The translations under genes and the position numbers were made by a program. From the IMG/VR virus record IMGVR_UViG_3300031760_000002, positions 64,001 through 128,000 of that record: a stretch of 64,000 bases of DNA. One strand, 5' to 3'. The notes under the pieces were generated by a model. That model saw nothing but the letters and a program-made list of their open reading frames with translations, had not been told where the DNA came from and ran no database searches. This document shows positions 1 through 64,000 of this stretch, in pieces (the stretch's first letter is position 1; the number at the start of each line of letters is the position of its first letter). This DNA is from a virus. Lineage: Duplodnaviria > Caudoviricetes.

Positions 1-925
1 GTACCTTTAAAACGGGTTTGTATTCGCACCCGTCCTGCACCTCTTCGTCTGAACCAGACCATACGTCTCCCGCGACGAGGTCAAACGAATCCTGGCCACC
101 GAGCGAAGCCAGTTCTATTTTCGGGCAAAGAAGCAAGGGAACCTGAAGTTGTATTCCGTATTTGCACCCGTCATACGCGTCGTCTTCCGATCCCGATTCC
201 GACAGATCTATCAGCGCGAACGGCCCTTCCGCCGTCTCTTCGGCGATATTGACGGACGGGCAGTAGATAGGGTCTAGGCTGAACGACGCGTCGAACCTGC
301 AATTGTCGTCGCATTCGTCGTTGCTGCAGGACCTCGATATGTCTATGTGAAGATGGCCGTCTTCCGTTTCGTCAGGGCTGCATCTGTCGATGACTTCGAC
401 GTTCGAACCTCCGGACACGTTTATGTTGGCCAGCATGCACGGCACGTCGAACGTGAACTTCTTCCGGAAGTCGCAGTTGTCGTCCGGTGTTCCGGTGCCA
501 CCCTCGGTGTCTCCGTCTCCTGGAAGGGATTCCTCCTTTATCTTTATGTTGCATCCCTCTTCCAGTACAAGCTCTATCGCCGGTACGCACGGAACTACTA
601 CCTCCGGTATCTTCAGGTCCAACGAATACAGGCCGACCGCGCAGTCCCCGCCGCTGCCTCCGCCGCCTCCGGTGCGCCACTCGGCGCTGAAGCCGCCGCC
701 ATACCCTATGTTGGCCTGCACGTCTATGCACGTTACGTCGACGCCAAACTGCACGTCCGGCATGTCTATGACGATCGGAGGGCGTTCGAACGAGGTAGGT
801 ACGAGGTCCGGCAGGTCGCAGGCCGATACGGTCACTATTTCGTCCGGATCCAACGGAGGGCATCCGTCGGGCATGTCGAACGCCCGGCGTACGCACTTTC
901 CAACTGTTTTTTCGCAATATGCCAT
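1..925 (-). CDS. Cys/acidic-rich virion structural protein (runs off the left edge; not in the ORF track)
   Basis: ATG at 925-923 overlaps the TAA of the upstream gene (TAATG). The frame MAYCEKTVGKCVRRAFDMPDGCPP... stays open to the window edge. The + ORF 390..938 is its antisense shadow. Confidence 0.8.
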   Translation of the reverse strand, partial: MAYCEKTVGKCVRRAFDMPDGCPPLDPDEIVTVSACDLPDLVPTSFERPPIVIDMPDVQFGVDVTCIDVQANIGYGGGFSAEWRTGGGGGSGGDCAVGLYSLDLKIPEVVVPCVPAIELVLEEGCNIKIKEESLPGDGDTEGGTGTPDDNCDFRKKFTFDVPCMLANINVSGGSNVEVIDRCSPDETEDGHLHIDISRSCSNDECDDNCRFDASFSLDPIYCPSVNIAEETAEGPFALIDLSESGSEDDAYDGCKYGIQLQVPLLLCPKIELASLGGQDSFDLVAGDVWSGSDEEVQDGCEYKPVLKV

Positions 926-1647
926 TACCTGTACATGAAGCTGTCTATTGTTGCCGACGTCTTTATGAACACGGCCGGTATGCCCTTGTATGTGCCGGAC
1001 GACACGGATACGCCGTCGTCGCCCTTTATCCAGATACTACCATCGGAATCGGACTTTTGTCCATTGAGATAATACAACACCCTGCCATGGCATATCTCGT
1101 TCCTCAGATCCGGGCATATCTGGCCCTTTCCGGCTCCACGAAGAACCTTCAACCGAAGCGCATTCCCGTATACGTCCAGCTCCGTATTGTGGCCATCTAC
1201 GGTCTTTACGGTGCCTACCGACGTCGTACCGCCGCATGACAGCGTATCGACCCCTATGCCATACGGCACCGACAGGACCCTGCTTCGAAGCATCCTTGCC
1301 GGCGACAGCAGAACATATTCGCCGTGCAGCCTTGACATGGATTCGCGGTCGCCGTACGTTATCCTGATCGACATCTCGCCGTCCGACTCTATGAACCTTT
1401 CAGACGATACATGGACGTCGCGATCGAACGCCTCCAACACGAGCCGTACGGACCCGTCCTCAGAAACAGACGCCGATTTCAGGAACACGTCGCTGTTCCT
1501 GTCGCCAAACATGCATACCCTGGCGTCGAGAACAACGGAGCTCGGAAGCGTCTTTCCGCCGCTGCACGAGAAGTCGCTGTCCTCCTCGAACGGAAACGCC
1601 CTGTATGCGTTCTGGTTCAGCCATTCCTGTCGTGTGCTACCTGCCAT
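925..1647 (-). CDS. Baseplate/tail-fibre attachment protein, paralog family member 5
   Basis: N-terminal QEWLNQNAYRAFPF and C-terminal LNGQKSDSDGSI motifs are shared with four upstream neighbours. Confidence 0.6.
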   Translation of the reverse strand: MAGSTRQEWLNQNAYRAFPFEEDSDFSCSGGKTLPSSVVLDARVCMFGDRNSDVFLKSASVSEDGSVRLVLEAFDRDVHVSSERFIESDGEMSIRITYGDRESMSRLHGEYVLLSPARMLRSRVLSVPYGIGVDTLSCGGTTSVGTVKTVDGHNTELDVYGNALRLKVLRGAGKGQICPDLRNEICHGRVLYYLNGQKSDSDGSIWIKGDDGVSVSSGTYKGIPAVFIKTSATIDSFMYR

Positions 1648-2653
1648 TTGAAAGCCCCGGTATGCTTATTTTTATCCCGTTTCCGATCTGAACGGGTCTC
1701 TTCAGCATCTTGCTGGCCTCGTTCACCATGGCGTCTGCGTCCATTTCGGGAAGTATCCTCGGGCTGCTGACCGACATCCTTCCTTCCACCGGTACGACAT
1801 GGACCGAGTTCTTCAAGCCTAGTATATCCTCCGCCACGAGGTTTATGTCCCCGACCTGGGAGGGGCACATCCATATCTCCTCCAGCTTGAACGGGGGAGG
1901 GACGGACGGGCACGGGGGTTCGTCGTTGCTGTCGTCGCATGTATCTACGACCGTCGAAACAGCGTCCTCCTGGTGCGCCTGCCAGCATACGTCCTCCCTG
2001 TCCATCGTAGGGGTCGTAAGCAGCACCGTGTCTTCGCTTTGTTCGCTTATGTCGAACACGGTCCTTCCGACCGCCACGAACAGGAGCTGCCTGACATACA
2101 GGGTGTCCGTCGGAAGCTCGTCGTTCTGCACGTCGAACGACAGCTCGGGCCCGGTATCCTTGTTCTCCAGAACGGGCGTAATGCATCCGTCTCCTACGAA
2201 TTCAACGAATTTCCTCGTGGTCCTGGACCCGTTTCCGACGTCGAACGAATGCACTCCCGGGTGCACGATGACGGAAACGGCGGACGACGCGAATTCGACG
2301 CCGTCGAACTCCCGAACCCGCATCGCCGAAGCCTCCCTGCCCCAACCCGGTCCGCATACCAGCGTACCGGCATGCCTTCCGAGCCCGTCATACAGCTCGA
2401 CCGATCCTCCGGAGAACGACCCGGAAATCGTTCCGTCTCCGACGGATATCTCGACGAGGCCGCCTTTGGAAAAATCCAGCAGCTTCAGAAGGGGGACGGC
2501 ATAGGAATCGACCACCGGATACAGGAATGCGTCGACGAACACGTCAGTTGCAAGCGCCGACGCGTCCCTGTCCTCCATGGACGCGGTCTCCGAGAACGGA
2601 TAGTTCCTGTACGAATTCTCGTTCTCGAACTCCTGGTATCTCTCGGATGTCAT
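1637..2653 (-). CDS. Baseplate/tail-fibre attachment protein, paralog family member 4
   Basis: Start refined to MTSERYQEFENENSYRNYPF, with an ATGA overlap at 2650-2653. Carries the family N-terminal motif. Confidence 0.6.
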   Translation of the reverse strand: MTSERYQEFENENSYRNYPFSETASMEDRDASALATDVFVDAFLYPVVDSYAVPLLKLLDFSKGGLVEISVGDGTISGSFSGGSVELYDGLGRHAGTLVCGPGWGREASAMRVREFDGVEFASSAVSVIVHPGVHSFDVGNGSRTTRKFVEFVGDGCITPVLENKDTGPELSFDVQNDELPTDTLYVRQLLFVAVGRTVFDISEQSEDTVLLTTPTMDREDVCWQAHQEDAVSTVVDTCDDSNDEPPCPSVPPPFKLEEIWMCPSQVGDINLVAEDILGLKNSVHVVPVEGRMSVSSPRILPEMDADAMVNEASKMLKRPVQIGNGIKISIPGLSNGR

Positions 2654-3372
2654 TCTACCTCCTTGAGTTCGGACTCGTCGTGAAGAAACACGACCGCTAT
2701 CCTGCCAAGTTCGTCCGGAACGACCCCGTTTATGTTCTTTATGGGCGGAGACATGGTCTTTGGGCCCGCGTCTACGTCGTAGCATGGGGACGGAACATGG
2801 CCCCTGATCGACGGGCCCGCCTCGAACACGACCTGGGAATTGTCCCCGTCCTCGTGCATCGAAATCGATATGCCGTCCGGAAAATCGAATCCGACTATGC
2901 CGGACGCCTCCTCCCCGGTCTCCACCTTTACGAATTTCTCAAGCCTTCCCACAACCGGCCTTGCAACGGCGGACTCGGACAGCGGGAGTCCAAGCCTGTA
3001 AGTCCGTTTCATTCCGAAATCGACGTTTCCGAACGTAACCATGCCGGATACGCCGGGCATTACCGATTCCATGGCGACGGGGGTGAAAGGCTCGTACCTG
3101 TCTTTCAGCACGTTGCAGTACAATGCCGGCTCCCCTCCAACCAGGATGAAAACAGACGCCATGGACGGGCCTATGTGCATTGATCCGACGGACACCTTGG
3201 CGTCCGACGGCGCCACCGACGACGGAACCACAACGAACGCGTCGACTATCGTGTCCCGCGGAAACCCGTCCGGAAGCGAATCGTCGGCGAACGGAAACGA
3301 CCTGTTGGCGTTTCCGCTCTCCCACTGTTCGGTCTCCACCGAATTACCGACAAGCCAGTTTGGCTGCATCAT
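2650..3372 (-). CDS. Baseplate/tail-fibre attachment protein, paralog family member 3
   Basis: ATGA overlap at 3369-3372. Motifs EQWESGNANRSFPF and INGVVPDELGRI. Confidence 0.6.
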   Translation of the reverse strand: MMQPNWLVGNSVETEQWESGNANRSFPFADDSLPDGFPRDTIVDAFVVVPSSVAPSDAKVSVGSMHIGPSMASVFILVGGEPALYCNVLKDRYEPFTPVAMESVMPGVSGMVTFGNVDFGMKRTYRLGLPLSESAVARPVVGRLEKFVKVETGEEASGIVGFDFPDGISISMHEDGDNSQVVFEAGPSIRGHVPSPCYDVDAGPKTMSPPIKNINGVVPDELGRIAVVFLHDESELKEVE

Positions 3373-5066
3373 GTCTCCTGCCTTACCGTTAGGTCCCTTC
3401 GAAGAGATTTCGTAGTCCAGCATTTGCCGTCTTCGTCCGGCAATATCTTCGGCATGTCATCTCCGCCGGAGTAGTCTCCGTCGTTGCTGTCCAGCGACAG
3501 GTCGACCTCGGGCTCCACGAAATTGTATTCCGGCAGGAAGTCGCCGAAATGCGCCGTGTAGTCAGCGTCGTTTGAATCGTTAGAATCGACGTCGAAAGCG
3601 GTATGCCAGTAAAGATCGTTGCTGAAGTCGTTGCTGTAGTCCGGGAAATCGCCACCGCCACCTTCCGGGCACTCTATCTCCTCCCTCCACGAGAAAATGA
3701 CGAAACCTTCAACCATGCACTCCTTGGACGGTGTTGTCGTCTTCCCCCTGGCACCGTACAGCCGTATCGTAACGCCGGATCCGGCCGGTACCGGTATGTT
3801 GTCCTTTACGAAGACGCCATCGCATTCTATGACGCGGTTGTTCACGCGGGTCCATGTGCTTCCGGCCCCGTTCGGCTCCAGTATATTCGCCATTACGATC
3901 TTCTGCGGGCTCATCTTGGCGACGACAAGCGCCTCGACGTCCTTCGCGGACATATTCTTTAGCGACACCACCGCCTGCGAACGATCGATCGATCCACTTA
4001 TCTGCTGGGAAAGCGGCTTCGAACTGAGACCCATGTTCTGGCTGTGCGCGTCGCCATGGTCGTATCCCTGCCCCATGATGACGATGCGCGCAACGAGCTC
4101 CTCCGGCTTCAGATGCTTCAGCCTCTCGTTGAACATCTCCGCCTGCCCGTTGTACGTGTATGCGCTGTCAATCAGGTCGTTATACGACGCTACGACGTCC
4201 TTGCTCTGCGACGCGAGCCTGTTGTTTATCTCCATGAACGCGTCGCACTGGCAGCATGCCGTGCACCTGCCGTTCAAAAGTATGTGCACGTTCTTTATAT
4301 AAGCTTGCGAAGCGTCTTTATGAAGCACCTGGTATACCCTGTGCTCATCCGGCGATATCTGGTAGCATTGGTCGGACTCGAACACCACGTTTCCGTCCTC
4401 GTCGGGCCTCATGGATCCCCTGTTCGGAACGATGTCGTTGCTGCAATCCTCGTCGCACGGCACCGTACCGAGGCCCAGACCCGGACCCGCCGCCACGACT
4501 ATGCCGTCCACGTCGTCCATGCCCGGCCTTACCGGTATGTACGACGCCATTCCCAGATCGTCTCCGACATAGGTGTTGTATCCGGCAAGTATCTTCACGT
4601 CACCCGTTATTCCAGCGTCCGTAAGGATATCCACGGACGACCCCGGATCATGGTTGTACAGCGATATGCTGGTGACTCGTTCCGGCTCGATCGAGCAGGC
4701 CGCCGGGTCCATCCTGTACGGACCGGCGAACGTCCTACCGGCCATCTCCCTCACGTGGTGGTTCTCCACAACGAAGAAGCACCACGACGACTTGGCGACG
4801 GAATAGACGGAATCCGACAGTGGCACGTCGAAATCGACGCTTGACGCCACCTTTCCGTCCTTTCCCACCTTCAATGCGGAAAACCTTATCGACGATACGC
4901 TGGGCTCTATGCTGCCTATGCACACGCGGAGGCCGTCCTCGTTGCGGTACAGCGTGGCAGAACCGTCGGCGAACATGCGCGCCGCGTCCCTGTCCAGCCC
5001 CGGGTCATCGCCGTCCAACGGCCATGCCGTATTGGTGTTAGACGTAAGGTATCCCACATTCGTCAT
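3369..5066 (-). CDS. Baseplate/tail-fibre attachment protein, paralog family member 2, with acidic SND-repeat tail
   Basis: Start MTNVGYLTSNTNTAWPL with AGGTG RBS. Contains RPDEDGNV and CTACCQC followed by a coiled coil. Confidence 0.6.
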   Translation of the reverse strand: MTNVGYLTSNTNTAWPLDGDDPGLDRDAARMFADGSATLYRNEDGLRVCIGSIEPSVSSIRFSALKVGKDGKVASSVDFDVPLSDSVYSVAKSSWCFFVVENHHVREMAGRTFAGPYRMDPAACSIEPERVTSISLYNHDPGSSVDILTDAGITGDVKILAGYNTYVGDDLGMASYIPVRPGMDDVDGIVVAAGPGLGLGTVPCDEDCSNDIVPNRGSMRPDEDGNVVFESDQCYQISPDEHRVYQVLHKDASQAYIKNVHILLNGRCTACCQCDAFMEINNRLASQSKDVVASYNDLIDSAYTYNGQAEMFNERLKHLKPEELVARIVIMGQGYDHGDAHSQNMGLSSKPLSQQISGSIDRSQAVVSLKNMSAKDVEALVVAKMSPQKIVMANILEPNGAGSTWTRVNNRVIECDGVFVKDNIPVPAGSGVTIRLYGARGKTTTPSKECMVEGFVIFSWREEIECPEGGGGDFPDYSNDFSNDLYWHTAFDVDSNDSNDADYTAHFGDFLPEYNFVEPEVDLSLDSNDGDYSGGDDMPKILPDEDGKCWTTKSLRRDLTVRQET

Positions 5067-5073
5067 GCGACAC

Positions 5074-6003
5074 CTATACCCGCTCGACCTTGCCATTGTC
5101 GGACAGCAGCACGTTCATCGTGAACTCGCTGATCCTCTGGCTCAGGCTTTCTGCAAACGCTGAAAGCCTCATCTGGGAAGTCGTTATCTCGTTTGTCTTC
5201 TGGTTGAGGAAGGTGAGCTCCGCGCATCCGCAGCACGGCTTGGAGCAGTTGTCCGATATCTTTATGCGGCCGTCGGACGTCTCGACCTCGACGCATTCCC
5301 CGTCGCCTTCTATTATCACGTCCTGCACGCTTATACCGTTCACCGTTTTGACCACGTTTCGGTTGTCCTGCATGTTGCATTCGCACTTCTCGTTGTAGTC
5401 GTAATCGGACCTGGCGTGTATTATGATGGCGTTGTGCGGCTCGTCGAACTCCAGCCGCACGTTCCTGCCGGCTACGAGGGCCACGTCGCCCCTGAACCTC
5501 TTCGACTCGAAGGACCCGACCGCGTTCGTGACGTATAGACCGCTTACGCACGGTACGGTAGGCCTTATGCACCGCGCCTCGAACAAGGTCTCCGACGGGT
5601 TGAACGAATAAATTCCGTCCGGAAGCTCGTCGGACGACTTGTACAGGTTCCCGAATACGACCGTCCCCCTGATGTCGTCGTGCCTTCCGGTTCCGAAGAA
5701 ATTTACTGGCACGTAGTCGTCGTCGGATACCGCCGTAGACGCCGTTGCAACCGGCTCAAGGGTGTCCGCGTCCGAGAATACGGCCGTAACGACCCCGTTG
5801 ATCGACGTAAGGCCGCTCAGGAACACGGACGGAGGCGAATCGTAGCTGGTGGTGGCCATCGTCATGTCAAGGAACATGCCGTTTGGTATACGGTAGTCGC
5901 TGGACAGCACCCCGTCGATCACGGGGCGCATCTGCATGTCCTCGCAAAACGGGTATGCCCTCTGCGAGTTCTGGTTGAGCCACTCTGCGTTTATCGTCGG
6001 CAT
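5074..6003 (-). CDS. Baseplate/tail-fibre attachment protein, paralog family member 1
   Basis: AEWLNQNSQRAYPF at the N-terminus. CSKPCCGCAEL followed by a C-terminal coiled coil. Confidence 0.6.
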   Translation of the reverse strand: MPTINAEWLNQNSQRAYPFCEDMQMRPVIDGVLSSDYRIPNGMFLDMTMATTSYDSPPSVFLSGLTSINGVVTAVFSDADTLEPVATASTAVSDDDYVPVNFFGTGRHDDIRGTVVFGNLYKSSDELPDGIYSFNPSETLFEARCIRPTVPCVSGLYVTNAVGSFESKRFRGDVALVAGRNVRLEFDEPHNAIIIHARSDYDYNEKCECNMQDNRNVVKTVNGISVQDVIIEGDGECVEVETSDGRIKISDNCSKPCCGCAELTFLNQKTNEITTSQMRLSAFAESLSQRISEFTMNVLLSDNGKVERV

Positions 6004-6004
6004 G

Positions 6005-8998
6005 TCACTTAAGGGCGTTTATCATCCTGGTAAGTATCGTTACGAGATCGTAGCTGTTGGCCATCCTCGACGTCTTTGCGGCCGCCTTGCGCAGGTTCAG
6101 CACGGTCTGCGTAACCAGGTCGGCGACCTCGTCGTCGGAGGAGACGTCGATGTCGACGACCTTCTCTATCTCCCACCTGAGGTTGAGGATTCCGACGGCT
6201 CCCGTATACGGCGTACCGGAATCAGGATCCGACCTGGAGAAGCGGACGGATACCGTGTATCCGGGCTTTATGCCGAACACAGTACCCGAAAGCATGTTGG
6301 CGTCGAAGTACGACTTGCAATCGTCCTTAGTCGGAAAAGCGTGGTCCATGACCTGTACCGACTTGCCCAGCAGCGGATCGATCGACGAATCGTTATGGAT
6401 GAGCAGCGGATCGTACGCCGTGTACCGGTAGAACCCGTCGTTGCCCATGGTTCCGAACGGAACGTTCAATACGAACGGCTCGTCGGGTTTTATCAAGCCG
6501 GTCTTCAGGTTCGCGTTCTCCACCAGGCCCCCATTTACCGAATTGTAGTCAGGGAGGATATTGTAGTCCATCTTTATACCGGCCGTAAGCGGGACGTCGT
6601 TTCCGTCGAACGATTCCTCTCCGAACACGGTGGCGTAGAACTTGACCCTGTATACGCCGTATTCGGCGGTGGCCGGTACATGGAACTTGGCCACGAATCC
6701 GGTAGGTATGTTCGACCCGGATCCAGGCGTCCACTTCAAAAACCTGACATACGGGAACATGCCTATGGATTCCAGCTTCGCGTTCTCAAGGGCAACGGTC
6801 TCGAAATCCCCTGCGTACTGCGCCCCGTCGGCCGAAATGGTTACGGTGCCCTGCCCGTCCGGCATTCCGGACCTCTTCGATATGGATATGCCGGGACCGG
6901 CGACTATCTTCTCGACCAACGGGCCCAGAAGCAGCTTTCCGGACCTTGTCGCCTTCACCGCCTTGTATCCCTCCACGTTCATGTCGGATATGCCGAGCGA
7001 CAAATCAACGTCCAGCTCAAGGTCGCCGACGGTAGCGTCGTCCGTCGTACCGCACCTCTTTATCGTTATCGGGGAATCGACTGCCGGGTGCAGGGACGTA
7101 ACGGGGCCAGTTTCCGAGTGGAACTCGGAAACGAAATGGAACAGAAGCCTGTATTCGTCCTCCACGTCCACGTTCGGGTACGTGGACGGCCACGGCTGCC
7201 TCCCTTCCGTCGGATCCCTCCAGTAGATGCTGTCGTCCCCTATCGCGTACACCGCGGGAGAGTCGGCCCAGGTAGAACCCGGAAACATGTGGTACGACTC
7301 CAATTCGACCCCGTTAAGCATAAGCGACCCGGATCTGGCCGGGACCGGCGGAAAATGCTTCTTCAGGTCGTTGTCAAACTCGATATTGTACCTGTAGCAC
7401 GCACCGATGACCGGAAAGAAAACGGAAGCTTCCGCGGAGTCACCGACTTTCAGGGACCCGCTACCGACCAGCTTGTACGACATGCCGTTGTTCATGCCGA
7501 ACACGGTATACGGCTCGTCTATCTTGGACACCGATCGTCCTCCGATTCCTGACGACAGCGACTCTCCGGTTGCCTCGTCGAATACGACTGCGAACCACAC
7601 CTGGTCCGAATTGCTGTTTACGGGATCGGAACCGGCGACCTCGCCGAAACACAGCACCTGTTTCAAAAGCTCGTCGTATATGGCCGTATCGCACTCCATC
7701 GACAGCGCCACCATGGACTCGTACGGCGTTCCGCCCTTGAGAACCTTTATTGCGTCCTCGTGGCCCTCGGTACCGTCGCCGTTCACATTCGTGAACACGA
7801 AATCCTGTCCGTCTATCGTGATTACGCTGCCTATCGCATCGGACATTGACGTGAGATCGTAGACGTTTTCCGGCACATGGAACTTTATCTCGTTCTTCTG
7901 CCTGTTGGGATACCCGGACAGCACCAGGGTATAATCCCCGAACTGCGTATTGGCGTTCACCGAGCAGTCCGACCATCCCCTTGACGTCTTTCTGCTCACC
8001 GTCCATGTCCTGTCCTCAACGGAGGTCCATCCGGCCTGGAACGGGCTTGCTTCCGACATCCCGTAAGACGGTTCCAGCCTTACAGACATTCCAAGGTTGC
8101 CGATCATGGCCTCGTCGCCGAAGAACCTTATCTCCGCGCGTCCAGAACCGCTGTCTCCGCCATGGGCCGACCATGTGACGTAGCACGGCCACGAGGACGG
8201 CTCGTTGCCGGAGTCCGAAGATACCGATACGGTGTACGAAGCCTCGTCGGACGACGTGTAGTCGCCGCCTACGACAAGCCTTGGTATGCCGGAGAACGCC
8301 GGGGTGTCGCTCGAATCGTTGGAGTCCTCCGGCTCCACATAGTTGTCCGGATAGAAACCGACAACCCTTATCTTTCCGTTCTCCTCGACGGTAGTCCCGG
8401 CCGGCGCAGGCTCGAGGACGTACGTCCTGTGCGAATGCGCCTCTATGTCCATGTGCTGGGGGTTTATGATGGCGAACGAACCAGAATAAGTTCCGTTGAC
8501 CTGGGTATTTTCTGCAAAAAACCCAACCAGTATCCTAGGTCCAGTAGGAAATCTTGTTATCTTGCCCGGAGTGGACGACGACAGGTAGTACTGCCCGCTC
8601 ATGAACGTCTCGTCGGACATGGACCCGACGTCCAGATCGTGTATGTCGACCCTGCCGTAAAGGACGACCGTTCCGGTCATGTCGGTCTTCGATATAAGAA
8701 GTCCGACCGCATACGCCTTTTCGGACGCCGTATACGCGTCGTACAGGTCCATCGAAGCTATGGCCTTCCTGTACCTCTTGGTTTCAGGGTCTACGCACAC
8801 CACATCTCCGACAGACGGGGTATCCGACTCCGAAAGCAAAACCTGTATCTGGAGGCTCGAATGCCCGTCTCCGAGCTCGTCAAGCCGGTTCTTCAGGTAG
8901 TCCGTCCTGGCCGTAAGTTCGCCTATCGGCCTGTTGAACGTCTCAGCGTCTACGAACTGGCCGTCCCTGAGGCCCTTTACTTCGTTCCAAATAGCCAT
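6005..8998 (-). CDS. Large baseplate/tail-fibre-associated structural protein (997 aa)
   Basis: N-terminal NRPIGELTARTDYLK helix is typical of fibre/baseplate anchors. Beta-rich acidic composition. Lies downstream of the wedge genes. Confidence 0.55.
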   Translation of the reverse strand: MAIWNEVKGLRDGQFVDAETFNRPIGELTARTDYLKNRLDELGDGHSSLQIQVLLSESDTPSVGDVVCVDPETKRYRKAIASMDLYDAYTASEKAYAVGLLISKTDMTGTVVLYGRVDIHDLDVGSMSDETFMSGQYYLSSSTPGKITRFPTGPRILVGFFAENTQVNGTYSGSFAIINPQHMDIEAHSHRTYVLEPAPAGTTVEENGKIRVVGFYPDNYVEPEDSNDSSDTPAFSGIPRLVVGGDYTSSDEASYTVSVSSDSGNEPSSWPCYVTWSAHGGDSGSGRAEIRFFGDEAMIGNLGMSVRLEPSYGMSEASPFQAGWTSVEDRTWTVSRKTSRGWSDCSVNANTQFGDYTLVLSGYPNRQKNEIKFHVPENVYDLTSMSDAIGSVITIDGQDFVFTNVNGDGTEGHEDAIKVLKGGTPYESMVALSMECDTAIYDELLKQVLCFGEVAGSDPVNSNSDQVWFAVVFDEATGESLSSGIGGRSVSKIDEPYTVFGMNNGMSYKLVGSGSLKVGDSAEASVFFPVIGACYRYNIEFDNDLKKHFPPVPARSGSLMLNGVELESYHMFPGSTWADSPAVYAIGDDSIYWRDPTEGRQPWPSTYPNVDVEDEYRLLFHFVSEFHSETGPVTSLHPAVDSPITIKRCGTTDDATVGDLELDVDLSLGISDMNVEGYKAVKATRSGKLLLGPLVEKIVAGPGISISKRSGMPDGQGTVTISADGAQYAGDFETVALENAKLESIGMFPYVRFLKWTPGSGSNIPTGFVAKFHVPATAEYGVYRVKFYATVFGEESFDGNDVPLTAGIKMDYNILPDYNSVNGGLVENANLKTGLIKPDEPFVLNVPFGTMGNDGFYRYTAYDPLLIHNDSSIDPLLGKSVQVMDHAFPTKDDCKSYFDANMLSGTVFGIKPGYTVSVRFSRSDPDSGTPYTGAVGILNLRWEIEKVVDIDVSSDDEVADLVTQTVLNLRKAAAKTSRMANSYDLVTILTRMINALK

Positions 8999-9008
8999 GT
9001 CAAAACCC

Positions 9009-9641
9009 CTATTCGAAGGTTACCCGCCAGTCTATCGCCAATTCGTAGCTGTCCGGCTTCTTCCGGTACGTCTTTCCGTCCTTCGACAGATCGACCATGG
9101 CCAGCACGGTGTACTTTTCATCGTCGTCGCACGGTATTCCGTCGCCGAGCAACACGGCCCTGTACATGGTGTCACCGGAATGCAGCTTTCCGGCAAACCT
9201 GGAGTCTCCGGACGTATCCATCCCGTATTCACCGTCCACGTTTGACCTGGTAACGGCATGGAACTCGACCACGTTTCCGCGGTACAGGGGCTGGTCGTTG
9301 GAATCGACCACCTCGGATACGTCTATGGACGGTTTCCTGCTGAACCTGGCCACCTGTATGTTCCCTTCCAGATCCTTGGTCATCTGCCTGACATACTTCC
9401 AATCCATGTCCCTCGTTATCGGAGGAAGCGGATTCTCAGACTCCGGGCCGTAGATGAAACCTATGTATTTCGGTACCTTGGACGTGTCACCGCCGTACGC
9501 GGCGGCCAAAATGTCCGCGGCCGAATACGACATCATGTTGTTGGCCTCGAACGAATCTCCGCAGGATTCGCCGTCGGTCCACCTTGCACGGATCCGGCCG
9601 TGCGCCATGCTTGCCCTGTAGGTATCAGTCATCGTAGTCAT
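9009..9641 (-). CDS. Baseplate protein (fibre-attachment/wedge class)
   Basis: Follows the J/I-like wedge genes. C-terminal YELAIDWRVTFE strand resembles gpH-N/wedge proteins. Confidence 0.45.
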   Translation of the reverse strand: MTTMTDTYRASMAHGRIRARWTDGESCGDSFEANNMMSYSAADILAAAYGGDTSKVPKYIGFIYGPESENPLPPITRDMDWKYVRQMTKDLEGNIQVARFSRKPSIDVSEVVDSNDQPLYRGNVVEFHAVTRSNVDGEYGMDTSGDSRFAGKLHSGDTMYRAVLLGDGIPCDDDEKYTVLAMVDLSKDGKTYRKKPDSYELAIDWRVTFE

Positions 9642-11415
9642 CCCTGCATGCGGCTACCCATTTGGAGTCGACCCTGTCGTGGTACTTTGCCTTCTTGGAC
9701 CTGGCGCCGTATTCCATTTCGTCTTCGTACTCCTCGTACGCGTTGAGATCGGCGTCGTCTGACACCGATGTGCCTGTGTCGAACGAGTCCTCGTACACGG
9801 TCTCGTGCTCAACGACGTAAAGCCTTATGTAAGCCGGTATGCAGTCCCTTACGACGCCGAAGAACTTTGGATCGTATAGCGGGGCGTCATCCGCCAATGT
9901 ATCCGTTCTCACCGTTATGATGAGCGTGTTCGCACCGATCAGATTGTGCATGAAGAACTTCATCGGAGAAATCCTCCCGCATACCTTTCCCGGCGCAAAA
10001 ATCTTATCATACTCGATGCCCTGCAGGCAAGATTCCATGGAAACTCCGGCTTCCTCGTAATTGGCCCACGTGTCGTTCCAGAACAGGTCCTCGTCCATCT
10101 CGGACCCCTCAAGGTGGAACCTCAGCTTCGGATTGCCGTTCTTGTCGAATCCGACGCATACGACTTCCTGCTCCTCCCATCCGACGGAGAAGCCGCCTTC
10201 CAGCTCAGTCCTGAACAGCGCCGGAGGGAGGTCCACGACCGGCACGTCGGCGACGAATTCCTCGAAGTCGGACACGAACTCGCTGTAGTTGGCGATCCTG
10301 TCCACGTCGCTAACGCACGGATATACCCGGATCGCCTTGTCAAGCGTGTCGAACCTCTTAAGCCTGGCCCCCTTTACGACGTCCTTTCGCAGCTCGGTAT
10401 AGTTGACATATCTCTCCTCGCCCACCGGATCGTCTTCCCCCGGAGCTATTTTTGTCGACGGGAAAGTATATACGTTCCTGTCGGTAACGACATGCAGCGT
10501 CTCGTCGTCGTCCCTTATAACCCGGTCAACTACCTCCCCGTCCTCCTTTACCGTAGGAATTCCGCAAATGCAGGCCATGAGAGACTTTAAGAGCAAAGGC
10601 GTGCATCCAGAAGCGACTGTGTTCCAGGCCGCATTCACGACCTTCTTGTACACCTCCGACGACCTGGCCGGAAGCCTCATCGCGTACCCGAGCGCCGTAT
10701 ACAGGAAATTCCTGTCGAACATGGCGTCCGACGCCCACAGCACGGTTTCCACGTCGTTGTCCGCCGGGTCGTCTGCCACGACCTCGAACTTCGGGAACTC
10801 GTCGGCCTTCTCGCCCTCGAACGGATCAAGCTCCTCGGCTATCGCTATGGCACCGTCGAGTATCACGAACCCGGTGCCCTTGCTCATGACCACCGTGGCG
10901 TCGGCTATGTTGTTGGACAGGCACGTAAGTACGTCGAGCATGCTCGACGAACCTTCGTCAAGCGGATACACGACCATGTTCCTGTAGTTGGCGTCTACTC
11001 CGCCCAACGTTATCCTGGTGCAGTCCGGGTACGCCTCGTTCGTCTGCTCCCCGTACACGATCGTACCGTCGGACACAAGCTTGAACATGCCCTTCGACCC
11101 GGTGTTCCTCTTGCTTTTCCTGAGTATTATGGGATGCCACCTCTCGCGATGGAACACGGGGGCGTTCTCCCGGTCCTCAAGCTTGAGGTTCTCAAGGAGA
11201 TCCAGGTAAAGCTGCGATATCCTCAGCGCCCTTGCACCCTGGATATATTCTACGAAGTCCGGGTTCTCGTAGATCTCGGACCAGAACGACCCGAGCCACT
11301 CTGTCAGAGTTGCCGCGTTCCTCGCGTACTCGTCAGACGTATCCGCGGGGAACGAATCTACGGATTCTGCTGCAATGGACGTCCTGTTTGGAACGACCAA
11401 CGTTTCCTTAGACAT
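9625..11415 (-). CDS. Baseplate wedge subunit (P2 gpI/T4 gp7-like position)
   Basis: Directly follows the J-like gene. C-terminal VVRDCIPAYIRLYV resembles the gpI-type 'xxxPAH' motif. Confidence 0.5.
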   Translation of the reverse strand: MSKETLVVPNRTSIAAESVDSFPADTSDEYARNAATLTEWLGSFWSEIYENPDFVEYIQGARALRISQLYLDLLENLKLEDRENAPVFHRERWHPIILRKSKRNTGSKGMFKLVSDGTIVYGEQTNEAYPDCTRITLGGVDANYRNMVVYPLDEGSSSMLDVLTCLSNNIADATVVMSKGTGFVILDGAIAIAEELDPFEGEKADEFPKFEVVADDPADNDVETVLWASDAMFDRNFLYTALGYAMRLPARSSEVYKKVVNAAWNTVASGCTPLLLKSLMACICGIPTVKEDGEVVDRVIRDDDETLHVVTDRNVYTFPSTKIAPGEDDPVGEERYVNYTELRKDVVKGARLKRFDTLDKAIRVYPCVSDVDRIANYSEFVSDFEEFVADVPVVDLPPALFRTELEGGFSVGWEEQEVVCVGFDKNGNPKLRFHLEGSEMDEDLFWNDTWANYEEAGVSMESCLQGIEYDKIFAPGKVCGRISPMKFFMHNLIGANTLIITVRTDTLADDAPLYDPKFFGVVRDCIPAYIRLYVVEHETVYEDSFDTGTSVSDDADLNAYEEYEDEMEYGARSKKAKYHDRVDSKWVAACRDDYDD

Positions 11416-11416
11416 G

Positions 11417-13045
11417 TTATGCTATCGGTATTGTTGTGATCTGAACGTTCTTCTGCTCCAGTACGAAAACAGCGGTGTCTTTTGTAAGCATGTTCTTCGC
11501 GGACTTAACCAGCTCCACGTCAAGCGCGTCGCCGGACATCTCGTGTTTAACCCCGTCCGCGTCGTAAACGTAGCCGTAAAGCATCTCGTTCTCGTTGTAC
11601 AGGTCTACGCTGGTAGCCCCTAGGTTCCTGAGTATGGATGCTATTTCAGACCTGGTAAGCCTGCCGACGAATCCGGACGTGTTTACGTACTTGCATATCT
11701 CTGACTTGGCTTCTTCGACGTCGAAGGCCACGCTGTACGGGTATCTGACGACCGCGTTGACGGACGTGTTCACGATCATCGGCCCGCGTACCACGAAATC
11801 TGACCCTACGTTCCTGACAAGTCCGTCGTCCACGTACGACTGTATCTGGGACGCAGCCGGCAGCGACACGACCTCCACCCTGAACTCCTTGGACCCGGCC
11901 AGGCGGTCCTCATCCGTTACCGGAACCTCCGACACGGTGACGGTGGCGTCCCTCCATACCGTGTTCGCCGTCTCCCTTACGCTATCCTCGGACACCGATA
12001 TGTCATGCCACGTCGAAGACACGTCGGCGCTGTATTTCACGGAAAACGAATACGACGACAGCGCGTTCGTATCCGGGTCAGAGACGGAATACACGGAAAT
12101 CATGCCCGGGAAATCTACGTGCGATATGTCGATCGTAAACGTATCGTCGTCGTTCAGCCTGCCCGTCTTGGATACGGCCTGCGCGACCGGGAGATCCGTG
12201 AAGTTCCTGACGTAGACGTCAACGCGTCCGCCAACTCCGACGCCGAACAGATTGTGCTTGTCCCTTATCTGGGCTTCATTCCCGTAACCGCAAAGGGAAA
12301 CGGCCACGATAGGGTTGTCCGTAGCGTCGAACCTGTCCCTTAGCTGCGACTCGACGGCCGTTTCGGTGGTCAGGGCCCTGACCGAGAGCGACGACTTTAT
12401 CCTGTCGACGGTCTTGTCAAGCTCCTCGAGATCGGAACCCCCTGAAAACTTCTTGTACGCGCTGGCCGAAACGAACCCCACGATGGCCGTATCGCTTTCC
12501 AGGGAAACTCCCTGGTCAAGGTTGCCGTTCGATCCAACCTCGTCCGCAACAACCGGAACCAGGAACCAGTAGTTGGACACGCCCTGGAACTGCTTTACCT
12601 CACCTTCCCCTGGGTCCATGGACGCCGTAACGTCTTCGGAGACGGTGAACGAAACGCCGTCTATCGTATGGAACTTCACTCCGGAAAGTATCGTATGCTC
12701 GCCGTCGTCAGAGACGAATACCCTTACATACCCCCTGGCGACCGTTCCGGAAATGGACTCCATGTTGAAATTGGACAGCACCGCGTTCACGTCGTCGGTA
12801 GATATCTCCTCCCCGGCGGCAGCCCTTCTGGACAGCTCCATGAGAGACGACGAAAGACGCTGTTCGTCCGCCTGTGCCGCGAACATGGCGCCTACGGCTG
12901 AATCCGCGTCGACCAGCAGGTCCCTGAGCACGGTACCCCTGCGAAGATCCAGCTTGGGATACTTCGTTCTGATCATGTTTATGAGCATCTGCGATTCGGA
13001 TGACAGCTGCTCCTGCGTCAGGCTGTTTAGCGTTATCTCTCTCAT
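11417..13045 (-). CDS. Baseplate J-like (T4 gp6-like) wedge protein
   Basis: LRRGTVLRDLL, GTVARGYVRVF, VPVVADEVGSNGN and FSGGSDLEE are hallmark Baseplate_J motifs. Confidence 0.8.
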   Translation of the reverse strand: MREITLNSLTQEQLSSESQMLINMIRTKYPKLDLRRGTVLRDLLVDADSAVGAMFAAQADEQRLSSSLMELSRRAAAGEEISTDDVNAVLSNFNMESISGTVARGYVRVFVSDDGEHTILSGVKFHTIDGVSFTVSEDVTASMDPGEGEVKQFQGVSNYWFLVPVVADEVGSNGNLDQGVSLESDTAIVGFVSASAYKKFSGGSDLEELDKTVDRIKSSLSVRALTTETAVESQLRDRFDATDNPIVAVSLCGYGNEAQIRDKHNLFGVGVGGRVDVYVRNFTDLPVAQAVSKTGRLNDDDTFTIDISHVDFPGMISVYSVSDPDTNALSSYSFSVKYSADVSSTWHDISVSEDSVRETANTVWRDATVTVSEVPVTDEDRLAGSKEFRVEVVSLPAASQIQSYVDDGLVRNVGSDFVVRGPMIVNTSVNAVVRYPYSVAFDVEEAKSEICKYVNTSGFVGRLTRSEIASILRNLGATSVDLYNENEMLYGYVYDADGVKHEMSGDALDVELVKSAKNMLTKDTAVFVLEQKNVQITTIPIA

Positions 13046-13047
13046 TT

Positions 13048-13542
13048 CTACATCGTAAGTCCTGATGTGACCGGTATTATGAACGTGAACGAATCCCCGG
13101 CAGCGGTCGTTATGAGCACATGTATCCTTATCGTCCTTGACGCATAGTCAAGATCCATGTTCACAAGCCTCGTGTCCACGACCCTTTCGTCGTCAGGTAT
13201 GGACCCGAACCCCGGATCCTCGTCGTCGGCCCTCATGGCCGCCCGTGCGCTTGAATTGGCCAGCGCATAAAGGTTTCCGAGCTGTGCAAGGCTCGAAACC
13301 CGGCCGGACAGGGCGTCGTGAAGCAAGGTGCTTCCAACATCCGGTGCCAGCTTTACGCTTCCGAGATGGGTAAGAAACAGTATGGCATACCTCTGGACGG
13401 CCTTCTCTATCCCGGCAACGATCCTTGGATCCGTGTTCACGTCAGGATGGACACGCTGGGTGCGTATGGTCCTTTCGACGTGCTTCAACGCCTCCAGGTC
13501 CACCTGCCTGCCGGCATAGCTCCTTGAAGTAGGTCTGTTCAT
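13048..13542 (-). CDS. gp25/gpW-like sheath initiator
   Basis: AGIEKAVQRYAILFLTHLGS...PDVGSTL and DERVVD...IHVLITTAAG pattern. Immediately upstream of the J-like gene. Confidence 0.7.
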   Translation of the reverse strand: MNRPTSRSYAGRQVDLEALKHVERTIRTQRVHPDVNTDPRIVAGIEKAVQRYAILFLTHLGSVKLAPDVGSTLLHDALSGRVSSLAQLGNLYALANSSARAAMRADDEDPGFGSIPDDERVVDTRLVNMDLDYASRTIRIHVLITTAAGDSFTFIIPVTSGLTM

Positions 13543-13928
13543 TTGGCCATCTCCATGGACGTAAACGATTTGGTGTTGTCAAGCATGTACAGCTGCTTCG
13601 CCATCCTGGCCTTGCCCATGACATGCTGCCTCAGTTCCGTCTCCTTGTATCTCTTGAAGCATCCGATCCTGCCGGAAGCCATGAACGCTATCGCGCGCCT
13701 GTTCAGCATGAGCACGTCTATGTCCGGGGACTCCTGCTGCCGTTCCGAATCCCATTTTTCATTGTGCTCGGTCGGCTTGAACTTATCAAGAAGGTCGTCT
13801 ACGTCCTCCGCCCCGAATACCTCTATGAAAAACTCGCGCCTCGTGCCGCCGGAGAACATTTCGTACTCCTTGTCGGCCTCGTCCTGCAACTTGGGTATAA
13901 GCTCGTCGATCTTAGCCATTGTTAACAA
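13539..13928 (-). CDS. Hypothetical protein
   Basis: Co-oriented ORF overlapping both neighbours. No recognisable motif. Confidence 0.6.
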   Translation of the reverse strand: MLTMAKIDELIPKLQDEADKEYEMFSGGTRREFFIEVFGAEDVDDLLDKFKPTEHNEKWDSERQQESPDIDVLMLNRRAIAFMASGRIGCFKRYKETELRQHVMGKARMAKQLYMLDNTKSFTSMEMAK

Positions 13929-14724
13929 TGTACGCTATCTTGTCGCCGATGGCCTTGGCCCTCTGGCTTACGGCAGCCGGAGATATGCCGAGCCTTGCGG
14001 CTACCTCCTTTGCCGGAAGCTTTTGCGCCCCGTTCAAACCTGTTATGCTGTCGAAAATGAACCTGTCGGTGCTGTCCAGCTCCCTGTATATGGCTTCCTG
14101 AGCGAACGGAATCTTGCTTGGCGTAACAACGCCTGGCGCAGACGCGCTGATGTCGTCGCCGTCCATTTCGTCGAACGAGCTGCTGGCCACGGAGGCTACC
14201 GCCTTTTTTCGTACGTCTCTGACTCTTTTTACCGTCATTCCGAGCTCGTCGGCAAGCTCCTCGTCCGTAGGCTCCCTGCCATAGTCGTCCACGAACTCGT
14301 TCATAGCTCGATTGACGGCCGCCGCCTGCCTGGCAGCCACCTCCGGTATCTTGACGTCCTTTTGCGAATTGGAATACCTGGATAGCGGCTTCAGGTTCGT
14401 CACAACCCACGAGTTCAACCTGGCTCCAGACATCGGGTTGAAACTCTTCAGGGCCTTTACCGTCAAAATCTTCGCCTGCGACCTCAGCATCGTCTTGGGG
14501 CCCGAATACCTGGTTATTTCCGAATTTATGGTCGGATAGAAAGCCTCCACGGCCTTGGACAGGTTCTCCGGAGTCTTGTCCTTGAGCCAATTGGCATAGG
14601 CCTGCTCGCCCGTTGTCAGCCCCGTCAGCTTCGGGCCTTCGGTCTTCCGCTCGTTGGCTATCGCCTGTATGCCCCTGACAACCTCGTCGAAGCCGTCGTT
14701 TTCAGTGAAGTATGGTTCTGGCAT
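13912..14724 (-). CDS. Sigma-70 family (FliA/WhiG/SigB-like) RNA polymerase sigma factor
   Basis: Degenerate region 2 (KALKSFNPMSGARLNSWV), region 3 (YGREPTDEELADELGMT) and region 4 HTH (AKEVAARLGISPAAVSQR). Start MPEPYF chosen because it lies downstream of the predicted promoter. Confidence 0.85.
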   Translation of the reverse strand: MPEPYFTENDGFDEVVRGIQAIANERKTEGPKLTGLTTGEQAYANWLKDKTPENLSKAVEAFYPTINSEITRYSGPKTMLRSQAKILTVKALKSFNPMSGARLNSWVVTNLKPLSRYSNSQKDVKIPEVAARQAAAVNRAMNEFVDDYGREPTDEELADELGMTVKRVRDVRKKAVASVASSSFDEMDGDDISASAPGVVTPSKIPFAQEAIYRELDSTDRFIFDSITGLNGAQKLPAKEVAARLGISPAAVSQRAKAIGDKIAYIVNNG

Positions 14725-14743
14725 TTCGTTTCCCGTTTCCCAG

Positions 14744-14772
14744 ATATTACACCAAGTCGAACGATGACGCAA
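14744..14772 (-). promoter_or_regulatory. Sigma70-type promoter upstream of the sigma gene
   Basis: TTGCGT-N17-TAATAT in the intergenic gap. Confidence 0.55.
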
Positions 14773-14775
14773 CTA

Positions 14776-16365
14776 CTAGCTTGACGCAGCATGGGCGTTG
14801 TAGAACGGTATCTTCGGCGCGTCGCCTAGGATATTCGCGCTAGAACGGCTGGAAAGGCAGTATGAGAGCTGTATGTTGGTCGACGCGGACGACCTTGCAC
14901 AATCTATATTGTGCTGCACCGTGGCTATCTGCCCCGTGAAAAGCTCGTTGCCCGATATGAACGACGCCCTTTTGCCGGGTATCAGCCAATTGTCTCCGTC
15001 GATAGCGGTGCAGAACGCGCCCGACAACGATGCCGATACGCCGGACCTGTACTCGGACATGAACAGGCTGTTCATGTACAGTATGCGCACGGCGTTCCAC
15101 ATCTTTAGATCCTCGTTGCCGCCCGATTTTGAATTACTCGTCTTTGTCTTCGAGTACGAGTTCTCCCCGGTAGCCGTATTCGTAACGGGGTTCATCGAAC
15201 TCGCCTTCTCGTTGGCGACATGTATCCACGGGGGATCCCCGCACGGCAGCAGGCGCCCTACCGACGAATCCGACCCGGATGGTATGAACGCAAGGTTCGC
15301 CGTCTGTATCCCGGTCTTTTCGCCGGCGTTCCTGGCATACGTTATGGTACCCTCGGCCGGAGTCGCGCCGGGGCCGTTATACATGATACAGCCGTAAATC
15401 GGGTCCGGATCCTTGCTGGGCAAGTTTACGTTGTTCTCGTTGAAGTCATAAAGCTTTACCGATACGCTCTTCCACGGCATTATCGGCACGACATGCAGCT
15501 TGTCCTCGTAGAAGGTCGGTATCACCTCCAGCATCATCTGCGGGCATATCGACCCCGTAAGCGCGCTCCAGAACGAGCTGTTGCCGCCCTGCAGGGCGGA
15601 GGTCCACATGTCGGCCAGCGCGTATTTGACGCCGTTGATGTACCTGGACTTCAATATCGTTTCGCACGGAAGCTTGTTCGTGGCCCCTGAAAACTCCAGG
15701 TCGAAAATCAAATGCTTCATGTCCGCCTTGACGGCGTCCATTGCGGACAGAAGCTCCTTTGAAAACTCGCTCGCGCTCTTCAGCGGAGTGGACATGAGTA
15801 TCGACGCCTGGGACGAGAACTGCGTCTCCAGCTTGGCCTTCTCGTTCGCCGCCTTCATCGTGTCTATCGCGACTTCGGCGGCATTTAACGGGTCCGTAAC
15901 CTTGGGATAGGTCTTGTCGAAGTTAAGCGTATTGGACGCGTCGAAGTAGAACCCAGAGTGCATCAAAAGCCGGTATGCCGGGTGCATTATGGTTACCGCC
16001 ATGTCGAAAATACCGGTCGTCGATACGTTGTAAAGACCTACATCGGCTATAAGCCACTTCTCCAGCTTCAATTCCTGCGTAGTGCCCTTGCCGTCCTCTG
16101 ATACTATCTCCAATACGATGTCAAGGTTGCATTCCTCCAATCCGGCGGCCTTGTACGATAACATGTCGAGCGCGGACTTCAGATTGTTCAGATCGAGAAC
16201 ATGCACGTTTGTGCCTGACGACCCTTTCGTCGGAGCTATCCCTACCTGGCACGTCGGTATTGAATTGGTTGACAGCATAATGGCGGCGGTAGACACGTCG
16301 TACTCCGTGCCCCCGATGTCGAAAGTGGCCTTCTTTACGCCATATATGTAATTCTTACTTGGCAT
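14776..16365 (-). CDS. Putative baseplate hub (gp27/gpD-like)
   Basis: Size, position after the tape measure, and C-terminal LIPGKRA...FTGQIATVQHNID...TNIQLSY beta-barrel pattern. Confidence 0.5.
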   Translation of the reverse strand: MPSKNYIYGVKKATFDIGGTEYDVSTAAIMLSTNSIPTCQVGIAPTKGSSGTNVHVLDLNNLKSALDMLSYKAAGLEECNLDIVLEIVSEDGKGTTQELKLEKWLIADVGLYNVSTTGIFDMAVTIMHPAYRLLMHSGFYFDASNTLNFDKTYPKVTDPLNAAEVAIDTMKAANEKAKLETQFSSQASILMSTPLKSASEFSKELLSAMDAVKADMKHLIFDLEFSGATNKLPCETILKSRYINGVKYALADMWTSALQGGNSSFWSALTGSICPQMMLEVIPTFYEDKLHVVPIMPWKSVSVKLYDFNENNVNLPSKDPDPIYGCIMYNGPGATPAEGTITYARNAGEKTGIQTANLAFIPSGSDSSVGRLLPCGDPPWIHVANEKASSMNPVTNTATGENSYSKTKTSNSKSGGNEDLKMWNAVRILYMNSLFMSEYRSGVSASLSGAFCTAIDGDNWLIPGKRASFISGNELFTGQIATVQHNIDCARSSASTNIQLSYCLSSRSSANILGDAPKIPFYNAHAASS

Positions 16366-16879
16366 CTGCTACGGTTCTTCTGTATTCGAAGTCTAAAAGT
16401 ACGACAAGCGCCACTATGCACGATGAAAACGCCTTCGACGACTCCTTCGATCCAGTACGTATCAAATAAAGGCCGTCCAGCTTGGAATCTACATCAGCGT
16501 CCCCAACGTGCTGGAACACCATGGTTGAATTCGTCGACGAAAGTACCCTGGATACCATGTCGCTGGAACCCGGGTTTATGTTCTTGTAGAATGAAAATAC
16601 CGATCCGGTGGAAACCTTTGGCCTGTCGTCAACCGTCATGCGCCCGTCTATTCCTGAAATAAACGATGAAAATTCAGGTTCCATGACGAAAGGCATAAGT
16701 ATGTCCACCGCATGAACCTTTTCATCAACGGTTGCGCCCTCGCCGAACACATCGTCATACAGCCTTTTGACGTAGGGCTTGAGCTTAAGAGAAATGAAAA
16801 ATCCGTCAATTACCCATTCCGGCAATCCGGGAACGGCTGCGCTTTCATTCAGCAAAAGTGTTCTAACGTGGTTTACCAT
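16355..16879 (-). CDS. Hypothetical tail-region protein
   Basis: Co-oriented, abuts neighbours, locally AT-richer. Confidence 0.6.
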   Translation of the reverse strand: MVNHVRTLLLNESAAVPGLPEWVIDGFFISLKLKPYVKRLYDDVFGEGATVDEKVHAVDILMPFVMEPEFSSFISGIDGRMTVDDRPKVSTGSVFSFYKNINPGSSDMVSRVLSSTNSTMVFQHVGDADVDSKLDGLYLIRTGSKESSKAFSSCIVALVVLLDFEYRRTVADAK

Positions 16880-16880
16880 G

Positions 16881-17363
16881 TCATCTCTCCAGACTCATGG
16901 CCTTGCCGGATACCGTCACGGTAACCGTATTGAACTCGGTCTCGTACGTGGACACTGACAGGCTCAGTATGATCCCCTTGATCATCACTCCGTTTCCGAA
17001 CATCACATCTATGGTATTGGCGTACTTGGAAACCTTTATGTCGTTGTACGCCCCGACAAGCTCGCTAAGAGAATTTCCAGGCTTGAACTTGTCGTCCTTC
17101 ATGCACTTCTCGCCGAGAAACGTTATATACGTTATCGAAAACCCGGACTGCTCCGGATCGTGGCCGAACGCGTAGATATGGTTTACGTCGTTGAAGCACT
17201 GTATGATGGAATTCTTTTCGCTGTCGCTGAACGAAAAATTGGAAACAAGGGTGTTCTTGATGGTTGCCGTGTCCATGCCGGGTATGTAGACCATGCTGGC
17301 ACCAATGTAGGCGTCCCTCTGTATGTGGAAGGACCCTCTGACGACTCCGAATATCTTTGACAT
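16881..17363 (-). CDS. Tube-fold baseplate protein (tube initiator, gp48/gp54-like)
   Basis: Directly after the tape measure. Beta pattern NFSFSDSEK..IIQCFNDVNHIYAFG parallels the tail tube. Confidence 0.45.
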   Translation of the reverse strand: MSKIFGVVRGSFHIQRDAYIGASMVYIPGMDTATIKNTLVSNFSFSDSEKNSIIQCFNDVNHIYAFGHDPEQSGFSITYITFLGEKCMKDDKFKPGNSLSELVGAYNDIKVSKYANTIDVMFGNGVMIKGIILSLSVSTYETEFNTVTVTVSGKAMSLER

Positions 17364-17372
17364 GCAAACCCC

Positions 17373-20300
17373 CTATAGTCTAACCGTCTTGTCCTGTCCG
17401 GTGGTCTTCATGGTAGATATGAGCTCGTCGAGCCTTCCGCAAAGGGCGTCTATCTTTGCCCCGGACACGCCGGAACCGTCCCTTCCTTGACGGGTCGACG
17501 AGACTCCCGTAATCCTAGACTGCGCGCCTTCCATCGCTTCACCGTTTCCTGTAGCGTAGTCGACCGCCGCGACACCCATTCCAAGCGCGTTTGACAATAT
17601 GCTGTCATCACCGAACAGACCGTCGGACGCCCCCTTTAGAAGCCTGAACGGGGACGACAATATGGCGCCGGCCCAGTTTCTCTCGCCCTTCTTGCCTGAA
17701 TGGTACCACGTCTCATCGGACTGCCCGGTCGACGCCGCCGCCGACGCGTCTTCCGGTCCGGAAACCGTTCCGCCGATGGCCTCTACTACCTTCTTTATCG
17801 CCTCCTGGAACTGCTCGACCGTCGTTCCGGCCGCCTTGAGTGCTTCGGCGAACTTGGTTGGATCGTTGTTCTGGAACGCCTGAACTATCTTCTCAAGGTC
17901 GCTCATTGACGCGGATTCCGCCTTCTTCTCGTACTCCCGCATCTCCTTCCTGGCCTTGTCGCGCTCCTCCTCGGAAATGTTCGTGTTCTGGCTCTTCTCG
18001 ACCGCTTCCGCATAGGCCAGCTGATCGTCCCTGTTCATGCCGGCCATCTTCTTGCCCATGTCGCCGTACCCGGCAACCCTGTCTATCAGGTCCTGCTCCT
18101 TGTCCGACTTCGCCATGAGCTCGTCTATCTTGGCCTGGGCCTCCTCCTTCTCCTTCCTTGATTTTTTAGGATCGTTCAAAATGGCCCTGTTGTCGGCAAG
18201 CACCTTCTGGTCATCCTCGGACAGCCTCGACACGGACTCGTTGTAGATCTGGTCCGTCGTCCTGTACGACCCCTTCAACGAGCGCTGCAGGACTTTCTGG
18301 CTGCTTTCGTCGAGGCTTCCGGCTATCTCGTTGAACAGGGCGTACGCCTCCTCGCCCTTGCCCTCCTTCATCAATTTGTCGAACTGGTCCCGCTTCTTCG
18401 CTATCTCGGCCATGTCGATCTTGCCGCCATCCTTCGTACGGAACGTATCGCCGTACTGGGTTATGGTGTCGAACATCGAATTGGACGCCTGCGAAAGTGC
18501 GGACCTCGTGAGGGTTCCGTCCTCCGAAACGGCGCCGACGCTCTTGAGGAAATCGTTGCCCTCCAACGCGAACCTGTTTCCGTTCTCGTCCTTGAAATAC
18601 TCGAGATCCCTCAAGGCGGAGAACCTTGACGCGGCCCTTGTGTCCTCTATCTTGTTCCTGTTGTCGTCTGACAGGAGCTTGTCGTAGCCCTTTGCCGTGA
18701 AATTCTCGGCAGCAACCCTCCTTGCCTCCTCGTCCGACATTCCTTTGTCCTTCGCCGCCTGGAACTCCCTCTGCATCATCTCCCTGGCCGCAGACGCACC
18801 TTCGTCCATGTTCTCTCCGCCGGTCATGCCTTCGAGCTGGTCCATTATGGCCTGGTAGTCCCTTCCTCCGACGGCGTTGTCTATCTCCGATACGGATACA
18901 CCGGATTCCTGCAAAGCCATCTCGAGCCTTCTCTGCTTTGCGTTCCGTCCACCCTCCCTCAGCATCCTGGAATCCTCGGCCTGCGCCATCTGTACGCCTA
19001 GCTTGCCGGCGCTGTCCCTTTCCTGGTCAGTAAGCTTGGACGCATATTTGGCAAGCATCTCCGGATCGTTCGCTATCTCCTCGTAAAACTCCTCCGACCC
19101 GAAACCAAGCTTGGCCAGTCTCTTCTTGGCCTCAAGAAAATCCTCCCTGCGGCCCGTCTTTGCCATATCGACGATTTCTGAAAGCTGGTCCTCGTTCCCT
19201 GCAAACGCCCCGTTTTTCTTCGCAACCTCCAAAAGCGTGGCAAACGCGCTTCCCTCGGACTGGCCGTAAGACGCGGCGCGCGAGACCTGGGCGTCCATGA
19301 GATCCGCCTTGTCGTTCGTCGACCCGCCCAATGAAAACAGCTGTCGGGCGAACATGTTTTGGAAATTGAGAGCCGTCGCCCCGCTTACGCGGGATCCGAG
19401 CCTAGAGCCACCTCCGAGCGCCCCGTTCACCTCCATCAGCTGGGTTCCCATTATTCTGGGATCTATTCCGGCCATCGTTCCTAGCAGCTTTATCTCGTTG
19501 ACCTGGTCGTGAACCCTGTCTGCCACGGCCTTGTCATGGGATCCCTGTCCGTTGGTAAGCTTGTCAAGCGCCGCCTTCGATTCCGTCTCGCTTCCGTAGA
19601 AGTCCTTCAGGGCTGACGTAACGCCCGTGACGGCCTCGACAAGCGGCGTAGCGGCCTTTTCGACCAACCCGTCTATCTCCTTCAGCTGCTTGGCGGCTTC
19701 CTCTAGCCTTTGGTCGGCGTCTTTTATCTCGCTTTCAAGCTGGCTCTGCGCATCCGTATCGCCCCTCTCCTGCGCCTCCTTGTATTTTTCTACGTCCTCT
19801 TTCCTCCTGGCCTCCAGGGTTTTCATCTCGCGTACCACGTTGCCCCTGTTCGTAAGGATGTCGCGCATGTTTCCGGCGGACTGGTCCTTCCCGTCCAGGC
19901 CTTCACCCGTAAAACCGGTCTCCTGAAGCATTTTGTCAAGCGAACCGTTCTGGATGGCGTCGGCTATGATGTTTCCTACCAAAGCCTCGCTGGCACCGTG
20001 CATGTTCTGCCTCTTTACGATGCCGTCGTACATCATGCTGTTCGTGGTCGAACTTATGAGACCCGCTACGGCGTCTCTTTGCGTGGCAACCTGCGAATCC
20101 TTGTCCGTAAACCCGGTAAGCGCATCCAGCATGCCCATAGACCTGGGGGCCTGCTCGTCTCCGAACATGGTTCCGCCATATAGCCCCTGCATGCCGGCCA
20201 CGACACCGAGAGACCGCCCCGTGGCCACATTGGCGCTTGCCCCGCGATCGTACCCCAGAGCCTGGTTTACTATCGGAAGCCCGATCTTGGCGCCGATGTC

Positions 20301-20765
20301 GCTGCCCAGGAACGACATGAGCGCGGACCCATTCTCCTCGCCGAGCGCCGCCTGCGCCAGTTTTCCAAGTACCCCGTCGGTAGAAGTGGCCTTTCTCCAC
20401 CCCTCGGCCTGCGGCTGCCACGAATCGGCAACGGCATGGTTGTAGGCTCTCGTATTCGAGTCCGTAACCATGTTTGAGAATCCGGATCTTCCGCTGTTTC
20501 TCAGCGTAAGATTGGTCTTGAACGGAAACACCATCTGGCCGCTGTCGTCCTCGACCATCATCTCCGGGAACATGGCGCCTATAAGATTGCCTATCGGGCC
20601 AAAAAACGAACTGGACTCGTTTGTAGTGTAGGCAAACGGGTTTGCATCCGGGCCATACCCGTGCGTGGACATTCCCGCATCGTACATGGGACCTGAATAC
20701 CCCTGCGGCTGAGAAGCCCCAAGGATAAGCATATGCAACAGCTGTTCTACCTTTTTTTCGTCCAT
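17373..20765 (-). CDS. Tape measure protein (1130 aa)
   Basis: Long helical Ala/Gly/Glu-rich protein immediately after the frameshifted chaperone pair. Confidence 0.75.
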   Translation of the reverse strand: MDEKKVEQLLHMLILGASQPQGYSGPMYDAGMSTHGYGPDANPFAYTTNESSSFFGPIGNLIGAMFPEMMVEDDSGQMVFPFKTNLTLRNSGRSGFSNMVTDSNTRAYNHAVADSWQPQAEGWRKATSTDGVLGKLAQAALGEENGSALMSFLGSDIGAKIGLPIVNQALGYDRGASANVATGRSLGVVAGMQGLYGGTMFGDEQAPRSMGMLDALTGFTDKDSQVATQRDAVAGLISSTTNSMMYDGIVKRQNMHGASEALVGNIIADAIQNGSLDKMLQETGFTGEGLDGKDQSAGNMRDILTNRGNVVREMKTLEARRKEDVEKYKEAQERGDTDAQSQLESEIKDADQRLEEAAKQLKEIDGLVEKAATPLVEAVTGVTSALKDFYGSETESKAALDKLTNGQGSHDKAVADRVHDQVNEIKLLGTMAGIDPRIMGTQLMEVNGALGGGSRLGSRVSGATALNFQNMFARQLFSLGGSTNDKADLMDAQVSRAASYGQSEGSAFATLLEVAKKNGAFAGNEDQLSEIVDMAKTGRREDFLEAKKRLAKLGFGSEEFYEEIANDPEMLAKYASKLTDQERDSAGKLGVQMAQAEDSRMLREGGRNAKQRRLEMALQESGVSVSEIDNAVGGRDYQAIMDQLEGMTGGENMDEGASAAREMMQREFQAAKDKGMSDEEARRVAAENFTAKGYDKLLSDDNRNKIEDTRAASRFSALRDLEYFKDENGNRFALEGNDFLKSVGAVSEDGTLTRSALSQASNSMFDTITQYGDTFRTKDGGKIDMAEIAKKRDQFDKLMKEGKGEEAYALFNEIAGSLDESSQKVLQRSLKGSYRTTDQIYNESVSRLSEDDQKVLADNRAILNDPKKSRKEKEEAQAKIDELMAKSDKEQDLIDRVAGYGDMGKKMAGMNRDDQLAYAEAVEKSQNTNISEEERDKARKEMREYEKKAESASMSDLEKIVQAFQNNDPTKFAEALKAAGTTVEQFQEAIKKVVEAIGGTVSGPEDASAAASTGQSDETWYHSGKKGERNWAGAILSSPFRLLKGASDGLFGDDSILSNALGMGVAAVDYATGNGEAMEGAQSRITGVSSTRQGRDGSGVSGAKIDALCGRLDELISTMKTTGQDKTVRL

Positions 20766-20771
20766 GCCGAG

Positions 20772-20800
20772 ATTATATCAAATGCCCGTCTCCAGTTCAA
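20772..20800 (-). promoter_or_regulatory. Sigma70-type promoter giving a probably leaderless tape-measure mRNA
   Basis: TTGAAC-N17-TATAAT, then 6 nt (CTCGGC), then the ATG. No Shine-Dalgarno sequence. Confidence 0.7.
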
Positions 20801-20802
20801 TT

Positions 20803-21228
20803 TTACGTCTTCTTTCCGCCGAGGACATGTACCTCCTCCTTCTTGGAAGTGACAAGCCTGTCGTACTCCCTCTGTACCATTTCCGGCGTAAGCGTCTTTT
20901 CAAGCTTCTTGAACAGCCGTACACCGGATATCACTCTCTTGCGTTTCTTGTCCGTCTGCGAGGCTATGTACGGGATTGTGGAGAACAGCCTGTCCTTCTG
21001 CTCGTCAAGCATCCTTTGTGCCTTTGACATCTTCACATGGCTGTTTCCGATTATATTTGACAACGACAGGTATATGCTGGAATTTATGTCCAGCATATCC
21101 CGTGTCTCACGGAATCTATACCTGAGGCTTCGCGACAGGAACGAATGCGGGTGTTCGACCGGTATCCACGTCCCTGTGAGTACGGCTTCCTCTAGACCCC
21201 GGTAGACTCTCCGGGATTCCAAAAATTT
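20803..21228 (-). CDS. Tail assembly chaperone C-terminal extension (gpT-like), reached by -1 frameshift
   Basis: -1 frame overlaps the end of the 280-aa ORF at the slippery site A-AAT-TTT. Confidence 0.7.
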   Translation of the reverse strand, partial: KFLESRRVYRGLEEAVLTGTWIPVEHPHSFLSRSLRYRFRETRDMLDINSSIYLSLSNIIGNSHVKMSKAQRMLDEQKDRLFSTIPYIASQTDKKRKRVISGVRLFKKLEKTLTPEMVQREYDRLVTSKKEEVHVLGGKKT

Positions 21229-22034
21229 TCGTCCCCGGCATGCGCTATCATGTTCCAGTACCTGACTTCGAACTCTATTACGCAGTCGGCGCATACGGAA
21301 AACAGCTGTTCCGGCTTTGACCCCCACATGTCCATCTGTTTCTCCCATGCCGGAGGCTCCATCTTCTCTGGAGTCTCAACGAAGTAATACGGAGATGCAA
21401 GTTCCGGGTACTTGACTCCGTTCACCTCCTCTATCTGGGCCGCCACTATGGCCCTCCTGACATAGCTGGAATACAGCTCCCTCGTCGATGTTTCGCCGGT
21501 AATCACCTTCCTTCGTATATACGAAACTATGGCGTTCGTCTCCTCCGCGGTCCTCGACCTGACGACAATCAGCAGCTTTCCTCCGAACTTGGAAAACGTC
21601 TCCCTGTACCTGTCACCGCTTATCAGACACGAAATGAACGCATCCTTGTGCTCCTGGAGTATCGGTATGGAATTGGACGTATCCGGCTTCGACCCATCGA
21701 TCGACGAAGCGGATTCCGACTTCTCCTTGGCTATGGTCGCGGCCTTCAGAAGCGTGTCGTTATCCACGGCGTCCGACACGCTGGCCGAATCCGGCATCTT
21801 GGATGCCTTCTCCGATTCGGACTCCTCCTGCCTGATCTCCTCCTCCGCCTCCCGTACAGCTTCTCGTATGCCCTCCACGAACTCCGGGTTCTCCGGTTTA
21901 TCCGGATCGTCCTCCGCGGCCGGCGAATTCGGCATCGTCGACATCGTCACATCCGACTCGCCGGCCGGATGTTCCTGGTTCAGTACGTCCTTGTCGGACA
22001 GCGTATTTGGGTTTATTACTTCCATTTTGTTCAC
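21192..22034 (-). CDS. Tail assembly chaperone (gpG-like)
   Basis: Acidic protein upstream of the tape measure, ending in ENFW at the slippery site. Confidence 0.7.
   Translation of the reverse strand: MNKMEVINPNTLSDKDVLNQEHPAGESDVTMSTMPNSPAAEDDPDKPENPEFVEGIREAVREAEEEIRQEESESEKASKMPDSASVSDAVDNDTLLKAATIAKEKSESASSIDGSKPDTSNSIPILQEHKDAFISCLISGDRYRETFSKFGGKLLIVVRSRTAEETNAIVSYIRRKVITGETSTRELYSSYVRRAIVAAQIEEVNGVKYPELASPYYFVETPEKMEPPAWEKQMDMWGSKPEQLFSVCADCVIEFEVRYWNMIAHAGDENFWNPGESTGV
21198..21228 (-). other. Programmed -1 ribosomal frameshift signal
   Basis: In-frame X XXY YYZ heptamer A AAT TTT (21228-21222), 6-nt spacer, then hairpin CCCGG-AGAGTCTA-CCGGG. Confidence 0.75.
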
Positions 22035-22037
22035 CTG

Positions 22038-24416
22038 TTAAACTTTGAACTCGGACATCTTGTCGATCTTGAGTGATACGGAATCCTTCAACGCCTCCCT
22101 TGGCTTTGAAAACCCTTCCTCTATGTTTCCATCCCCGTACTTTACGAAGTTTCCGTCCGTGATCGGCCCCTTTCCCGGCCAACATTTCGTCCCATATACC
22201 TCCTTCGGCTCAGGCGTATACGGATTTCCTATAGCCATCGGGTCACCCACATCGTGCATGATCTGCCAATACGGCTCGTACAGCGTGAACGTCCCGTTCT
22301 TCTCCCACGGCTCTATTCCGGAGTTCGTCATCGCCTGCACAGCCGTCCTGAACGTGTATACGGCGTTGGCGCACACGTTGTCCCAGGTATACGGGTCCTC
22401 GATGCCGGAATCCTGCAGAATGGACCATATCTCCTTTATCCCCGACATATCCGGAGGAGAGGCGCTGCCGGACCATAGTATGGGAATCTGGTCTCCATTT
22501 ATGATCATGGCGCCGTCTCCTCCCCAAACCAGAGCCGAGTTCGGGGAAAGAAGGCCCGCGAAATTCTCGGTGGCGAGATAGGTGGTCTCCTCCACTATTC
22601 CGGCTACTAGCTTGGCACCCGTCATTATCGTGTTCTTTCCGTTCAGGAACACGTTTCCTTCCCTCGTGCTGCCATCCGGCCCTCCCCACACGAACACATT
22701 GTCCTCGCCGTTTACATAGGCGTTCTTTCCGCTTATCAGGACGCCGGCCGTCTTCGACCTAAGCACGACACCGCCTATAAACGCCGAAGACCCGGCTTCC
22801 GGCGGGGCCGAAACGGCCGGAGGAGACCCTATGGATTCCACCAGTACGCCTCCCGGAGACTCGTTGGATCCGCCGGCCATGGTGAGCAACTTCTTCGCAT
22901 GCACCCTGGTGTCGCCTTCGTCGGAAGACATTTCTGCCGCCCTTACGCCACGGATGACCACGCTGTTCCGGGCTATCGACACGATATCCTTGTTGGCCGT
23001 AGATATTATGTTTCCAGGCGTGCTTATCGTTACGTTCCCGCCGATCATGGTTATCTCGGAGCCCCAGGCGTCACGGATTATGACGCTGCCGTCCTCGCCT
23101 ATGAACACACCGGCCTTCCTTGTGGCGTACTTGGACTGCTCTATTTCGGTAGACCCCATCGGGTCCTTGTCCTGGTCTCCGGGAACATTTACGTCCTTTT
23201 CGTTCTTTACCTCGAAATCCTTCTTCAACTCGTCAAACCGCCTATACATGGTTCTTTGCTCCCATGCCATGCGGCTCGCCTCTGCTATGCCCCTGGAATG
23301 CGGGTCTTCGACCTTGAACGGCCTGAACGGCTCATGCGTGGTTTCCACCTCCCTGTCGCCCTTCGGATCCCACGGCTCCACAAGCCTTTTCGGAATCGGT
23401 ATCTTGGGGTACTTCTCGAGCGATATTCCACCGGTGCTCCTCACCATGATGTTTCCGCCCTGGCTGCCATGTACGCTGACAAGGGTTTCGTCATCCGTTT
23501 TCGGAGTTTCCCTGGCCCTGACGGTGAACCAGCTGAAGATATTGCCAAGGAACCCCTTCCACCATCTGCTCCTCGGCCTGGGCTCCTTTCCTTCCGTATC
23601 CTTGGGAAGTTCATACCTGGGACCCTCCAGCCCTTTCGTGCCGAGAAGTTCGCCCTGGTACGAATAGTTCCTACCCTCCGAAGAAATGTATCCGCCGTCG
23701 TTGAACTCGGATAGCGCCTCGTGGTTGGTCCACTTGGTAAAATTGGTCGACCTGATCTTTATCTCGTCGTCAAGCCTTCCTACGCGAACGAAACTGTTCC
23801 CTCCGGACAATTCGACGTCGAACAGCGTAGTTGTGACGCCGCAATGGTTCTCGTTTATAAGCAGCGAGTCCCCCGGAACGATATCCTGTGGCCTCTCCGC
23901 GTTCGACCACAACCTGCCGGTGTATTCGCTGCCCTTGTACGGTATATAGTACGCCGAATTATCAAGATACGGGTTCTCGAGTTCTCCGCCCGTAGGGTAG
24001 TTCTCAAACAGGCTTACGGGATCCGAGTCGTTTGACGCGAGATGCTGCGACCTCGGGGCGGACCCTATGATCCATCCGCATGCGCTGGACCCCTCCTTCA
24101 TCAGGACGAACACAACGGTGCCTTCGACCGGAATCTCGCCCCTGGATACTCCGAATCCCTGCGATGTCTGCGAAACAAGTATGTTGCACGGCACCTCGTA
24201 CATTCCGACTTTGACGGAGCAGTCATACCCGCCAACGCCGGACCGTATTACTATGCCCTGCTCCACAATGTACGAATTGCGCTTTCCAAGGAATCTCCTT
24301 CCCTCGGATCCGGTAGGATCGTACGAAACCTTGCCTACGCCCGTCGAACCGGCTATCCTCGAAGCGAGGAGATACGGTGTATAGTCTGGATGGTTCTGTA
24401 TCATGGATACGTGCAT
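22038..24416 (-). CDS. Central tail spike (gp5/VgrG-like)
   Basis: N-terminal OB-fold motif PVEGTVVFVL..WIIGS and beta-helix segment GSVIIRDAWGSEITMIGGNVTISTPGNI. The start may be MIQNH at 24404. Confidence 0.65.
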   Translation of the reverse strand: MHVSMIQNHPDYTPYLLASRIAGSTGVGKVSYDPTGSEGRRFLGKRNSYIVEQGIVIRSGVGGYDCSVKVGMYEVPCNILVSQTSQGFGVSRGEIPVEGTVVFVLMKEGSSACGWIIGSAPRSQHLASNDSDPVSLFENYPTGGELENPYLDNSAYYIPYKGSEYTGRLWSNAERPQDIVPGDSLLINENHCGVTTTLFDVELSGGNSFVRVGRLDDEIKIRSTNFTKWTNHEALSEFNDGGYISSEGRNYSYQGELLGTKGLEGPRYELPKDTEGKEPRPRSRWWKGFLGNIFSWFTVRARETPKTDDETLVSVHGSQGGNIMVRSTGGISLEKYPKIPIPKRLVEPWDPKGDREVETTHEPFRPFKVEDPHSRGIAEASRMAWEQRTMYRRFDELKKDFEVKNEKDVNVPGDQDKDPMGSTEIEQSKYATRKAGVFIGEDGSVIIRDAWGSEITMIGGNVTISTPGNIISTANKDIVSIARNSVVIRGVRAAEMSSDEGDTRVHAKKLLTMAGGSNESPGGVLVESIGSPPAVSAPPEAGSSAFIGGVVLRSKTAGVLISGKNAYVNGEDNVFVWGGPDGSTREGNVFLNGKNTIMTGAKLVAGIVEETTYLATENFAGLLSPNSALVWGGDGAMIINGDQIPILWSGSASPPDMSGIKEIWSILQDSGIEDPYTWDNVCANAVYTFRTAVQAMTNSGIEPWEKNGTFTLYEPYWQIMHDVGDPMAIGNPYTPEPKEVYGTKCWPGKGPITDGNFVKYGDGNIEEGFSKPREALKDSVSLKIDKMSEFKV

Positions 24417-24444
24417 ATTACAAAAAATGGTTCTACGTAGTCAA
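24415..24444 (-). promoter_or_regulatory. Sigma70-type promoter restarting transcription after the tube terminator
   Basis: TTGACT-N18-TAATAT directly after the terminator U-tract. Confidence 0.5.
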
Positions 24445-24484
24445 CATAAAAGATGGGAACCCGGCCATGGACCGGGTTCCCATC
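24445..24484 (-). terminator. Rho-independent terminator after the tail tube gene
   Basis: Perfect 13-bp stem GATGGGAACCCGG/CCGGGTTCCCATC, 7-nt loop, then TTTTATG on the - strand. Confidence 0.8.
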
Positions 24485-24502
24485 ATAGGCGGAGCTGGAA
24501 CG

Positions 24503-24946
24503 CTAGCCAACCTGCATCTCGATGCCCACGAACTGGGCCGTCACATCCTCCGTGACGTATGCCTGGGCGGCCTGGCCACCGAAGGCTACGCCGGTGAGGA
24601 TCGTGTTCTTGAGCACGAGCCTTACTCCCGTTGAACTCTTGCACTGGCCGCTGAACGCAACCACCACGATGTCCTTGGGTTCGCAGACGGTGCCGAACGT
24701 ACCCTTGATGTCGTGGTACTTCGAGCTGACGATCGTATTGCACGTAAGCGTGCCGGCACCGTGTTTGACAGCCCAATACACGGTAGACGTGCCGCATTCA
24801 TAGATCGGCTGCGCCTGCTGCTGGTAGTCGACCCGCCACTGCTGGAGCAGCTTGATCGGGTTGCTGTCACCGATCAGGACGCCCTCGCCGGACTCGATGA
24901 ACCCGTCGCCCTTTTCTACGGTAAAGCCGAAAATGTCTTTTGCCAT
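24503..24946 (-). CDS. Tail tube protein
   Basis: 147 aa directly after the sheath. LLQQWRVDYQQQAQPIYECG..VYW..GTLT pattern and AGGAG RBS. Confidence 0.75.
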   Translation of the reverse strand: MAKDIFGFTVEKGDGFIESGEGVLIGDSNPIKLLQQWRVDYQQQAQPIYECGTSTVYWAVKHGAGTLTCNTIVSSKYHDIKGTFGTVCEPKDIVVVAFSGQCKSSTGVRLVLKNTILTGVAFGGQAAQAYVTEDVTAQFVGIEMQVG

Positions 24947-24987
24947 GTTTTATGTCTCCTGTTGTAGGTTTTTCCGATACGGCCGGG

Positions 24988-27636
24988 CTAGATCTCCAGG
25001 TCGAGGTCGAAGTAGTTAAACGGAACCGGCAGGTTGAGATGAACCTTCGCGTACACATGGTCGCGGTTCACCTCGGACTGGCGCAGCTCCACGATCTCCG
25101 TGCCGTCGGCGATGACCTGCGGTCCGTAGAGGCCCGCGGCCGTGTCGGTCTCGAGGTACGACAGTCCGGTCGACAGCCTGGAACGGATCACGTTGAGAAG
25201 CTCCGGCGTGATGTTGTACTTGCCGATCATCGGAGCGAACAGCTCCGCGAAGTAGTACGAGATCGAGTCGAGGTTCTTCGTGATCGAGAGCTCCGACTTC
25301 ATGAGGTTGCCCTCGCTGTAAGCCGTGGAGATCTGGTGGCGTACGTAGACCTGTGAGCCTGGACGGTCCTGCATGACGATGAAGGTTCCGCCGGCGGCGA
25401 TCGTGTTCAGCTGGTCCCTGGAGTAGGTCTGGTAGACGACCGGGATGTCTCCGATTCCGTTGAGCTCAACGTTGGTGATGGGCTGCTGCGGAAGCACGGA
25501 CGACGCGAGGCCGGCGGCAGCGGCGGCGATGAACTCGCCCGTAAAGGCGATTCCATCGGTCGACGCCACGGACGGGAACACGTTGTACATGCGGCGGGTG
25601 GCCAGCGAGCTGGATATGTCCGCGATGTACTGCACCTGCTGCTCCGGCGTGAGCTTGCGGTAGACCTCGACCTTGAAGTGGTTTCCGGTCTTTCCGTTCG
25701 GGATCATGTCCGGCGAGCAGTAGTCGTTGCCCGTGTCTCCGTCGTCGATCGTTTCGTCCCCGGCGCATTCGTACACCGGCTTCGTCAGCTGGAGCACGCT
25801 GTTGGAGAGGATCTTCTTGACGTAGCGCTCCGTGTAGTGGGGCGTGTCGTCCCAGTCGTCGTCGCTGTTGTCCAGCCAGATCTTGACGACGTCGCCGACC
25901 TTGACGTCCTTGAGGCACTTCACGGTCGTGTTGATCGTGTCGTCGTTTACGTCGTCGTCCTTCATGAACTGGACGAGGTTCGCGCCTTCGGTGTACGGAT
26001 CGCGGTCCTTGAAGACGAACTTCAGGTAGAAGTCGGTCTTGCTCGGGTTGTTCGTCTGGTCGTAGATCGTGTCGGTGGCCGGAGGGGTCTGCGAGACGAA
26101 CCCGACGCGCCACAGCTTGTTCTGGGCGGTGGACATCGACTCGACATGGGCCTTGACCGCATCGATCACCATCTCGTTTCCGGACAGCGGTACGATGAAG
26201 TAGACCTCGTCCGTGAGCGTGGCCTTGTCCAGAACCGCATTGTATCCGGACAGGTCGTCCGTCGGAACGCCGCAGTAGTACACGAGCCTGTCGCCGGAGT
26301 TGAGCGCCGTCATGTAGACGCCAAACGCCAACGGGTTGTCAGGATGGACCGTGCCGAGCGCGTTCTCGACGAGAGCGGCCGACGCGATGGACGTGATGTC
26401 GTCCGAGGCCGCCGTAATGAGATCGCGGTGCTCGACGAACAGCCTCGCGGACAGAACCCTGTACTCCGGGGAAAGACCGGTTGCGGGGTCGGAGGGATCC
26501 CAGTTGGAATACCTCGCCTTGAGGTTGCCCGTGATGACCACGCCGAACACGTCTTCGTCGTTTCCGGCCTCGGTGTCGGAGTAGGAATCCCAGTTCCACA
26601 CATGGCGCACGACGGTCTTCCTCGGGATAAGGACGTTAGAGAACTGTGCGCAGAGCTGGACGGCGCCGAGTATGTCAGTTCCGTCGTCGTTGCTGTCCTG
26701 GTCGTTGCTGTCGCACTCTCCCCTGTCGTACGGATAGACCGGATGGATGGTGTTGTCCTCCTCGGCCTTGAAGAATTCGGTGGTGTACTCCACGGAATAC
26801 TCGTCGTCAGGATCCGCCGGTATGGTCTCGGTGGTCATCGGGAAATCGTCCGGAAGCGTGTCGGCGAGCTGTACGCTGTCGAAGATCCCGCTGTCCTTGA
26901 CGGACTCGAACACCTCGACGATCGTGGACTTGTAGACATGTGGCTTCTCGTCCGTACCCATGTACGGGATCCTGATGGCGTCGCCGGCGTTGATGCTCCT
27001 CGGGAAGTTCTTCATCTGGCCGGGCTTGAGGGCTCCGGTCGGATCGACGTAGCTTCCATCGTAGCTGATGGCGAAGTACGGGGTCAGCTCCTTTCCGCAG
27101 CCGTCGACGCACTTGCCGTCCTCCGGCTTCAGGTAGCAGCGGCACACGTACTTTGTCGCGAATCCACGCTTGTCGCCGGTGAGGGCGTAAGGGAAGCGAA
27201 GCCTGGCGTCGAGGCCGGCCGTCTCCTTGTCGTCCAGGAAGTAGAAGCTTCCGAGGGACGCGAGCTTGATCGTGACCTCGTCGGCGTACACCTTGCTGTA
27301 GTCCGCGTCCGGTACGGTGGCCGAAGCCTGGGCCGGGTACGGGATTACCGGTCTGCTCGAAAGGTTGTCGACCTTGAGCTTCTCGTTCTCGTACGCGTTT
27401 CCGTTCTCGACCGAATACTCGACGTTAGAGGTATCAACAACGGTGCCGCCACCCTCCTGTCCGGACGGATTGACGTAGTCGCCGATGTAGATCTTGGTCT
27501 TCTCATCCGCGACATCGTAGCGGAAGAGCTCGTAGTTGGGGCCGATCACCAATACGTTCTGATTCCTGATGGTATTGAGCTGTACCTCCGAAATCAGTTG
27601 GTTGATCAGGACCTGCGGGACAATGTAGTTAGCCAT
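24988..27636 (-). CDS. Contractile tail sheath protein
   Basis: C-terminal VRHQIST..ELSITKNLDSISYYF..IGKYNITP..LPVPFNYFDLDL sheath domain. Strong C-ending codon bias typical of a highly expressed gene. Confidence 0.85.
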   Translation of the reverse strand: MANYIVPQVLINQLISEVQLNTIRNQNVLVIGPNYELFRYDVADEKTKIYIGDYVNPSGQEGGGTVVDTSNVEYSVENGNAYENEKLKVDNLSSRPVIPYPAQASATVPDADYSKVYADEVTIKLASLGSFYFLDDKETAGLDARLRFPYALTGDKRGFATKYVCRCYLKPEDGKCVDGCGKELTPYFAISYDGSYVDPTGALKPGQMKNFPRSINAGDAIRIPYMGTDEKPHVYKSTIVEVFESVKDSGIFDSVQLADTLPDDFPMTTETIPADPDDEYSVEYTTEFFKAEEDNTIHPVYPYDRGECDSNDQDSNDDGTDILGAVQLCAQFSNVLIPRKTVVRHVWNWDSYSDTEAGNDEDVFGVVITGNLKARYSNWDPSDPATGLSPEYRVLSARLFVEHRDLITAASDDITSIASAALVENALGTVHPDNPLAFGVYMTALNSGDRLVYYCGVPTDDLSGYNAVLDKATLTDEVYFIVPLSGNEMVIDAVKAHVESMSTAQNKLWRVGFVSQTPPATDTIYDQTNNPSKTDFYLKFVFKDRDPYTEGANLVQFMKDDDVNDDTINTTVKCLKDVKVGDVVKIWLDNSDDDWDDTPHYTERYVKKILSNSVLQLTKPVYECAGDETIDDGDTGNDYCSPDMIPNGKTGNHFKVEVYRKLTPEQQVQYIADISSSLATRRMYNVFPSVASTDGIAFTGEFIAAAAAGLASSVLPQQPITNVELNGIGDIPVVYQTYSRDQLNTIAAGGTFIVMQDRPGSQVYVRHQISTAYSEGNLMKSELSITKNLDSISYYFAELFAPMIGKYNITPELLNVIRSRLSTGLSYLETDTAAGLYGPQVIADGTEIVELRQSEVNRDHVYAKVHLNLPVPFNYFDLDLEI

Positions 27637-28367
27637 TATCGTTGTTCTCCTATGTGTTGGTCTGGCAAAACCTTTCTAGACGAGAGTATGCCATATTTTT
27701 TCCTGTCGTGTAAAGCGTCAAGCGTAATCTCCCGAAGTATGGGAGACTCCATCTTGATGCCCCATTCCTCGTTCCACTCCGCATAAAACGTTGCGGCGCT
27801 CTGCCACCTTTCCTTCGAGTCCGGCTGGGCCTGCTGTATCGGAGTTGCCTGCATTTCAAAGAATTTCGTAAAAACGAAATCCCTTCTTATCGGCATTGAA
27901 AAATCGGAAAGAAAGTACCTGGTATTGTCGCAAAGGGCGCACGATTCTCCGGCGTTCCCCCCGACATGGACGAACGAAACCTGAGTCCTGCCGGACCTTA
28001 TTCTTTGGTACACGGCGTCCTTCAGAATCATTCCTGAATCTATCGGAGGGGCCCCTTCGCCAAACGGAGATCCATACTGGACTCCACCAAGTTTCACGTA
28101 GACGGCCGGCAGGAACTCCGGGTTCGACGGGTTCCAGTTCAGCTCGGAGTCTATCCATATGCCGGTCTTCTGCGGATCGGGGTCCCAGCGAACGGCCGGA
28201 GCGCCCATCACATACGGGGAATTGAACCTGTAAAATTCCCTTACAAGTTCGACGAACATCCCGTATAGAACCATGTTTGTTTTCCTGAGTTCGCAGATGA
28301 GCTCGCGTTTTGCCAGCTCGTGTACCTCATGCGTCTCATTCGTTGAAACCGGCAGTATCAGGCTCAT
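27636..28367 (-). CDS. Putative tail terminator/neck protein
   Basis: Directly upstream of the sheath. PAVYVK motif. Confidence 0.5.
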   Translation of the reverse strand: MSLILPVSTNETHEVHELAKRELICELRKTNMVLYGMFVELVREFYRFNSPYVMGAPAVRWDPDPQKTGIWIDSELNWNPSNPEFLPAVYVKLGGVQYGSPFGEGAPPIDSGMILKDAVYQRIRSGRTQVSFVHVGGNAGESCALCDNTRYFLSDFSMPIRRDFVFTKFFEMQATPIQQAQPDSKERWQSAATFYAEWNEEWGIKMESPILREITLDALHDRKKYGILSSRKVLPDQHIGEQR

Positions 28368-29158
28368 TTCGACACCCCCACCGTATATGCCGGATCGGTA
28401 ACCGCTATCTCGCTGGCCACTACCGTCTGGACAAGCGGCACCCTTCTCAGCTCCGCGGAAGATTGGACCTGGGATACGTAATACCTCTTGGCCGACCTGT
28501 CGTCATGTATGATATCGTTCTTCTTGACTGGTATGCAATTTACCATCCTTATGTTGAACGACTTTTCCTCCTGCATGCCGTTTCCGTCAGCCCCCTCCTT
28601 GAGTTGGTGCTGGTTGTTTTCGGTAAACAGGCACCACACCCCGAAAGGTCCCCTGTACGCAGGGTAGAACCCGGTCCCGAGACAGTATCTGCAATGGTTG
28701 TCCCTGGAATGCCCGGTTATCGGATCTAGGCAATGCGGGCACCTTGGACCGTAGTTCGCCACGCTCCAAACCTTGCACTCGACACCAGCCATCTTGGACA
28801 TATGCAGCACTTCCCTGCGCATTATCTCCCTGGCTATCAGGAATTCGTCCCTGGAAAGATCCCCGTACGGGGTCCTGGCATCGGATTCGTAATGGCCGGA
28901 TGGCGTATCCATAACCAGTCTGAAAAAAAGCACGCTGGATTTGTTGACCCTTATGCGGTCTGGCGATTTCCATGCCATCGAGTCAACGATCTCCGGGGAT
29001 ATGTCATGCCATTCGCCCTCCTGGGACAGGGACATCTGAACCCTGTATCTCCATGGCATCGGGTCATTGAACCCTCCCCTCATGCGCCAATGGAAGGCAA
29101 AACCAGCACCGTAGTCTGGCAAAACGTCAAATCTTGCGATAGCCGGGTCTTCCTGCAT
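28364..29158 (-). CDS. Putative head closure/neck protein with CxxC-CxxC Zn finger
   Basis: CPHCLD..CRYCLGTGF and C-terminal KKNDII..RYYVSQV stopper-like barrel. Position between capsid and sheath genes. Confidence 0.55.
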   Translation of the reverse strand: MQEDPAIARFDVLPDYGAGFAFHWRMRGGFNDPMPWRYRVQMSLSQEGEWHDISPEIVDSMAWKSPDRIRVNKSSVLFFRLVMDTPSGHYESDARTPYGDLSRDEFLIAREIMRREVLHMSKMAGVECKVWSVANYGPRCPHCLDPITGHSRDNHCRYCLGTGFYPAYRGPFGVWCLFTENNQHQLKEGADGNGMQEEKSFNIRMVNCIPVKKNDIIHDDRSAKRYYVSQVQSSAELRRVPLVQTVVASEIAVTDPAYTVGVSK

Positions 29159-29162
29159 GGAT

Positions 29163-29588
29163 CTACAGGGTGGCGAAACCCTGCTCCGCATTCATGGACC
29201 GTTTGTTCCAATTGACCCACTCCTTGTACTGCTGCCACAGGCTGGATCCGGCCATATCGTACTGCTGGTATTTCTCCTGGTCCTGTATCGTCAGGCCTCC
29301 GGCGCTGTACTGCAACGAGTCTCTGCGATACTTGTGGGCCGCCATAAACAAAAGGTTCGCGGCTGTTCCGGTGAGAAGCTGCGATCTGAATGGAAACTTG
29401 TCGTAGTCGTACGACCTTATATATGGCGGCTGGTCGTTCCAGAAATCTACGGTTAGGGTCATCGCCGTACGTATTTCTTCCGGCGAAAATTCGAAATCGT
29501 CCAAAAGCTTGTTGGCTTCTGGATCGTTGTCCCTAAGCCAAATCCTTACATCGAGATCCGTAAGGTATGTTTTGCTGCCCTCCGCCAT
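29163..29588 (-). CDS. Head-tail adaptor-like protein
   Basis: VRIWLRD..FEFSPEEI helical adaptor pattern and YSAGGLTI hairpin. Confidence 0.6.
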   Translation of the reverse strand: MAEGSKTYLTDLDVRIWLRDNDPEANKLLDDFEFSPEEIRTAMTLTVDFWNDQPPYIRSYDYDKFPFRSQLLTGTAANLLFMAAHKYRRDSLQYSAGGLTIQDQEKYQQYDMAGSSLWQQYKEWVNWNKRSMNAEQGFATL

Positions 29589-29998
29589 TATCTCATCGTA
29601 AGGCTCATTGCCTTCCCATTAGCAACCGAGTTTCCGAACATCCTGTTCCACGTGGCGTCGTCCTGGGCGGTTCTTACGGCCTTTACACGATCGTACTCCT
29701 TCGATCCGGGCCATACTACCTTCCTGCCAGGAAGCATCCATTCCAACGCTTCCCCTATCGGACCCTTGATCGGACCGGCTGGGTTGTCGTTCTTTTCCGC
29801 ATATCGGCCCCACCGTTCCCCAAGCTTGAGGGCAAGATACCCGCCGCCTAGAGCAAAAAGCCACGGTTTCAACTTCTGCCACAACGTTCTCTCGTCGTCG
29901 TACTCGGCCTGCTTACAAAAAGAAGCAACACCTTCAAGAAAGGCGTCAGGGTCCGATCTGAACGAGTCTCTGTAGGCGTCTATGGTCTTCGCGGTCAT
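29588..29998 (-). CDS. Small head-associated protein with KQA motif and hydrophobic segment
   Basis: FLEGVASFCKQAE followed by PWLFALGGGYLAL. Confidence 0.55.
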   Translation of the reverse strand: MTAKTIDAYRDSFRSDPDAFLEGVASFCKQAEYDDERTLWQKLKPWLFALGGGYLALKLGERWGRYAEKNDNPAGPIKGPIGEALEWMLPGRKVVWPGSKEYDRVKAVRTAQDDATWNRMFGNSVANGKAMSLTMR

Positions 29999-30024
29999 GT
30001 CTTTAACCAACCAGTCAAAAGGCT

Positions 30025-30068
30025 AAAAAATCCCCCCTCGCACCGCCGCGAAGACGATGCGAGGGGGA
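30025..30068 (-). terminator. Rho-independent terminator after the major capsid gene
   Basis: CCCCCTCGCA/TGCGAGGGGG stem followed by GATTTTTT on the - strand. Confidence 0.75.
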
Positions 30069-30076
30069 ACCGGTCG

Positions 30077-31051
30077 TTAGCCGTTCGAGTCTTCCTTGTC
30101 GACGTTGAACCTGGCGAGGGCCATGCCGGCGGTGTTGCCGAACGCGAAGCCACCCATCCAGTAGCTGAACATCGAGATGAAGAACGCCTCCTTCTTGACG
30201 TACATCGTCCAGTCGTCGAGATAGAAGCACTTGCCGAGGAAGTCGGGCTCCGCGAAGAAGTAGATCCAGTTCGTAGGAACCAGATGGTTCTTGATCGTGA
30301 AGAGCGTCTTGATGCCCATGATCGTGTCGGTGGTGAGGCCGTTCAGGAAGAAGTCCTGGGCCTTGTCGCCGCCGACCGCGAGGCGATCGAGCTTGAGCAG
30401 GTCGCGAGCCGTGATCTCGTTCATGAGCGCGCAGTAGTTGCGGGCGATGAACTTGCCCTCGGCGTTGCCGGACGGGAGCATCTTGGTAGCCTCCGCGAAG
30501 GTGTCGCGGTTGAGCGGATACTCGAAGTCGCGCCACTGGACCTTGCCCGAGATGTGGTTGGGCTGTCCCTCGCCGTCGGCGTCGAACACGATCGAGTTGA
30601 CCGTCTTCATGAACTTCGCGTCGATCTCGGCCAGACCGTCCTTGATGGAGTTGTCCGTGAGGATCTTGCGGATGTCCTGCTTGGTGGTGCGGAGCTCGGC
30701 GATGTCCTTGCGGAAATCGGGCGTGAGCACGCGGGCGAACGGGATGATGTACCTCGAGCTCTGGATGTACTCGCCATCCGGAACCGTCTGCAGCGGGACC
30801 CACTTCGCGGCGGGCGAATCGGGCTCGCGCTCCCACACGACCGCCAGGTCCTGGACGATGTCGTAGCGGAGCATGTCGTCCGTCGCCTTCTCGGGCGGGA
30901 GGATCTTGAACGCGAAGGAATCTTCGCGGATCTGCATCCGGGTGTAGTTGGTGGCCGCAGCCTGGGCCTTCTTCACGAAAGCCTGGTCGTCGCCGCTGTT
31001 GAGCGACTCGAGGATCTGGGCGTTGATGATGTTGACGTTCTGGGTCTCCAT
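30077..31051 (-). CDS. Major capsid protein (HK97-fold, predicted)
   Basis: Protease-scaffold-decoration-capsid gene order, AAAGGAGA RBS, extreme codon bias, downstream terminator, and IREDSFAFKILPP motif. Confidence 0.8.
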   Translation of the reverse strand: METQNVNIINAQILESLNSGDDQAFVKKAQAAATNYTRMQIREDSFAFKILPPEKATDDMLRYDIVQDLAVVWEREPDSPAAKWVPLQTVPDGEYIQSSRYIIPFARVLTPDFRKDIAELRTTKQDIRKILTDNSIKDGLAEIDAKFMKTVNSIVFDADGEGQPNHISGKVQWRDFEYPLNRDTFAEATKMLPSGNAEGKFIARNYCALMNEITARDLLKLDRLAVGGDKAQDFFLNGLTTDTIMGIKTLFTIKNHLVPTNWIYFFAEPDFLGKCFYLDDWTMYVKKEAFFISMFSYWMGGFAFGNTAGMALARFNVDKEDSNG

Positions 31052-31075
31052 GTTGAAGTCTCCTTTCATTCTAGG

Positions 31076-31660
31076 TTACTTGCCGCACTGGAAATCCAGG
31101 ACGCGAATCATCGCACCGGTCATCAGGCCTTCAACTGCGACTGCGTCATTGGCCCAGCGGGTATATGGTACCGCCGTGACATAGCCTACGGTGTTGGTGT
31201 TATCGGCTCCGTTGGTCGTGATGATGCCGTCCTTGACCGTGACCGCGGCGCCGATCTCGTAGTCGGCCTTCTCGTCGAACATGTCGGTCTGCCAGACGTC
31301 TCCGTCGTCCATGTGGATGCCGGTGATGGACGGACCCTTGGGACCGACCTCGGGTGCCTTGCCGAACACGTCCTTGACGGCGCCATACGCGGTAGGCTCC
31401 GCCGGAGGAACGTTCGTCGGACCGGCGCCGAGGCCGAAGAACCCGGCCATGTTGGCGGTAAGATCCTTGTATCCCTGGAGAGCCAGGTAGAGCGGCTGCA
31501 CGGAGGTATCCGTAGCGAGCTCGAACTGGTTGTTCTTGTTCACACGCACGACGCTTCCGCGCTCGATGGCCTTGTTGGCCTCGTCCGCGGCGACCACGCA
31601 GGTGCGGTCATGCTGGTCCTTATGAGGGAATCCACCCTTCTTTGGGCTGAGATGTGCCAT
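31076..31660 (-). CDS. Capsid decoration/cement protein
   Basis: Immediately upstream of the MCP with a strong RBS. Beta-tulip-like pattern (ERGSVV..; YEIGAAVTVKDG..VGYV). Confidence 0.6.
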   Translation of the reverse strand: MAHLSPKKGGFPHKDQHDRTCVVAADEANKAIERGSVVRVNKNNQFELATDTSVQPLYLALQGYKDLTANMAGFFGLGAGPTNVPPAEPTAYGAVKDVFGKAPEVGPKGPSITGIHMDDGDVWQTDMFDEKADYEIGAAVTVKDGIITTNGADNTNTVGYVTAVPYTRWANDAVAVEGLMTGAMIRVLDFQCGK

Positions 31661-31681
31661 GTTTGGTATCTCCTTTTCTTG

Positions 31682-32068
31682 TTAGTCGATTATGCCGTTG
31701 TCGGCATTGTTTCCATAGCTGCCGAACTCACGTTCCCAGGGATCCTGGGATGTGGTGGAAGCCGTTACGTTTGACCTTCCTCCGACCGACGGCGGCTGGA
31801 TCGCCGCTGCCAGCTTTTCGACAAGGTCCCATGCCTTGGATGGGTCTTCTGCGACCTTCTCCACAAGCTTGTTAACATCGTTCTTCGAAACCAATCCATT
31901 CTCTGAAAGGGTCTGGATGGCCTCGGTTGCGCGCTTTACGAAGCCGGCCTTGGAAGCGGTAGCCTCCTTGGCCGACTTCTCAAGCTTCGCGAGTCTCTCA
32001 AGACGAGGCTGGACGACGCCGATATACTCGGCGACTTTCTCAGCGAGCGTATCGTAGTCCGTATCCAT
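31682..32068 (-). CDS. Small coiled-coil scaffold-like head protein
   Basis: Helical, with several K-x-A motifs (EKSA, KEA, KRA, KLA). Confidence 0.55.
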   Translation of the reverse strand: MDTDYDTLAEKVAEYIGVVQPRLERLAKLEKSAKEATASKAGFVKRATEAIQTLSENGLVSKNDVNKLVEKVAEDPSKAWDLVEKLAAAIQPPSVGGRSNVTASTTSQDPWEREFGSYGNNADNGIID

Positions 32069-32070
32069 CG

Positions 32071-33321
32071 TTACTTGAGTCTTCTGAGAGCTTCGATCAG
32101 CTTTCCAGCGGTCTCCCTGGCTGCGGCCTTCTTGACGGAAGCAGCCTTTTCAGCCGGGTCAGCCGTGGCTTCTTCGGCACCAGCTCCGGCATCGGCTCCG
32201 GCCACGTCACCGGCAAGGGCCTCGGACGCCTCCGGGGAGTCGGATTGTTCGGAAATCGCCTGGACTAGCGCCTGGGCGTCTTCCTCGGACAGTTCTCCGG
32301 ACTCGATCGCCTCGGTAATGGCCTCGGCAACGTCGTCCTCGGAAATGTCGTCAGGAGCGCCTTCGTCCTGGGCACCCTCGGACACGGCCTGCGTAATGGC
32401 AGCCGCGGTCTCCTGGTCAATCGTGCCTTCGGACGCGAGGTCCTGGACGGCTTCGACGATCTCGTCTGCAGAGAACTCGTCAAGGGCAGAAGCAGCCTCC
32501 TCCGGAGACAGCTCGCCACCGCCAACGTCGCCTCCCTCGCCTCCGGCAAGAGCGGCCTCGGCATCGGCAGCCCCCTGTGCTTCGGCTGCATCGCCAAGGG
32601 CCGCTTCGGCGTCTTGAGCGCCCTGGGCCTCCTGGAGATCGCCGATCATGGATTCGGCATCCTGCGCGCCCTTCTCGAACTCGTACTGCGCCTGCTCTTC
32701 GGCGGCCTGCTTCTCAAGAAGTTCGATGACCTCCTTCGCGAATTCCGCACCGGCCCTCTTCGTGAGGGCTTGCTGAACGGCGAACTGGCCTTCCTCGTCC
32801 GCAAGCGTAATCGCCGCGATCTTGGCCAGCATTCCCATGTCGACCGTGATCTTCTCCGGCTGTGCCGCAGGGGCCGCCTGCTTCTGTACCGCCTGCTTCT
32901 GCACCGGCTGCTTCTCCTCCTGTGCCTTGGCCGGAGCAGCAGCCTTCTTCTTGAGGATCATGTCAACAAGGCTGTTTCCGAGGCTGTCCAGGGCGGAGGC
33001 CTCCTTGGCATTGGCATCCGCCGTGTCAAGCGGCTTCTTGTCCGGAGTAAGGACGGACTCTTCGGCCGTGTACCCCTCGTCTACGACCGGTACGTCCGAT
33101 CCGGGTTCCGCGCCATTGAGATTCCTGTTCTTCATGTTGTCGATGGTGTCGTCCTTGAGCGCGTCCGTCGGAGTCTTGGCGCCGGACGGAATGTCCTTGT
33201 CGTGCTCTGCACCGGGGAGGGAATCCACGTCCTGCCCGGTGATGTTCTCGGATTCGCGCTCTCCGGCCTCCTTAACGTAAGCCTTCACTTCGTCCATCCA
33301 ATCTTTGATTGTGTCTGCCAT
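32071..33321 (-). CDS. Capsid scaffolding protein
   Basis: Very acidic, Ala-rich and low-complexity, located between protease and MCP. About 10 K-x-A motifs. Confidence 0.65.
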   Translation of the reverse strand: MADTIKDWMDEVKAYVKEAGERESENITGQDVDSLPGAEHDKDIPSGAKTPTDALKDDTIDNMKNRNLNGAEPGSDVPVVDEGYTAEESVLTPDKKPLDTADANAKEASALDSLGNSLVDMILKKKAAAPAKAQEEKQPVQKQAVQKQAAPAAQPEKITVDMGMLAKIAAITLADEEGQFAVQQALTKRAGAEFAKEVIELLEKQAAEEQAQYEFEKGAQDAESMIGDLQEAQGAQDAEAALGDAAEAQGAADAEAALAGGEGGDVGGGELSPEEAASALDEFSADEIVEAVQDLASEGTIDQETAAAITQAVSEGAQDEGAPDDISEDDVAEAITEAIESGELSEEDAQALVQAISEQSDSPEASEALAGDVAGADAGAGAEEATADPAEKAASVKKAAARETAGKLIEALRRLK

Positions 33322-33324
33322 GGT

Positions 33325-34734
33325 TTATCTCTTTTGTAGGTTGTTTATGGAAGCCAAGGCCTCCAGTTCTAGTTTGTTGCCACGCCGGCTGTTCACAACT
33401 GCGTCTATCGCAGACAATTGGTAAGACAAATAGGCCTCCGCCAGTTTTGTCGTAACACCGTCATTTACGCATTTATCCGAAATTGTGTCAAGGTTGTACT
33501 TGATATCTGACGGGCATATAGTTGCCGAAATGATCCTTTCAGGTATCGAACCGCCCTCCTTGGACATCAGTTCCGAGCATCGCCTCGACACGTACGTCCT
33601 GTCAAGATCGTCGAACGCGTCGTAGGTCGTATCGTTGCAAAGCTTCGACACGGACGAAGACTTGACAAGAGAAGAAAGTACGGCAGGAACGGCCTTTTCT
33701 ACACGATCCATGTACGGTTTAACGACCTTTTCATAGTCGTCGCCGGTGGCATATTTGAAGAACGTAGGCACGTCCATAACTATTCCGGCCCGGGCCAAAT
33801 CCGACATCGCGTTCTTGATCGGCTCCTCCCTTAGCCTGGACACCAGTTCGTCGGAAAGGTGGTCCGCCGCGATTTTCCTGAACTCGTACAGGTATCCGTC
33901 CCTCGCTGTAACTACAGAAGCGGATTTTGTCAACCACCCTACGAACTCGTCCTGCATGCCGGCTATGTCCCTGGCATACCCCAGCTTCCTTGATGCAGAA
34001 TCGGATTCTACCGCGAAATCGTCAGGCGCCGTCACTCCCTCCAGCTCGGCGTACTTCACCGAATCCAAGTCCAGCGCCGAAGCCACCTTGAGATTCCATG
34101 CAATCCTGTCAGCCGGCCTTCCTACGAACGAAATGTCGAAGAACTTCGGCTGGTCGTTGAACGTTCCGACCTTGCGTCCGTCGTCCCAGAGCTCCCCGAG
34201 ATGGTTGGCCACATGGTCGCACTCCGACGAATCGCCGGCGGATTTACGCAGGGAACCGCAGATGGAGCATCTGTCGTTGGGAACCGTGCATGCCATGCTA
34301 AACGGTATTTCGCCCTCCTTTTCGAGCCTTTCAAGCTCTGGAGCGGCCTTCTCCTTGTCCGCGTGTATGAACAGTTCGACCCGCCCCATCGGCTCGTTGT
34401 ACGCCGCAGCCGCGATCTTCCCTATGCCCTGCGTCTTGGAGTCCTTGTTCCTGTGATGCCTATACACGCACCCGTCCATGAACGTTGGGTGGTACTCGAT
34501 GCACGCCTTCTTGCTGAACAGATCGCCGTTCCTGTTCATGCCGTAGTGCTCCGCGTCGCCGAGCGCCACGACATGTATTCCAACGGACTTGTCGTCCGGC
34601 TTGAGCTCCTCGTACTCTTTTCCGAAAATGGTGGAAGCCTGCTTGTGCAGCTCCCCCTCCCTCGTTATTATCTCGGCACCGACTCCTATCGTCGGATCCC
34701 AAGACGACGAATGTATCAACTTAACCATGCTCAT
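33325..34734 (-). CDS. Prohead maturation protease (HK97/assemblin-like fold) with Zn-finger insert
   Basis: NRNGDLF, VYRHH (candidate catalytic His), FSMAC (candidate catalytic Ser), CSICG..CDH and FFDISFVGRPAD. Confidence 0.8.
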   Translation of the reverse strand: MSMVKLIHSSSWDPTIGVGAEIITREGELHKQASTIFGKEYEELKPDDKSVGIHVVALGDAEHYGMNRNGDLFSKKACIEYHPTFMDGCVYRHHRNKDSKTQGIGKIAAAAYNEPMGRVELFIHADKEKAAPELERLEKEGEIPFSMACTVPNDRCSICGSLRKSAGDSSECDHVANHLGELWDDGRKVGTFNDQPKFFDISFVGRPADRIAWNLKVASALDLDSVKYAELEGVTAPDDFAVESDSASRKLGYARDIAGMQDEFVGWLTKSASVVTARDGYLYEFRKIAADHLSDELVSRLREEPIKNAMSDLARAGIVMDVPTFFKYATGDDYEKVVKPYMDRVEKAVPAVLSSLVKSSSVSKLCNDTTYDAFDDLDRTYVSRRCSELMSKEGGSIPERIISATICPSDIKYNLDTISDKCVNDGVTTKLAEAYLSYQLSAIDAVVNSRRGNKLELEALASINNLQKR

Positions 34735-34735
34735 T

Positions 34736-35545
34736 CTAGTCAGCCCCGTTCAAAGCAGCCGAGCCAAGTCCGCTACCAAGGGAAATCGCGGCCAGCAACG
34801 CGATCTTCCTGGCATTTCTCCCCTTCCGTATCGCATCCATGTACTTCCTCGGATTTCCTCCGGTAATACCTGTGCCACCGGCCGGCCGAAGGCCTCTTAT
34901 ATACCTTCTAAATGCACGGTCCTTTCCGATCTGGGCACGCCTGGCTTTTTTACTGAACAGCATCTTTATGTCGTTCAAAATGCCAGATTTTGCCTTATCC
35001 CACTGTGCCGCCGTCTCCCTGATCCTGTCGACATCCGCCTGGCTCATGTTCCTGGTAGGATGGAGATCCCGCAGATAATTGGAGTCCTCCAATTTAAATA
35101 CGTTTGGAACGCTAGACCTTATTGCGGCATCCCTGTTCTCAAGCACCTTTTTCTGTATCTGGTAATACAGGCTTCTGCCGGCGGCCGTCCCGGTTCCTGC
35201 GGCAGTAAGCCCGGCAGCGGTGCTCCATCCGAACTCCGGTACGTTCCGCTGGAAAAACCCGGGCTTGTCTACGAGCATGCCGAGGCGCCTGCCAAGCCTG
35301 CTCATGCCGAATCCGCCGACGCCGCCAAGGGCAGCACCGGTAAGAATGTTGGTCAGCAGCCTCGACTTCTTGTCCTCGTCTTCGTCCTCTGGCGTCAATT
35401 TGTCAGCGACGTACCCCGCTCCGCCGCCAAGGACGGTTCCGGCTATAGCCATTGCAAGATCCGATTTGGCATCGGATTTCTTGCACAGGGCCGGAGCCGC
35501 GAATTTATACAGGCTCATAGCCTGGTCTGAAACGCTAGAACTCAT
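34736..35545 (-). CDS. Internal head protein with Gly-zipper hydrophobic segments
   Basis: YKFA motif, then GTVLGGGAGY, GAALGGVGG and a C-terminal hydrophobic helix. Confidence 0.55.
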   Translation of the reverse strand: MSSSVSDQAMSLYKFAAPALCKKSDAKSDLAMAIAGTVLGGGAGYVADKLTPEDEDEDKKSRLLTNILTGAALGGVGGFGMSRLGRRLGMLVDKPGFFQRNVPEFGWSTAAGLTAAGTGTAAGRSLYYQIQKKVLENRDAAIRSSVPNVFKLEDSNYLRDLHPTRNMSQADVDRIRETAAQWDKAKSGILNDIKMLFSKKARRAQIGKDRAFRRYIRGLRPAGGTGITGGNPRKYMDAIRKGRNARKIALLAAISLGSGLGSAALNGAD

Positions 35546-36050
35546 AGACTTCTTCCTTCACAAGGTTTGAATTTATCTTCCTAAGCCTGTCGACGGCCTT
35601 GGCGATACGTTTCACAATCTCGTCTGCCCAAGACCTGGCACACAGGGCAGGGTCGTCGAAATCTTCCTCCCCGAATTCGACAAGTATCGGCATGTCGCTC
35701 CTGATCTTTTTCTCCTGTTCCGGAAGCTCGAAGCAGCAATCGTCATCATTGCTTTCATCGCAGCCGCAGTCTCCGCTCTGCGACGTAAGCTCTACGATAC
35801 CTGGATCCGTACCGTACCCGCTGTCCAGATCGTCCCGTACGATCATGCCAAGTTCCCTGTCCAGCCTGCCTTTTCTCCTGCCGTGCCGTTTGATGCACTT
35901 CGTGCAATGCTTGAGAAACTTTCCTCCGATCTGGATCGTAGGCTCCCCAAACCTGACGATCAGGTCGAGCTCGTGCCTGCTCCAGTCGTCGGTGGATATC
36001 ACGACGCTGAGAACGGAATTTATCCTGTTCTGGTTTACCCTTACCTTCAT
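35535..36050 (-). CDS. Hypothetical protein with Cys/acidic insert
   Basis: Start refined to MKVRV by ATGA overlap. Contains CGCDESNDDDCC. Confidence 0.6.
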   Translation of the reverse strand: MKVRVNQNRINSVLSVVISTDDWSRHELDLIVRFGEPTIQIGGKFLKHCTKCIKRHGRRKGRLDRELGMIVRDDLDSGYGTDPGIVELTSQSGDCGCDESNDDDCCFELPEQEKKIRSDMPILVEFGEEDFDDPALCARSWADEIVKRIAKAVDRLRKINSNLVKEEVYEF

Positions 36051-37438
36051 GCCCTGGCCCCGATTTTTCCCTGGTTCTTGAGAAGCACGTTGTCGAGGTC
36101 GGCCCACTGTTTGGCGTCAAACGGCGACACCGCTACGGAATTGACGGACTGCCTAAGCACCGCCCTCACTATCTCCTTGTTCAAGGACGCCTGAGGAGCC
36201 ACGTCGACGAGATTCTGGTACGCCGACGTTACGGCTTCCGGATCGGCTTCGGACAAAACAGGGTCATTGGCGTACAGATCGCTTATGATGCTGCTCCTGA
36301 TCACGTTGTCGACGTAATTCTTGATCTTGGAGTCCTTCTTGTCGGACCCGCCGATGGCCTTGTCTATCTTCTCGGATGAAATTCCTCCGCCCTGTAGATA
36401 GTTCCATATCTCCTTGACTCCGGCAGGCGCTTCAGGGATTCCGGCCTTCAAACCTGCTTTTGTGGCCTTCCACGTACCTGAAACTCCTTTTCCAAGCCAT
36501 GGATCGTCCTTGTCCTTTTTGGAGTCCTTGTCGTCATCTCCGCCGCCATTCGGCTGCGGAGGTGGCGGAAAAGGGGGATTCGGAGCGGCTGCCTCCTTCT
36601 CAACCCTGTGGTAGTCCGCTATAAGCCTTTTCGCCTCGGATTCCCTGGACGCGACCAATTCTACCAACGAATGAAGCTCGGCGACCTTCTTCAGGTCCGA
36701 TTCGATCTGCTTGGCCATTTCGACTTCAACCCTGACGCCGGAATCGTCGAACACGTTGGACCTGTTGATCGCCTTGAGGTGCGGGCCGGCGGACTTTATC
36801 AGGTCTGGCCTTAGGACCTTGTCTATCTCCCTTACGGCCGACGGAAACTTCTTGGCGGCCGCGGCCTTGAAGATGGCGTACCTGGCCTCCGGTTCGTAGC
36901 CGGACGACAGCATGCGGGCAACCTTGTCAAGCCTGCTGGCTATGAGGGACTGTGACATGGCCTCGCGTTCCTCCGCGAAACGTCTGCGCCCTTCCAGTTC
37001 AGAAGCATACTTTACAACCCTGTCGACGACTTGTTTCCTCGTGAACCCGTCCGTGGCCTTGGGCCTCTTCTCCTCGGACGCCGCCTTCTCCATGTGGGCG
37101 GCCTTGCGGTAATCGGACTCGTCGAACCCGTACGCCGAGTAGTCGTACTCGGTATCGCCGAAGGACGCCTTCTTTTCGGTCCTGTCCTCGAAAAGCATGC
37201 GATGCACCTCGTTCTTGTCGGCTATGTCGCAATTGGACGTCCTGTCCTCCGCGTTCTTCTCGTAGTGGGCTATCACCCTGGCGGTGTTCATCGTCTCTAC
37301 AAGCCTGTCGGTCTGGTCGACATTGAGATTGAAGTCCGCCGCAGCCTTGACGATGGACGAATTTATATCCATGCCAGAGTTGTAGTAGTCAACCGTCTTA
37401 GGAAGGATCTCGTCCCTCAGCTGTTCCTTGAATGACAT
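36047..37438 (-). CDS. Head protein with many K-x-A motifs
   Basis: VKAA, EKNA, EKKAS, EKAAS, VKYAS, IKSAG and EKEAA. Confidence 0.6.
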   Translation of the reverse strand: MSFKEQLRDEILPKTVDYYNSGMDINSSIVKAAADFNLNVDQTDRLVETMNTARVIAHYEKNAEDRTSNCDIADKNEVHRMLFEDRTEKKASFGDTEYDYSAYGFDESDYRKAAHMEKAASEEKRPKATDGFTRKQVVDRVVKYASELEGRRRFAEEREAMSQSLIASRLDKVARMLSSGYEPEARYAIFKAAAAKKFPSAVREIDKVLRPDLIKSAGPHLKAINRSNVFDDSGVRVEVEMAKQIESDLKKVAELHSLVELVASRESEAKRLIADYHRVEKEAAAPNPPFPPPPQPNGGGDDDKDSKKDKDDPWLGKGVSGTWKATKAGLKAGIPEAPAGVKEIWNYLQGGGISSEKIDKAIGGSDKKDSKIKNYVDNVIRSSIISDLYANDPVLSEADPEAVTSAYQNLVDVAPQASLNKEIVRAVLRQSVNSVAVSPFDAKQWADLDNVLLKNQGKIGARA

Positions 37439-37439
37439 T

Positions 37440-38378
37440 TCAAGTGTCTCCTTTTGAAACTGATTTTACAACATTTCTACCGCTTTCGTCCAACTCAACG
37501 GAAGCCACAGCCGACTCGGCCCTCAGCCTTGCGGCTGTTGCCTCCTCTCGCATCCTGGCCTCGTCGACCCCCTTCGCCGTAGCGTCTATGACGGTAGGCG
37601 ACACAAGCCGCAGCATGTCCTGCATGGCTCTAACCATGCCTATGTCGGACTGGCCGGAATTCTTTCCGTCGGCTATTAGCTTCTGCTGGGCCGATATCGC
37701 CGAAAGAAGCTTTGCCATCGACTCATGCCCGACACGGTCCGCGAACATCGACATGAACAGCCTGGACTGTGCGAGCCTCCACATCTCGTCAAGGAGATAC
37801 TCCTGCGATTTGTTCTTTATGCCGTGGGCATCCTTCCACAGCCATACGGACACGAGCGTGTCGTACCCCATCAAGGAGCCGATCATCTTCCACATCTGTT
37901 CGGGCGGCGTGTCCTGGTTGAATTCGCCTGACGGAAGCGCAAAATACTGTCGAAGCTGGCACGACCTCGACAGACGGCCTTCGGAATCCCTGATATTGAA
38001 ATACAGCTTCTCGTACGCGATTATGGCGCCTATGTCCTGCCTGTCTCCAAGCAGATCCATGGAAATGGTGTCGTAGCTCGCTGCGGTGAGAAGCAGCGGC
38101 TCAAGCCTGAACCTTACATCGGATACGTTCGAACCCTGGAACCACAGGCTCGCAAGCCTTAGTTCAACCTGCTCCTTCGTGAGTATCGCGTTCCTCTTTA
38201 TGGCGCGAAAATACGAAAGCTGCTTCTTTACCCACGGGTCGTTCCTGTACCTTGCGTATACCGGGTCTATCCTGTCGTTGGATTCTGTCAACGCGACGGC
38301 AAGCTCATTGCGCCAATCCGGGTCGTACTGGCCCGGATTGTCCATAGGCGTTACTATGACCGTATCGTTGATCCGCAT
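37440..38378 (-). CDS. Hypothetical protein
   Basis: Co-oriented 312-aa ORF abutting its neighbours. No motif recognised. Confidence 0.6.
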   Translation of the reverse strand: MRINDTVIVTPMDNPGQYDPDWRNELAVALTESNDRIDPVYARYRNDPWVKKQLSYFRAIKRNAILTKEQVELRLASLWFQGSNVSDVRFRLEPLLLTAASYDTISMDLLGDRQDIGAIIAYEKLYFNIRDSEGRLSRSCQLRQYFALPSGEFNQDTPPEQMWKMIGSLMGYDTLVSVWLWKDAHGIKNKSQEYLLDEMWRLAQSRLFMSMFADRVGHESMAKLLSAISAQQKLIADGKNSGQSDIGMVRAMQDMLRLVSPTVIDATAKGVDEARMREEATAARLRAESAVASVELDESGRNVVKSVSKGDT

Positions 38379-38381
38379 GCA

Positions 38382-39176
38382 TTACTGTCCGAATTGCCGT
38401 CTGGCGACAGGCGCCGAATACGGCGCATCCCATGGTTTTGCAGGGGCGGGCTCCGGCTTCGGAGCCGCCTTGTAGTCGGCGACGGCCTTCCTCGACTCGC
38501 GCATCCTCTGGTTCCAGAGAACGGCATTTGGATCAAGCTCCTTGCCATCCTTCCTGTAGAACTCGCCGGTTTCTCCGTTGAACAGGTGGTTGTAGAACAT
38601 CGGAAGGCTTCTGCGCCCGTCCATCAGCTCCCTGTACATATCCCTCGGCGCGGCATTCGCAGCCGCCGGTGCCGACCGCCTCTTCAGGCCTCCGCCGTCG
38701 TAAAGGTAGAAGTCTCGTTCCTCGTTGGAAAGGCCGTTTCCATGTTCGTTGGCGGCAAGGGCCGTATCAATATGGCTGTTGAACTGGTCCAACCTCTCTC
38801 GAAGCTTAAGCCGCTCCTCCGGCGTGGCGGCTCCGGCCAGCTGGGCCTTCATCCAATTTTCGCCGGCGGACCTGAGCCCTTCAGCGTAACTGGCCCTCTC
38901 CTTACGTTCCCTCGCGTGGCTTCCGCTAAAAATGCTTCCGAGCGCCCTGGTCAGGAGCCATCCCTGCCTGTTGCCGTCTGCAAAACCGTCGTTAGGAAGA
39001 TACCTTGTAATGTCGCCAAGATATTTGTTGTTCTTCGCGAAGTCGAGGGCCATGTTGCGCTGGCCATTCCTGAAGTCGTCGTCTATGGCTATCTTGCACA
39101 GCACGGACGCGTCGTCGATCGACGCCCCAAGCTCCGCGCACTTCGAGAAAAACCCGTTTACATACCCCTGTGTCAT
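38382..39176 (-). CDS. Internal head protein with GFxxKCAExG leader
   Basis: MTQGYVNGFFSKCAELG..LCKIA. Confidence 0.6.
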   Translation of the reverse strand: MTQGYVNGFFSKCAELGASIDDASVLCKIAIDDDFRNGQRNMALDFAKNNKYLGDITRYLPNDGFADGNRQGWLLTRALGSIFSGSHARERKERASYAEGLRSAGENWMKAQLAGAATPEERLKLRERLDQFNSHIDTALAANEHGNGLSNEERDFYLYDGGGLKRRSAPAAANAAPRDMYRELMDGRRSLPMFYNHLFNGETGEFYRKDGKELDPNAVLWNQRMRESRKAVADYKAAPKPEPAPAKPWDAPYSAPVARRQFGQ

Positions 39177-39185
39177 CGGTACCCC

Positions 39186-39554
39186 CTATTTAAAGAAAAG
39201 GTGTTCAACTATAGGCGCAACGACGACAGCAAGTATCGTAATGCCGCAAGTGATCCACACTGCGCTGTTCTTTTCCTTCGTCGCCATTGACGCCTTGATG
39301 CTCGCGATATCCGTCTTCATGTCGTCAAGTCCGCTTATCTTGTCTTTCACTTCCTTCAACTCCGTCCTGAAGTTTTCCATCTGGGCATGCATCGCGGCGA
39401 ACTGCGTTATCAACGGTGGCGTGCCATTGCCGTGCATGACGGTCTTCTCGAGCTTGTCGACCCTGCCTACGAGGCTATCCAGCACGGCCTTGTCCTTCGC
39501 CAGATAGCCACGGACCTCCTCCCGGAACGCCTCCTGTTTCTCCTCTTCAGACAT
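39186..39554 (-). CDS. Coiled-coil protein with C-terminal TM helix (XhlA/holin-like)
   Basis: GNGTPPL motif, heptad region and a single C-terminal hydrophobic helix. GGAG RBS. Confidence 0.5.
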   Translation of the reverse strand: MSEEEKQEAFREEVRGYLAKDKAVLDSLVGRVDKLEKTVMHGNGTPPLITQFAAMHAQMENFRTELKEVKDKISGLDDMKTDIASIKASMATKEKNSAVWITCGITILAVVVAPIVEHLFFK

Positions 39555-39555
39555 C

Positions 39556-42042
39556 TTATGCTCCAATCGTATCCACATCGGCGTCGGCGTCTCCGCCGCC
39601 AACGGCCTTGCGCTTCAAATCGAGGGTCAATTTGCCAAGTTGCTTGAAGCAGCTCCTGAGCGAATCCTCCATCTCGATGACGTCGTCGGTACCGTAGCGC
39701 TCTATGAAATCGTTGTGCTTCCAATAGTACAGGAACAGGACTCGGCCAAGACGGTCGACCGCCTGTATGAACTCCGGCAGGTACGAATCGATGACGGCTC
39801 CGGTATCATATACCTTCGCAAGCCCGCCTATCGCGGCCTTGTCGAAGACGTGCTTCTGACCGAGCTTCGCGGCCTCCTGTGCCAGCTGTCCGGCCTCCTC
39901 GTCGAAATCGGCCTCGCCGCCGGCGTCGCCGGACTCCTCCGACTGCCGCGAGATGTCGCCTCCTATGTTCTCTCCCTGGAAATTGTCCGGAGGAGGCAGC
40001 TCAACACCCGTAAACGGCATCTTGGACTCGTCGTAGTACGGAGATTCGTACACCGGGATTCCGGTGTACGGATCCGACTCCGGCGTCTGGCCGCCCGGCA
40101 TGTTCGTGCCAACGCCTACAAACTGTCCAAGTTTGAGCAGACACACCGACTTGCGGTTGACCGAAGCCTCCTTCAAAAGCCTCTTGGCGTCATGCCCGTC
40201 TACCCCAAGCCTCGTAACAAGCATTATCGCAGCCTGCTTGTACCCGTACGGCCGCGTGAAATGACCGCCGTCGAACCTTACGAGAAACTCGCTTCCGGTA
40301 TCCGACTGTATCTCCAGCTTCGCGGCGCCCTCCTTGCGGAGCTCCAGAGTAAGCGAGTCGATCGATCCGAGCCTGTACTCGACCTTGTCCCTCCGCTTCT
40401 TGTCTTCCGTGCTATCCGGGAATGGCGTCGTGTCGGAACCGAAATTTATGATCTCGCCGATCTGCAGCGCCTTCCAGTCGGACGGAAGCACAACGGTGCC
40501 TCCGACCTGTTTTGCGGATCCGGTGAAGTCGGCCAGCTCAATGGCGCTGATATAGCAGCTTCCGACGTTCTTCATGGACCCGTCCCTGTTATGGAACTCG
40601 TCCTTTGCCCAATAGTTGGTGAAATCGTCCTGCGGATCCGGCCTCCAATTGTCCTCCCCGTAGTACGAGAACGATCCGTTTATTACGGGGCGCTCGCCCT
40701 TGTCCCTCTTCAGGCTGGAAACGTGGTACTCCGGCATCGACGTACCGTTCTTGCTGATGAAGATGTAGTCTCCTCTAACCTCAACGTCCGGAATCTTCTT
40801 GGCGGCGTCCATAATGTCCTTTACGCCCCCAACGGCACCGCCTTCCGTGAAGATATCGCGGCTCTTCGCCGTGATCATCTGCCTGTTGTCCGGGAAATAG
40901 ACCACCATGGACGAATTGGCGCCCCTGTGGAACACCCTGTCCATGTTCATGACGTACGCCTTGACGGTCTTTCCGCCGTTCACGAGAACGTTGTAGACAC
41001 CGGGCTTGTCCGGGTTCTGGAAGTTCTTCTCGTAGTCCGTCTCGATGACGTCGGACTTCTGCTCCGGAGGACGGCTGTCGTGCACGATGAACCCGTCCTC
41101 AAGAACCTCCCTGGCCTCGTCCTCGTCCATGGCATCCGAAGTGATCCTGACTTTCGGGGCCTTCTCCGCGATCTCCTCGGCCTGCTTGCGAAGAAGATAG
41201 CAATCGCGGCCATGGTTCGGGTACGAATCGACGTGAAACGCAACCGGTCCTACGTAGAACTCCGCCGCGGCATTTGCCATTTTGACGTTGTTCAGAGACT
41301 TCAGAAGCGTTCTTTCTGCACGAGGGCCTCCCACCTTCAGGATGAAATCCCGAACCGGGGACGAAGCCGACTTCTTGAACGGGGTACGAACTCCACCCAT
41401 CGCGCAGCAGGAACCAACGAACGACGCCTTGAACTCAGGATCGTTGTCGAACCTGTCCTGTATGTCCTTCCTTATTACGTCCCATGCCTCGGCGAACTTC
41501 CACGGCTTGTCGTCGGCAGACGCGTACTTTGCGCTGTACCTTGGACCCCCGAGCGGCCCTACCGTTGGCCTCTGAAGGAACTGGAAGTTCGGATTCTCGA
41601 ACGTAGACTGGTCCCCGGCTATCTCCTGCGACTGCGCCGACGGGGCCTCGTTTCCAAGCTCCTTGGCCTTCCTGTTGATGATGTAGTTGATCCACTCCTC
41701 GGTAAGCGGCACGAACGAATTAGTCCTCTTGGACAGAATCGAATCTATGCCCTTGACCTGGCTGTTCATGAAGAACGCGGGGACGTAATAGTAATCCCCG
41801 TCGATCTTGAACCCGAAGATTCCAACGGCCCTCGTACCGTTCTCGGAGCGGTCTACGACCTCGAACCCCACGATGTACTGCATCAGGGCCGGGGCGCGAT
41901 CCTGGATGAACTGGAACGCAAGATTCGAAAAATCCTGTGCGAACTGCACTTCGTCCGGCTGCTCCTGCGCCTTCTTCTGAAGCCAGGTGTCGACGCCGGA
42001 ATCATGCGTAGCCAGCAGTGAATTGATATCGAGTTTAGCCAT
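39556..42042 (-). CDS. Large head/prohead-core protein (828 aa)
   Basis: Domains punctuated by KKA, KYAS, KSAS, KQA, KEG, KEAS and KLG. Confidence 0.55.
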   Translation of the reverse strand: MAKLDINSLLATHDSGVDTWLQKKAQEQPDEVQFAQDFSNLAFQFIQDRAPALMQYIVGFEVVDRSENGTRAVGIFGFKIDGDYYYVPAFFMNSQVKGIDSILSKRTNSFVPLTEEWINYIINRKAKELGNEAPSAQSQEIAGDQSTFENPNFQFLQRPTVGPLGGPRYSAKYASADDKPWKFAEAWDVIRKDIQDRFDNDPEFKASFVGSCCAMGGVRTPFKKSASSPVRDFILKVGGPRAERTLLKSLNNVKMANAAAEFYVGPVAFHVDSYPNHGRDCYLLRKQAEEIAEKAPKVRITSDAMDEDEAREVLEDGFIVHDSRPPEQKSDVIETDYEKNFQNPDKPGVYNVLVNGGKTVKAYVMNMDRVFHRGANSSMVVYFPDNRQMITAKSRDIFTEGGAVGGVKDIMDAAKKIPDVEVRGDYIFISKNGTSMPEYHVSSLKRDKGERPVINGSFSYYGEDNWRPDPQDDFTNYWAKDEFHNRDGSMKNVGSCYISAIELADFTGSAKQVGGTVVLPSDWKALQIGEIINFGSDTTPFPDSTEDKKRRDKVEYRLGSIDSLTLELRKEGAAKLEIQSDTGSEFLVRFDGGHFTRPYGYKQAAIMLVTRLGVDGHDAKRLLKEASVNRKSVCLLKLGQFVGVGTNMPGGQTPESDPYTGIPVYESPYYDESKMPFTGVELPPPDNFQGENIGGDISRQSEESGDAGGEADFDEEAGQLAQEAAKLGQKHVFDKAAIGGLAKVYDTGAVIDSYLPEFIQAVDRLGRVLFLYYWKHNDFIERYGTDDVIEMEDSLRSCFKQLGKLTLDLKRKAVGGGDADADVDTIGA

Positions 42043-42062
42043 TACAGTCCACCCTTAGATTA

Positions 42063-42380
42063 TTAAGCCTTGCCAACGGTTACGACCTGTCCCATCGGGT
42101 CGAGCCCCGCGTAGTCCCTGACCTTGTTGCTGAGATGGGCCGCTCCGAGGCCAGCTAGGGACCCGATACCGACCCCTGCGAGTGCTCCGGCTCCGCCCTT
42201 TGCGGTGCCACCGGCAACTCCACCGGCGTATGCGCCAAGAAGGGCGCCAAGGATCAGCTTGAGCTTCCTTCTCCTTGCGACGTAGTCTATGTCGGCCGAC
42301 TCCTGGGCCAGTTTAAGCATGCGCTTGCATTCGGCTATGCGAACCGCATGCGCGATCTTGGTAAGATTTTCCTGTTTCAT
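42063..42380 (-). CDS. Small Gly-zipper internal head protein
   Basis: TKIA and LKLA, then LGALLGAYAGGVAGG..GAGALAGVGIGSLAGLGAA. Confidence 0.6.
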   Translation of the reverse strand: MKQENLTKIAHAVRIAECKRMLKLAQESADIDYVARRRKLKLILGALLGAYAGGVAGGTAKGGAGALAGVGIGSLAGLGAAHLSNKVRDYAGLDPMGQVVTVGKA

Positions 42381-42916
42381 TATGCCATTCCCTTCAAAAC
42401 TGCGTCGAGCTTCGCATCTACCTCGGTAAGTTTGGCCGGGTCTATCGCGGCTGGCTGGGCAGGAGCCGACGGAGCCTGTGCCACGCCGCTAGGCTGCTGG
42501 ATGCCGAGAACGCTCTTGAACACCTCTGCAAACTGCTTGAACAGCTTGCTGAGCTGCGTAGGCGTTATCTTCATGTACGGCTCTCCGGACGGAGACACGT
42601 CGCCGCCGGCGGCAGGATCGTCCATCGGAGGTGGCGGCATTCCACCCATCGGGTCTCCTCCGGGAGGAGGCATTCCGCCCATGGCAGCCGGGTCTCCGGG
42701 AGGCATTCCACCCATGGCGGCTGGATCGCCAGGAGGCATTCCGCCCATTGCGGCCGGGTCTCCAGGGGGCATTCCACCCATGGCGGCGGGATCGCCTCCC
42801 GGGGGAGGACCGCCGGCACCGGGATCGCCGCCAGCCATCGACGGATCCATAGGAACGAACTGCGCCTGCTTCTTCAGAAGAAGCTGTAGCTGCTTGTATT
42901 TGTTGTAGTCGAACAT
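42380..42916 (-). CDS. Pro/Gly/Met repeat head protein
   Basis: KKQA leader followed by GDPAAMGGMPP repeats. GAGGT RBS. Confidence 0.65.
   Translation of the reverse strand: MFDYNKYKQLQLLLKKQAQFVPMDPSMAGGDPGAGGPPPGGDPAAMGGMPPGDPAAMGGMPPGDPAAMGGMPPGDPAAMGGMPPPGGDPMGGMPPPPMDDPAAGGDVSPSGEPYMKITPTQLSKLFKQFAEVFKSVLGIQQPSGVAQAPSAPAQPAAIDPAKLTEVDAKLDAVLKGMA
42634..42797 (-). repeat. 33-nt coding tandem repeat (GDPAAMGGMPP x4 plus a partial copy)
   Basis: Visible in both DNA and translation, with synonymous variation between copies. Confidence 0.85.
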
Positions 42917-42936
42917 GTGTTACCTCGTTATTGGAG

Positions 42937-43341
42937 CTACTTTGTCCTGTTGAAGCTGAACTCGGGCATCCAATTCCCGTAGCCATGAGCCTTGGCGCCA
43001 GTTGCCAGCATCGATCCCAGCAATCCGTATAATATCATCTTTCTCCTCTTTGCGGAAGACGAATCATCAGGGTTCTTCAAAAGCGTATTGTACAGAAGAG
43101 CGCCTCCGGCAGCTCCTATCAGACCCGGTACGGCACCGTTGTTCATCCAATCTGACTTGACGGACGAAACGGTCTTGTTGAACGCGCCCTTGGTCCTGTC
43201 CCATGCTTTAGAAGCGGCATTGGACACACCGTCAAAGAACCCGCCGGCTTCTGCAATTTTAGTATAGACGTATCTGGCGGCATCGTCCGTCATGCCGTAC
43301 TCGGCGCATTTTGCAATAAATCCCTGTTCGTGTCTCGTCAT
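42937..43341 (-). CDS. Internal head protein with GFxxKCAExG leader
   Basis: MTRHEQGFIAKCAEYG..YTKIA followed by two Gly-rich hydrophobic segments. Confidence 0.65.
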   Translation of the reverse strand: MTRHEQGFIAKCAEYGMTDDAARYVYTKIAEAGGFFDGVSNAASKAWDRTKGAFNKTVSSVKSDWMNNGAVPGLIGAAGGALLYNTLLKNPDDSSSAKRRKMILYGLLGSMLATGAKAHGYGNWMPEFSFNRTK

Positions 43342-45326
43342 TGGCGCTTGCCTCCTAAATTCCTAAGAACATCCATTATCTTGTCCCCAGTGCCCTTCGG
43401 CTGTCTAAGATTTTGAATCCCATTGGCCAATGCGGCAGATCCAATACCGGCGGCAGCTATTGCCGGCAACTTGTACTTCAAAGGAACTTTTCCAAGGTTC
43501 TTGAACACTCTGCGAAGCCGCTGTGCGTCGGACAAGATTGCGTCCCTTGTCGCGCCTACGACCTCTTTATTACGAGAAGAAAGTTCTTTAAGCGCACCAG
43601 ATCTCAATGATAGCGCTTCTCTATTGGTAAGAGCGTTTCCAGTCGCATCAACGGACATCTGCTGTAAAGTTCTAGCATCTCTTATCAGCTGTCTTATTCT
43701 AGCTTTTCTTGAAAAAACAGCTCGTGGGTCAAATCCGTTTTTACCCCTGAGCAATTCGTCAAATCCAACAACGCGCCCTCTGTTTACGGCTGAATCTCTG
43801 AATTTTGAGTCAAGGAGCTCTCTGATGTCTTCCGTAAACTTGCGTCTTGCTGCGTCTCGTCCCTCTGCGCCCATTCGCATTGCACGGTCGAAAATGCTCT
43901 TTTCATCTGCAAGCGTACCTTGAGCAATGTGCATGCCCTTCAAATGATTGAAAGCGTCATCCACCGTTGCGCCGGGGTGGCTGCGCAGGAAATCTTCCAC
44001 ACGTCCGTAAACAGCCGCGGCAGCCGAATCGTATTCACGAATAGCTCCAAGACCCTTTTTCTTCGCAAATGCAATGTTGCCTGCGTTCAGGTTGGAATCC
44101 TGCATGAAGATTGACGGAGTCCGGATGCCAAGCATCTCCGTCGCGCTGGAGGAGCCGCCGTATGCAAGATTCAAGTCGGCCCCGTTGTACAGCTTCGATA
44201 TCAGCTGCTTTGGGACATAGTTCGTAACGGTGACCTTCCCGCTGCGAACAGCCTCTTCAAGCTCAGGAGCGATGTTGCCGTACCACTTGTGTGCTCCGCC
44301 TACGCCGCCACCAGTTTGCGCGAGGATGTGGACGTTGTCCATTCCTTCGGTGGCCTTGAGGACTTCCTTGATCTTGTCAGGTGCAAGAGGACCGGCCGAT
44401 CCTCCAGAAAGAAAGATAATCTTCTTTCCTGCAAGACTTTTCGGAACGCCTATCTTCCCGGCATCTTCTGTAGTGATGAACTTTTCTAGCACGCGCCGAT
44501 CGAGCCTGTGCTTTATACTTGACAGGATGTTCGACCGGTTGACGATTCCGGTGTCCATCGAACTGGCAGGGATGTACTTCTGTACCTCTGGCGTGTAGTT
44601 TGCCGCGAATCCTGCATCACGACCGATGTTCCTGGCCTTTCCGAGACGCTCACCGCCAACAACCTGGTTCCAGTCGTTTTTAAGGCCCGGAATCTGGGAA
44701 TACCGCATTCCACGTTCACCGGAAAAGATAAACCTGGACGGATCGCTCTTTGCCATTTCTCCGGACATCATCGGAAGACGTCCGGTGACTGCATCGGTTC
44801 CTAAAACCTTGAAGTTGTCGGAAAGCTCTCCAACACGGAACGTGTCGTACTTTCCTGCAACAAGTCCGGTCAGGACCTTCGCTTTCGCCTTCGGACCACC
44901 GGCAACGCGGGAAAACAACTCCTTCCACACGGAAACGGGAGCTCCGGCTATCTCTTTGACAGCAGGAGCCTTTCCTGACGCAACCGCATGCAGGGCCGCC
45001 TTGTCAGCCGCCGAAAACGCCCTGTGGTCGATCTTCAACGCGGCCTGGCCGTAGTCGGCCGGGTTGTTCACGCCGAGCGGATTGACAAAGACGCCGTTGA
45101 TACCGTGCCTACGGGCCATGATGGCGTTGTTCGCGGCCATCCTGGCTTCCCCGGAACCACCCGAAGCGCCGGCTCCGATTCCGGCAAGGTACTGGACCCT
45201 GTAACGCGGATTCCGACGCAGAAGCGCAAGTTGCAATGCATCGGAATCAAGCGCCATCGAAGCAGCAGATGCTCCCCCGACAGCACTTGCTCCGTTGATA
45301 ATGTTCCGTCTCTGCCTATCTGTCAT
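43338..45326 (-). CDS. GT-B glycosyltransferase with MurG-like (GT28 C-terminal) domain
   Basis: IIFLSGGSAG, HILAQTG and NYVPK..LYNGADLNLAYGGSSSATEMLGIRTPSIF match the MurG sugar-nucleotide-binding domain pattern. Confidence 0.75.
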   Translation of the reverse strand: MTDRQRRNIINGASAVGGASAASMALDSDALQLALLRRNPRYRVQYLAGIGAGASGGSGEARMAANNAIMARRHGINGVFVNPLGVNNPADYGQAALKIDHRAFSAADKAALHAVASGKAPAVKEIAGAPVSVWKELFSRVAGGPKAKAKVLTGLVAGKYDTFRVGELSDNFKVLGTDAVTGRLPMMSGEMAKSDPSRFIFSGERGMRYSQIPGLKNDWNQVVGGERLGKARNIGRDAGFAANYTPEVQKYIPASSMDTGIVNRSNILSSIKHRLDRRVLEKFITTEDAGKIGVPKSLAGKKIIFLSGGSAGPLAPDKIKEVLKATEGMDNVHILAQTGGGVGGAHKWYGNIAPELEEAVRSGKVTVTNYVPKQLISKLYNGADLNLAYGGSSSATEMLGIRTPSIFMQDSNLNAGNIAFAKKKGLGAIREYDSAAAAVYGRVEDFLRSHPGATVDDAFNHLKGMHIAQGTLADEKSIFDRAMRMGAEGRDAARRKFTEDIRELLDSKFRDSAVNRGRVVGFDELLRGKNGFDPRAVFSRKARIRQLIRDARTLQQMSVDATGNALTNREALSLRSGALKELSSRNKEVVGATRDAILSDAQRLRRVFKNLGKVPLKYKLPAIAAAGIGSAALANGIQNLRQPKGTGDKIMDVLRNLGGKRQ

Positions 45327-45347
45327 TGCGAAACAAGAATGAAACTG

Positions 45348-45830
45348 CTACTTGCTTCTCTTCTTCTTGTCGTCTTCCTTGTCGCCTCTGTCTTTCTTCT
45401 TAGACGCGACAGCCGCAGTGCCGGCAGCAGCTCCGCCTATACCAAGAGCGGCAAGAAGCGACGCCTTAGCAGCCGGAGAAAGGGCGGACGTAGCCTGTCC
45501 TCCAGACAGAGCAGCAGCCGTACCTGCTCCTGCCGCTCCGGTAATCCCGAGCGTTGCCAGTATCCGGTCCCAGCGAAGCCCACCCTTTCCAAGCTTGGAC
45601 ACTTCGTTAAGACCGGAACCGCCAGACGACGCATAGTGCCCGCCCTTCCCGACTGCTGCCGGAACGGCCGTGACGCTATGGATCATCTTTCCCGGTTTGC
45701 GGTAAAATTTTCCAATGGCGCTCAGTACTCTTTCGAGTCCTGCCCTCTTCTGCATCTGCTCGAGTACGGCATTGCCGTCGACACCGTATTCGGCACACTT
45801 TTCGATGAACCCCTTTTCGTATCTGGTCAT
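45348..45830 (-). CDS. Internal head protein with GFxxKCAExG leader
   Basis: MTRYEKGFIEKCAEYG..QKRAG with duplicated LGIxGAAxxGTAA segments. AAAGGAGA RBS. Confidence 0.65.
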   Translation of the reverse strand: MTRYEKGFIEKCAEYGVDGNAVLEQMQKRAGLERVLSAIGKFYRKPGKMIHSVTAVPAAVGKGGHYASSGGSGLNEVSKLGKGGLRWDRILATLGITGAAGAGTAAALSGGQATSALSPAAKASLLAALGIGGAAAGTAAVASKKKDRGDKEDDKKKRSK

Positions 45831-45871
45831 GTGTTTCTCCTTTGTCTGGCAATTCCAGTAGAGTTGCCGTT

Positions 45872-45900
45872 ATTAAAGCATTTTCCAAAAAATAATGCAA
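45872..45900 (-). promoter_or_regulatory. Sigma70-type promoter
   Basis: TTGCAT-N17-TTTAAT with extended TGn, in the AT-rich intergenic gap. Confidence 0.6.
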
Positions 45901-45979
45901 CAGACTAAAAGCTCGCAGCCACCGCATTTTTAAGCGCAAATGCTAGCATGGTCTTGTTCATACGGCCCAGCACTTCGCC

Positions 45980-47839
45980 CTAGTAATGAAACTCCTCGTT
46001 CTTATGTCCGGGAGACCCCCACTGTCCGAGCGTTACGCCCTTGGCTACGGCAGGATACGGATTGATCCCCTTCGAATTGGACGTCGCGCCACGCTGTACG
46101 TCCTCGACAAGACGCTTTCCGATGTACGTCGTTCCAAGCCTTCCCATCCAGTCGTCGGTCTGGCCGGTCGTGTATACGACAGACTGCATCTCGGGGCGGA
46201 CGCCAACGGGCTTGTCGTTGTAGAGAACCGCCGGAACCTTGAACCTGTTCAGCTCGTCCGCGACCCGCTTGGTGATCCTGGTGCCTATCGTGTAGTGAAG
46301 GGCCGGCTGCTCCAGGTATTTCCCTATCGCCTTGCTGGGAGGGGCCTGCACCGAGTTCGTACGGGGCTTGTACCCCCACGCCCATCTGGCGTACGAGACG
46401 TTGTCCCCGGGCAGCATCTGGCCCTCGGCATCCTGGTCCTCCACGACGACGTTGTTTATCAGGGCTTTCGCAACGGCCTCCACGTTGCGCCTGTTCGTCT
46501 TGTACCCGGAATCCCTGTATGCCTTCGTGAACCTTTCCGTGAAATAACGGCGGCCTTCGCCGATCCCTTTCAGCCGGACCGCGTCGGCCGGGGAGACAAC
46601 GCCATCGGACAACTGGTCCCCGGCCTCGACCTCCTGGCCTTCCTTGACGATGAGGCCGTATCCGGCCGGAACGTAATGCCTCTGGTCGTTCACGTAGACG
46701 TACTCGCCTCCCTGCGGCGCCTTCTCGATCTTCTCCACGCGACCGTCTATCTCCGACACGGTTGCCCTGTCCTTGTACACCTCCGGAACCGTGGCCATCC
46801 TCTTCAGCATGTCGAACCCGGAATACCCTACGCCTTGCTGCTTCTTGCCAGAATGCTTCATGTTGAGGCCGCCTTGGGCGATCCTTTCCGCCAATGCAGA
46901 AGCGGAATTCAATCCAAGATTGTATCCGATCTCCGGGAACTTTCCGTTCTCGCGTATTCCGGCGCAATGGGCGCACACGCCGTTCTTGGCGTTGCATGTG
47001 GTAGGAGACCTTACGGATATCATGTCCTGCCCGGACGACTTGAGATCCGCCAGAACCGACTTTGTTATGACCGTACCGGCATCGTACCCGCCGGCCGGCA
47101 TGGCCAGAACCGCGCCTATGTTGTCGTTGTCGTCGGTCTTAACGGGAAGTCCGTTCGGAGTTCCGCAATCGTCCTCCGTGACCACCTGCTCTATGGCGGC
47201 CGAGTTGAACAGCTTGCCCAGCTCGCCGGCCCTTGCCGTCGCGAACTTGGTTGATATGATGGAGGCCCTCGCGCCGTAAAGGCTGGCCCAAAACTCCGCC
47301 GGAGACAGCCCGTCCGCATAACTGTGACGGATAAAAAGAGGTATGGTCCTGCCGGATGCGTCCTGGTAGACGCCCGGCGTATTGATCATGGCTGACAGCT
47401 GGTCCTTGTTGCCCCTCGCGTTCGACTTTACCTGGAGTGCGAAGCTGTTGTTCGCCTTCAGGGCCGCGTTGTACGCGTCCAGCTTCGTCTTGTCGTAGAC
47501 CTTCCGGTACACGTCGGACAGCACTTCCTTCTTCTCGTCGTCCGTCAGCGTCTTGTCGCCGTAGATCCTGTTTTCGGCGTCGTCCAGGTTTTTATATATT
47601 GTCGACCTGTCGAACGGCGGCGCAACGTCGGAAAGACGGATCGTCGTGCCTTCCTCGAACGCCGCCTTGTTGCCGGCCCGCATCAGCTTTGACGCTATTT
47701 CGCCGTACTTGTCCGGATCGTGAGCTATGATGTCCGTCAACAGCGCGTCCAGCTCGTCCGCACCAAGCGTACGATTGTAGTCCCGGTACCTCTCCGGGAG
47801 TATCTCGTTTATTATGAGCTGTCCTACCGTTGTAGCCAT
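45980..47839 (-). CDS. rpoC: RNA polymerase beta' subunit, C-terminal half
   Basis: TTVGQ start, SNARGN, bridge helix GARASIISTKFATARAG, VTEDDCGT, RSPTTC..GVCAHCAG Zn site and trigger loop AERIAQGGLNMKH. Confidence 0.92.
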   Translation of the reverse strand: MATTVGQLIINEILPERYRDYNRTLGADELDALLTDIIAHDPDKYGEIASKLMRAGNKAAFEEGTTIRLSDVAPPFDRSTIYKNLDDAENRIYGDKTLTDDEKKEVLSDVYRKVYDKTKLDAYNAALKANNSFALQVKSNARGNKDQLSAMINTPGVYQDASGRTIPLFIRHSYADGLSPAEFWASLYGARASIISTKFATARAGELGKLFNSAAIEQVVTEDDCGTPNGLPVKTDDNDNIGAVLAMPAGGYDAGTVITKSVLADLKSSGQDMISVRSPTTCNAKNGVCAHCAGIRENGKFPEIGYNLGLNSASALAERIAQGGLNMKHSGKKQQGVGYSGFDMLKRMATVPEVYKDRATVSEIDGRVEKIEKAPQGGEYVYVNDQRHYVPAGYGLIVKEGQEVEAGDQLSDGVVSPADAVRLKGIGEGRRYFTERFTKAYRDSGYKTNRRNVEAVAKALINNVVVEDQDAEGQMLPGDNVSYARWAWGYKPRTNSVQAPPSKAIGKYLEQPALHYTIGTRITKRVADELNRFKVPAVLYNDKPVGVRPEMQSVVYTTGQTDDWMGRLGTTYIGKRLVEDVQRGATSNSKGINPYPAVAKGVTLGQWGSPGHKNEEFHY

Positions 47840-50800
47840 TATTTTCGAAGTATCTCTATCGGGTCGTTTGGACCGATCTCACCCCTGGCATAGGCCGCCT
47901 TTGCCTCCGAGACCGTATTATACACCCGGACCGGCTTTTCCGTCATCGGCCTCGTCAAGGCATACAGGCCGAAAACCTGCTCCTTGCTCGGCGTGTGCCT
48001 TGGCGAACGAAGATCCGTCAACGACGTTAGGTTCTTGGACGGAAGCATCTTCTCGTACGCCTGCCTGACCGCCTTCTCCGACGACGGCACGTGCGCGTTC
48101 ATCTGGTCTCCGTCGAAATCCGCGGTGAACGACTGCGTGATAAGCGGGCATACCTTGATCGTGCTTCCGTCCGTGAGGAATGGCCTGAACGCCGTGAAGT
48201 TGAACTTGTGCCACGTCGGCGCACGGTCAAGGATGACCGGGCGCTTCTCCATCTCCTTGACCAGAATGCTCCTGGCCGTGGCATCCCTGTCCGCGATCAT
48301 CTTGGTCGATACGGACGCCGGATACCCGTTTCTTGACAGCTCGCGCATGATGTACGGCTTGTACATCGGCCATGCCATGTCCTCCGGTATGCCGCACTGG
48401 TCCATGTCCAGGTTCGGATCCGGCGTTATGACTCCGCGGGACACGCCTCCAACGGCCTTCGATATGACCTTGTTCTGGTACATGCCGAACTTTGGCCTGG
48501 ACCCTATCACCTGCCTTATCGCGCCTTTGACGCCTTTCGCGGCGTTCTCCGGCGTTATCGGCTGTCCAAGCCCGTACGCGGCCTTCACCGACTCGTAGAT
48601 GTTCAGCCTTTCGTCAGAAACGCCATCGTCGGACAGATCCTTCCTGAGCTCCCTGAAATGGTTCGCGTTCTCTATGATGTCCTTGTACAGCTTGTTCATG
48701 TCGGAAGTAAGGGCGACGTCGCCCATCTTCGACACGGGCCTGAACATCGGAGGTATGACCGGAACCTTCGATATCATCCAATCCTTGGGATGCAGCCCCT
48801 GGTTCTTCATCGCCGTCAAGTATCTATAAACCTTGACCGCATCGTCCCTCTTCTGGCCGCGGAACGTGGTTATGCCCCTCGACGCCTCCTCGATCCTCTT
48901 GTCGACGTCTATCTTGGACAGCGCGTCCTTCAAAGCCTGGCCGCCGGTCTTGCCGTCGAGCTTCTCACGACCGGACAGTATGTCCTCCATCCTTGACGTG
49001 GTCAGGCCGAGCACCCTCCTGACAGGCTCCTCCATTATCGGGTTCGGAACAGGTTCCGGAAGCTCTATCATGGACCATTGGTTTCCGGCCATACCGCCGG
49101 TCTTGCCAAGATCGAACAAGCCTCCCTTTACCGGCTCGAAGTCGGAATCAACCATGTCGGAGGACGATATGACACGTCCTCCGGCCATCTTCTCGACATC
49201 CTTGTCGGTCTGCGGCATTATCCGGGTTATCGACCCTTTTTCAGTGACATTTATGCCGCCAGCCCTCAACGTGTTCAGGAACTTGTTGTATATGAACGGC
49301 ACATCGGGCTCCGGCGTCGGAAGCCCCAGCTGCAGCGCCCTCCAATAATCGTCGTTCCTGGTGCCGCGTATGATCTGGGTGTCTTTTATCACCTCCGGCA
49401 CGTTGTGCGCAAGCATTCCCCACAAGTCCATGCCCGAGCTCTTCTTGGCGCCCTCAAAGCCTCCCTTCGCCGGCTGTTCGTCCTGCGTATAGGCGCCGTC
49501 TGCCCCTCGGGCCGACGCCTTCTTCTCGGACAGGTGGTGGAACGCATGCATGTAGATCCATCCGTCGCCGACGTTCTTGATTGTCTTCCCGGACACGGGA
49601 TCGAACACGTCTGCTGACTCCTTGACACCGGCTTTGTCCATCTGCGCCTTCGTCCACCTGTACCACCCTTCCGGCGGAGGAAGCTGGGGGATCCGTATCT
49701 GCTTTCCGGTGGCCTTCGCCACCTTTCCGAGGGAAATCTCCATGAGCTGGTTTGGCGCCGTCCTCGACAGGAATCCCATCGGGTTGACGAGGACGTCGTA
49801 CGGTTCGTTCGTGACGGCGTCCCTCGGCATCTTGTCCATCGGTATGATGGTGCCGACCACCCCCTTCAGACCGGAGAACGGAGACAGCTTGTCGCCCACC
49901 CTAACGGGGGGCTGCGCATGCACGTTCACCTTCGCTCCAGACGACGTCTTGACAGCGTCGACGACCGTGCCCTCGTAGTCATGCTCCCAGGTCTCCGACC
50001 TGTCGGTATAAGAATTGCGAAGCGCCTTGGACAGCTTTCCAAGCGCCTTGTCGGACGATGTGAGTACCTTTGGCCCGAGCGACAACACGATAGGATCGCC
50101 CCTGTGCAGCACGGTCCCCGGCTTGACGATTCCGTTTTCGTCCAAGGTTGCTATCTGGTCCTTGGTGAACTTTGACGGGAACGCTGATATGTACCTGTTC
50201 CTGCCGAGCTGCACTCCGTTCCTGGCCTCGTGGTCGAAACTGTACAGCCTGTCCGTGGCGAGCTTCTTCGCCGCGTCCTCGCTGATCGTCCACGCGTCCT
50301 CGTAGCTCATGCCGTTCCACGGAAGTATGGCGGCCCTGAGGTTTTGGCCCATATTCAGTGCCCCGGTCTTCGCGTCCGTGTAGTTGGAATGCGCTATCAT
50401 GTCGCCGGGCTTCACGCTTTGCCCCTCCTTGACGGACGGGAAATAGCTTATTGCGGACAGCCTGTTGAACGGTACGTTCTTGGTAAGCTCGACCTTGACG
50501 GTCTTGCCGTCGTCGCCCTTGATCGTAACCGTATCGTCGTCAACCTTCGTGACAACTCCGGAAACGTCGGACTTTAGCGTACCGATTTTCCTGCCGTAGT
50601 ATTCGGACCACGTCGTCTTTCCGTCAGGCATCAGCGAGTCGACCAACGGAACCTCTCCGTTCTTCTGCGGAAGGTACTGCGACCAGAACTTCGACCCGTA
50701 GAACTGCCTCGTGGACTGGACTCCGGTCGGCATGATGTTCATGTTCGTGTTCGAGGTTATCATATGGCCGTACGACGGAACGGTGTACCGCACCTCGCTT

Positions 50801-52209
50801 CGCTTCACCCTCTGCGGTATGCCGTCCTTCATCGCAATGACGTACGGCTTTGTCATGTCCTGCCCCGGAAAGGCCACAAGCCCGTCCGACGCAGTCGCTA
50901 TGTCGACGTATGTAAGCTTCCCGGTTCTGTTGTCTATGAACTCGCCGTACAGCTTGTTGTCCTTGCCAAGGAACGTGTTGTAAGCGGCACGGACGTCTAC
51001 ACCCACTTTTTCCGACTCGGGACCCGAGTTCATGTCGACGAACCCCAAGTAGTCCCCCTGGACGTCGCGCGCCTCCATCGTGACCGCCTCCGGAGACCCT
51101 ATGCCTCCCAGTCCGAACTTGGATATCCTGGACATCTGCTCCAACGTGGAAAGCGGGTTCGCCTCCTCGCCGGGCATGGCGAGCCCAGATCCGTTTATGA
51201 TCGTATCGACCCACGGGTTAAGGGCGTTCCTCTGGATGGATTTAAGATTTCCGTTCCTCCTGGCCTTGTACAGAAGCGTATTGGCCAGGCGTCCGGCGTT
51301 CTTCTCGATGCGTTCCTTGAAATAGTCCTCGACGCCGTAGAACTTGGAAAACCTGGGGCTGTCCCTGTTGTCGGCCTTCTCATCGCCCCTGGAGACGTTC
51401 AGAAGCTTCTGCGAGGCCCTGAGGAGGAGCTCCGGCGTAACATGGTCGACGCCACGGAGGCCCATGGTCCTCTCGACGACCTCCGGATCCACCTCGTATC
51501 CGGCGATGGCGTCGCGAACGAACTGGATCTTGTCATCCTGCGTGGCGGCCGGATTCGACTTGTACCCGGCCATCCTGGAATAAAGCTTGTTCCACGCCTG
51601 AGGGTCCGCCTTTGCGGAGTTTGCCGCGGCAACGTCCGCGCCCCAGTATTTGACAATGCTCTTGTCGTCTACCCCAAGCCCGCGCAAAACCTGGTACAGC
51701 GGTATCTGCCCCTGTCCGGTCTGCAGCGACATGACGCCGGTCTCCGGGTTCAGCCCGAAATGGAACGCGTGCCCTGTGCCCGGCCTGATGTTGAACTGCG
51801 CCTCGTATTCGCCGTTGGACTTCCGCCTTGCATAGACGCCAGGACGAAGCCTTGACTGCGAAATGACCGTGTACTCGGACCCGTTGTTTATAATCGTTCC
51901 GCGGTCGGTCCAGTACGGAACCTGCATGACGGAATCCTTGCGCTGGTCCAGCACCTTCCCGGTCTTCTTGTCGGTGAGCCTCCAGGTGCCGACCAGGTTT
52001 GTCCTTAGATTCCTGTTCCTCAGGATGGCGTCCTTCTGCTGCTTCAGCGTGAACTCCTGCGGACCGTCGTATGCGATGTCCACAAGCTCCAGCCTGTAGT
52101 TGTCGTCCTCGACTGGAAAACGCTTCTGCATCGCGGAAAGAACATTGTCGTAAATGTTCCTTCTGGCCGATTTTGCATCGTCGAACGCCCTGAGACCGTC
52201 TGGAATCAT
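47839..52209 (-). CDS. rpoBC: RNA polymerase beta subunit fused to the beta' N-terminal half (catalytic DFDGD)
   Basis: Beta motifs SQSRLRPGVY, NPLS..RIS, ARDVQ, GQNL, SYEDA, VGDKLS..GLKGVV and NPMGFLSR. Then beta' motifs GGLFD, PVIPPMFRP, SRGVI, DRAPTWH and FTADFDGDQM. Confidence 0.93.
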   Translation of the reverse strand: MIPDGLRAFDDAKSARRNIYDNVLSAMQKRFPVEDDNYRLELVDIAYDGPQEFTLKQQKDAILRNRNLRTNLVGTWRLTDKKTGKVLDQRKDSVMQVPYWTDRGTIINNGSEYTVISQSRLRPGVYARRKSNGEYEAQFNIRPGTGHAFHFGLNPETGVMSLQTGQGQIPLYQVLRGLGVDDKSIVKYWGADVAAANSAKADPQAWNKLYSRMAGYKSNPAATQDDKIQFVRDAIAGYEVDPEVVERTMGLRGVDHVTPELLLRASQKLLNVSRGDEKADNRDSPRFSKFYGVEDYFKERIEKNAGRLANTLLYKARRNGNLKSIQRNALNPWVDTIINGSGLAMPGEEANPLSTLEQMSRISKFGLGGIGSPEAVTMEARDVQGDYLGFVDMNSGPESEKVGVDVRAAYNTFLGKDNKLYGEFIDNRTGKLTYVDIATASDGLVAFPGQDMTKPYVIAMKDGIPQRVKRSEVRYTVPSYGHMITSNTNMNIMPTGVQSTRQFYGSKFWSQYLPQKNGEVPLVDSLMPDGKTTWSEYYGRKIGTLKSDVSGVVTKVDDDTVTIKGDDGKTVKVELTKNVPFNRLSAISYFPSVKEGQSVKPGDMIAHSNYTDAKTGALNMGQNLRAAILPWNGMSYEDAWTISEDAAKKLATDRLYSFDHEARNGVQLGRNRYISAFPSKFTKDQIATLDENGIVKPGTVLHRGDPIVLSLGPKVLTSSDKALGKLSKALRNSYTDRSETWEHDYEGTVVDAVKTSSGAKVNVHAQPPVRVGDKLSPFSGLKGVVGTIIPMDKMPRDAVTNEPYDVLVNPMGFLSRTAPNQLMEISLGKVAKATGKQIRIPQLPPPEGWYRWTKAQMDKAGVKESADVFDPVSGKTIKNVGDGWIYMHAFHHLSEKKASARGADGAYTQDEQPAKGGFEGAKKSSGMDLWGMLAHNVPEVIKDTQIIRGTRNDDYWRALQLGLPTPEPDVPFIYNKFLNTLRAGGINVTEKGSITRIMPQTDKDVEKMAGGRVISSSDMVDSDFEPVKGGLFDLGKTGGMAGNQWSMIELPEPVPNPIMEEPVRRVLGLTTSRMEDILSGREKLDGKTGGQALKDALSKIDVDKRIEEASRGITTFRGQKRDDAVKVYRYLTAMKNQGLHPKDWMISKVPVIPPMFRPVSKMGDVALTSDMNKLYKDIIENANHFRELRKDLSDDGVSDERLNIYESVKAAYGLGQPITPENAAKGVKGAIRQVIGSRPKFGMYQNKVISKAVGGVSRGVITPDPNLDMDQCGIPEDMAWPMYKPYIMRELSRNGYPASVSTKMIADRDATARSILVKEMEKRPVILDRAPTWHKFNFTAFRPFLTDGSTIKVCPLITQSFTADFDGDQMNAHVPSSEKAVRQAYEKMLPSKNLTSLTDLRSPRHTPSKEQVFGLYALTRPMTEKPVRVYNTVSEAKAAYARGEIGPNDPIEILRK

Positions 52210-52937
52210 TACATGTTCCTCTGGTAGGATCCCGTCTGGTAGTTCCAGCCATACCTAGGCATGGCCTCCATATACTGTCTTTTCTCGGCGTAGCTTCCTG
52301 GCGCGGCCTTTGCATCCGGGTTGAACTGCTGCTGCTGTCTATAATCGTACAGCTGGCCTCGGAGATAATTGCCGCGTTCGGCCGGAGAAAGCCTGTCCCA
52401 GTCGCTCCTGCCCATGTACGCCTCGAGATTGTTGAAATTGGCATCGTTGTACGCTGCCCGCATTCCCGCCCTGGTAAGGACCGTCTTGCCGACCGGAAGT
52501 CCCGTTGCGGCTTGAAGACCGAACCTGCCGGCCCCGTATACCGCCCTTCCGAACCGTGTCGCGTTCAATGCATTTTTGGCGGCGATCGCATTTTTTCCGA
52601 CCCTGGTCGCCGCCAACGCGCCCTTGGTTCCGGCCAGCGCACTCCTTATCGCCGTTCCGCCTATTCCGAAAGACAGCAGATCGGCTATGCCGCTTCCTAT
52701 GCCAAGGCCAAGATTGCCGAGGCCGGACCATATATGCCCGTTTGCAAGAGACTTTATGCCATCGCCTATAGACAACGCAGAACCGAGTATCGGGGTTGCG
52801 TACATTGCGGTCTGGCCGAGTGCGCCTCCAAGACTCTTTGCTGCCGGAAGAACGGTATCGGCCTCCTTTCGGAGACCGGCCGTCTTCACGATGTAAGAGT
52901 CTATCTTTCTTTCAAGCGCGCATGTATTCACCGTCAA
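52209..52937 (-). CDS. Internal head protein with pre-toxin-TG-like hydrophobic hairpin
   Basis: VKTAG/RKEA leader and PILGSALSIGDGIKSLANGHIWSGLGNLGLGIG. Confidence 0.55.
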   Translation of the reverse strand: MTVNTCALERKIDSYIVKTAGLRKEADTVLPAAKSLGGALGQTAMYATPILGSALSIGDGIKSLANGHIWSGLGNLGLGIGSGIADLLSFGIGGTAIRSALAGTKGALAATRVGKNAIAAKNALNATRFGRAVYGAGRFGLQAATGLPVGKTVLTRAGMRAAYNDANFNNLEAYMGRSDWDRLSPAERGNYLRGQLYDYRQQQQFNPDAKAAPGSYAEKRQYMEAMPRYGWNYQTGSYQRNM

Positions 52938-53848
52938 CCCCCGTTTTCAGAAAGATACTCGTTAAGGGCCTGCCGCATAAGATCCCCCCTCTGCTGCGGC
53001 GTCATGGAATTCCAGTCGCCATGGCCTTGCGCCGACTTCGCGTCATTGGTGATCTTTTCGAAGTTGTTCGGATCGACCTTTTCCGGAATTATATACGGCG
53101 ATGCAATGGACGCGGCCATATCGGCAGCTATAAGCTTTCCGCTGTTCCTGGCGGCCCAGCCTATCGGCCCTCCCATGGTCCTCGCACGTTCAAACGGACG
53201 TACGACGCCGTTGAACACGCCGCCCGGGAAATGGCGGAGGAACGGCGTGAACAACGCCGCCCTGCCGAAGTTTACGGCGGCACTTCCGTAATTTCCCTCT
53301 CGAATGTTGTCTATGCCCTCCCCGACATCGCCGGCTATGAACACCGGATCGGCCATGGCCAGGGCCTTGGTACCATACCTCTTCAGCATGGACGCGGATG
53401 CAAGCGATCTGTTTCCGAACGCCTGCTGAACGTCCCTCAACGTCGAAAGGTTCCTCTCTGCTACGGCGCGATCAGCTCCAGAAAGGCCGCGTGCCCTGCG
53501 CTCTCCGGCCTCTATGGCCTTTTCGACCATGTCCTGGCGACTCCTGTTGAGGTACGCCGTTTCACCGCCCTTAAGTTCCTTCCTAAGGCCCTTCAGCTCT
53601 GAAAACCGGCCTTGATCCATCCTTGGGCCGGCGGACGCGAACTCGTGCTCAAGCTCCGCAAGCCTCCTGGATTTCATGGCAGCGTCGGCCCTGCTGGCCC
53701 TGAACTGGGACGCGAGCTCGGGACTTTCCCTCAGGGCCGCGCGTATCTTCGACGCATTGGCACTGGACCTCGACAGCCTTCCAGACCTCGAGAAGATCTT
53801 CAATATCCTTGAGCCAAGGGACGAAAATGGCAATGCTTCCTTATACAT
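52934..53848 (-). CDS. Internal head protein with pre-toxin-TG-like segment
   Basis: MYKEA leader and PVFIAGDVGEGIDNIREGNYGSAAVNFG. Confidence 0.55.
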   Translation of the reverse strand: MYKEALPFSSLGSRILKIFSRSGRLSRSSANASKIRAALRESPELASQFRASRADAAMKSRRLAELEHEFASAGPRMDQGRFSELKGLRKELKGGETAYLNRSRQDMVEKAIEAGERRARGLSGADRAVAERNLSTLRDVQQAFGNRSLASASMLKRYGTKALAMADPVFIAGDVGEGIDNIREGNYGSAAVNFGRAALFTPFLRHFPGGVFNGVVRPFERARTMGGPIGWAARNSGKLIAADMAASIASPYIIPEKVDPNNFEKITNDAKSAQGHGDWNSMTPQQRGDLMRQALNEYLSENGG

Positions 53849-55562
53849 TTGCGGCCTCTAACGCCTTTGCCAGGCGATCCCTGTACTCTTCCGGTATGAC
53901 GCCGTCCAGATCTTCGTCGAATTCCACAACAACCTTTTTGTCTTCCTGCGGCTTGCCCTTTCTCCTTGGCATATCTTCCTTGATCCGGTTTATGGCGTCT
54001 ATGACTTCCTTGTTGGAATTGTCCTTCACCGTTTTCAGCCTGGAGGACAGGGCCAGCAGGTCGTTCAACGACGCCGTCTTCTGTACGCCGGAACCGGGAA
54101 ACGCGGACCCGTCAAGCCTGGTCCAGCCGCCTTTGGAAAAATCGTATCTTGACAGCATGTCGTTTATCGCCTCCGGGCTTACGCCAAGTTCGCTAAGCAT
54201 GCTGCCAGCTACCCTTTTCCTTCCGGATGCCGTGTTATTGGCGTACCACCCGACGATTCGCTTGACTAGAGGTCCTATCAACGGAATGGACGCAAGGGTG
54301 GAAAGAAACCCGCTGCCGTTGTGCAGGCCGGCTATCCGCTCGTCCGCCTTCATCCTGACGAGATCCCTGTTGCGCTCCTGCCCAAGAAGCTCGAACCATT
54401 CCTCCGGATTGTTGCGCGCGAGCTGCATGACATGCGACTTTACAGCGTCCTGGTACATCTCGGGGTTCTTCTGGTACGCGTGCAGGGACGGCCCGTACTT
54501 GAACAGGGTCGACATGGGCATCGAAAAATCGCTGTCGTCCCTCTTCAGGCCCTGTGTCTTCGCATATTGGTCCAGGATGTACTGCTTTCCGCCCTTCGCG
54601 TTCGCGATATCGTTCAGGAACCCGTAGTCTATGTCGCTACCGGCCATCTTGCTCATCGGAAGCGAGTCCGCTATGCAGTCGCGAAGTATTCCGACCGTGG
54701 CCAGCATCTGCTCCGGCTCGATTTCGCGTTCGAACGACCCGGACTTGAACAGGATCCTCGTCTTCTGCTCCGGCTCCTCCTCCTTCTTGGAGAAACGCTC
54801 CTCCAGCAGCTTCTTGACGATGTAGGCCGCGCCGCCCGTGGCCAGTATGTACGAGGCAAGGGCCGCACCGCCTATGTTCCTCGTCGTCCTTGAAATACCG
54901 CCAGGAAGGGACACTATGTCCGTGATTACGCCAGCGGACTTCTCGAACTCCTCCACCGAATCGTCCCCGAACATGAAAAGATCGGAAAACGCCTCCGCCG
55001 CCTTCAGCCTTCCGCCGCTGAGAAGCTGCACGTATTCGCGCTGCGCCGCGTCGACCTGCTTCTTCAGCCTCTTCTGCTCGAGTTTTTCGGCTATTTTCGA
55101 TACGACGACGTACCCGGCGACACCGCCTCCGATGGCGGACAGTATGTTGCCCGCCTGGTCCATCGGGCCCGACAGGAACGCCCTTTTCTCGGAGCCCATC
55201 GTGGAGTCAAGGCTCGTGTACTGGCCGTTCGTCTTCCTGGGCTGCCCGAACACCGGCCAGATCTCGCCGTCGACGGAGGATTCAACCTTGCATACCTTGT
55301 CGTGGCTGTCGCAGGATTCCTGGCAGGATCCGTCCTCGGCCGTCTTCCTGTTCTTGCCGATCGTGAGAACGATCGTATTCGGACCGATCTTGTCCGATAC
55401 GCGCTCCTCCTCCTTCTTCTTCTGCCTCCTGGCTTCCGCAACCTGCCTTATCAGCGCAACCAGGGCAGCCGCACCGGCGCCTACCGCAAACGCGTCGGCA
55501 CCATGGTACAGCATGCTCCCCATGTTCTGGCCCTCTTTACGCATTGTCGCCATCCTTTCCAT
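53841..55562 (-). CDS. Polyprotein-like head protein with three K-x-A/G-preceded hydrophobic modules
   Basis: RKEG, EKRA and EKSAG are each followed by a Gly-rich TM-like helix and a charged helix. Also FKSG, SKMAG and QKTAS. The start may be 55553 or 55544. Confidence 0.6.
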   Translation of the reverse strand: MERMATMRKEGQNMGSMLYHGADAFAVGAGAAALVALIRQVAEARRQKKKEEERVSDKIGPNTIVLTIGKNRKTAEDGSCQESCDSHDKVCKVESSVDGEIWPVFGQPRKTNGQYTSLDSTMGSEKRAFLSGPMDQAGNILSAIGGGVAGYVVVSKIAEKLEQKRLKKQVDAAQREYVQLLSGGRLKAAEAFSDLFMFGDDSVEEFEKSAGVITDIVSLPGGISRTTRNIGGAALASYILATGGAAYIVKKLLEERFSKKEEEPEQKTRILFKSGSFEREIEPEQMLATVGILRDCIADSLPMSKMAGSDIDYGFLNDIANAKGGKQYILDQYAKTQGLKRDDSDFSMPMSTLFKYGPSLHAYQKNPEMYQDAVKSHVMQLARNNPEEWFELLGQERNRDLVRMKADERIAGLHNGSGFLSTLASIPLIGPLVKRIVGWYANNTASGRKRVAGSMLSELGVSPEAINDMLSRYDFSKGGWTRLDGSAFPGSGVQKTASLNDLLALSSRLKTVKDNSNKEVIDAINRIKEDMPRRKGKPQEDKKVVVEFDEDLDGVIPEEYRDRLAKALEAANV

Positions 55563-55917
55563 ACGAATTAGGCACCTTGGTGGTCGTCGACTTCTCGTTC
55601 TTCCTGAAATAGAACCACTCCATGTACCTCTTCCATGTATCGCCCATTACCTGAAGGTCGTTCCTGCATATGACACACTGCGACGCCTGCACCTTCTTGA
55701 AAAGCTCCTGCATCAGCTTCATGTACTCGAGCCTGTCAGACGACGAGGACATGTCGAATATGGCCACCTTGTAGTCCGTGACCTCGATGGGATACTTGTC
55801 GTACTTGGCCATTTCGACGCCGCGTTCTATCTCGTTCATCGGCGGAAACATGCCCGCAACGCCGCCGGACGACATATCGTACCACGGCGGCATGGCGTTC
55901 TGGATCGGATTCGTCAT
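55537..55917 (-). CDS. Hypothetical protein
   Basis: ATGA-coupled, co-oriented ORF. Confidence 0.6.
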   Translation of the reverse strand: MTNPIQNAMPPWYDMSSGGVAGMFPPMNEIERGVEMAKYDKYPIEVTDYKVAIFDMSSSSDRLEYMKLMQELFKKVQASQCVICRNDLQVMGDTWKRYMEWFYFRKNEKSTTTKVPNSYGKDGDNA

Positions 55918-56231
55918 CTTACTACCCCCATGGCCCTTGAACTCTCGGCGGCAACGTCGTTGAAATGGTCAAGCTGCGCCTTCAGCTTCCTGGTCTTCTC
56001 CGAATCCTCCTTCAACGACGAGCTCAACGCGTACCATACGGCGCCTATCGGAGCCCCTATGAAAACGGCCGTACGAAGCGCCGTTCCCAAAAGGGACAGC
56101 GGGCCGGAATCGGCGGCCTCCTTCTGGAAAGTCGTCGGCGTAAGCCCCTCGGCGGCCAGCTTCTTGATGCCTCCGAGCCTCATTGCCTCCAGCCGTTCGC
56201 TTGGAGTAAGGAATTCGTTGATTCTGTACAT
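55914..56231 (-). CDS. Small head protein with leader-like segment and TM helix
   Basis: Start refined to MYRINEF (TGATG overlap). LGGIKKLAAEGLTP..QKEAA followed by a hydrophobic helix. Confidence 0.6.
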   Translation of the reverse strand: MYRINEFLTPSERLEAMRLGGIKKLAAEGLTPTTFQKEAADSGPLSLLGTALRTAVFIGAPIGAVWYALSSSLKEDSEKTRKLKAQLDHFNDVAAESSRAMGVVR

Positions 56232-56596
56232 CAGTAACCTCTCAGTATCAGTCCGGGACCGACCTTCCTGTTGTACGGGTTCGGGTATCGGTCGTTGTAC
56301 ATCTTGTTCCCGTACATGGCGCCTCCGACGGTTGCAACGCCCCTCCAGAACGGATTCGCCCCCAGGTATTTGGCGGCCTGGTTGCCTATAATGCCGCCTC
56401 CAAGGACATAGGGTATCCTGGACGCCGGGGACTTTACGTCCAGGCCGGCGTTGTTTATCCTGTCGAACGCGGATCTCCGTATGTTCGGATTGGCGTTCAA
56501 GTTGGCGTTCCAACTATGCATGAAGTCCCCAACCGTCTGAACCGGTTGGAGACCCGCGATCTTCAGCAAGCCTGTAAAATCTCGTTTTCCTGTCAT
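56231..56596 (-). CDS. Small Gly-zipper head protein
   Basis: Start refined to MTGKRDF (TAATG overlap). LKIAG, LGGGIIG and GVATVGGAMYG. Confidence 0.6.
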   Translation of the reverse strand: MTGKRDFTGLLKIAGLQPVQTVGDFMHSWNANLNANPNIRRSAFDRINNAGLDVKSPASRIPYVLGGGIIGNQAAKYLGANPFWRGVATVGGAMYGNKMYNDRYPNPYNRKVGPGLILRGY

Positions 56597-57069
56597 TAGT
56601 CGGTCTTTTTCAAAACTTCCCTGTCCTTGAGGTCCACGGCTATCCCAAGCCAGTGCTGCAGACCTACGTTGTCTACAAGATACCACTGTTTGGCCGGCGA
56701 AGTCAATTCGGGCACGACTACGGTCTCGCCCGGAGAAACCAGGTTTATCCGGTCCCCGACGACGAACACGGTTGACTCCGTCCTTCCTCGTCCAATGGAC
56801 ATGCACCCGGACGGAGCAAACGCCGCGGAAGCCGCAAGGACGGCGCATATGATGGACCGTCCCTTGGACGAAAGCTCCTTCTCAAGCCTGTCAAGCTGCT
56901 TTTTCAATATGGCCACGTCGGTTACCCTCCCTTCCTCCAATGCCAGAACCAACCTCTTCTTTGTGTCCTCTATCTGGGACATGATGCGGTCGACCCGGTC
57001 CCTCCTCCTGGTGAATATGCCGGATACGAACCTGAGCAGCTCGGTTAGAAATCCTATCAAAGACGACAT
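56596..57069 (-). CDS. Membrane protein with internal lipobox (spanin-like candidate)
   Basis: N-terminal hydrophobic helix, coiled coil, then KGRSIICAVLAASAAFAPSG|C. GGAGG RBS. Confidence 0.45.
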   Translation of the reverse strand: MSSLIGFLTELLRFVSGIFTRRRDRVDRIMSQIEDTKKRLVLALEEGRVTDVAILKKQLDRLEKELSSKGRSIICAVLAASAAFAPSGCMSIGRGRTESTVFVVGDRINLVSPGETVVVPELTSPAKQWYLVDNVGLQHWLGIAVDLKDREVLKKTD

Positions 57070-57083
57070 CGAACACCTCCACA

Positions 57084-57578
57084 CTAAATCCCGTACGAAG
57101 ACGCGCCGTACGATCCGGTCATTCCCCTGAAGAAGCTCGCAAGGTCTTCGACGCCGGACCCGGACTGGTCCTTCGATTCCGACGGAAGCACGTCGGGGTA
57201 TTCAACGCGCAGGCCATTGATCAGCTCCACCCGCTGGCTCAGCATCTCCTTTACCTTGGATACGGGGACTGACCCCTTGGATGCCAGGAACCCGGCGGCC
57301 TCCGCCATGGACTGGAACTCCGACTCCGAGCCGTCGGTATCGTACACGACGACCTTGGTGCCCGACGCAAGCTTGTCCAGCCCGTCCATCATGCGGCGGA
57401 AATCGAACGAAGCCTTCTTCATGTCGGAATGCTTCGTCCTGGCGAAATGCTCCGCATCCTCGTCCGATATATGCTCGGCGACCTGCCGTATCTTCTTCGG
57501 GGCGTGCTTGAGCTTTCCGCGCTTGTACGCGGTTACCATTCCGAAAAGGCGCTGCTGCGATGGTGACTTGGCCGGCAT
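57084..57578 (-). CDS. DUF3008-like N-domain plus NUMOD1-like DNA-binding domain
   Basis: MPAKSPSQQRLFG..HFARTKH, then KVVVYDTDG..EFQSMAEAAGFL. GAGG RBS. Confidence 0.55.
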   Translation of the reverse strand: MPAKSPSQQRLFGMVTAYKRGKLKHAPKKIRQVAEHISDEDAEHFARTKHSDMKKASFDFRRMMDGLDKLASGTKVVVYDTDGSESEFQSMAEAAGFLASKGSVPVSKVKEMLSQRVELINGLRVEYPDVLPSESKDQSGSGVEDLASFFRGMTGSYGASSYGI

Positions 57579-57599
57579 TTTGTACCTCTGTTCATGCGC

Positions 57600-57628
57600 A
57601 TTATACACAATACGTCACGAAATGTCAT
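57600..57628 (-). promoter_or_regulatory. Sigma70-type promoter at the start of the head/RNAP block
   Basis: ATGACA-N17-TATAAT, with TGTG immediately upstream of the -10. Confidence 0.65.
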
Positions 57629-58172
57629 TAGATTCGTCGTTGGAATCGCCGGCGCCGCCGTAAATCCTCGCCGCCCTGATCCGCTCGGCCATTCCCCGGT
57701 CCCCGGCAAGCCTTGCATAGTCCTCCGCCGCGGCAAGGTATCCTATTGCCTTGGCCTTGTTTGAATCGATGTCCATGCCGGCGCCGGACGCATTGTCCAC
57801 CAGGGACAGCAGCAAGCCCTCGGCGTCCAGGTTGCAATCGCCGAACAGCTCTCCTATTGCGACGCGGCACATGTCCGACACCTCGGTGCATTTCAAAGCC
57901 TCGGCATGCTCCTTGGCGCACAGCAGGTTTCCAAGGCATAGAAGCTTCTCCGCCTGCCTGGATCTGTCCTCGTTGTATTCTACGAACTGCCTGTACGCGG
58001 CAGATATATGCTTAGCCAGGCAATTCCAGCATGCCAACGGGCTCTTCCCATCCCTAAGCTCGACTGGTATGTAGGCGACGTACCTCGGAGCCGGACCTGA
58101 CGATCCGGCCTCTTCGGAAAACGCCTTCGCCATGCGGGCTTCGGCCGATTTCTTGGAACAATTGCAAGACAT
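57615..58172 (-). CDS. Cys-rich hypothetical protein with C-terminal DSNDESND
   Basis: MSCNC start, CWNCLAKH motif and an internally duplicated (L/I)GxLxxAxxxA helix. Confidence 0.6.
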   Translation of the reverse strand: MSCNCSKKSAEARMAKAFSEEAGSSGPAPRYVAYIPVELRDGKSPLACWNCLAKHISAAYRQFVEYNEDRSRQAEKLLCLGNLLCAKEHAEALKCTEVSDMCRVAIGELFGDCNLDAEGLLLSLVDNASGAGMDIDSNKAKAIGYLAAAEDYARLAGDRGMAERIRAARIYGGAGDSNDESNDIS

Positions 58173-58176
58173 GTCT

Positions 58177-59154
58177 CTACAAACCAGTTGGAATTGCAAC
58201 CTGCAGGGATACGAATCCGATCTTTCCTCCAGGAACGTTAACCCCTACACTTCCAGACCAGTCGTCGCTGGAGCTGCTGATGGTGTATGAACTTGTGACT
58301 TCATCGTCGATTCCCGCCTGAAGTCTTACCTGGTAATACCACTGCGGGTCATATTCATAATGCCCCGGCGTAGTCCTGGTCCTAGGTATCCAATGCCTAT
58401 ACCTCTCATAGTCTATGCTTTCAACGTTAAGCGATATGCTGCCAGGTTCGCTCGGCCTTATGGACGCAAAAGCGGAGGCTATGGCCGCGCATCCATGCTG
58501 CCTGGATCCGCAATATCCGTACGTAGAATTGTACTTTTGGTTGCAGGTATGCCATACGCCTCTCAAATCGGCGCCGCATACGGCTTCTGTCGAACCTGAG
58601 TCGGGCTCCGGGGCACTGATCACCTTTATAGCCCAGTCGTATGCATCGTTATAAAGGCCCTCGATGTTGCACTGGGAATCGGAACAAAGCTTCGTGCCGC
58701 TTGGAAAATTCGGGGTTGTGTACGGAGGCTTCGGACCGTTAAACCTCCTTCCGTATCTGCATTCGCAGCCGGAAAGGTCGGACGTACACGCCCACTCCTT
58801 GAAAGAATCGGAATTGGACGTAACCAACGGAGAGACGCTGGAATAGGCACCATTTATACCTACGCACGGAAACTCCAATACGATACCGGACAGCAACCGC
58901 GCCTTGCCCATGAAATTGGTAGGCCACCACTCGTAGTCGTTGTTGTCGACACTCTCCCAATCCCCGGAAGCGTCGCATTCTGGACAATATCCAGACTGGT
59001 CACGCGACACGGAATACCCTGAATTTTCGAAATTTAACGTCTTCTCTATTCCAGACGTTATTCCTAAGTCTATCGGAAGAAAATCCGATTCGGACGGAAC
59101 CGTCTGGCAGCAGCATCCGGACGATTCGCACGGACTTATGATTTTTGTCCTCAT
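58177..59154 (-). CDS. Cys-rich putative virion/fibre protein
   Basis: Many cysteines (PCESSGCCCQ) and a Ser/Gly-rich beta composition. Confidence 0.55.
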   Translation of the reverse strand: MRTKIISPCESSGCCCQTVPSESDFLPIDLGITSGIEKTLNFENSGYSVSRDQSGYCPECDASGDWESVDNNDYEWWPTNFMGKARLLSGIVLEFPCVGINGAYSSVSPLVTSNSDSFKEWACTSDLSGCECRYGRRFNGPKPPYTTPNFPSGTKLCSDSQCNIEGLYNDAYDWAIKVISAPEPDSGSTEAVCGADLRGVWHTCNQKYNSTYGYCGSRQHGCAAIASAFASIRPSEPGSISLNVESIDYERYRHWIPRTRTTPGHYEYDPQWYYQVRLQAGIDDEVTSSYTISSSSDDWSGSVGVNVPGGKIGFVSLQVAIPTGL

Positions 59155-59212
59155 CCTAGTGCGTAAACCTTCCCGGCATGAGCGCCGCGACGCTCTGGAA
59201 CTGGGATGTTGT

Positions 59213-59890
59213 TCATGCTGAAAACTCCGGTGGCTTCACGCCGATTGCGGCTGCGGCTTTCACAAACGACGCATGCTCCTTCTTGAGGTCGAGACGGCCG
59301 TGTATCACAGACCACCCCGTCGGAAAGTGTATTCCGTGCTTGCCAGACGGGACATGCTGCGCGAACAAGCATCGAGACGCACGTCCGACCGGCCCCATCA
59401 TCACGCCGAAGATGTAGTCAGCCTTCCCGTTTCGAGTCCACGCATCGCAGTAGTCGAACATCGCACGCCGTGACAAAAGAGCGTAGGCGTGCGACCCCAT
59501 GAGAACCGAGCCATCCCACTCATCTTCAGATTGATCGTCGCACGGGAGCCAACCAAGCCGAAGCGCCACGTCGCCTCGATCCCTCGCAGCATCCAGTTCA
59601 GCCGGAAGGTCGGCCGCAGCACTATCACACGGAATCGCATCGTCCTCAAATACGAGAAGCGAGTCGAACCCGGCTGCAATGGCGTGGCGAACGAGTGCGT
59701 ACTGTGCGATTGCATTTCCAAGCTGGCCGTACCTGTAAATGCCGTCAGATGTCATTCCAGAGTGGAGCGACAGCCCCTTCCATTCCCGCACGGCATCAGA
59801 CGGCAGGCCGACCGCATCCCATGCCTTGCGGAACTGGGCAAGGCGGTCTGCATCGATTGACACGACGAATGCTGGTGGAAGGGCTCTCAT
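59213..59890 (-). CDS. Glycosyltransferase family 25-like
   Basis: FVVSIDADRLAQF, GQLGNAIAQ, LLVFEDDA, GSHAYAL and ADYIF follow the GT25 motif order. Confidence 0.75.
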   Translation of the reverse strand: MRALPPAFVVSIDADRLAQFRKAWDAVGLPSDAVREWKGLSLHSGMTSDGIYRYGQLGNAIAQYALVRHAIAAGFDSLLVFEDDAIPCDSAAADLPAELDAARDRGDVALRLGWLPCDDQSEDEWDGSVLMGSHAYALLSRRAMFDYCDAWTRNGKADYIFGVMMGPVGRASRCLFAQHVPSGKHGIHFPTGWSVIHGRLDLKKEHASFVKAAAAIGVKPPEFSA

Positions 59891-60147
59891 TAGACTTGTG
59901 CGAGCACTAGGAATCCGTACGAATTGACGGACATCGAGTATTTAGTTCCGTTGATTACAATGTAGGATGCTTCGATAGTGTCTGTCGAGACTTGAACGGA
60001 TGCGGAGATAGTGTTTGCCGAGACGTTGCTGGCCGAAACATCGTTATATGCGGAGAGGCTATCGCAAGTAACTGCGCCGACGCTTCCGCTCGCGTCCTCC
60101 TTGAGCACGCTGTCGCCGAACGTGACGTTCTTGAGTTGTGTAGACAT
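59890..60147 (-). CDS. Small beta-repeat fibre-associated protein
   Basis: AAAGGAGA RBS and VSASNVSANTISAS repeats. Confidence 0.6.
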   Translation of the reverse strand: MSTQLKNVTFGDSVLKEDASGSVGAVTCDSLSAYNDVSASNVSANTISASVQVSTDTIEASYIVINGTKYSMSVNSYGFLVLAQV

Positions 60148-60180
60148 TTTTGTCTCCTTTTGTTGTGTTGTTAGTTAGAG

Positions 60181-60837
60181 TTATTTGTCCTGGCCTACGA
60201 TAAAGTCAGCTCCGCCTTCTTTTCCGTAAAGTTGTCCGTTCACCTTGTTGTATAGGAAGCCGGTATTTCCCTTGCGAACCGGGATCATATTGAACATCTG
60301 GGAAGTGTCGACGGTCAACTTGAACGAGAACAATCTAACCGGAAGAGAACAAACATGAAGTACTGAGCCGTCTTCTTCGCAGACGCAGAATAGACCAAAG
60401 TTTCTCATTCTGATTTTTTTTTCTGTACCGTATTTGGTCATGCCATTCCCGTCGAAATACGCAGTCGCTCGTGCGGTGTTAGCACCAAACGTATGCCTAC
60501 TAGTATCCTCTGTTCCGAAATTGAAATAACTGGATGGCATTCCAACGCCAAACGCAGACGCACCTTGCTCGCTGGTCTGGCCGTTGATGCAAGCATAGAG
60601 ATATGCTGACGCTGATCCGTAGCTATACGAGTATCCAAAACCTTCCAACTGAGTTGTAATGGAACCTCGCAGCGTGTCTAGGTATTGTACATCCAGAGTA
60701 AATGACATATGTTTACCTACACCAAAAACATTCACCGGAAGACGAAGATACGTGCCGGAGTTTGCGGATGTCTCTAGATACTCGACCTCCGCATCAAACA
60801 AAAAACTGTCCAGCATGCTGTGATGGGCCGCGATCAC
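60181..60837 (-). CDS. Tail-fibre tip / lectin-like receptor-binding domain protein
   Basis: GTG start (GTGA overlap, AAGGAG RBS). FDAEVEYLE..MIPVRKG..LYNKVNG frame around a variable, lower-GC core. Confidence 0.55.
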   Translation of the reverse strand: MIAAHHSMLDSFLFDAEVEYLETSANSGTYLRLPVNVFGVGKHMSFTLDVQYLDTLRGSITTQLEGFGYSYSYGSASAYLYACINGQTSEQGASAFGVGMPSSYFNFGTEDTSRHTFGANTARATAYFDGNGMTKYGTEKKIRMRNFGLFCVCEEDGSVLHVCSLPVRLFSFKLTVDTSQMFNMIPVRKGNTGFLYNKVNGQLYGKEGGADFIVGQDK

Positions 60838-62072
60838 GATTCCGCTCCTTTCACGCCGACAAGCCAATGATTATCCGAAATCTCTGTGAACAGGACGACG
60901 TTGACACCTGCTCTGAGTTCGGAATTGAAATCCGAACCGATGTCGATTGTTTCCGTTGCCGGCAGCGTCAGTTCGTAAACAGAACCTGTCCCTGTCACGA
61001 CGTACCGAACGATGAAGTCACGTGCATAACCATCTACTTTTGGCGGGAGCAATAGCTTTATAGAACGTCCTGCGCTACCTGTGTCTTTGGAAAAGCTGTT
61101 GATTGCCCTGTCTTCAATGTCTACAACATACCCGTTGTCGTACCGGACTGTTTGCGACACGAGCTTGTACCGAAGGTCGGCAATGTTCGCCTTCCCGGAT
61201 ATGTCGGGTATTTTCTGTACAACAGTCCTCTTCTTGAAGTGAGAGGCGTCCCACGCGCCAGCCGCATGAGCCGTCGTGCACTCGTAGAGCATTCCGAAGC
61301 GCATGCAGAGCGCGCCGACGGCGTAGGCGGTCGTCTCGGAGAACGGAGCGGCAATCGCGTCTTGAAACGCGAGCGACCGCGTCCAAGACAGGTTCAGCGC
61401 CGCGTCGATTGCTTCCTGGATCGTGGCCGTTGTCGGAAGGCCAAGCTCGTTTCTGATATCGTCTGGCGTGAGGTTGTCCGACATCGTCAGCCCAACGGCT
61501 TCCGCAAGGTCGTCCCAGTCCTCGATTGGGCCATCATAACCGCCGCCATGCGTGACTTCAACCGTTCCGTCGTTCGTTGCCACGGCGGTTGTGTCCCCGT
61601 CCTGCGACACGAGATGGTCGAATGAATCCGGGATCTGGTCGGTGGTAGCAAGGACCTTCGTATCGTCCCTGGACACCGATATCGAGCCTACAAGAGTAAC
61701 AGTAGACGTATCAATCGCCACGGACGGAGAATCGGAATCGAAATTCTCAATGGCAAATCCTACACTGGCCTGGCTTCCTGCGCCGTCTGACACCATCACA
61801 AAGTGCGTCCCGTCTAAAATAACATAGTTGAACGTGTAGCCATACTTCACGACCTCCCAGTTGTACGTATTAACCCTGACGGCATCGTTCTCGAAGTCGA
61901 CGACAGAGTCTTCTGAGAACGAAACGGCATACGATGTTACGGTATTTGTCAAAGACGTACCGGACGCGAAAGTTACAATCGGTCTGGATAGCGGGTTATC
62001 AGGGATGACGACGCCACCGCCTCCCTTGGTGATGACCTTAAAGTCCTCGTTCTGCGCAAGCTTGATGTTCAT
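60834..62072 (-). CDS. Tail fibre protein with CBM5/12-like repeat
   Basis: FSETTAYAVGALC..GMLYECTTAHAAGAWDASHF. Confidence 0.6.
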   Translation of the reverse strand: MNIKLAQNEDFKVITKGGGGVVIPDNPLSRPIVTFASGTSLTNTVTSYAVSFSEDSVVDFENDAVRVNTYNWEVVKYGYTFNYVILDGTHFVMVSDGAGSQASVGFAIENFDSDSPSVAIDTSTVTLVGSISVSRDDTKVLATTDQIPDSFDHLVSQDGDTTAVATNDGTVEVTHGGGYDGPIEDWDDLAEAVGLTMSDNLTPDDIRNELGLPTTATIQEAIDAALNLSWTRSLAFQDAIAAPFSETTAYAVGALCMRFGMLYECTTAHAAGAWDASHFKKRTVVQKIPDISGKANIADLRYKLVSQTVRYDNGYVVDIEDRAINSFSKDTGSAGRSIKLLLPPKVDGYARDFIVRYVVTGTGSVYELTLPATETIDIGSDFNSELRAGVNVVLFTEISDNHWLVGVKGAES

Positions 62073-62317
62073 TCGTCGCTGCCCTCCTCTCGGCCTGGGC
62101 GCATTGGCGGCTCTGGCCTAGCCTTCGGGTCCTTCATTCCGATGGACTCCCAGAACGCGGCACGCTCCTCGGCGGTGAACTCGCGCTCATCGTAGTTGTC
62201 GATAGAGTCGCCGACGCCGAGGTCGACGCCGTCGCCCAGGACAACGTTGTCCGACTTGCGGACGAACATCCTGCCGTCGTCGGCCAGGTAAAGATTCGTT
62301 CCCTCTTCGTGCTTCAT
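62069..62317 (-). CDS. Small acidic fibre-associated protein/chaperone
   Basis: LADDGRMF..G..LGVGDSIDNYDE pattern between fibre genes. GGAG RBS. Confidence 0.55.
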   Translation of the reverse strand: MKHEEGTNLYLADDGRMFVRKSDNVVLGDGVDLGVGDSIDNYDEREFTAEERAAFWESIGMKDPKARPEPPMRPGREEGSDE

Positions 62318-62326
62318 CGCGTCTCC

Positions 62327-64000
62327 CTAGACTGAGATTGTTTCGGAGTTCGCCGGCCTGTACTCCGTCCTGAACGTCTGTCCGACCCTGGAGTCCGAGA
62401 TCGTCTTGTCCGAGACCCCGCTGCATACGACGACGTTCTGGAAGTACGCCGAGGAGGTCGTCGTTCCGGTTGGGTTCAGATACACGTTTTTGACACCAGG
62501 CTCCATCTTGATCCACCTACAGTACGACTTTGTAGCGGATGATGTTCCGAACGCGTTGGAGGAGCATTCGCCCATGAACGTGTTGGCGTAACAGCTGCTG
62601 CCGAATGTGTTGGAGTAACAGCTGCTGCCGAACGTGTTGTAGTTGCAGTCGCTGCCGAACGTGTTGGAGGAGCAGTAGCTCCCGAACGTGTTGGAGGAGC
62701 AGTAGCCCCCGAACGTGTTGTAGTTGCAGCCGCTCCCGAACGTGTTGGAGGAGCAGTTGTTATCGAACGTGTTGGAGGAGCAGTCGCTGCCGAACGTGTT
62801 GGAGTAGCATTCGCTGCCGAACGTGTTGGATAAGCAGTTGTTATCGAACGTGTTGGAGTAGCATTCGCTGCCGAACGTGTTGGATGAGCAGCTGCCGCCT
62901 AACGTGTTGGATGAGCAGTTGCTACCGAACGTGTTGGATGAGCAGATGCCGCCTAACGTGTTGGATGAGCAGTCGCTTCCGAACGTGTTGTAGGAGCAGT
63001 TGCCGCCTAACGTGTTGGAGTAACAATTGATCTCGAACGTGTTATAGGAGCAGGAGCTATCGAACGTGCTGTAGGAGCAGGAGCCCCCGAACGTGTTTGA
63101 GGAGCAGGAGCTCCCGAACGTGTTGTAGTTGCAATAGCTACCGAACGTGTTGGAGGAGCAGTTGCTACCGAACGTGTTGTAGTTGCAATAGCTACCGAAC
63201 GTGTTGGAGGAGCAGTCGCTGCCGAACGTGTTGGAGTAGCAGTCGCTGCCGAACGTGTTGGAGTAGCAGTTGTTATCGAACGTGTTGGAGTTGCAGCCGC
63301 TCCCGATAAACACTATGCCGTTCAACTTCGGCTTAACAGAATAGTGCCAAGGTCCAATCTTGTTTCCGTACACAGTACTCGATGCGGTCAACGACATGTC
63401 GACCGCATTGCCGGACACGATGTCGGAAAACGTGTAGTGCCACTGGCTCGTTGATGCGTCGACGATCAGCACCGTGCCGTTGACCGATATGTTCGAGCCC
63501 TTGTAGGCGAAGCATTTACCTGTTTCCGAATACGAGAACGAACTTACGAGCGATGAAACGTCACTTATCTTCGTGCTCGTGACATTTGTTATGGCCCATC
63601 GCTTGAACTGGATCCCCTTGAAGTCGTACGGGCAATCGTTGCCGAACTCGTCTATCAGCCTGTAGACGACGCCTTTTCCGTTCGTGGAATCCGCCCATGC
63701 GAACCTGTTCGTGTCGTTGTCCAGGCAATACTTCAGCTCCCAAGCCTCGAGATTGCAGCCGTCGAAGTACGTGTCTCCGGCATGCCGAATCGCATACGCG
63801 TTCTCGTTGAGCTTGTTGGTCGAGTCGGCTCTGACGATGATGTCGAAAGGATGGTTTGCAGACTGTGTGTCTGCCTGAACGGTTGTGGCCACATAGTCCG
63901 TAATTCGATACTGCTGCCCAGGAACTAGCGTCCCACCGTCGCGCAACGCCTTTAGCTCAGACCAGGTCTTCTCGACGACCGCCTGTACAAACGACTTGTC
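62327..64000 (-). CDS. Tail fibre/adhesin with NTFG beta-solenoid repeats (starts beyond the window)
   Basis: Frame is open to 64000 (DKSFVQAVVEKTWSELKALRDGG..LVPGQQYRITDY). Contains 28 nonapeptide repeats. Confidence 0.8.
   Translation of the reverse strand, partial: DKSFVQAVVEKTWSELKALRDGGTLVPGQQYRITDYVATTVQADTQSANHPFDIIVRADSTNKLNENAYAIRHAGDTYFDGCNLEAWELKYCLDNDTNRFAWADSTNGKGVVYRLIDEFGNDCPYDFKGIQFKRWAITNVTSTKISDVSSLVSSFSYSETGKCFAYKGSNISVNGTVLIVDASTSQWHYTFSDIVSGNAVDMSLTASSTVYGNKIGPWHYSVKPKLNGIVFIGSGCNSNTFDNNCYSNTFGSDCYSNTFGSDCSSNTFGSYCNYNTFGSNCSSNTFGSYCNYNTFGSSCSSNTFGGSCSYSTFDSSCSYNTFEINCYSNTLGGNCSYNTFGSDCSSNTLGGICSSNTFGSNCSSNTLGGSCSSNTFGSECYSNTFDNNCLSNTFGSECYSNTFGSDCSSNTFDNNCSSNTFGSGCNYNTFGGYCSSNTFGSYCSSNTFGSDCNYNTFGSSCYSNTFGSSCYANTFMGECSSNAFGTSSATKSYCRWIKMEPGVKNVYLNPTGTTTSSAYFQNVVVCSGVSDKTISDSRVGQTFRTEYRPANSETISV
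62545..63300 (-). repeat. 27-nt coding tandem repeat, about 28 copies (xNTFGxxCx)
   Basis: Near-invariant core AACACGTT with variable flanking codons. Confidence 0.9.

Follow-up and report, generated by a model that had tools for sequence, protein, structure and literature searches.

A copy-variable D-S-N-D short linear motif in tail-fibre and sheath proteins of a clade of large myophages

The Ser-Asp repeats of the staphylococcal Clf/Sdr adhesins, which are glycosylated, and the (Asp-Ser-Ser)n repeats of dentin phosphophoryn are periodic low-complexity sequences on surface or secreted proteins that are modified (with GlcNAc or phosphate) and/or bind Ca2+. Bacterial PglB-type N-glycosylation uses the sequon D/E-X-N-X-S/T. 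Some actinobacteriophages glycosylate their virions, with glycosyltransferases near the structural genes and modification of exposed virion parts, and we are not aware of any dispersed acceptor tetrapeptide in that glycosylation. The usual ligands of Ca2+ include Asp, Asn and Ser. The Dx[DN]xDG motif has evolved in loops of many kinds (PMC3123361), Asp-rich motifs of disordered proteins have Ca2+ affinities of ~100 uM (PMC8391695), and PMC3396595 describes a Ca2+ motif, GxDGxx[GN][TN]xDD, inserted in variable copy number among bacterial homologues of animal peroxidases.

The tetrapeptide Asp-Ser-Asn-Asp described here recalls each of these systems and differs from each. The Clf/Sdr and phosphophoryn repeats are long arrays forming stalks or mineral binders in one protein, whereas here 1 to 7 units are spread over many virion proteins and the Asn is fixed; arrays of the type (SSD)n and (STD)n do occur in the same loops of homologues. 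Like the Dx[DN]xDG loops and Asp-rich Ca2+ motifs, the sites are short, acidic, D/N/S-rich and of independent origin in surface loops (PMC3123361, PMC8391695), but the conserved unit is D-S-N-D without Gly, with Ser and Asn fixed at its second and third positions. The peroxidase-homologue system is likewise a short acidic motif whose number of insertions varies among homologues, but it has another consensus, concerns one protein family and is not viral. A full-text search of a paper library returned nothing on a DSND motif.

The window analysed is a stretch of 64,000 nucleotides (positions 64,001-128,000) of a 176.8-kb myophage genome (G000), compared with three relatives (G001, G002 and G003), a fibre locus of 4.8 kaa (L012) and sets of homologues; relatives in the clade come from human faecal and other metagenomes. 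For DSND, chance occurrence was gauged by shuffling residues inside whole proteins and inside local stretches of 12 to 40 aa (500 shuffles). A preliminary description of the window had counted about 16 SND in nine proteins, nine of them DSND, and had estimated that fewer than one DSND should arise by chance. Our recount gives 17 SND in 10 proteins (6 expected), the additional one being TESNDR at 38274-38285, and nine DSND in six proteins; the shuffles bear out the estimate, with a mean of 0.4-0.5 DSND and a maximum of 3 in 500. Every site it had listed was found on the minus strand, within 1 to 8 bases of where it had been placed. Split by genome block, the excess is confined to the tail and fibre block (13 SND against 2.7 expected, 8 DSND against 0.20). 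Neither motif is in excess in the head or RNA polymerase blocks, and the remainder of the genome is also at expectation (8 SND, 1 DSND).

Counting sites more than 10 aa apart singly leaves 7 DSND against 0.39 expected (p = 2e-7), and by this separate-site count a tetrapeptide as extreme as DSND is present in 0.7% of shuffled proteomes. Among the relatives, DSND occurs 15 times in G002 (0.52 expected) and 5 times in G001 (~0.5 expected), SND occurs 15 times in the L012 fibre locus against an expectation roughly estimated at 1.3, and one fibre homologue carries as many as 11 SND; G003 shows little enrichment, with 2 DSND against 0.95. To chance plus a few local duplications we assign next to no probability. 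The per-protein count in G000 alone (6 against 0.42) does fail look-elsewhere correction, but the separate-site test passes, the excess is replicated in G001, G002, L012 and the homologue sets, and the motif is conserved; in our view the G002 count, the conservation and the separate-site test already refute this explanation.

The residues and their order are specific. Among DxND tetrapeptides x is Ser in 10 cases and every other residue occurs at most four times, and the motif residue is likewise dominant in DSxD, xSND and DSNx, so that all four positions contribute; permutations of D, S, N and D occur 0 to 3 times each, with the reverse orders at background. Ser is preceded by D in 54% of sites, and no constraint is seen on the residue that comes after it (E, Q, G, L, C or aromatic, directly behind SND). 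At the DNA level the pattern occurs in the coding frame only (18/0/0 by frame in the window), codons of both classes encode Ser, in agreement with the genome-wide codon-pair bias, and tandem copies differ between units in their Ser, Asn and Asp codons. The signal therefore lies at the protein level, as the mixed codons had first indicated.

Most sites lie in distal tail-fibre proteins, all on the minus strand. A 708-aa collagen-like (GPT)n fibre protein, whose gene extends beyond the window start (genome positions 62799-64925), carries SND at residues 201-203 (317..325; SC-SNDE-CDDNC), and a 382-aa fibre-module protein (1637-2785) carries DSND at residues 285-288 (1922..1933; TC-DDSNDEPP-CP). 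In a 575-aa fibre protein (3369-5096) SND directly follows an invariant VPC...DC (4434..4442), where relatives have DDSND-C-DSND, and five further SND units (YSNDFSND, DSNDSND and DSNDGD; 3480..3635) lie near the C-terminus within an insert of ~85 aa that is bracketed by Cys residues, is predicted with pLDDT <50 and is missing in more distant homologues; the SND residues of this insert are invariant in four orthologues. A 997-aa fibre protein (6005-8998) has DSND in a loop insertion (EPEDSNDSSD, 8315..8326), whereas in orthologues the motif is found not in this loop but in two different ones. A 210-aa protein (9009-9641) has DSND (9294..9305) in a hypervariable acidic loop of pLDDT ~53, which in homologues is expanded to forms like SNDSNDSNGSND and DSSDSNDSNDSND.

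The tail sheath (24988-27636, minus strand) contains DSNDQDSND followed by DGTD (26686..26712) inside an insertion of ~40 aa that is kept in G001 and missing from the sheath of G003. The remaining sites are also on the minus strand: ESND between cysteines in a 190-aa protein (35535-36107; CGC-DESNDDD-CC at 35745..35756), and DSNDESND(IS*) forming the C-terminal tail of a Cys-rich 194-aa protein (57615-58199; 57624..57647), an extreme C-terminal placement that recurs in G001 and G003. Two occurrences are of lesser weight. The SND of ASNDSD (24027..24035) in the 792-aa protein adjoining the sheath gene (22038-24416) has no conserved counterpart in G001 and may have arisen by chance, and the ESND of TESNDR (38274..38285), in a conserved region of a 312-aa protein (37440-38378) and adjacent to Arg, is probably an ordinary one.

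In four families (the 210-aa protein, the 575-aa and 997-aa fibres and the sheath) the motif thus occupies lineage-specific insertions that shift between loops, in 1 to 7 copies. Between orthologues that are ~63% identical overall, 71 of 72 SND residues are identical (98.6%), against 56% for the rest of the insert and 54% for other D, S and N residues. Shortness, location in disordered or variable regions, conservation relative to the flanks and positional turnover among orthologues are the features of short linear motifs, and (D)SND is one, under selection and variable in copy number, with the core D-S-N-D. In one clade of large myophages, from gut or rumen, it has been gained by insertion time and again, both in the acidic, flexible loops of virion proteins and in their C-terminal tails. 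AlphaFold models give low confidence at the mapped sites, and the regions are probably flexible or exposed. The preliminary description had proposed a shared tag on outward-facing tail and baseplate proteins, possibly glycosylated. The tag itself holds, as a protein-level signal under purifying selection in indel-rich, low-pLDDT segments of tail, fibre and sheath proteins; its glycosylation role is only partly supported. The host range and stability of a phage and its interaction with its surroundings are set by tail fibres and sheath surfaces, and here a whole clade keeps adding a four-residue unit to those surfaces and then conserves it near perfectly. Whatever the unit does, its sites show where surface loops of several virion proteins tolerate insertion, and since it can be synthesised as a peptide it offers a concrete handle.

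The same data bear on the proposal that DSND serves as an acidic, hydrophilic spacer without any specific ligand, by which the clade would obtain soluble, non-sticky loops of adjustable length, growing by slippage of 9-nt units and spreading by recombination among fibre genes. Variable copy number, the SSD and STD arrays and the low pLDDT would all suit such a spacer, and giant viruses and bacteria widely carry similar (xND)n arrays as microsatellite or low-complexity sequence. An 18-nt periodicity in the (SND)7 array of G002 suggests local duplication, and on that evidence some duplication does occur. We nevertheless consider a spacer unlikely: SND is conserved at 98.6% where neighbouring D, S and N reach ~55%, residue order is specific, most sites in G000 are single units and not arrays, and tandem copies differ in codons. 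Judged by DNA identity and neutral evolution, the mixed codons and this difference in conservation place the motif apart from slippage-derived low-complexity repeats. DSND is not a domain, a DNA-level element or neutral filler.

As a working mode we tentatively prefer divalent-cation chelation, in which the motif loops are predicted to bind Ca2+ or Mg2+. The side chains of Asp, Asn and Ser would chelate the cation within tandem units, or between copies that oligomeric fibres and sheath rings bring together; closure of the loop may be helped by a nearby Cys, and floppy loops would be stiffened or bridged, making virion stability or adsorption cation-dependent. Such binding could explain cation-dependent stability or adsorption of uncultured gut or rumen phages. 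In its favour, basic residues are scarce around the motif (Lys or Arg at 20% of sites, where 54% would be expected), Cys is enriched upstream (within 12 aa at 34% of sites across the clade, against 18% at random positions), and the second sheath unit, DSNDDG, matches Dx[DN]xDG. The Excalibur and thrombospondin type 3 (TSP3) classes are Cys-flanked, as are some sites here. The loops had been called mostly Cys-flanked, which is too strong: beside the 34% with an upstream Cys, 11% of sites across the clade have Cys on both sides (4% at random).

Against chelation, the fixed Ser, the fixed Asn and the order exceed what generic Ca2+ ligands need, one DSND by itself cannot complete the coordination shell of Ca2+, and movement from loop to loop and location in C-terminal tails are more typical of sequons or linear motifs than of metal sites. 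By sequence pattern the sites fall outside the Dx[DN]xDG and EF-hand-like loops, which have additional ligands at loop positions 9 and 12: canonical Dx[DN]x[DNS]G is not enriched in G000 (4 against 5.5 expected), the sheath DSNDDG is its sole overlap with an SND site, and Pfam returned no match to EF-hand, Excalibur, TSP3, dockerin or another Ca2+-binding family among the window proteins.

It is possible, though doubtful, that DSND instead marks flexible loops and tails of the virion for modification or recognition, either as a sequon for an enzyme of phage or host, with Ser or Asn glycosylation as the leading candidate, or as a motif for docking a partner. Favoring this reading are the exact ordered tetrapeptide on unrelated proteins, its strict conservation inside variable low-confidence segments, its position at extreme C-termini, and its movement between loops with changing copy number among orthologues, as is seen for viral sequons. 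The enzymes initially proposed for it did not survive inspection: the ORFs put forward as glycosyltransferases, at 43338-45326 and 59213-59890, had no PHROG match, no PDB-sequence match at E up to 1 and, in Pfam at E up to 10, only a sub-threshold match to a family that is not a glycosyltransferase (Trans_reg_dom, E 0.044). A Pfam sweep of all window proteins detected no glycosyltransferase, and sweeps covering most ORFs of at least 70 aa detected no kinase and no radical-SAM enzyme. A real candidate lies just outside the window and adjoins the fibre genes, namely a 776-aa protein (G000:56375-58705) that matches the GT2 family PF00535 above the curated cut-off (E = 9.7e-27, 94 bits), has a second, weaker GT2-like domain and is followed by a TupA-like ATP-grasp enzyme. 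In contrast to the actinobacteriophages, the only clear glycosyltransferase here is this double GT2 with its ATP-grasp partner; GT2 plus TupA-type ATP-grasp is also a typical polysaccharide cassette that could serve another role.

Co-occurrence of glycosyltransferase and motif, proposed as a check, neither supports nor refutes glycosylation. Motif-rich G002 holds an orthologue of the double-GT2 protein, but G003 has GT2 genes with almost no enrichment, so that glycosyltransferase presence does not track motif density among G000, G002 and G003; the sequence of G001 ends before the GT2 region. Compared with the PglB-type sequon, tandem DSNDS fits exactly and D is common at -2 of Asn, but Ser stands at +2 in only 27% of sites (36 of 133 distinct contexts), the residue after SND being free, and the sites as a whole do not conform to D/E-X-N-X-S/T. 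Phage virions, moreover, assemble in the cytoplasm, a difference from PglB-type N-glycosylation. DSND is a real functional tag, but its glycosylation is only partly supported, and we regard it as somewhat unlikely that a phage activity (the GT2/ATP-grasp candidate) or a host activity decorates fibres and sheath through it, with the motif acting as a dispersed sequon that accepts the modification or as a docking tag. If so, the clade would own a programmable surface coat, made denser or sparser in evolution as four-residue units are gained or lost, and the motif, if modified, would to our knowledge be the first description of a dispersed sequon for phage virions.

The genome also encodes a caspase-family C14 peptidase, and an S8 subtilase lies directly downstream of the fibre genes (65-88% identity in G000, G002, G003 and L012), so DSND could be a protease cleavage site, DxxD for the former or a site for the latter. 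We consider this very unlikely, cuts inside loops of sheath and fibres being implausible. The C14 enzyme has the metacaspase-type motifs YSGHGG and DCCHSGT, with GSU0716 and metacaspases as best PDB matches, from which we infer a preference for Arg or Lys at P1; its C-P-Y-D segment stands at what we take to be the site of the metacaspase acidic S1 pocket. These motifs and matches set it apart from proteases with Asp at P1, and we know of no subtilases that prefer acidic sites.

A related C-terminus was also noted. The putative major capsid protein had been said to end in DSNG, and the 330-aa protein at 30077-31069, the candidate in question, does so (30080..30091, minus strand). In G003, a 329-aa protein without a BLAST match to G000 ends in NDSNDSNV.

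All copies of the motif Asp-Ser-Asn-Asp (DSND) and its SND core that the preliminary description had listed are present, and across the window SND appears 17 times, in 10 proteins (~6 expected from composition), and DSND 9 times, in 6 proteins (~0.4 expected). The claimed enrichment was borne out in shuffled controls, which gave a maximum of 3 DSND in 500 trials (residues shuffled across each protein or inside local 12-40-aa segments) against the 9 observed. Because the motif was chosen post hoc and some copies are tandem, the count was repeated with only those sites lying more than 10 aa apart, yielding 7 DSND versus 0.39 expected (p = 2e-7). Any tetrapeptide as extreme as DSND appeared in only 0.7% of shuffled proteomes, and the sole stronger tetrapeptide in the real data is PTGP, which originates from a collagen-like tract; when distinct proteins are counted, the DSND signal alone is not decisive. 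All four positions are specific: DxND has Ser at x in 10 instances and every other residue in at most 4, the other three positions behave equally, and permutations of the D, S, N and D residues occur 0 to 3 times each. The suggested excess in structural proteins was likewise recovered, with 13 SND (2.7 expected) and 8 DSND (0.20 expected) in the tail and fibre block, and it is restricted to this block; counts in the head-side and polymerase blocks and elsewhere in this virus genome (G000) match expectation.

The degenerate DNA pattern WSN-AAY-GAY occurs in window genes 18 times in frame 0 and 0 times in frames 1 and 2 of the sense strand. The motif's serine is encoded by both codon classes, and tandem copies in related phages differ in their codons. 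AGC is over-used at this serine codon and tracks the preceding codon; outside DSND sites, serine is encoded by AGY in 44% of cases after GAC versus 11% after GAT. A DNA-level motif is therefore ruled out by the coding-frame-only pattern and by an AGC bias that the preceding codon explains, and the signal lies at the protein level, as originally proposed.

Three related genomes were found in IMG/VR, namely G001 (143.5 kb; sheath 82% identical), G002 (162 kb; 43 of 196 proteins match, median identity 52%) and G003 (151 kb with terminal repeats, 38% GC; 82 of 186 proteins match), and metagenome protein sets provided 33 homologues of the 210-aa protein (9009-9641) and 17 of the 575-aa fibre (3369-5096). 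DSND is found 15 times in G002 (0.52 expected), spread over 7 proteins, and 5 times in G001 (about 0.5 expected), and the 4.8-kaa fibre locus L012 contains 15 SND. Enrichment in G003 is slight (SND, 21 versus 14 expected; DSND, 2 versus 0.95 expected). Single fibre homologues carry up to 11 SND, in forms such as SNDSND, DSNDCDSND, ESNDHSNDNSNDSND and FC-D(SND)7-CP. Chance as the source of the pattern is effectively excluded by this replication in relatives. A search of viral contigs for (xND)4 arrays led to G002; its matches, more than 119, were mostly AT-rich low-complexity stretches of giant viruses or arrays of TND, RND and CND. Searching bacterial genomes for (DSN)3D, which was uninformative as to host and function, picked up chiefly 9-nt tandem repeats that lie in short ORFs and look non-coding, and that are numerous in Vicinamibacterales genome bins. 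Each genome represented by loci L188-L258 (Vicinamibacterales and other Acidobacteriota bins) has dozens of such 9-nt tandem repeats, dispersed and reading as (SND)n or (PND)n; as these mostly fall in very short ORFs, a non-coding, microsatellite-like nature is probable.

In four protein families the motif resides within lineage-specific insertions. DSND in the 210-aa protein occupies an indel-rich loop between two conserved strands, which in other family members reads SNDSNDSNGSND, DSSDSNDSNDSND, STDSTDSTDSND or SSDSSDSSES, or is absent. The 575-aa fibre family holds SND segments at no fewer than five distinct insertion points, and a Cys-bracketed insert of about 85 aa (ECP...GKCW) contains five of the units of G000. 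In the 997-aa fibre (6005-8998) the motif is found in three different loops across G000 and G002, none common to both. The tail sheath (24988-27636, minus strand; PHROG 279, E 2e-16) carries DSNDQDSND inside an insertion of about 40 aa that G000 and G001 possess and G003 lacks; the DSND of the G003 sheath is located elsewhere, at the position of a four-Cys insert of G000/G001. DSND has been gained, lost and changed in copy number often. AlphaFold2 assigns pLDDT values of about 53 to the loop in the 210-aa protein and under 50 throughout the fibre inserts, although the fibre model is poor throughout (mean pLDDT 59.5), so that its low values mean little beyond "not a confidently folded core". 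These values are consistent with loops of flexible or context-dependent structure; the virion-protein insertions in which the motif lies are modelled with low confidence and are probably flexible. A fold search with the model of the 210-aa protein gave no match at E ≤ 0.001.

Among 133 distinct contexts the surroundings are acidic, with D directly preceding the serine in 54%, and basic residues are scarce: 20% of sites have a Lys or Arg no more than 3 residues away, versus 54% expected. The description of the sites as mostly Cys-flanked holds in part: Cys is moderately enriched, occurring within 12 aa upstream at 34% of sites (18% at random) and on both sides at 11% (4% at random), but "mostly" is too strong for these frequencies.

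In four orthologues of the 575-aa fibre, which share about 63% identity, 71 of 72 comparisons of residues in SND units show identity; the remainder of the insert is 56% identical and other D/S/N residues are 54% identical (Fisher p about 1e-14, the four orthologues being mutually non-independent). In the nearest homologues of the 210-aa protein [DE]-SND is likewise retained and the flanks vary. DSND is therefore a specific tetrapeptide conserved by selection, and conservation of SND against changing surroundings rules out neutral filler; an inert hydrophilic spacer is hard to reconcile with it as well, making this explanation improbable. Searched against 1.8 billion representative proteins, a 111-position profile over the SND-rich fibre insert matched its own cluster only, so by this profile the insert is not a known domain.

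Tentatively, our first choice of working mode is that DSND loops would chelate cations. In favour of it are side chains of ligand type, the avoidance of basic residues, occasional closure by Cys, a sheath unit that fits Dx[DN]xDG exactly, and published precedents for labile Ca2+ loops (PMC3123361, PMC8391695, PMC3396595). Against chelation, the canonical Ca2+ pattern is not enriched, Ser and Asn are fixed too strictly, and the motif shifts between loops and also occurs in C-terminal tails. The strict Ser/Asn, the movement from loop to loop and the C-terminal-tail sites favor instead a modification or recognition tag, which we consider possible but somewhat unlikely. The only candidate enzyme for it is a cassette of glycosyltransferase family 2 (GT2) and ATP-grasp genes whose modification of the motif is putative. 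DSND resembles both known acidic Ca2+ loops and Ser-Asp repeats, yet the membership tests that were run placed it in neither, and a full-text literature search found no description of DSND or SNDSND as such a motif; that it constitutes a new dispersed sequon is unlikely in our estimation. The probability left over belongs to functions outside the readings considered.

The two ORFs initially named as glycosyltransferases that might act on such a sequon (43338-45326 and 59213-59890) match no family or solved structure, and a Pfam sweep of window proteins detected no glycosyltransferase. The GT2 cassette lies just before the window on the plus strand (G000:C1:56375-59557) and encodes a 776-aa double-GT2 protein (56375-58705) followed by a TupA-like ATP-grasp enzyme; these genes adjoin the fibre genes and an S8 subtilase (G000:C1:61099-62082, minus strand). 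A sub-threshold GT8-like match is also present in G000. The subtilase directly follows the fibre genes in G000, G002, G003 and L012 at 65-88% identity. GT2 genes and high motif density coincide in G000 and the motif-rich G002, whose double-GT2 orthologue is 39% identical, and GT2 genes accompany weak enrichment in G003; G001 has no GT2, but this absence carries no weight, its contig ending inside the fibre module before this region and also lacking the otherwise conserved S8 gene. This distribution, the check suggested in the preliminary description, speaks neither for nor against glycosylation.

A C14 peptidase (G000:C1:134019-134942, minus strand), detected 6 kb past the window end in a genome-wide Pfam sweep, has orthologues in G001, G002 and G003. 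It has the motifs YSGHGG and DCCHSGT, matches GSU0716 and the metacaspases of yeast and trypanosomes best among PDB entries, and is a candidate Lys-specific processing protease. As the enzyme is of metacaspase type, caspase cleavage of DSND was rejected, and a role of the motif as a protease site is very improbable.

The virus record is a single sequence of 176,839 bp with 57% GC, of which the window covers 64,001-128,000, and essentially all real genes of the window are on the minus strand. Among window proteins, the Pfam sweep identified pieces of a multisubunit RNA polymerase together with a sigma factor. Outside it, G000 encodes LpxR (lipid A deacylase), anaerobic NrdD (ribonucleotide reductase), ThyX, a family-A DNA polymerase, an isochorismatase and a destabilase-type lysozyme along with the C14 and S8 peptidases, a gene content that hints at a Gram-negative anaerobic host. 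The IMG dataset from which one relative originates was co-assembled from human faecal samples, according to a preprint. When 8.3 kb of the window were compared with GenBank phages by megablast there was no match, and tblastn with the sheath gave only distant matches to Vibrio and Salmonella phages (29-33% identity).

The gene for a baseplate-J wedge protein (11417-13045) is followed downstream by a series of fibre-like proteins, four of which (925-1647, 1637-2785, 3369-5096 and 5074-6003) have in common an N-terminal EWLNQN..YRA.PF-type segment (EWLNQNAYRAFPFEED, EWLNQNSQRAYPFCED, ENENSYRNYPFSE and LTSNTNTAWPLDGDD), probably a shared baseplate-attachment domain on paralogous fibres. Another, of 708 aa (window 1-925, the gene extending to genome position 62799), has 25 Cys N-terminally and a long collagen-like (G-P-T)n tract of about 250 aa. 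The 575-aa fibre and its homologues (alignment A2) contain an invariant G-[RK]-C-T-A-C-C-Q-C and several more invariant Cys, which may form a metal or disulfide cluster, and the four-Cys insert of the G000 and G001 sheaths (residues about 170-195, CRCYLKPEDGKCVDGCGK), missing from G003, looks like a zinc-knuckle-like insertion. A 983-aa protein (window 62327-64000, continuing to genome position 129278) has no Pfam or PHROG match and consists in part of about 27 tandem nine-residue repeats C-[SY]-S-N-T-F-G-S-[DYN], with NTFG occurring 18 times versus 0.16 expected; the single Cys per repeat suggests a Cys-ladder beta-helix or fibre. Five tandem DPAAMGGMPPG repeats are present in a 178-aa protein (42380-42916).

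Follow-up and report, generated by a model that had tools for sequence, protein, structure and literature searches.

Head-restricted Lys-x-Ala motifs very probably form the cleavage code of a gp21-fold phage prohead protease

The head proteins encoded in a 64,000-nucleotide window, the whole stretch of DNA analyzed here, carry a K-x-A motif that is enriched in the head block, placed near N termini and in linkers, and conserved in related phages. The window comes from a 176,839-bp (∼177-kb) phage genome, of which Salmonella phage Arash is a distant relative. The motif brackets the catalytic domain of the phage's own protease, and Glu-based codes are not enriched; the motif thus behaves like a processing code. 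From sequence and structure comparison, the form hydrophobic(P5 or P4)-x-Lys(P3)-x-Ala(P1), followed by S, A, G, E, or Q, is likely to be the code of a gp21-fold serine prohead protease. Lys P3/Ala P1 is very probably a prohead protease cleavage code, in which we infer the cleavage itself, the enzyme responsible, and the cut after Ala. If true, this would be a new specificity for this kind of enzyme; to our knowledge, every studied relative of the protease follows a "cut after glutamate" rule.

Results

K-x-A occurred 103 times in the head block, with 69.8 expected (z 4.4), and ranked first among the a-x-b triplets scored there. None of 200 shuffles reached 103, and composition alone therefore fails as an explanation. 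When head, tail, and remaining genes were compared, as the original prediction had proposed, the excess was confined to the head block (tail genes, 38 versus 34.9; rest of the genome, 165 versus 162.1). The bare triplet noted originally was real but too short: with a hydrophobic residue (Phi) two positions before Lys, Phi-x-K-x-A occurred 62 times versus 20.1 expected (z 10) in the head block and was near expectation in the tail genes (15 versus 10.8) and the rest of the genome (58 versus 48.7). P5 was L or F at 34 of 102 K-x-A sites (11 expected), P4 was often E, and P1' was S or E, with A and G also common in the site lists. Among the "other" proteins of the genome, Phi-x-K-x-A-[SAGE] showed a small excess (29 versus 13.5), to which leader-bearing genes beyond the window contribute.

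The reverse triplet A-x-K showed no excess in the head block (63 versus 69.9), nor did K-x-G (59 versus 59.9), which was likewise unenriched in five relatives. Of the proposed Lys(P3)-x-Ala/Gly(P1) specificity, Ala is thus supported by enrichment, placement, and conservation, whereas Gly is unsupported. Known protease codes were not enriched in the head block ([SAG]xE, z −1.3; AxE, z 0.0; [VLI]xA, z −1.9; likewise [VLI]-x-A-S), and [LI]xE was weakly above expectation (z 2.1).

The K-x-A excess was located in the first 40 residues of head proteins and in the scaffold, protease, 463-aa, and 128-aa proteins, which carry 6 to 13 copies each. Eighteen of the 27 called head proteins had K-x-A within the first 40 residues (7.0 ± 2.2 expected), compared with 1 of 23 tail proteins. 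"Nearly every" head protein, as first claimed, was too strong; with two further small genes the number rises to 20, and the suggested total of about 20 substrates is plausible. A large share of the bare K-x-A excess comes from the four helical, Lys/Ala-rich proteins. With these four richest proteins left out, bare K-x-A was at 61 versus 54.4 (z 1.0); in the remaining 23 head proteins, Phi-x-K-x-A was at 32 versus 16.0, and K-x-A density (sites per 100 aa) fell from 2.07 in the first 40 residues to 0.61 elsewhere.

The signature recurred in relatives. K-x-A ranked first among triplets in the head blocks of Vibrio phage D69 (72 versus 41.5) and of the metagenomic phages L005, L006, and L007 (59 versus 32.8, 62 versus 33.2, and 63 versus 29.9) and third in that of Arash (68 versus 41.8). 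The extended motif, which was defined on the window and then scored in the relatives, gave z values of 5.7 to 9.7 in all five. In the genes after the capsid gene, K-x-A was not enriched in D69, L005, and L007; in L006 it was at 20 versus 12.1. At the sequence level, K-x-A sites appear to be under purifying selection: 38 of 58 (66%) were kept in both 45 to 86%-identical orthologues, compared with 7 to 38% for the control triplets K-x-G, K-x-S, R-x-A, A-x-K, and E-x-A. As a positive control, the same scan of T4 gp20-24 ranked I-x-E first and L-x-E third ([LI]xE, 55 versus 29, z 5.5). Phi-x-K-x-A was not enriched in T4 head proteins (7 versus 5.2); their K-x-A content showed a mild excess (25 versus 16.6, z 2.3), and some of the signal may thus be shared by helical head proteins in general.

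All features described here lie on the minus strand, with positions given in the window. The 469-aa protein at 33325 to 34734 is a prohead protease, as originally proposed. Its gp21-fold catalytic domain leads through a low-confidence linker into a C-terminal half that is helical. The fold matched T4 gp21 (Z 12.1, rmsd 3.1 over 148 residues) and, more distantly, the varicella-zoster virus (VZV; Z 6.7) and human cytomegalovirus (HCMV; Z 5.0) proteases; the best Foldseek match was 5jbl, and Pfam, including its T4-type protease model, gave no match. H93, H94, and S146 were invariant in 24 homologues; Ser146 lies within the FSMAC motif, exactly where inteins are inserted in protease homologues. 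In order and spacing, NRN67, H93/H94, S146, and D200..W213 match T4 NRN51, H85, S140, and D168..W178.

The protease contains 12 K-x-A sites (3.0 expected, z 5.9), including HKQA/S (P1 = 33; slashes mark putative cuts), LKVA/S (218), and VKYA/E (229); the HKQAS and LKVAS strings reported at the outset were both found. The predicted mature catalytic domain (residues 34 to 218; 34081 to 34635) has K-x-A sites on both sides. Residues 205 to 235, with pLDDT below 50, form the sole long low-confidence linker and hold the C-terminal site. Among 49 diverse representatives of the protease family, K-x-A was present upstream of the NRN motif in all 49 and within 20 residues after the ..AW motif in 46. 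Three homologues carry an acidic insert behind ..AW; in these, K-x-A/S comes after the insert, directly before a conserved S-x-x-L-P segment. Conserved K-x-A also occurs inside folded parts (protease 77, 108, 131, and 166; capsid protein 295), where it is probably uncut, suggesting that the motif alone is insufficient.

Between the protease and capsid genes lies a candidate scaffolding protein (32071 to 33321; 416 aa, 21% Ala) with 13 K-x-A sites (P1 = 19, 108, 127, 128, 144, 149, 169, 190, 206, 219, 394, 399, and 400) and 11 K-x-A-[SAG] (2.0 expected, z 6.1); same-position proteins are equally rich (Arash gp223, 8; D69, 10). The 128-aa protein (31682 to 32068) has 6 sites (1.4 expected, z 4.3), as does each of its same-position counterparts in L005 to L007. 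The 463-aa protein (36047 to 37438) has 11, all in residues 1 to 283, and a C-terminal 180 residues without K-x-A; its K-x-A-[SAG] count was 7 versus 1.3 expected (z 5.1). It is weakly homologous to the 307-aa Arash gp220, which has 10 sites. The 828-aa protein (39556 to 42042), a homologue of Arash gp218, has 9, the first being WLQKKA/Q (P1 = 25), and residues 289 to 604 are site-free. The originally estimated copy numbers were therefore roughly right, but the term "polyproteins" does not fit: the regions with many sites resemble scaffolds or long propeptides that would be cut into small fragments, each leaving one site-free stretch of ∼175 to 315 residues.

The major capsid protein (MCP; 30077 to 31069, 330 aa) is homologous to the annotated Arash MCP, gp226. 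It contains the VKKA reported earlier at residues 32 to 35, and from its sequence residues 1 to 35 are predicted to be lost at FVKKA/QA. K-x-A was present in the first 60 residues of all 120 best MCP homologues, mostly with P1 at 27 to 30; the counterpart site at P1 = 29 is LVKEA/GA in Arash and LTKEA/GA in D69.

In seven unrelated proteins, a conserved leader start and a fixed K-x-A near residue 30 precede unrelated sequence, and similarity among the leader-bearing paralogues stops right after the Ala. The ∼30-aa leader (..GF..KCAE.G..) ends K-I-A in a 264-aa protein (38382 to 39176), TKIA/E in a 134-aa protein (42937 to 43341), and QKRA/G in a 160-aa Lys/Ala/Gly-rich protein (45348 to 45830), each with P1 = 30. 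Short leaders occur in two small proteins of 105 and 178 aa (42063 to 42916) with the sites LTKIA/H (P1 = 10), LKLA/Q (P1 = 25), and LKKQA/Q (P1 = 18). N-terminal sites are also found in two proteins of 242 and 304 aa at 52209 to 53848 (IVKTA/G, P1 = 20; RKEA/D, P1 = 26; MYKEA/L, P1 = 5), in a 269-aa protein at 34736 to 35545 (LYKFA/A, P1 = 16), and in a 140-aa protein downstream of the capsid gene at 29588 to 30010 (FCKQA/E, P1 = 35). The leader strings quoted in the original prediction were located at 42063 to 42380 (TKIA), 42380 to 42916 (KKQA), 52209 to 52937 (VKTAG), 52934 to 53848 (MYKEA), and 53841 to 55562 (MRKEG). LKIAG was also present but belongs to a 121-aa gene (56231 to 56596) rather than to the long ORF. 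This gene (LLKIA/G, P1 = 14) and a 105-aa gene (IKKLA/A, P1 = 26) lie at 55914 to 56596 inside longer spurious ORFs that look coding in their 3' halves only; each gene start abuts the previous stop.

The large RNA polymerase subunit (47839 to 52209; 1,456 aa, PHROG RNA polymerase matches) has AKSA/R at P1 = 15. It shares 31% identity with gp206, which tops the Arash virion proteome in abundance, and is probably packaged in the virion. Its counterparts carry the motif at the extreme N terminus (residues 3 to 5), as MPKSA/S in Arash and MPKKA/S in D69. The second subunit (45980 to 47839; 619 aa) is without an N-terminal K-x-A. The published Arash virion proteome provides protein-level coverage.

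Discussion

The register of the cut, after Ala, is suggested by analogy and by the endpoint of leader similarity. Cleavage near the motif but at another bond, such as after Lys, or by another enzyme, whether a host or a second phage protease, is unlikely. Lys is the most invariant position, as a cut after Lys might predict, but the Ala two residues beyond equals it in invariance, and leader similarity ends directly after that Ala; K-x-G and K-x-S are neither enriched nor conserved, which argues that an Ala pocket matters. The head block showed no second protease, and the motif and the protease family occur together across Salmonella, Vibrio, Bacillus, and (as R-x-A) Gordonia hosts, which makes a host enzyme unlikely.

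N-terminal placement and a shared leader would fit targeting as well as cleavage. The motif could be a docking or capsid-targeting signal that, for example, the scaffold core, portal, or helical C-terminal half of the protease binds without any cut, with proteins entering proheads without proteolysis there. We give this a slightly lower probability still: pure docking leaves unexplained the 9 to 13 copies along scaffold-like proteins, the sites bracketing the protease catalytic domain in 46 to 49 of 49 relatives, and the site at residues 3 to 5 of the polymerase subunit in Arash and D69, and in T4 one leader serves both targeting and cleavage. It is very improbable that the motif lacks a function and merely accompanies amphipathic or coiled-coil helices in scaffold-like proteins rich in Lys, Ala, and Glu. 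In favor of this reading, much of the excess lies in four helical proteins, and T4 head proteins and "other" genome proteins show small excesses. Against it, those same head proteins have no excess of A-x-K, sites occur in nonhelical contexts (the extreme N termini of the Arash and D69 polymerase subunits and the disordered protease linker), K-x-A is conserved site by site, also next to the insert in protease homologues, and Phi-x-K-x-A is unenriched in T4 and still in excess in the other 23 head proteins.

If K-x-A is the processing code, the events would take place inside the assembled prohead. The protease would free its own catalytic domain (∼34 to 218) by cutting at HKQA/S and at LKVA/S or VKYA/E in the flexible linker. 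The scaffold, the 128-aa protein, and residues 1 to 283 of the 463-aa protein would then be cut into fragments small enough to exit the shell, ∼35 residues would be removed from the capsid protein, and leaders of 5 to 36 residues would be trimmed off ∼20 head proteins. The shared 30-residue leader probably targets cargo into the capsid.

The HK97 prohead protease gp4 cuts its capsid protein after Lys103 (Lys/Ser). It belongs to the same superfamily, has a C-terminal part for encapsidation, and recognizes a site with a basic residue; HK97 differs in that the capsid protein itself bears a long delta domain, which is removed, and in that neither a separate scaffold nor cargo leaders are known.

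The proteases of phiKZ (gp175), 201phi2-1, and SPN3US (gp245), with the codes S/A/G-x-Glu and A-x-Glu, all cut after Glu (PMC5694885). Like these giant phages (PMC5694885, PMC10052503), the present phage is large, has a multisubunit RNA polymerase that is probably packaged in the virion, and has many head proteins with predicted N-terminal propeptides and extra motif copies in the long ones; C-terminal self-cleavage of the protease, which occurs in the giant phages, is predicted here. The Glu codes of the giant phages, A-x-E and [SAG]-x-E, do not exceed expectation here, where Lys...Ala is the conserved pair. Herpesvirus assemblin (pseudorabies virus [PrV] pUL26) cuts at an R-site, YLQA/T, and an M-site, VQA/S (PMC4498786); as in the code proposed here, Ala occupies P1 and Ser or Thr follows at P1'. 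Its fold is related, much more weakly than that of gp21, and in both a protease domain is followed by a self-cleavage site (here predicted) and a scaffold-like C-terminal part. The differences are Lys rather than a Val/Leu/Gln-type residue at P3 and many predicted substrates rather than two sites.

T4 gp21 has the same fold (Z 12.1), and its NRN, His, Ser, and D..G..A.D..W motifs come in the same order. Its gene likewise sits in the head module next to those for scaffold and capsid, and its code, like the one proposed here, is three residues long and set by P3 and P1; scaffold proteins with many sites and cargo proteins with short N-terminal leaders are also shared. The codes differ (Leu/Ile at P3 and Glu at P1 in T4; Lys and Ala in the one proposed here). 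The present protease also departs from gp21 in its length, 469 aa, of which ∼250 residues make up the helical C-terminal half, and in a Cys-x2-Cys...Cys-x-His insert within its catalytic domain. In both proteases a site lies a few residues past the conserved Trp that closes the catalytic domain, I-T-E in T4 and K-V-A here.

Organization of the head module

The window's contig (G000:C1) is a single sequence of 176,839 bp with ∼57% G+C, and its minus strand holds nearly all of the genes. A megablast comparison of the head block (29.6 to 57.6 kb) with phage records gave no nucleotide match. Protein comparisons place Salmonella phage Arash (180.8 kb) and Vibrio phages D69, D148, and D181 (187 kb) closest among named phages, with identities of 27% for the capsid protein and 40% for the protease domain; matches to the latter extend to gp19 of Bacillus phage G and, in Gordonia phage Stormageddon, the capsid maturation protease. 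Closer relatives are encoded on many uncultured contigs of 140 to 206 kb, and the proteases of the metagenomic relatives L005, L006, and L007 are 45 to 50% identical to that of the window.

Read along the minus strand from 57.6 to 29.6 kb, the head block encodes small proteins, RNA polymerase subunits, uncharacterized head proteins, the protease (33325-34734; 469 aa), an Ala-rich scaffold candidate (32071-33321), and the capsid protein (30077-31069), followed by tail sheath and baseplate genes. The order protease, scaffold candidate, 128-aa protein, 194-aa protein, capsid protein is identical in Arash, D69, and the relatives L002 to L007, and the protease gene thus lies beside the scaffold and capsid genes, as in gp21-type systems. 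Pfam searches with 20 head proteins gave nothing useful, and PHROGs gave weak protease and RNA polymerase matches and no others. The polymerase matches are a large subunit of 1456 aa (47839-52209, minus strand) and a second subunit of 619 aa (45980-47839, minus strand). In the published Arash virion proteome (PMC10585845), the polymerase homologues exceed all other proteins in abundance, that of the large subunit ranking first, and the RNA polymerase encoded in the head module (45980-52209) is therefore probably packaged in the virion.

The head module extends beyond the window, because a 908-aa portal homologue (E of 2e-82 to Arash gp204) is encoded ∼7 kb past its end, at G000:C1 135174-137900. 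A 573-aa protein (53841-55562), at first assumed from its position to be the portal, was rejected, as it shows no resemblance to the portal of Arash; its N-terminal segment is hydrophobic.

K-x-A is enriched in head proteins

Genes were called by codon-usage scoring, with long ORFs as the training set, and expected motif counts were obtained from within-protein shuffles (head block, 27 proteins, 9,230 aa). The original prediction of a K-x-A excess beyond Lys and Ala composition was borne out, and in the head block only: 103 sites were observed versus 69.8 expected (z of 4.4; reached in 0 of 200 shuffles), compared to 38 versus 34.9 in tail genes and 165 versus 162.1 in the rest of the genome. 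A blind scan of a-x-b triplets in the head block ranked K-x-A first. The reversed triplet A-x-K gave counts of 63 versus 69.9 (head), 36 versus 35.4 (tail), and 183 versus 162.7 (rest), and R-x-A gave 66 versus 58.2, 46 versus 33.4, and 168 versus 157.5. The K-x-G half of the predicted motif, with Gly at P1, was not upheld, with 59 versus 59.9 in the head block, 36 versus 36.3 in the tail, and 165 versus 158.6 elsewhere. Among Glu- and Ala-ending motifs, [SAG]xE (z of −1.3), AxE (z of 0.0), and [VLI]xA were at or below expectation in the head block, and [LI]xE was weakly above it (z of 2.1).

The context of the sites sharpened the signal. With Lys at P3 and Ala at P1, Leu or Phe occupied P5 in 34 of 102 sites (11 expected); Glu was frequent at P4 and Ser or Glu at P1', where Ala and Gly were common too in the site lists, and K-x-A-S had a z of 4.9. 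The extended motif Phi-x-K-x-A, in which Phi is a hydrophobic residue two positions before Lys, was found 62 times in the head block versus 20.1 expected (z of 10), compared to 15 versus 10.8 in the tail and 58 versus 48.7 in the rest of the genome.

The motif had been described as block-wide, a description that calls for refinement. Much of the K-x-A excess resides in four proteins (scaffold, protease, 463-aa protein, and 128-aa protein), and with these excluded K-x-A fell to 61 versus 54.4, although Phi-x-K-x-A still stood at 32 versus 16.0. In the other proteins, K-x-A clusters toward the N-terminus: 18 of the 27 head proteins carry it within their first 40 residues (7.0 ± 2.2 expected), compared to 1 of 23 tail proteins. 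Without the four richest proteins, K-x-A density was 2.07 per 100 aa in the first 40 residues versus 0.61 elsewhere. Two small minus-strand genes with K-x-A leaders, encoding 105 aa (55914-56231) and 121 aa (56231-56596), were missed by longest-ORF calling; they lie within the 3' halves of longer, noncoding-looking ORFs, and each start abuts the preceding stop. A 662-aa Gly/Ala-rich protein of the head block (43338-45326) is, unlike its neighbors, depleted in K-x-[AG] (4 versus 11.0 expected; z of −2.6).

The motif is replicated in related phages

Independent genomes provide the fair test of the extended motif, which was derived from the window itself. K-x-A was in excess in the head blocks of Arash (68 versus 41.8 expected), D69 (72 versus 41.5), L005 (59 versus 32.8), L006 (62 versus 33.2), and L007 (63 versus 29.9), ranking third among a-x-b triplets in Arash and first in the other four. 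Phi-x-K-x-A reached z values of 5.7 to 9.7 across all five, and K-x-G was enriched in none of them. In the genes downstream of the capsid gene, the K-x-A excess was absent from D69, L005, and L007; L006 had a modest excess there (20 versus 12.1), from one 902-aa protein. This protein (L006:16820-19528) has 16 K-x-A, unlike proteins encoded after the capsid gene in L005 (915 aa) and L007 (688 aa), which carry 2 and 3, respectively.

As a positive control, the same scan of T4 gp20-24 ranked I-x-E first and L-x-E third ([LI]xE, 55 versus 29; z of 5.5), which is the experimentally known gp21 code. Phi-x-K-x-A was near expectation in these T4 proteins (7 versus 5.2), and bare K-x-A was mildly high (z of 2.3), a caveat for the bare triplet. 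K-x-A ranked first in phage G gp14-27 (27 versus 15.8; z of 2.8). In Stormageddon (L010), a high-GC actinophage, the top triplet of gp9-gp15 was R-x-A (45 versus 26.0; z of 3.7); this pattern, spotted post hoc, hints at a more general basic-x-Ala code.

K-x-A sites are conserved

In three-way alignments of window proteins with orthologues from two related contigs (45 to 86% identity), 38 of 58 K-x-A pairs were kept in both orthologues. Conservation was lower for the control triplets (K-x-G, 38%; R-x-A, 27%; E-x-A, 25%; A-x-K, 22%; K-x-S, 7%), and single Lys or Ala residues were conserved ∼44% of the time. All of the best 120 homologues of the capsid protein have K-x-A among residues 1-60, P1 usually being at 27 to 30 (29 in both Arash and D69). 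The predicted structure of the capsid protein (mean pLDDT of 50) was too poor for judging exposure of its own site, K-K-A35.

The protease carries K-x-A on both sides of its catalytic domain. K31 is invariant in the family, in a near-universal K-Q-A↓S-T-I-F (the arrow marks the proposed cut), and N-L-K-V-A↓S comes after the last conserved catalytic-domain motif. Three homologues have an acidic insert at the latter position, and in these K-x-A↓S follows the insert, directly before a conserved S-x-x-L-P segment. Both anchor motifs were located in 49 diverse representatives; K-x-A precedes the catalytic domain in all 49 and follows it by ≤20 residues in 46. The motif is thus real, head specific, conserved, and replicated.

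Unrelated proteins share a leader that ends at K-x-A

Seven proteins begin with a common leader of ∼30 residues, M-T-x-Y-E-x-G-F-x-x-K-C-A-E-x-G followed further on by K-x-A, and are unrelated in sequence after it. Three are encoded in the window (38382-39176, 42937-43341, and 45348-45830) and four just past its end (G000:C1 129808-130119, 130121-130588, 131428-131769, and 132407-133114). The leader has two K-x-A, with P1 at ∼13 and ∼30, and several of the bodies are Gly/Ala/Lys rich. Its boundary is given qualitatively, since anchoring the alignment at the proposed cut site left the N-terminal parts of the leaders out of register. The architecture, a short N-terminal leader common to otherwise unrelated proteins and ending at a putative protease site, is that of the T4 capsid-targeting sequence, and by this analogy the leader looks like a capsid-targeting signal.

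The protease has a predicted gp21-like fold

An AlphaFold2 model of the 469-aa protease (mean pLDDT of 79) consists of a β-rich N-terminal domain, a linker at 205-235 (pLDDT of <50), and a helical C-terminal half. T4 gp21 (5jbl) matched model residues 1-206 with a Z of 12.1 (rmsd of 3.1; 148 residues aligned; Foldseek probability of 0.99), well above the next unrelated structures (Z of ∼5); in the same comparison, the proteases of VZV and HCMV gave Z values of 6.7 and 5.0 over ∼110 residues. The model thus points to a gp21/assemblin-like catalytic fold. Invariant residues in 24 homologues (NRN67, H93, H94, S146 of FSMAC, and D200..W213) include putative catalytic His and Ser in the family order, and the spacing NRN67-H94-S146-D200..W213 parallels NRN51-H85-S140-D168..W178 of T4. 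An hhalign comparison of the protease profile with T4 gp21 (probability of 0.4; residues 15-85 aligned) was used solely to anchor the NRN motif.

Sequence models recognize the protein poorly: the protease matched no Pfam family at E ≤ 0.01, its match to the PHROG "head maturation protease" was weak (E of 6.4e-4), and a PDB sequence search with its profile gave nothing relevant, so that no curated family sequence model identifies it. The family is large, with 2,669 representatives (50% identity; E ≤ 0.001). About one-third of the relatives among the matches listed (P0241, P0245, and ∼45 others) are 830 to 900 aa long because inteins (Hint/LAGLIDADG) interrupt them at FSMA/C, beside the putative catalytic Ser, or near NRN. 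Inteins typically insert at such sites in essential enzymes.

The protease has an insert (residues 154-174) between the strand of the catalytic Ser and the last strands, with an invariant Cys156-x2-Cys159 ... Cys172-x-His174 cluster, possibly a zinc knuckle; Cys is absent from this region of T4 gp21. A mostly conserved R-K-x-A-G-D lies in the loop that joins the Cys pairs.

A proposed processing code

K-x-A very probably directs processing by a prohead protease that combines the gp21 fold with a new specificity. We infer both cleavage and the assignment of these substrates to this enzyme; a cut after Ala is suggested by the end of leader similarity, the equal invariance of Lys and Ala, and the small P1' residues. 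By analogy with T4, phiKZ-like phages, and herpesviruses, the protease would be incorporated in the prohead core and, once the shell has assembled, would cut at Phi-x-K-x-A↓(S/A/G/E/Q). Its catalytic domain (34-218) would be freed by cuts at A33 and, in the flexible linker, at A218 or A229. The capsid protein would lose 35 residues, and leaders of 5 to 36 residues would be trimmed off ∼20 proteins, the large RNA polymerase subunit among them. Fragmentation is predicted for the scaffold, which has 13 sites, for the 128-aa protein, with 6, and for the 463-aa protein within residues 1-283, where its 11 sites lie; each of the three would leave one long site-free stretch. The proposal that several proteins are polyproteins found no support.

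The characterized gp21-type proteases, those of T4, phiKZ, 201phi2-1, and SPN3US, all cut after Glu (PMC5694885), at (L/I)-x-E or (S/A/G)-x-E; judging from the motif counts, the enzyme described here would not. The A218 and A229 sites are comparable to an I-T-E that T4 gp21 has a few residues past the Trp matching W213, and SPN3US gp245 undergoes C-terminal self-cleavage (PMC5694885). For herpesvirus assemblin, the cleavage sites are Q-A↓T and Q-A↓S (PMC4498786). The proposed sites would have P1 Ala and a frequent P1' Ser in common with it, but P3 is Lys here, and [VLI]xA was at or below expectation. A search of the nonsubscription literature turned up no report of Ala-P1 or K-x-A cleavage by a phage prohead protease. 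Ends of this kind would escape routine virion proteomics, because the P3 Lys is itself a trypsin site and searches conventionally require fully tryptic peptides. The Arash proteome cannot test processing, since its data are protein level and coverage is near 100% even for replication enzymes (PMC10585845); the phage G multi-omics study used trypsin specificity and did not discuss processing.

Assemblin is the animal-virus homologue of prohead proteases. A Lys(P3)-x-Ala(P1) code would constitute a new specificity class and would echo the Ala↓Ser sites of assemblin. Given the size of the family, head genes now annotated as "hypothetical" in many large uncultured phages would become predictable substrates, with the code marking the ends of mature proteins, the scaffolds, and the cargo that bears targeting leaders. 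More tentatively, and with the balance somewhat against it, cleavage and loading across a very large, uncharacterized gp21-fold branch may rely on one basic-x-Ala code (K-x-A, with R-x-A in its place in high-GC actinophages); the 2,669 representatives of this branch include Arash-like phages, phage G, and Stormageddon. In that case, P1 Ala and P1' Ser would link the phage proteases functionally to assemblin, and the code, read with the leaders, would permit prediction from sequence alone of the cargo proteins that thousands of uncultured large phages package and eject. The code can be tested in cultured phages (Arash, D69, phage G, and Stormageddon), and leader plus site might be used to load foreign proteins into capsids.

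A 425-aa protein encoded ∼11 kb before the window start (G000:C1 52248-53525) contains the K-C-A-E-Y-G core of the leader at an internal position, along with six Phi-x-K-x-A-[SAGE] sites; an adjoining 64-aa protein (G000:C1 51342-51536) has three sites. Both may be head cargo encoded apart from the head module.

Follow-up and report, generated by a model that had tools for sequence, protein, structure and literature searches.

Two overlapping genes of an uncultured cattle-gut phage (a 100%-complete, 177-kb genome of 176,839 bp) raise the question of how a bacterial-type RNA polymerase (RNAP) might be built in a phage, as cellular-type RNAPs are thought to need an alpha dimer as assembly platform. 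We analyzed a 64,000-nucleotide stretch of this genome (hereafter, the window), in which the initial annotation had recognized a fusion of beta to the front half of beta' (beta::beta'N) and a separate chain for the remainder (beta'C). A near-identity DNA search of a phage collection returned no match, and the public sequencing runs listed for this stretch included no RNA dataset. Both genes lie within a long same-strand block that also holds leader-bearing, cargo-like genes (their cargo role was an inference of the initial annotation), and Pfam and PHROG scans of ten neighboring ORFs gave no useful match.

Architecture of the two polymerase chains

The first gene (P0001; 47839-52209, minus strand) encodes a chain of 1456 aa, as indicated by its ORF and translation and by Pfam and NCBIfam matches. 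Its beta module (residues 1-988; 49246-52209, minus strand) was delimited by Pfam (Rpb2_2/3/6 at residues 123-916; Rpb2_6, 9.5e-40), NCBIfam (residues 325-989 match positions 389-1093 of the rpoB model), alignment and motifs. The latter include the active-site loop GDKLSPFSGLKG (residues 772-783; 49861-49896), in which both lysines are kept as originally reported, and the C-terminal motif PFIYNKFLNTLRAGGINV (49246-49299), where the module ends. The beta'N module (residues 989-1456; 47839-49245, minus strand) was recognized by alignment with bacterial beta' N-termini, Pfam (Rpb1_1/Rpb1_2 at residues 1131-1386; Rpb1_2, 6.4e-23), NCBIfam (residues 1082-1454 match positions 156-534 of the rpoC model), and fold matches to beta' N-halves. 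Its beta' N-terminal segment starts about 7 residues past GINV, and the module covers the clamp-helix region and the double-psi beta-barrel (DPBB) with TADFDGDQM (residues 1362-1370; DFDGD at 48106-48120). Pfam and motif positions thus bear out the claim that this ORF is a complete compact beta that runs in frame into beta', to and beyond DFDGD. As the chain holds both DPBBs, the active centre should lie on one polypeptide.

The N-terminal Cys4 zinc-binding domain of bacterial beta' had been described as missing between GGLFD (49111-49125) and WSMIELPEP (49051-49077), and this was confirmed. Alignment to four bacterial beta' N-termini showed an 11-residue loop, LGKTGGMAGNQ (49078-49110, minus strand), where these have the 32-residue Cys4 segment (from GLF to the MGHIEL equivalent), and the whole 1456-aa chain contains only two Cys (1272 and 1354). 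The segment is equally replaced in every examined member of the clade described below, including Arash and D69.

The second gene (P0002; 45980-47839, minus strand) encodes a beta'C chain of 619 aa that starts with MATTVGQ and was identified from its ORF, Pfam (Rpb1_5), NCBIfam (residues 2-485 match positions 549-1063 of the 1147-position rpoC model), and beta' matches in the PDB. The TAATG coupling reported for its start was verified, the P0001 stop and the P0002 start overlapping by one base at 47839 (AAATAATGGCT). P0002 holds exactly four Cys (225, 282, 289, and 292; 46964-47167, minus strand), which we take to be the second beta' zinc site by reading against E. coli beta'.

All catalytic motifs are intact in the two chains, which display the beta DPBB with its two-lysine loop and the beta' DPBB with the DFDGD triad of a bacterial-type core. 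Their closest solved relatives are bacterial beta and beta' (E ~1e-52 and ~1e-41), in keeping with the bacterial-like character first proposed. The best structural match to residues 900-1456 was the Synechococcus gamma subunit (9dvs_D, E 1.6e-29). An AF2 model of the same residues was only moderate (pLDDT 69.9, pTM 0.56, the first 52 residues disordered) and was left aside for judging the geometry of the beta-beta' link. The beta/beta' junction is spanned by contigs from public runs, as is the beta'N/beta'C boundary, and these contigs differ by substitutions alone, without a single indel, which upholds the fusion; one junction-spanning contig is a ~98% variant from another study.

Distribution, origin, and comparison with known polymerases

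Rather than being peculiar to this phage, the layout characterizes a large old clade and is common to hundreds of phages, including published genomes. The fusion was found in at least 150 distinct protein clusters at 50% identity. All of the best 150 representatives at this level (150/150) span the beta DPBB to the end of beta'N in one chain, and 184 of 201 full-length homologues end within 5 residues of the same place. The two-chain layout, with beta::beta'N ending just before TTxGQ and beta'C in a separate gene as in the window, was observed in 60 of 80 IMG/VR loci. A complete single-chain beta::beta' was detected in 11 IMG/VR loci (sister phages, among L159-L171); in one of them (L162), IRGLKTTVGK is colinear with the window cut (ILRK, stop, MATTVGQ). 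In some relatives, the polymerase chain also carries N-terminal InPase, LysM plus phage-tail-lysozyme, or 2H-phosphoesterase modules.

In the beta'N tree, the fused clade was monophyletic (100/99) and formed the sister group of the 24 bacteria, which represent 12 phyla. In the beta'N plus beta'C tree (859 columns), the clade was recovered at 100/100 and the split forms as one clade (91/95), with monophyly of the full fusions at only 78/39. In both trees, the window fell with Arash and D69 in a clade that contained neither bacteria nor other phage RNAPs (100/99 and 100/100, respectively). The chains are 30-35% identical to their bacterial counterparts, no bacterial phylum is closer to the clade than another, and a search of 185,579 bacterial genomes had no clade member in its best 80 matches. 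Given its monophyly and its position as sister group of all the Bacteria sampled, the clade is not a recent capture, and the layout was probably inherited from an old phage lineage sister to bacterial RNAP. By parsimony, a complete beta::beta' fusion most likely came first, followed by one cut before TTxGQ, which would have fallen in a loop that is variable among bacteria. The architecture originally termed "re-cut" is best read as a single cut in an ancestrally complete fusion that persists in sister phages.

Our literature search found no description of this phage beta::beta' fusion architecture, and it has apparently never been described in print, though phages carrying it are published. 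Salmonella phage Arash (Gp206, Gp216, and sigma Gp10; OQ632216.1) and the Vibrio phages D69, D148, and D181 share the fusion (1525-1527 aa), a separate beta'C (606-609 aa), a likewise deleted zinc-binding domain, and a homologous sigma factor, and are monophyletic with the window; the TerL and portal of Arash are also homologous to those of this phage. However, the Arash/D69 group is only ~30% identical to the window chains, and the polymerase genes are 4.8 kb apart in Arash and 0.7 kb apart in D69, rather than overlapping by one base. The Arash paper annotates plain beta and beta' and leaves the fusion, the cut, and the missing alpha unmentioned (PMC10585845). The RNAP-encoding Caudovirales termed mReC (Weinheimer and Aylward 2020, PMC7481178) are also metagenomic tailed phages with deep-branching bacterial-like beta and beta'. 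Part 10 of supplementary file 5 of that paper gives all of them separate beta (~1000-1400 aa) and beta' (~900-1300 aa) genes, unlike the fused and cut genes of the window, and the gene lengths in this part of the supplement rule the paper out as a prior description; its text is silent on fusion, cut, or sigma for mReC (PMC7481178). A search of our genome for a Gp23-type capsid (PF07068) gave no match, and its control matched no genome either.

The RNAPs of phiKZ/AR9-type phages (Chimalliviridae and kin) are likewise phage-encoded and two-barreled, without alpha and omega, and one set is virion-packaged. They differ in having two paralogous sets, beta in two or three unfused pieces, and no sigma (PMC7824862), whereas this genome has a single Rpb2_6 match, a whole and fused beta, and a sigma gene. 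They are also much more diverged from bacteria (PHROG E 1e-11 to 1e-16, versus 1e-49 to 1e-59 for unsplit phage beta/beta' families) and fall on separate branches from the window clade. The statement that phiKZ-type RNAPs are split differently holds for beta, but not for beta', as the phiKZ-like beta'N genes of RP13 and IME392 end only ~35 residues before the window cut. According to a review (PMC7598289), phiKZ-type beta' is cut after the DPBB, at the same place as in cyanobacteria.

The proposed closeness of the window cut to the cyanobacterial rpoC1/rpoC2 split was also supported, with position 27 of the rpoC2_cyan model aligning with P0002 residue 44 and a cyanobacterial gamma as top structural match. 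Gamma (rpoC1) and beta'' (rpoC2) of cyanobacteria and plastids are cut in the same inter-domain region, but the cyanobacterial cut is at a different residue, ~20 core residues beyond the window cut; cyanobacterial RNAP has a separate beta and also contains alpha, omega, and the zinc-binding domain. The rpoB-rpoC fusions of Helicobacter and Wolbachia join beta head-to-tail with beta' as in chain 1, for which the fused rpoB-rpoC models NF007172 and NF011417 were the top NCBIfam matches, far below cut-off. In these bacteria, however, beta' is whole, the zinc-binding domain is kept, and alpha2 and omega are still used. The window chain stops after residue 1456, and the complete single chain occurs in the sister phages (L159-L171). 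The trees included no Helicobacter or Wolbachia sequence; their only Campylobacterota row (an Aliarcobacter MAG, L083) grouped with bacteria, not with the phage clade.

Sigma factor and missing subunits

The window also encodes a sigma-70-family factor (~270 aa from Met17 of P0128; 13912-14724, minus strand), which the initial annotation had missed. It was detected by tblastn with Arash gp10 (E 1e-16) and matches Pfam Sigma70_r3 (4e-13) and r4 (9e-7), and the FliA/SigBFG models of NCBIfam below cut-off. A six-frame search of the genome with Pfam Sigma70_r2 gave no match, and the gene was found only via the Arash protein; region 2 is apparently too diverged for Pfam. A sigma homologous to Arash Gp10 is a feature of the clade, being encoded alongside the polymerase in 9 of 10 genomes, the exception being a 25%-complete fragment. 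Phage sigmas commonly redirect the host polymerase, which counts against assuming that this one pairs with the phage core. Co-folding of sigma with beta'N scored 0.48, versus 0.26 for the best control (≤0.60 being weak), with at least 53% of contacts agreeing between runs and partner pLDDT of at least 64. Of the solved complexes, 58 of 80 attained this mark, as did 2 of 110 mismatched pairs; because sigma-beta' complexes have already been solved, the pass may reflect likeness only. A crude 8-mer enrichment across 78 upstream regions yielded RBS-like words only and no promoter motif.

Neither alpha nor omega was detected in the 100%-complete genome by profile searches (PF01000, PF01193, and PF01192), whose controls matched in all 14 of the 14 genomes; such searches would miss a substitute that is non-homologous or very diverged. 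The absence of alpha first noted for the window thus extends to all 176,839 bp, and none was found in five complete relatives. A search for T7-type RNAP (PF00940) had no match in the genome, but its control matched no genome either. The two-chain enzyme is probably the only RNA polymerase of this genome. Candidate extra subunits (genes between the two polymerase genes in relatives) had no convincing homologue here, and the N-terminal portion of Arash gp217 helicase had no tblastn match. New here are the sigma gene, the absence of alpha and omega, the placement of the clade, the single-chain relatives, and a beta' cut near those of phiKZ and cyanobacteria.

Proposed virion carriage and alternative explanations

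From sequence comparisons and published proteomics, we consider it likely that the phage has a self-contained, sigma-dependent, virion-carried two-chain polymerase of an old phage lineage. The two overlapping genes would provide the whole catalytic core of a phage-owned bacterial-type RNAP, with chain 2 supplying the rest of beta', including its match to rpoC positions 549-1063 and its second zinc site. The enzyme would work without alpha, omega, and the beta' zinc-binding domain, with the phage sigma-70-family factor as partner, and the covalent beta-beta' link may replace the assembly role of the alpha dimer in cells. Core and sigma would be packaged in the capsid and delivered into the cell together with the DNA, and early, possibly all, phage genes could then be transcribed without the host polymerase. 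The virion packaging suggested initially is plausible based on Arash, the one phage for which virion presence of both chains is known. Its virion mass spectrometry (MS) recorded 3516 spectra for Gp206, 1210 for Gp216, and 467 for sigma Gp10, and Gp206, with 100% coverage, was the most abundant protein of the preparation, above the major capsid protein, with Gp216 also ranking among the most abundant (PMC10585845). A broader claim, offered tentatively as it may well prove too strong, is that this is the simplest known sigma-dependent cellular-type RNAP, with a two-chain core (one-chain in sisters) without alpha, omega, and the N-terminal zinc domain, carried in the capsid with sigma and injected, from a lineage that split before the sampled bacterial phyla diverged.

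The phiKZ-type enzymes showed that a polymerase can do without alpha, but these enzymes are highly diverged and use no sigma. The present clade is near enough to bacterial RNAP to be aligned throughout and keeps a sigma-70-type factor, yet is without alpha, omega, and the zinc-binding domain and has its barrels covalently tied. As a natural minimal model, it could help to show how a core assembles, how sigma docks, and how RNA-exit functions operate without these parts, and how a 230-kDa enzyme is packaged and ejected. It also bears on when phage and bacterial polymerases separated, and a compact one- or two-gene sigma-dependent polymerase is a candidate orthogonal transcription system. The cultured members Arash and D69 make these questions testable.

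The strongest alternative, though an unlikely one, is that the polymerase is not a virion protein but is synthesized after infection to transcribe middle or late genes, with host RNAP transcribing early genes and the Arash signal due to carry-over. The 116 proteins in the Arash virion MS include ribonucleotide reductases and other metabolic enzymes, and its authors allow carry-over of abundant infection proteins (PMC10585845); however, carry-over fits poorly with Gp206 ranking ahead of the major capsid protein and with the detection of sigma. The N-terminal GFxxKC leader of the neighboring putative cargo genes is on neither polymerase chain, yet the polymerase genes share a long same-strand block with these genes, for which Pfam and PHROG gave no match. 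A further point for this alternative is that phiKZ-type phages require two polymerases to fill both roles, whereas this genome has one. Against it, the peptidoglycan-binding and lytic modules at the N-terminus of the chain in relatives would suit a protein that exits the virion by crossing the cell wall.

Clearly less probable is a hybrid enzyme, in which the phage chains assemble with a host alpha dimer and omega, possibly also a host sigma, and only the catalytic subunits are replaced. The bacterial-like chains (30-35% identity) and the lack of a detected phage alpha or omega make borrowing from the host conceivable. However, conserved interfaces with the alpha of each host are unlikely, given the equal distance of the clade from all bacterial phyla and the diversity of its hosts (Salmonella, Vibrio, and gut and aquatic metagenomes), and pre-assembly in the virion would be impossible for such an enzyme. 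Moreover, the multisubunit polymerases of phiKZ and AR9 function without alpha (PMC7598289).

Finally, the idea that the fusion or the split is an artefact of assembly or sequencing, or that a bacterial host gene was captured recently and is now decaying, has only the prior that odd gene structures in metagenomes are sometimes errors in its favor, and is refuted by the indel-free bridging of both junctions in independent runs, the same layout in hundreds of independent assemblies and in cultured phages, the complete peptide coverage of Arash Gp206, the intact catalytic motifs, and trees in which bacteria form a monophyletic group that leaves out the phage clade, together with the absence of clade members from the best 80 bacterial matches.

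Gene layout and integrity of the fusion and the cut

The two overlapping minus-strand ORFs that the initial annotation had assigned to the RNA polymerase were confirmed at 47839-52209 (P0001, 1456 aa) and 45980-47839 (P0002, 619 aa), and the motifs quoted there were all found in place, including the TAATG in which one base is common to the P0001 stop and the P0002 start. By Pfam, residues 123-916 of P0001 hold the beta domains Rpb2_2, Rpb2_3 and Rpb2_6, and residues 1131-1386 hold the beta' domains Rpb1_1 and Rpb1_2; Rpb1_5 is on P0002. The NCBIfam rpoB model stops at P0001 residue 989, and the rpoC model is shared between the two chains: residues 1082-1454 of P0001 correspond to its positions 156-534, and residues 2-485 of P0002 to its positions 549-1063. 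The window covers bases 64001-128000 of its 176,839-bp IMG/VR source record, whose completeness CheckV puts at 100%, and in a profile search of this whole genome Rpb2_6 had a single match.

To evaluate the junctions, contigs from four public runs (X1-X4, bovine-gut metagenomes from three studies) were compared over the 6.2-kb polymerase stretch. The beta/beta' junction was bridged by contigs in X1, X3 and X4, and the beta'N/beta'C boundary by contigs in X1, X2 and X3. X3 and X4 belong to another study; the contig in X3 that spans both junctions is ~2% divergent. All differences between the bridging contigs of the four runs and the window are substitutions, with no indels. The layout is not an assembly artefact. 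Among 5.8 billion clustered proteins, the matches listed comprised at least 120 clusters with 58-90% identity; each has Rpb2_6 and Rpb1_2 on a single chain, and their contigs reach 206 kb. When a junction-spanning query (P0001 residues 760-1456) was searched in 1.84 billion 50%-identity representatives, all of the best 150 (E ≤1e-156) covered the region from the beta barrel to the end of beta'N on one chain, and 184 of the 201 homologues covering the whole query ended within five residues of the P0001 end.

P0001 has only two cysteines in 1456 residues. In an alignment with four bacterial beta' N-termini from the fetched loci, its beta' start (the LASP..W..GEV...GLF segment) is recognizable ~7 residues past the beta C-terminal GINV, and between GLF and the MGHIEL equivalent an 11-residue glycine-rich loop takes the place of the bacterial 32-residue Cys4 segment. 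All clade members examined share this deletion, Salmonella phage Arash and Vibrio phage D69 among them. P0002 has exactly four cysteines (225, 282, 289 and 292), which we take to be the second beta' zinc site from our knowledge of E. coli beta'.

Distribution of the architecture among phages

Searching 50,697 phage records with tblastn gave four full-length matches to P0001 at 29-30% identity, in Arash and the Vibrio phages D69, D148 and D181. Arash gp206 (1525 aa) is annotated as "RNA polymerase subunit beta", and gp216 (606 aa) lies 4.8 kb downstream. Homologues of the Arash TerL, portal and sigma are all found in the genome of the window, and the two phages are thus distant kin. The two-chain layout is already in public phage genomes, unrecognized there. 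The Arash paper mentions neither fusion nor cut (PMC10585845), and our literature searches found no paper describing a beta::beta'N plus beta'C layout. The only enzymes reported in a survey of jumbo phages are phiKZ-type cut forms and YonO-like single chains (PMC7824862), and in a supplementary table the metagenomic mReC beta and beta' are separate and uncut (PMC7481178). The polymerase is a variant of the phage multisubunit enzymes that has apparently not been described previously.

We fetched 80 IMG/VR loci with 34-62% identity in the beta'N region, together with 10-kb flanks. Sixty have beta::beta'N, and all but two of these terminate no more than four residues from a common position; L099 and L113 extend 26 and 577 residues beyond the aligned part. 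When these loci include beta'C within reach, it is on the same strand 625-8441 bases downstream, except in one locus with beta'C ~9 kb upstream. The one-base overlap of the two genes is unusual in the clade, being seen again in an 89%-identical relative, and a 77%-identical relative has 8.6 kb between the genes. In eleven loci (L159-L162, L164, L165 and L167-L171), a single ORF of 1865-2507 aa encodes beta, beta'N and beta'C (for example, L162:6611-13087), and the remaining nine loci are incomplete or broken up by inserts. The complete fusions run straight through the cut (L162, ..VTIRGLKTTVGK..), whereas the window has ..IEILRK stop / MATTVGQ.., and bacteria have a variable insert of 20-35 residues at this position. 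In the sister phages with these eleven single-ORF loci, one chain makes up a complete bacterial-type polymerase.

LAGLIDADG inteins are common among the relatives, a few of which have two or three and are up to 3038 aa long. A recurrent insertion point is at ~residue 1368 of P0001, inside ADFDGD at the catalytic DFDGD motif, and inteins also occur in the beta DPBB. The beta part is broken by 0.8-2.2-kb non-coding or homing-endonuclease inserts in L101, L104, L106 and Vibrio phages D181 and D148. Some relatives have N-terminal modules on the polymerase chain: InPase, a combination of InPase (residues 37-169 in P0084), LysM (217-258) and phage-tail lysozyme (290-380), or a 2H "Swiss Army Knife" phosphoesterase (P0150). 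P0054 also has an N-terminal add-on, and P0001 has none of this kind.

Phylogeny and the position of the cut

A scan of 185,579 bacterial and archaeal species (one genome per species) had no clade members among the best 80 matches, which were ordinary rpoC genes only, at 30-35% identity with no standout phylum. In the beta'N tree (LG+C20, 44 rows, 380 columns), the fused clade, with Arash and D69 inside it, was monophyletic (100/99), as were 24 bacteria from 12 phyla (100/99), and the two were sisters relative to other phage polymerases (96/92), in a sample with best-hit bacteria, no archaeal outgroup and several long phage branches. A second tree, built on beta'N and beta'C together (41 rows, 859 columns), recovered both the fused clade (100/100) and the bacterial one (100/96); in it, all cut forms made one clade (91/95), and the complete fusions grouped at only 78/39. 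Since beta' is whole and beta is separate in bacteria and other phages, the shortest path is one fusion followed by one cut, which is an argument of parsimony, not proof.

The initial annotation held that phiKZ-type polymerases are split differently, which stands for beta and fails for beta'. The beta'N genes of the phiKZ-like phages RP13 and IME392 end at ~residues 1421-1424 of P0001, near its end, and phiKZ beta' is cut after the DPBB, at the same place as in cyanobacteria (PMC7598289); the beta' cut is thus at a recurrent site. Cyanobacterial gamma was the best PDB match for the AF2 model of P0001 residues 900-1456 (pLDDT 69.9).

Uncut beta' genes of 1090-1263 aa were also found in cultured phages of 128-207 kb, namely Rhizobium RHph_Y65 (L004), Vibrio Va2 (L005), Yersinia GN1 (L089) and Vibrio 1.031.O (L091), and these branch outside the group that bacteria form with the fused clade. 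The variety of phage multisubunit polymerases is greater than the phiKZ model implies.

Sigma factor, missing subunits and neighboring genes

The Arash sigma matches the window at 13912-14772 on the minus strand (E 1e-16). From the probable start Met17 (14724), the product matches Pfam Sigma70_r3 (4e-13) and r4 (9e-7), and most of the length of the FliA and SigB/F/G models can be aligned with it, at scores below their cut-offs. Pfam region 2 gave no match, being too diverged, which is probably why the gene was overlooked initially. Sigma homologues were found in nine of the ten clade genomes searched, including two of the three with a complete single-chain polymerase; the third, the sole genome without a match, is a 25%-complete fragment. 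Co-folding of sigma with P0001 residues 1081-1456 gave weak support for a pairing, with a score of 0.48 (best control 0.26) on a scale where values ≤0.60 are weak, contact agreement of at least 53% and partner pLDDT of at least 64. The same mark was attained for 58 of the 80 solved complexes and for 2 of the 110 mismatches. Because sigma-beta' complexes are already solved, the predicted pairing may reflect likeness.

The reported absence of alpha in the window extends to the whole genome, where profile searches found neither alpha (PF01000, PF01193) nor omega (PF01192), and PF01193 had no match in five 100%-complete relatives either, with all controls positive in both cases. The phage has a two-chain catalytic core that is real, conserved and intact, with a co-inherited sigma and without alpha or omega. 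The covalent beta-beta' link may replace the alpha platform.

In the Arash virion proteome, Gp206 is the most-detected protein (3516 spectra, 128 unique peptides, 100% coverage), accompanied by Gp216 (1210 spectra) and sigma factor Gp10 (467 spectra), and some enzymes are possibly carry-over (PMC10585845). By analogy with this proteome and with the cell-wall modules fused to relatives, the enzyme and sigma are probably packaged and then injected; as the sole polymerase of the genome, it may serve later genes too.

A homologue of the Arash/D69 portal lies ~7.5 kb past the window end (C1:135525-137822) in two pieces with ~850 bases between, suggesting an intein, intron or other insert. The motif x-x-G-F-x-x-K-C-A-E, present on neither P0001 nor P0002, begins three minus-strand ORFs (starts 39176, 43341 and 45830), including that at 45348-45830 directly downstream of the beta'C gene. 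An 828-aa minus-strand ORF (39556-42042) has no Pfam or PHROG match, and its first and last ~90 residues weakly match the ends of VPHD69_0266 (E 3e-7 and 5e-6), which is encoded two genes after beta'C in D69.
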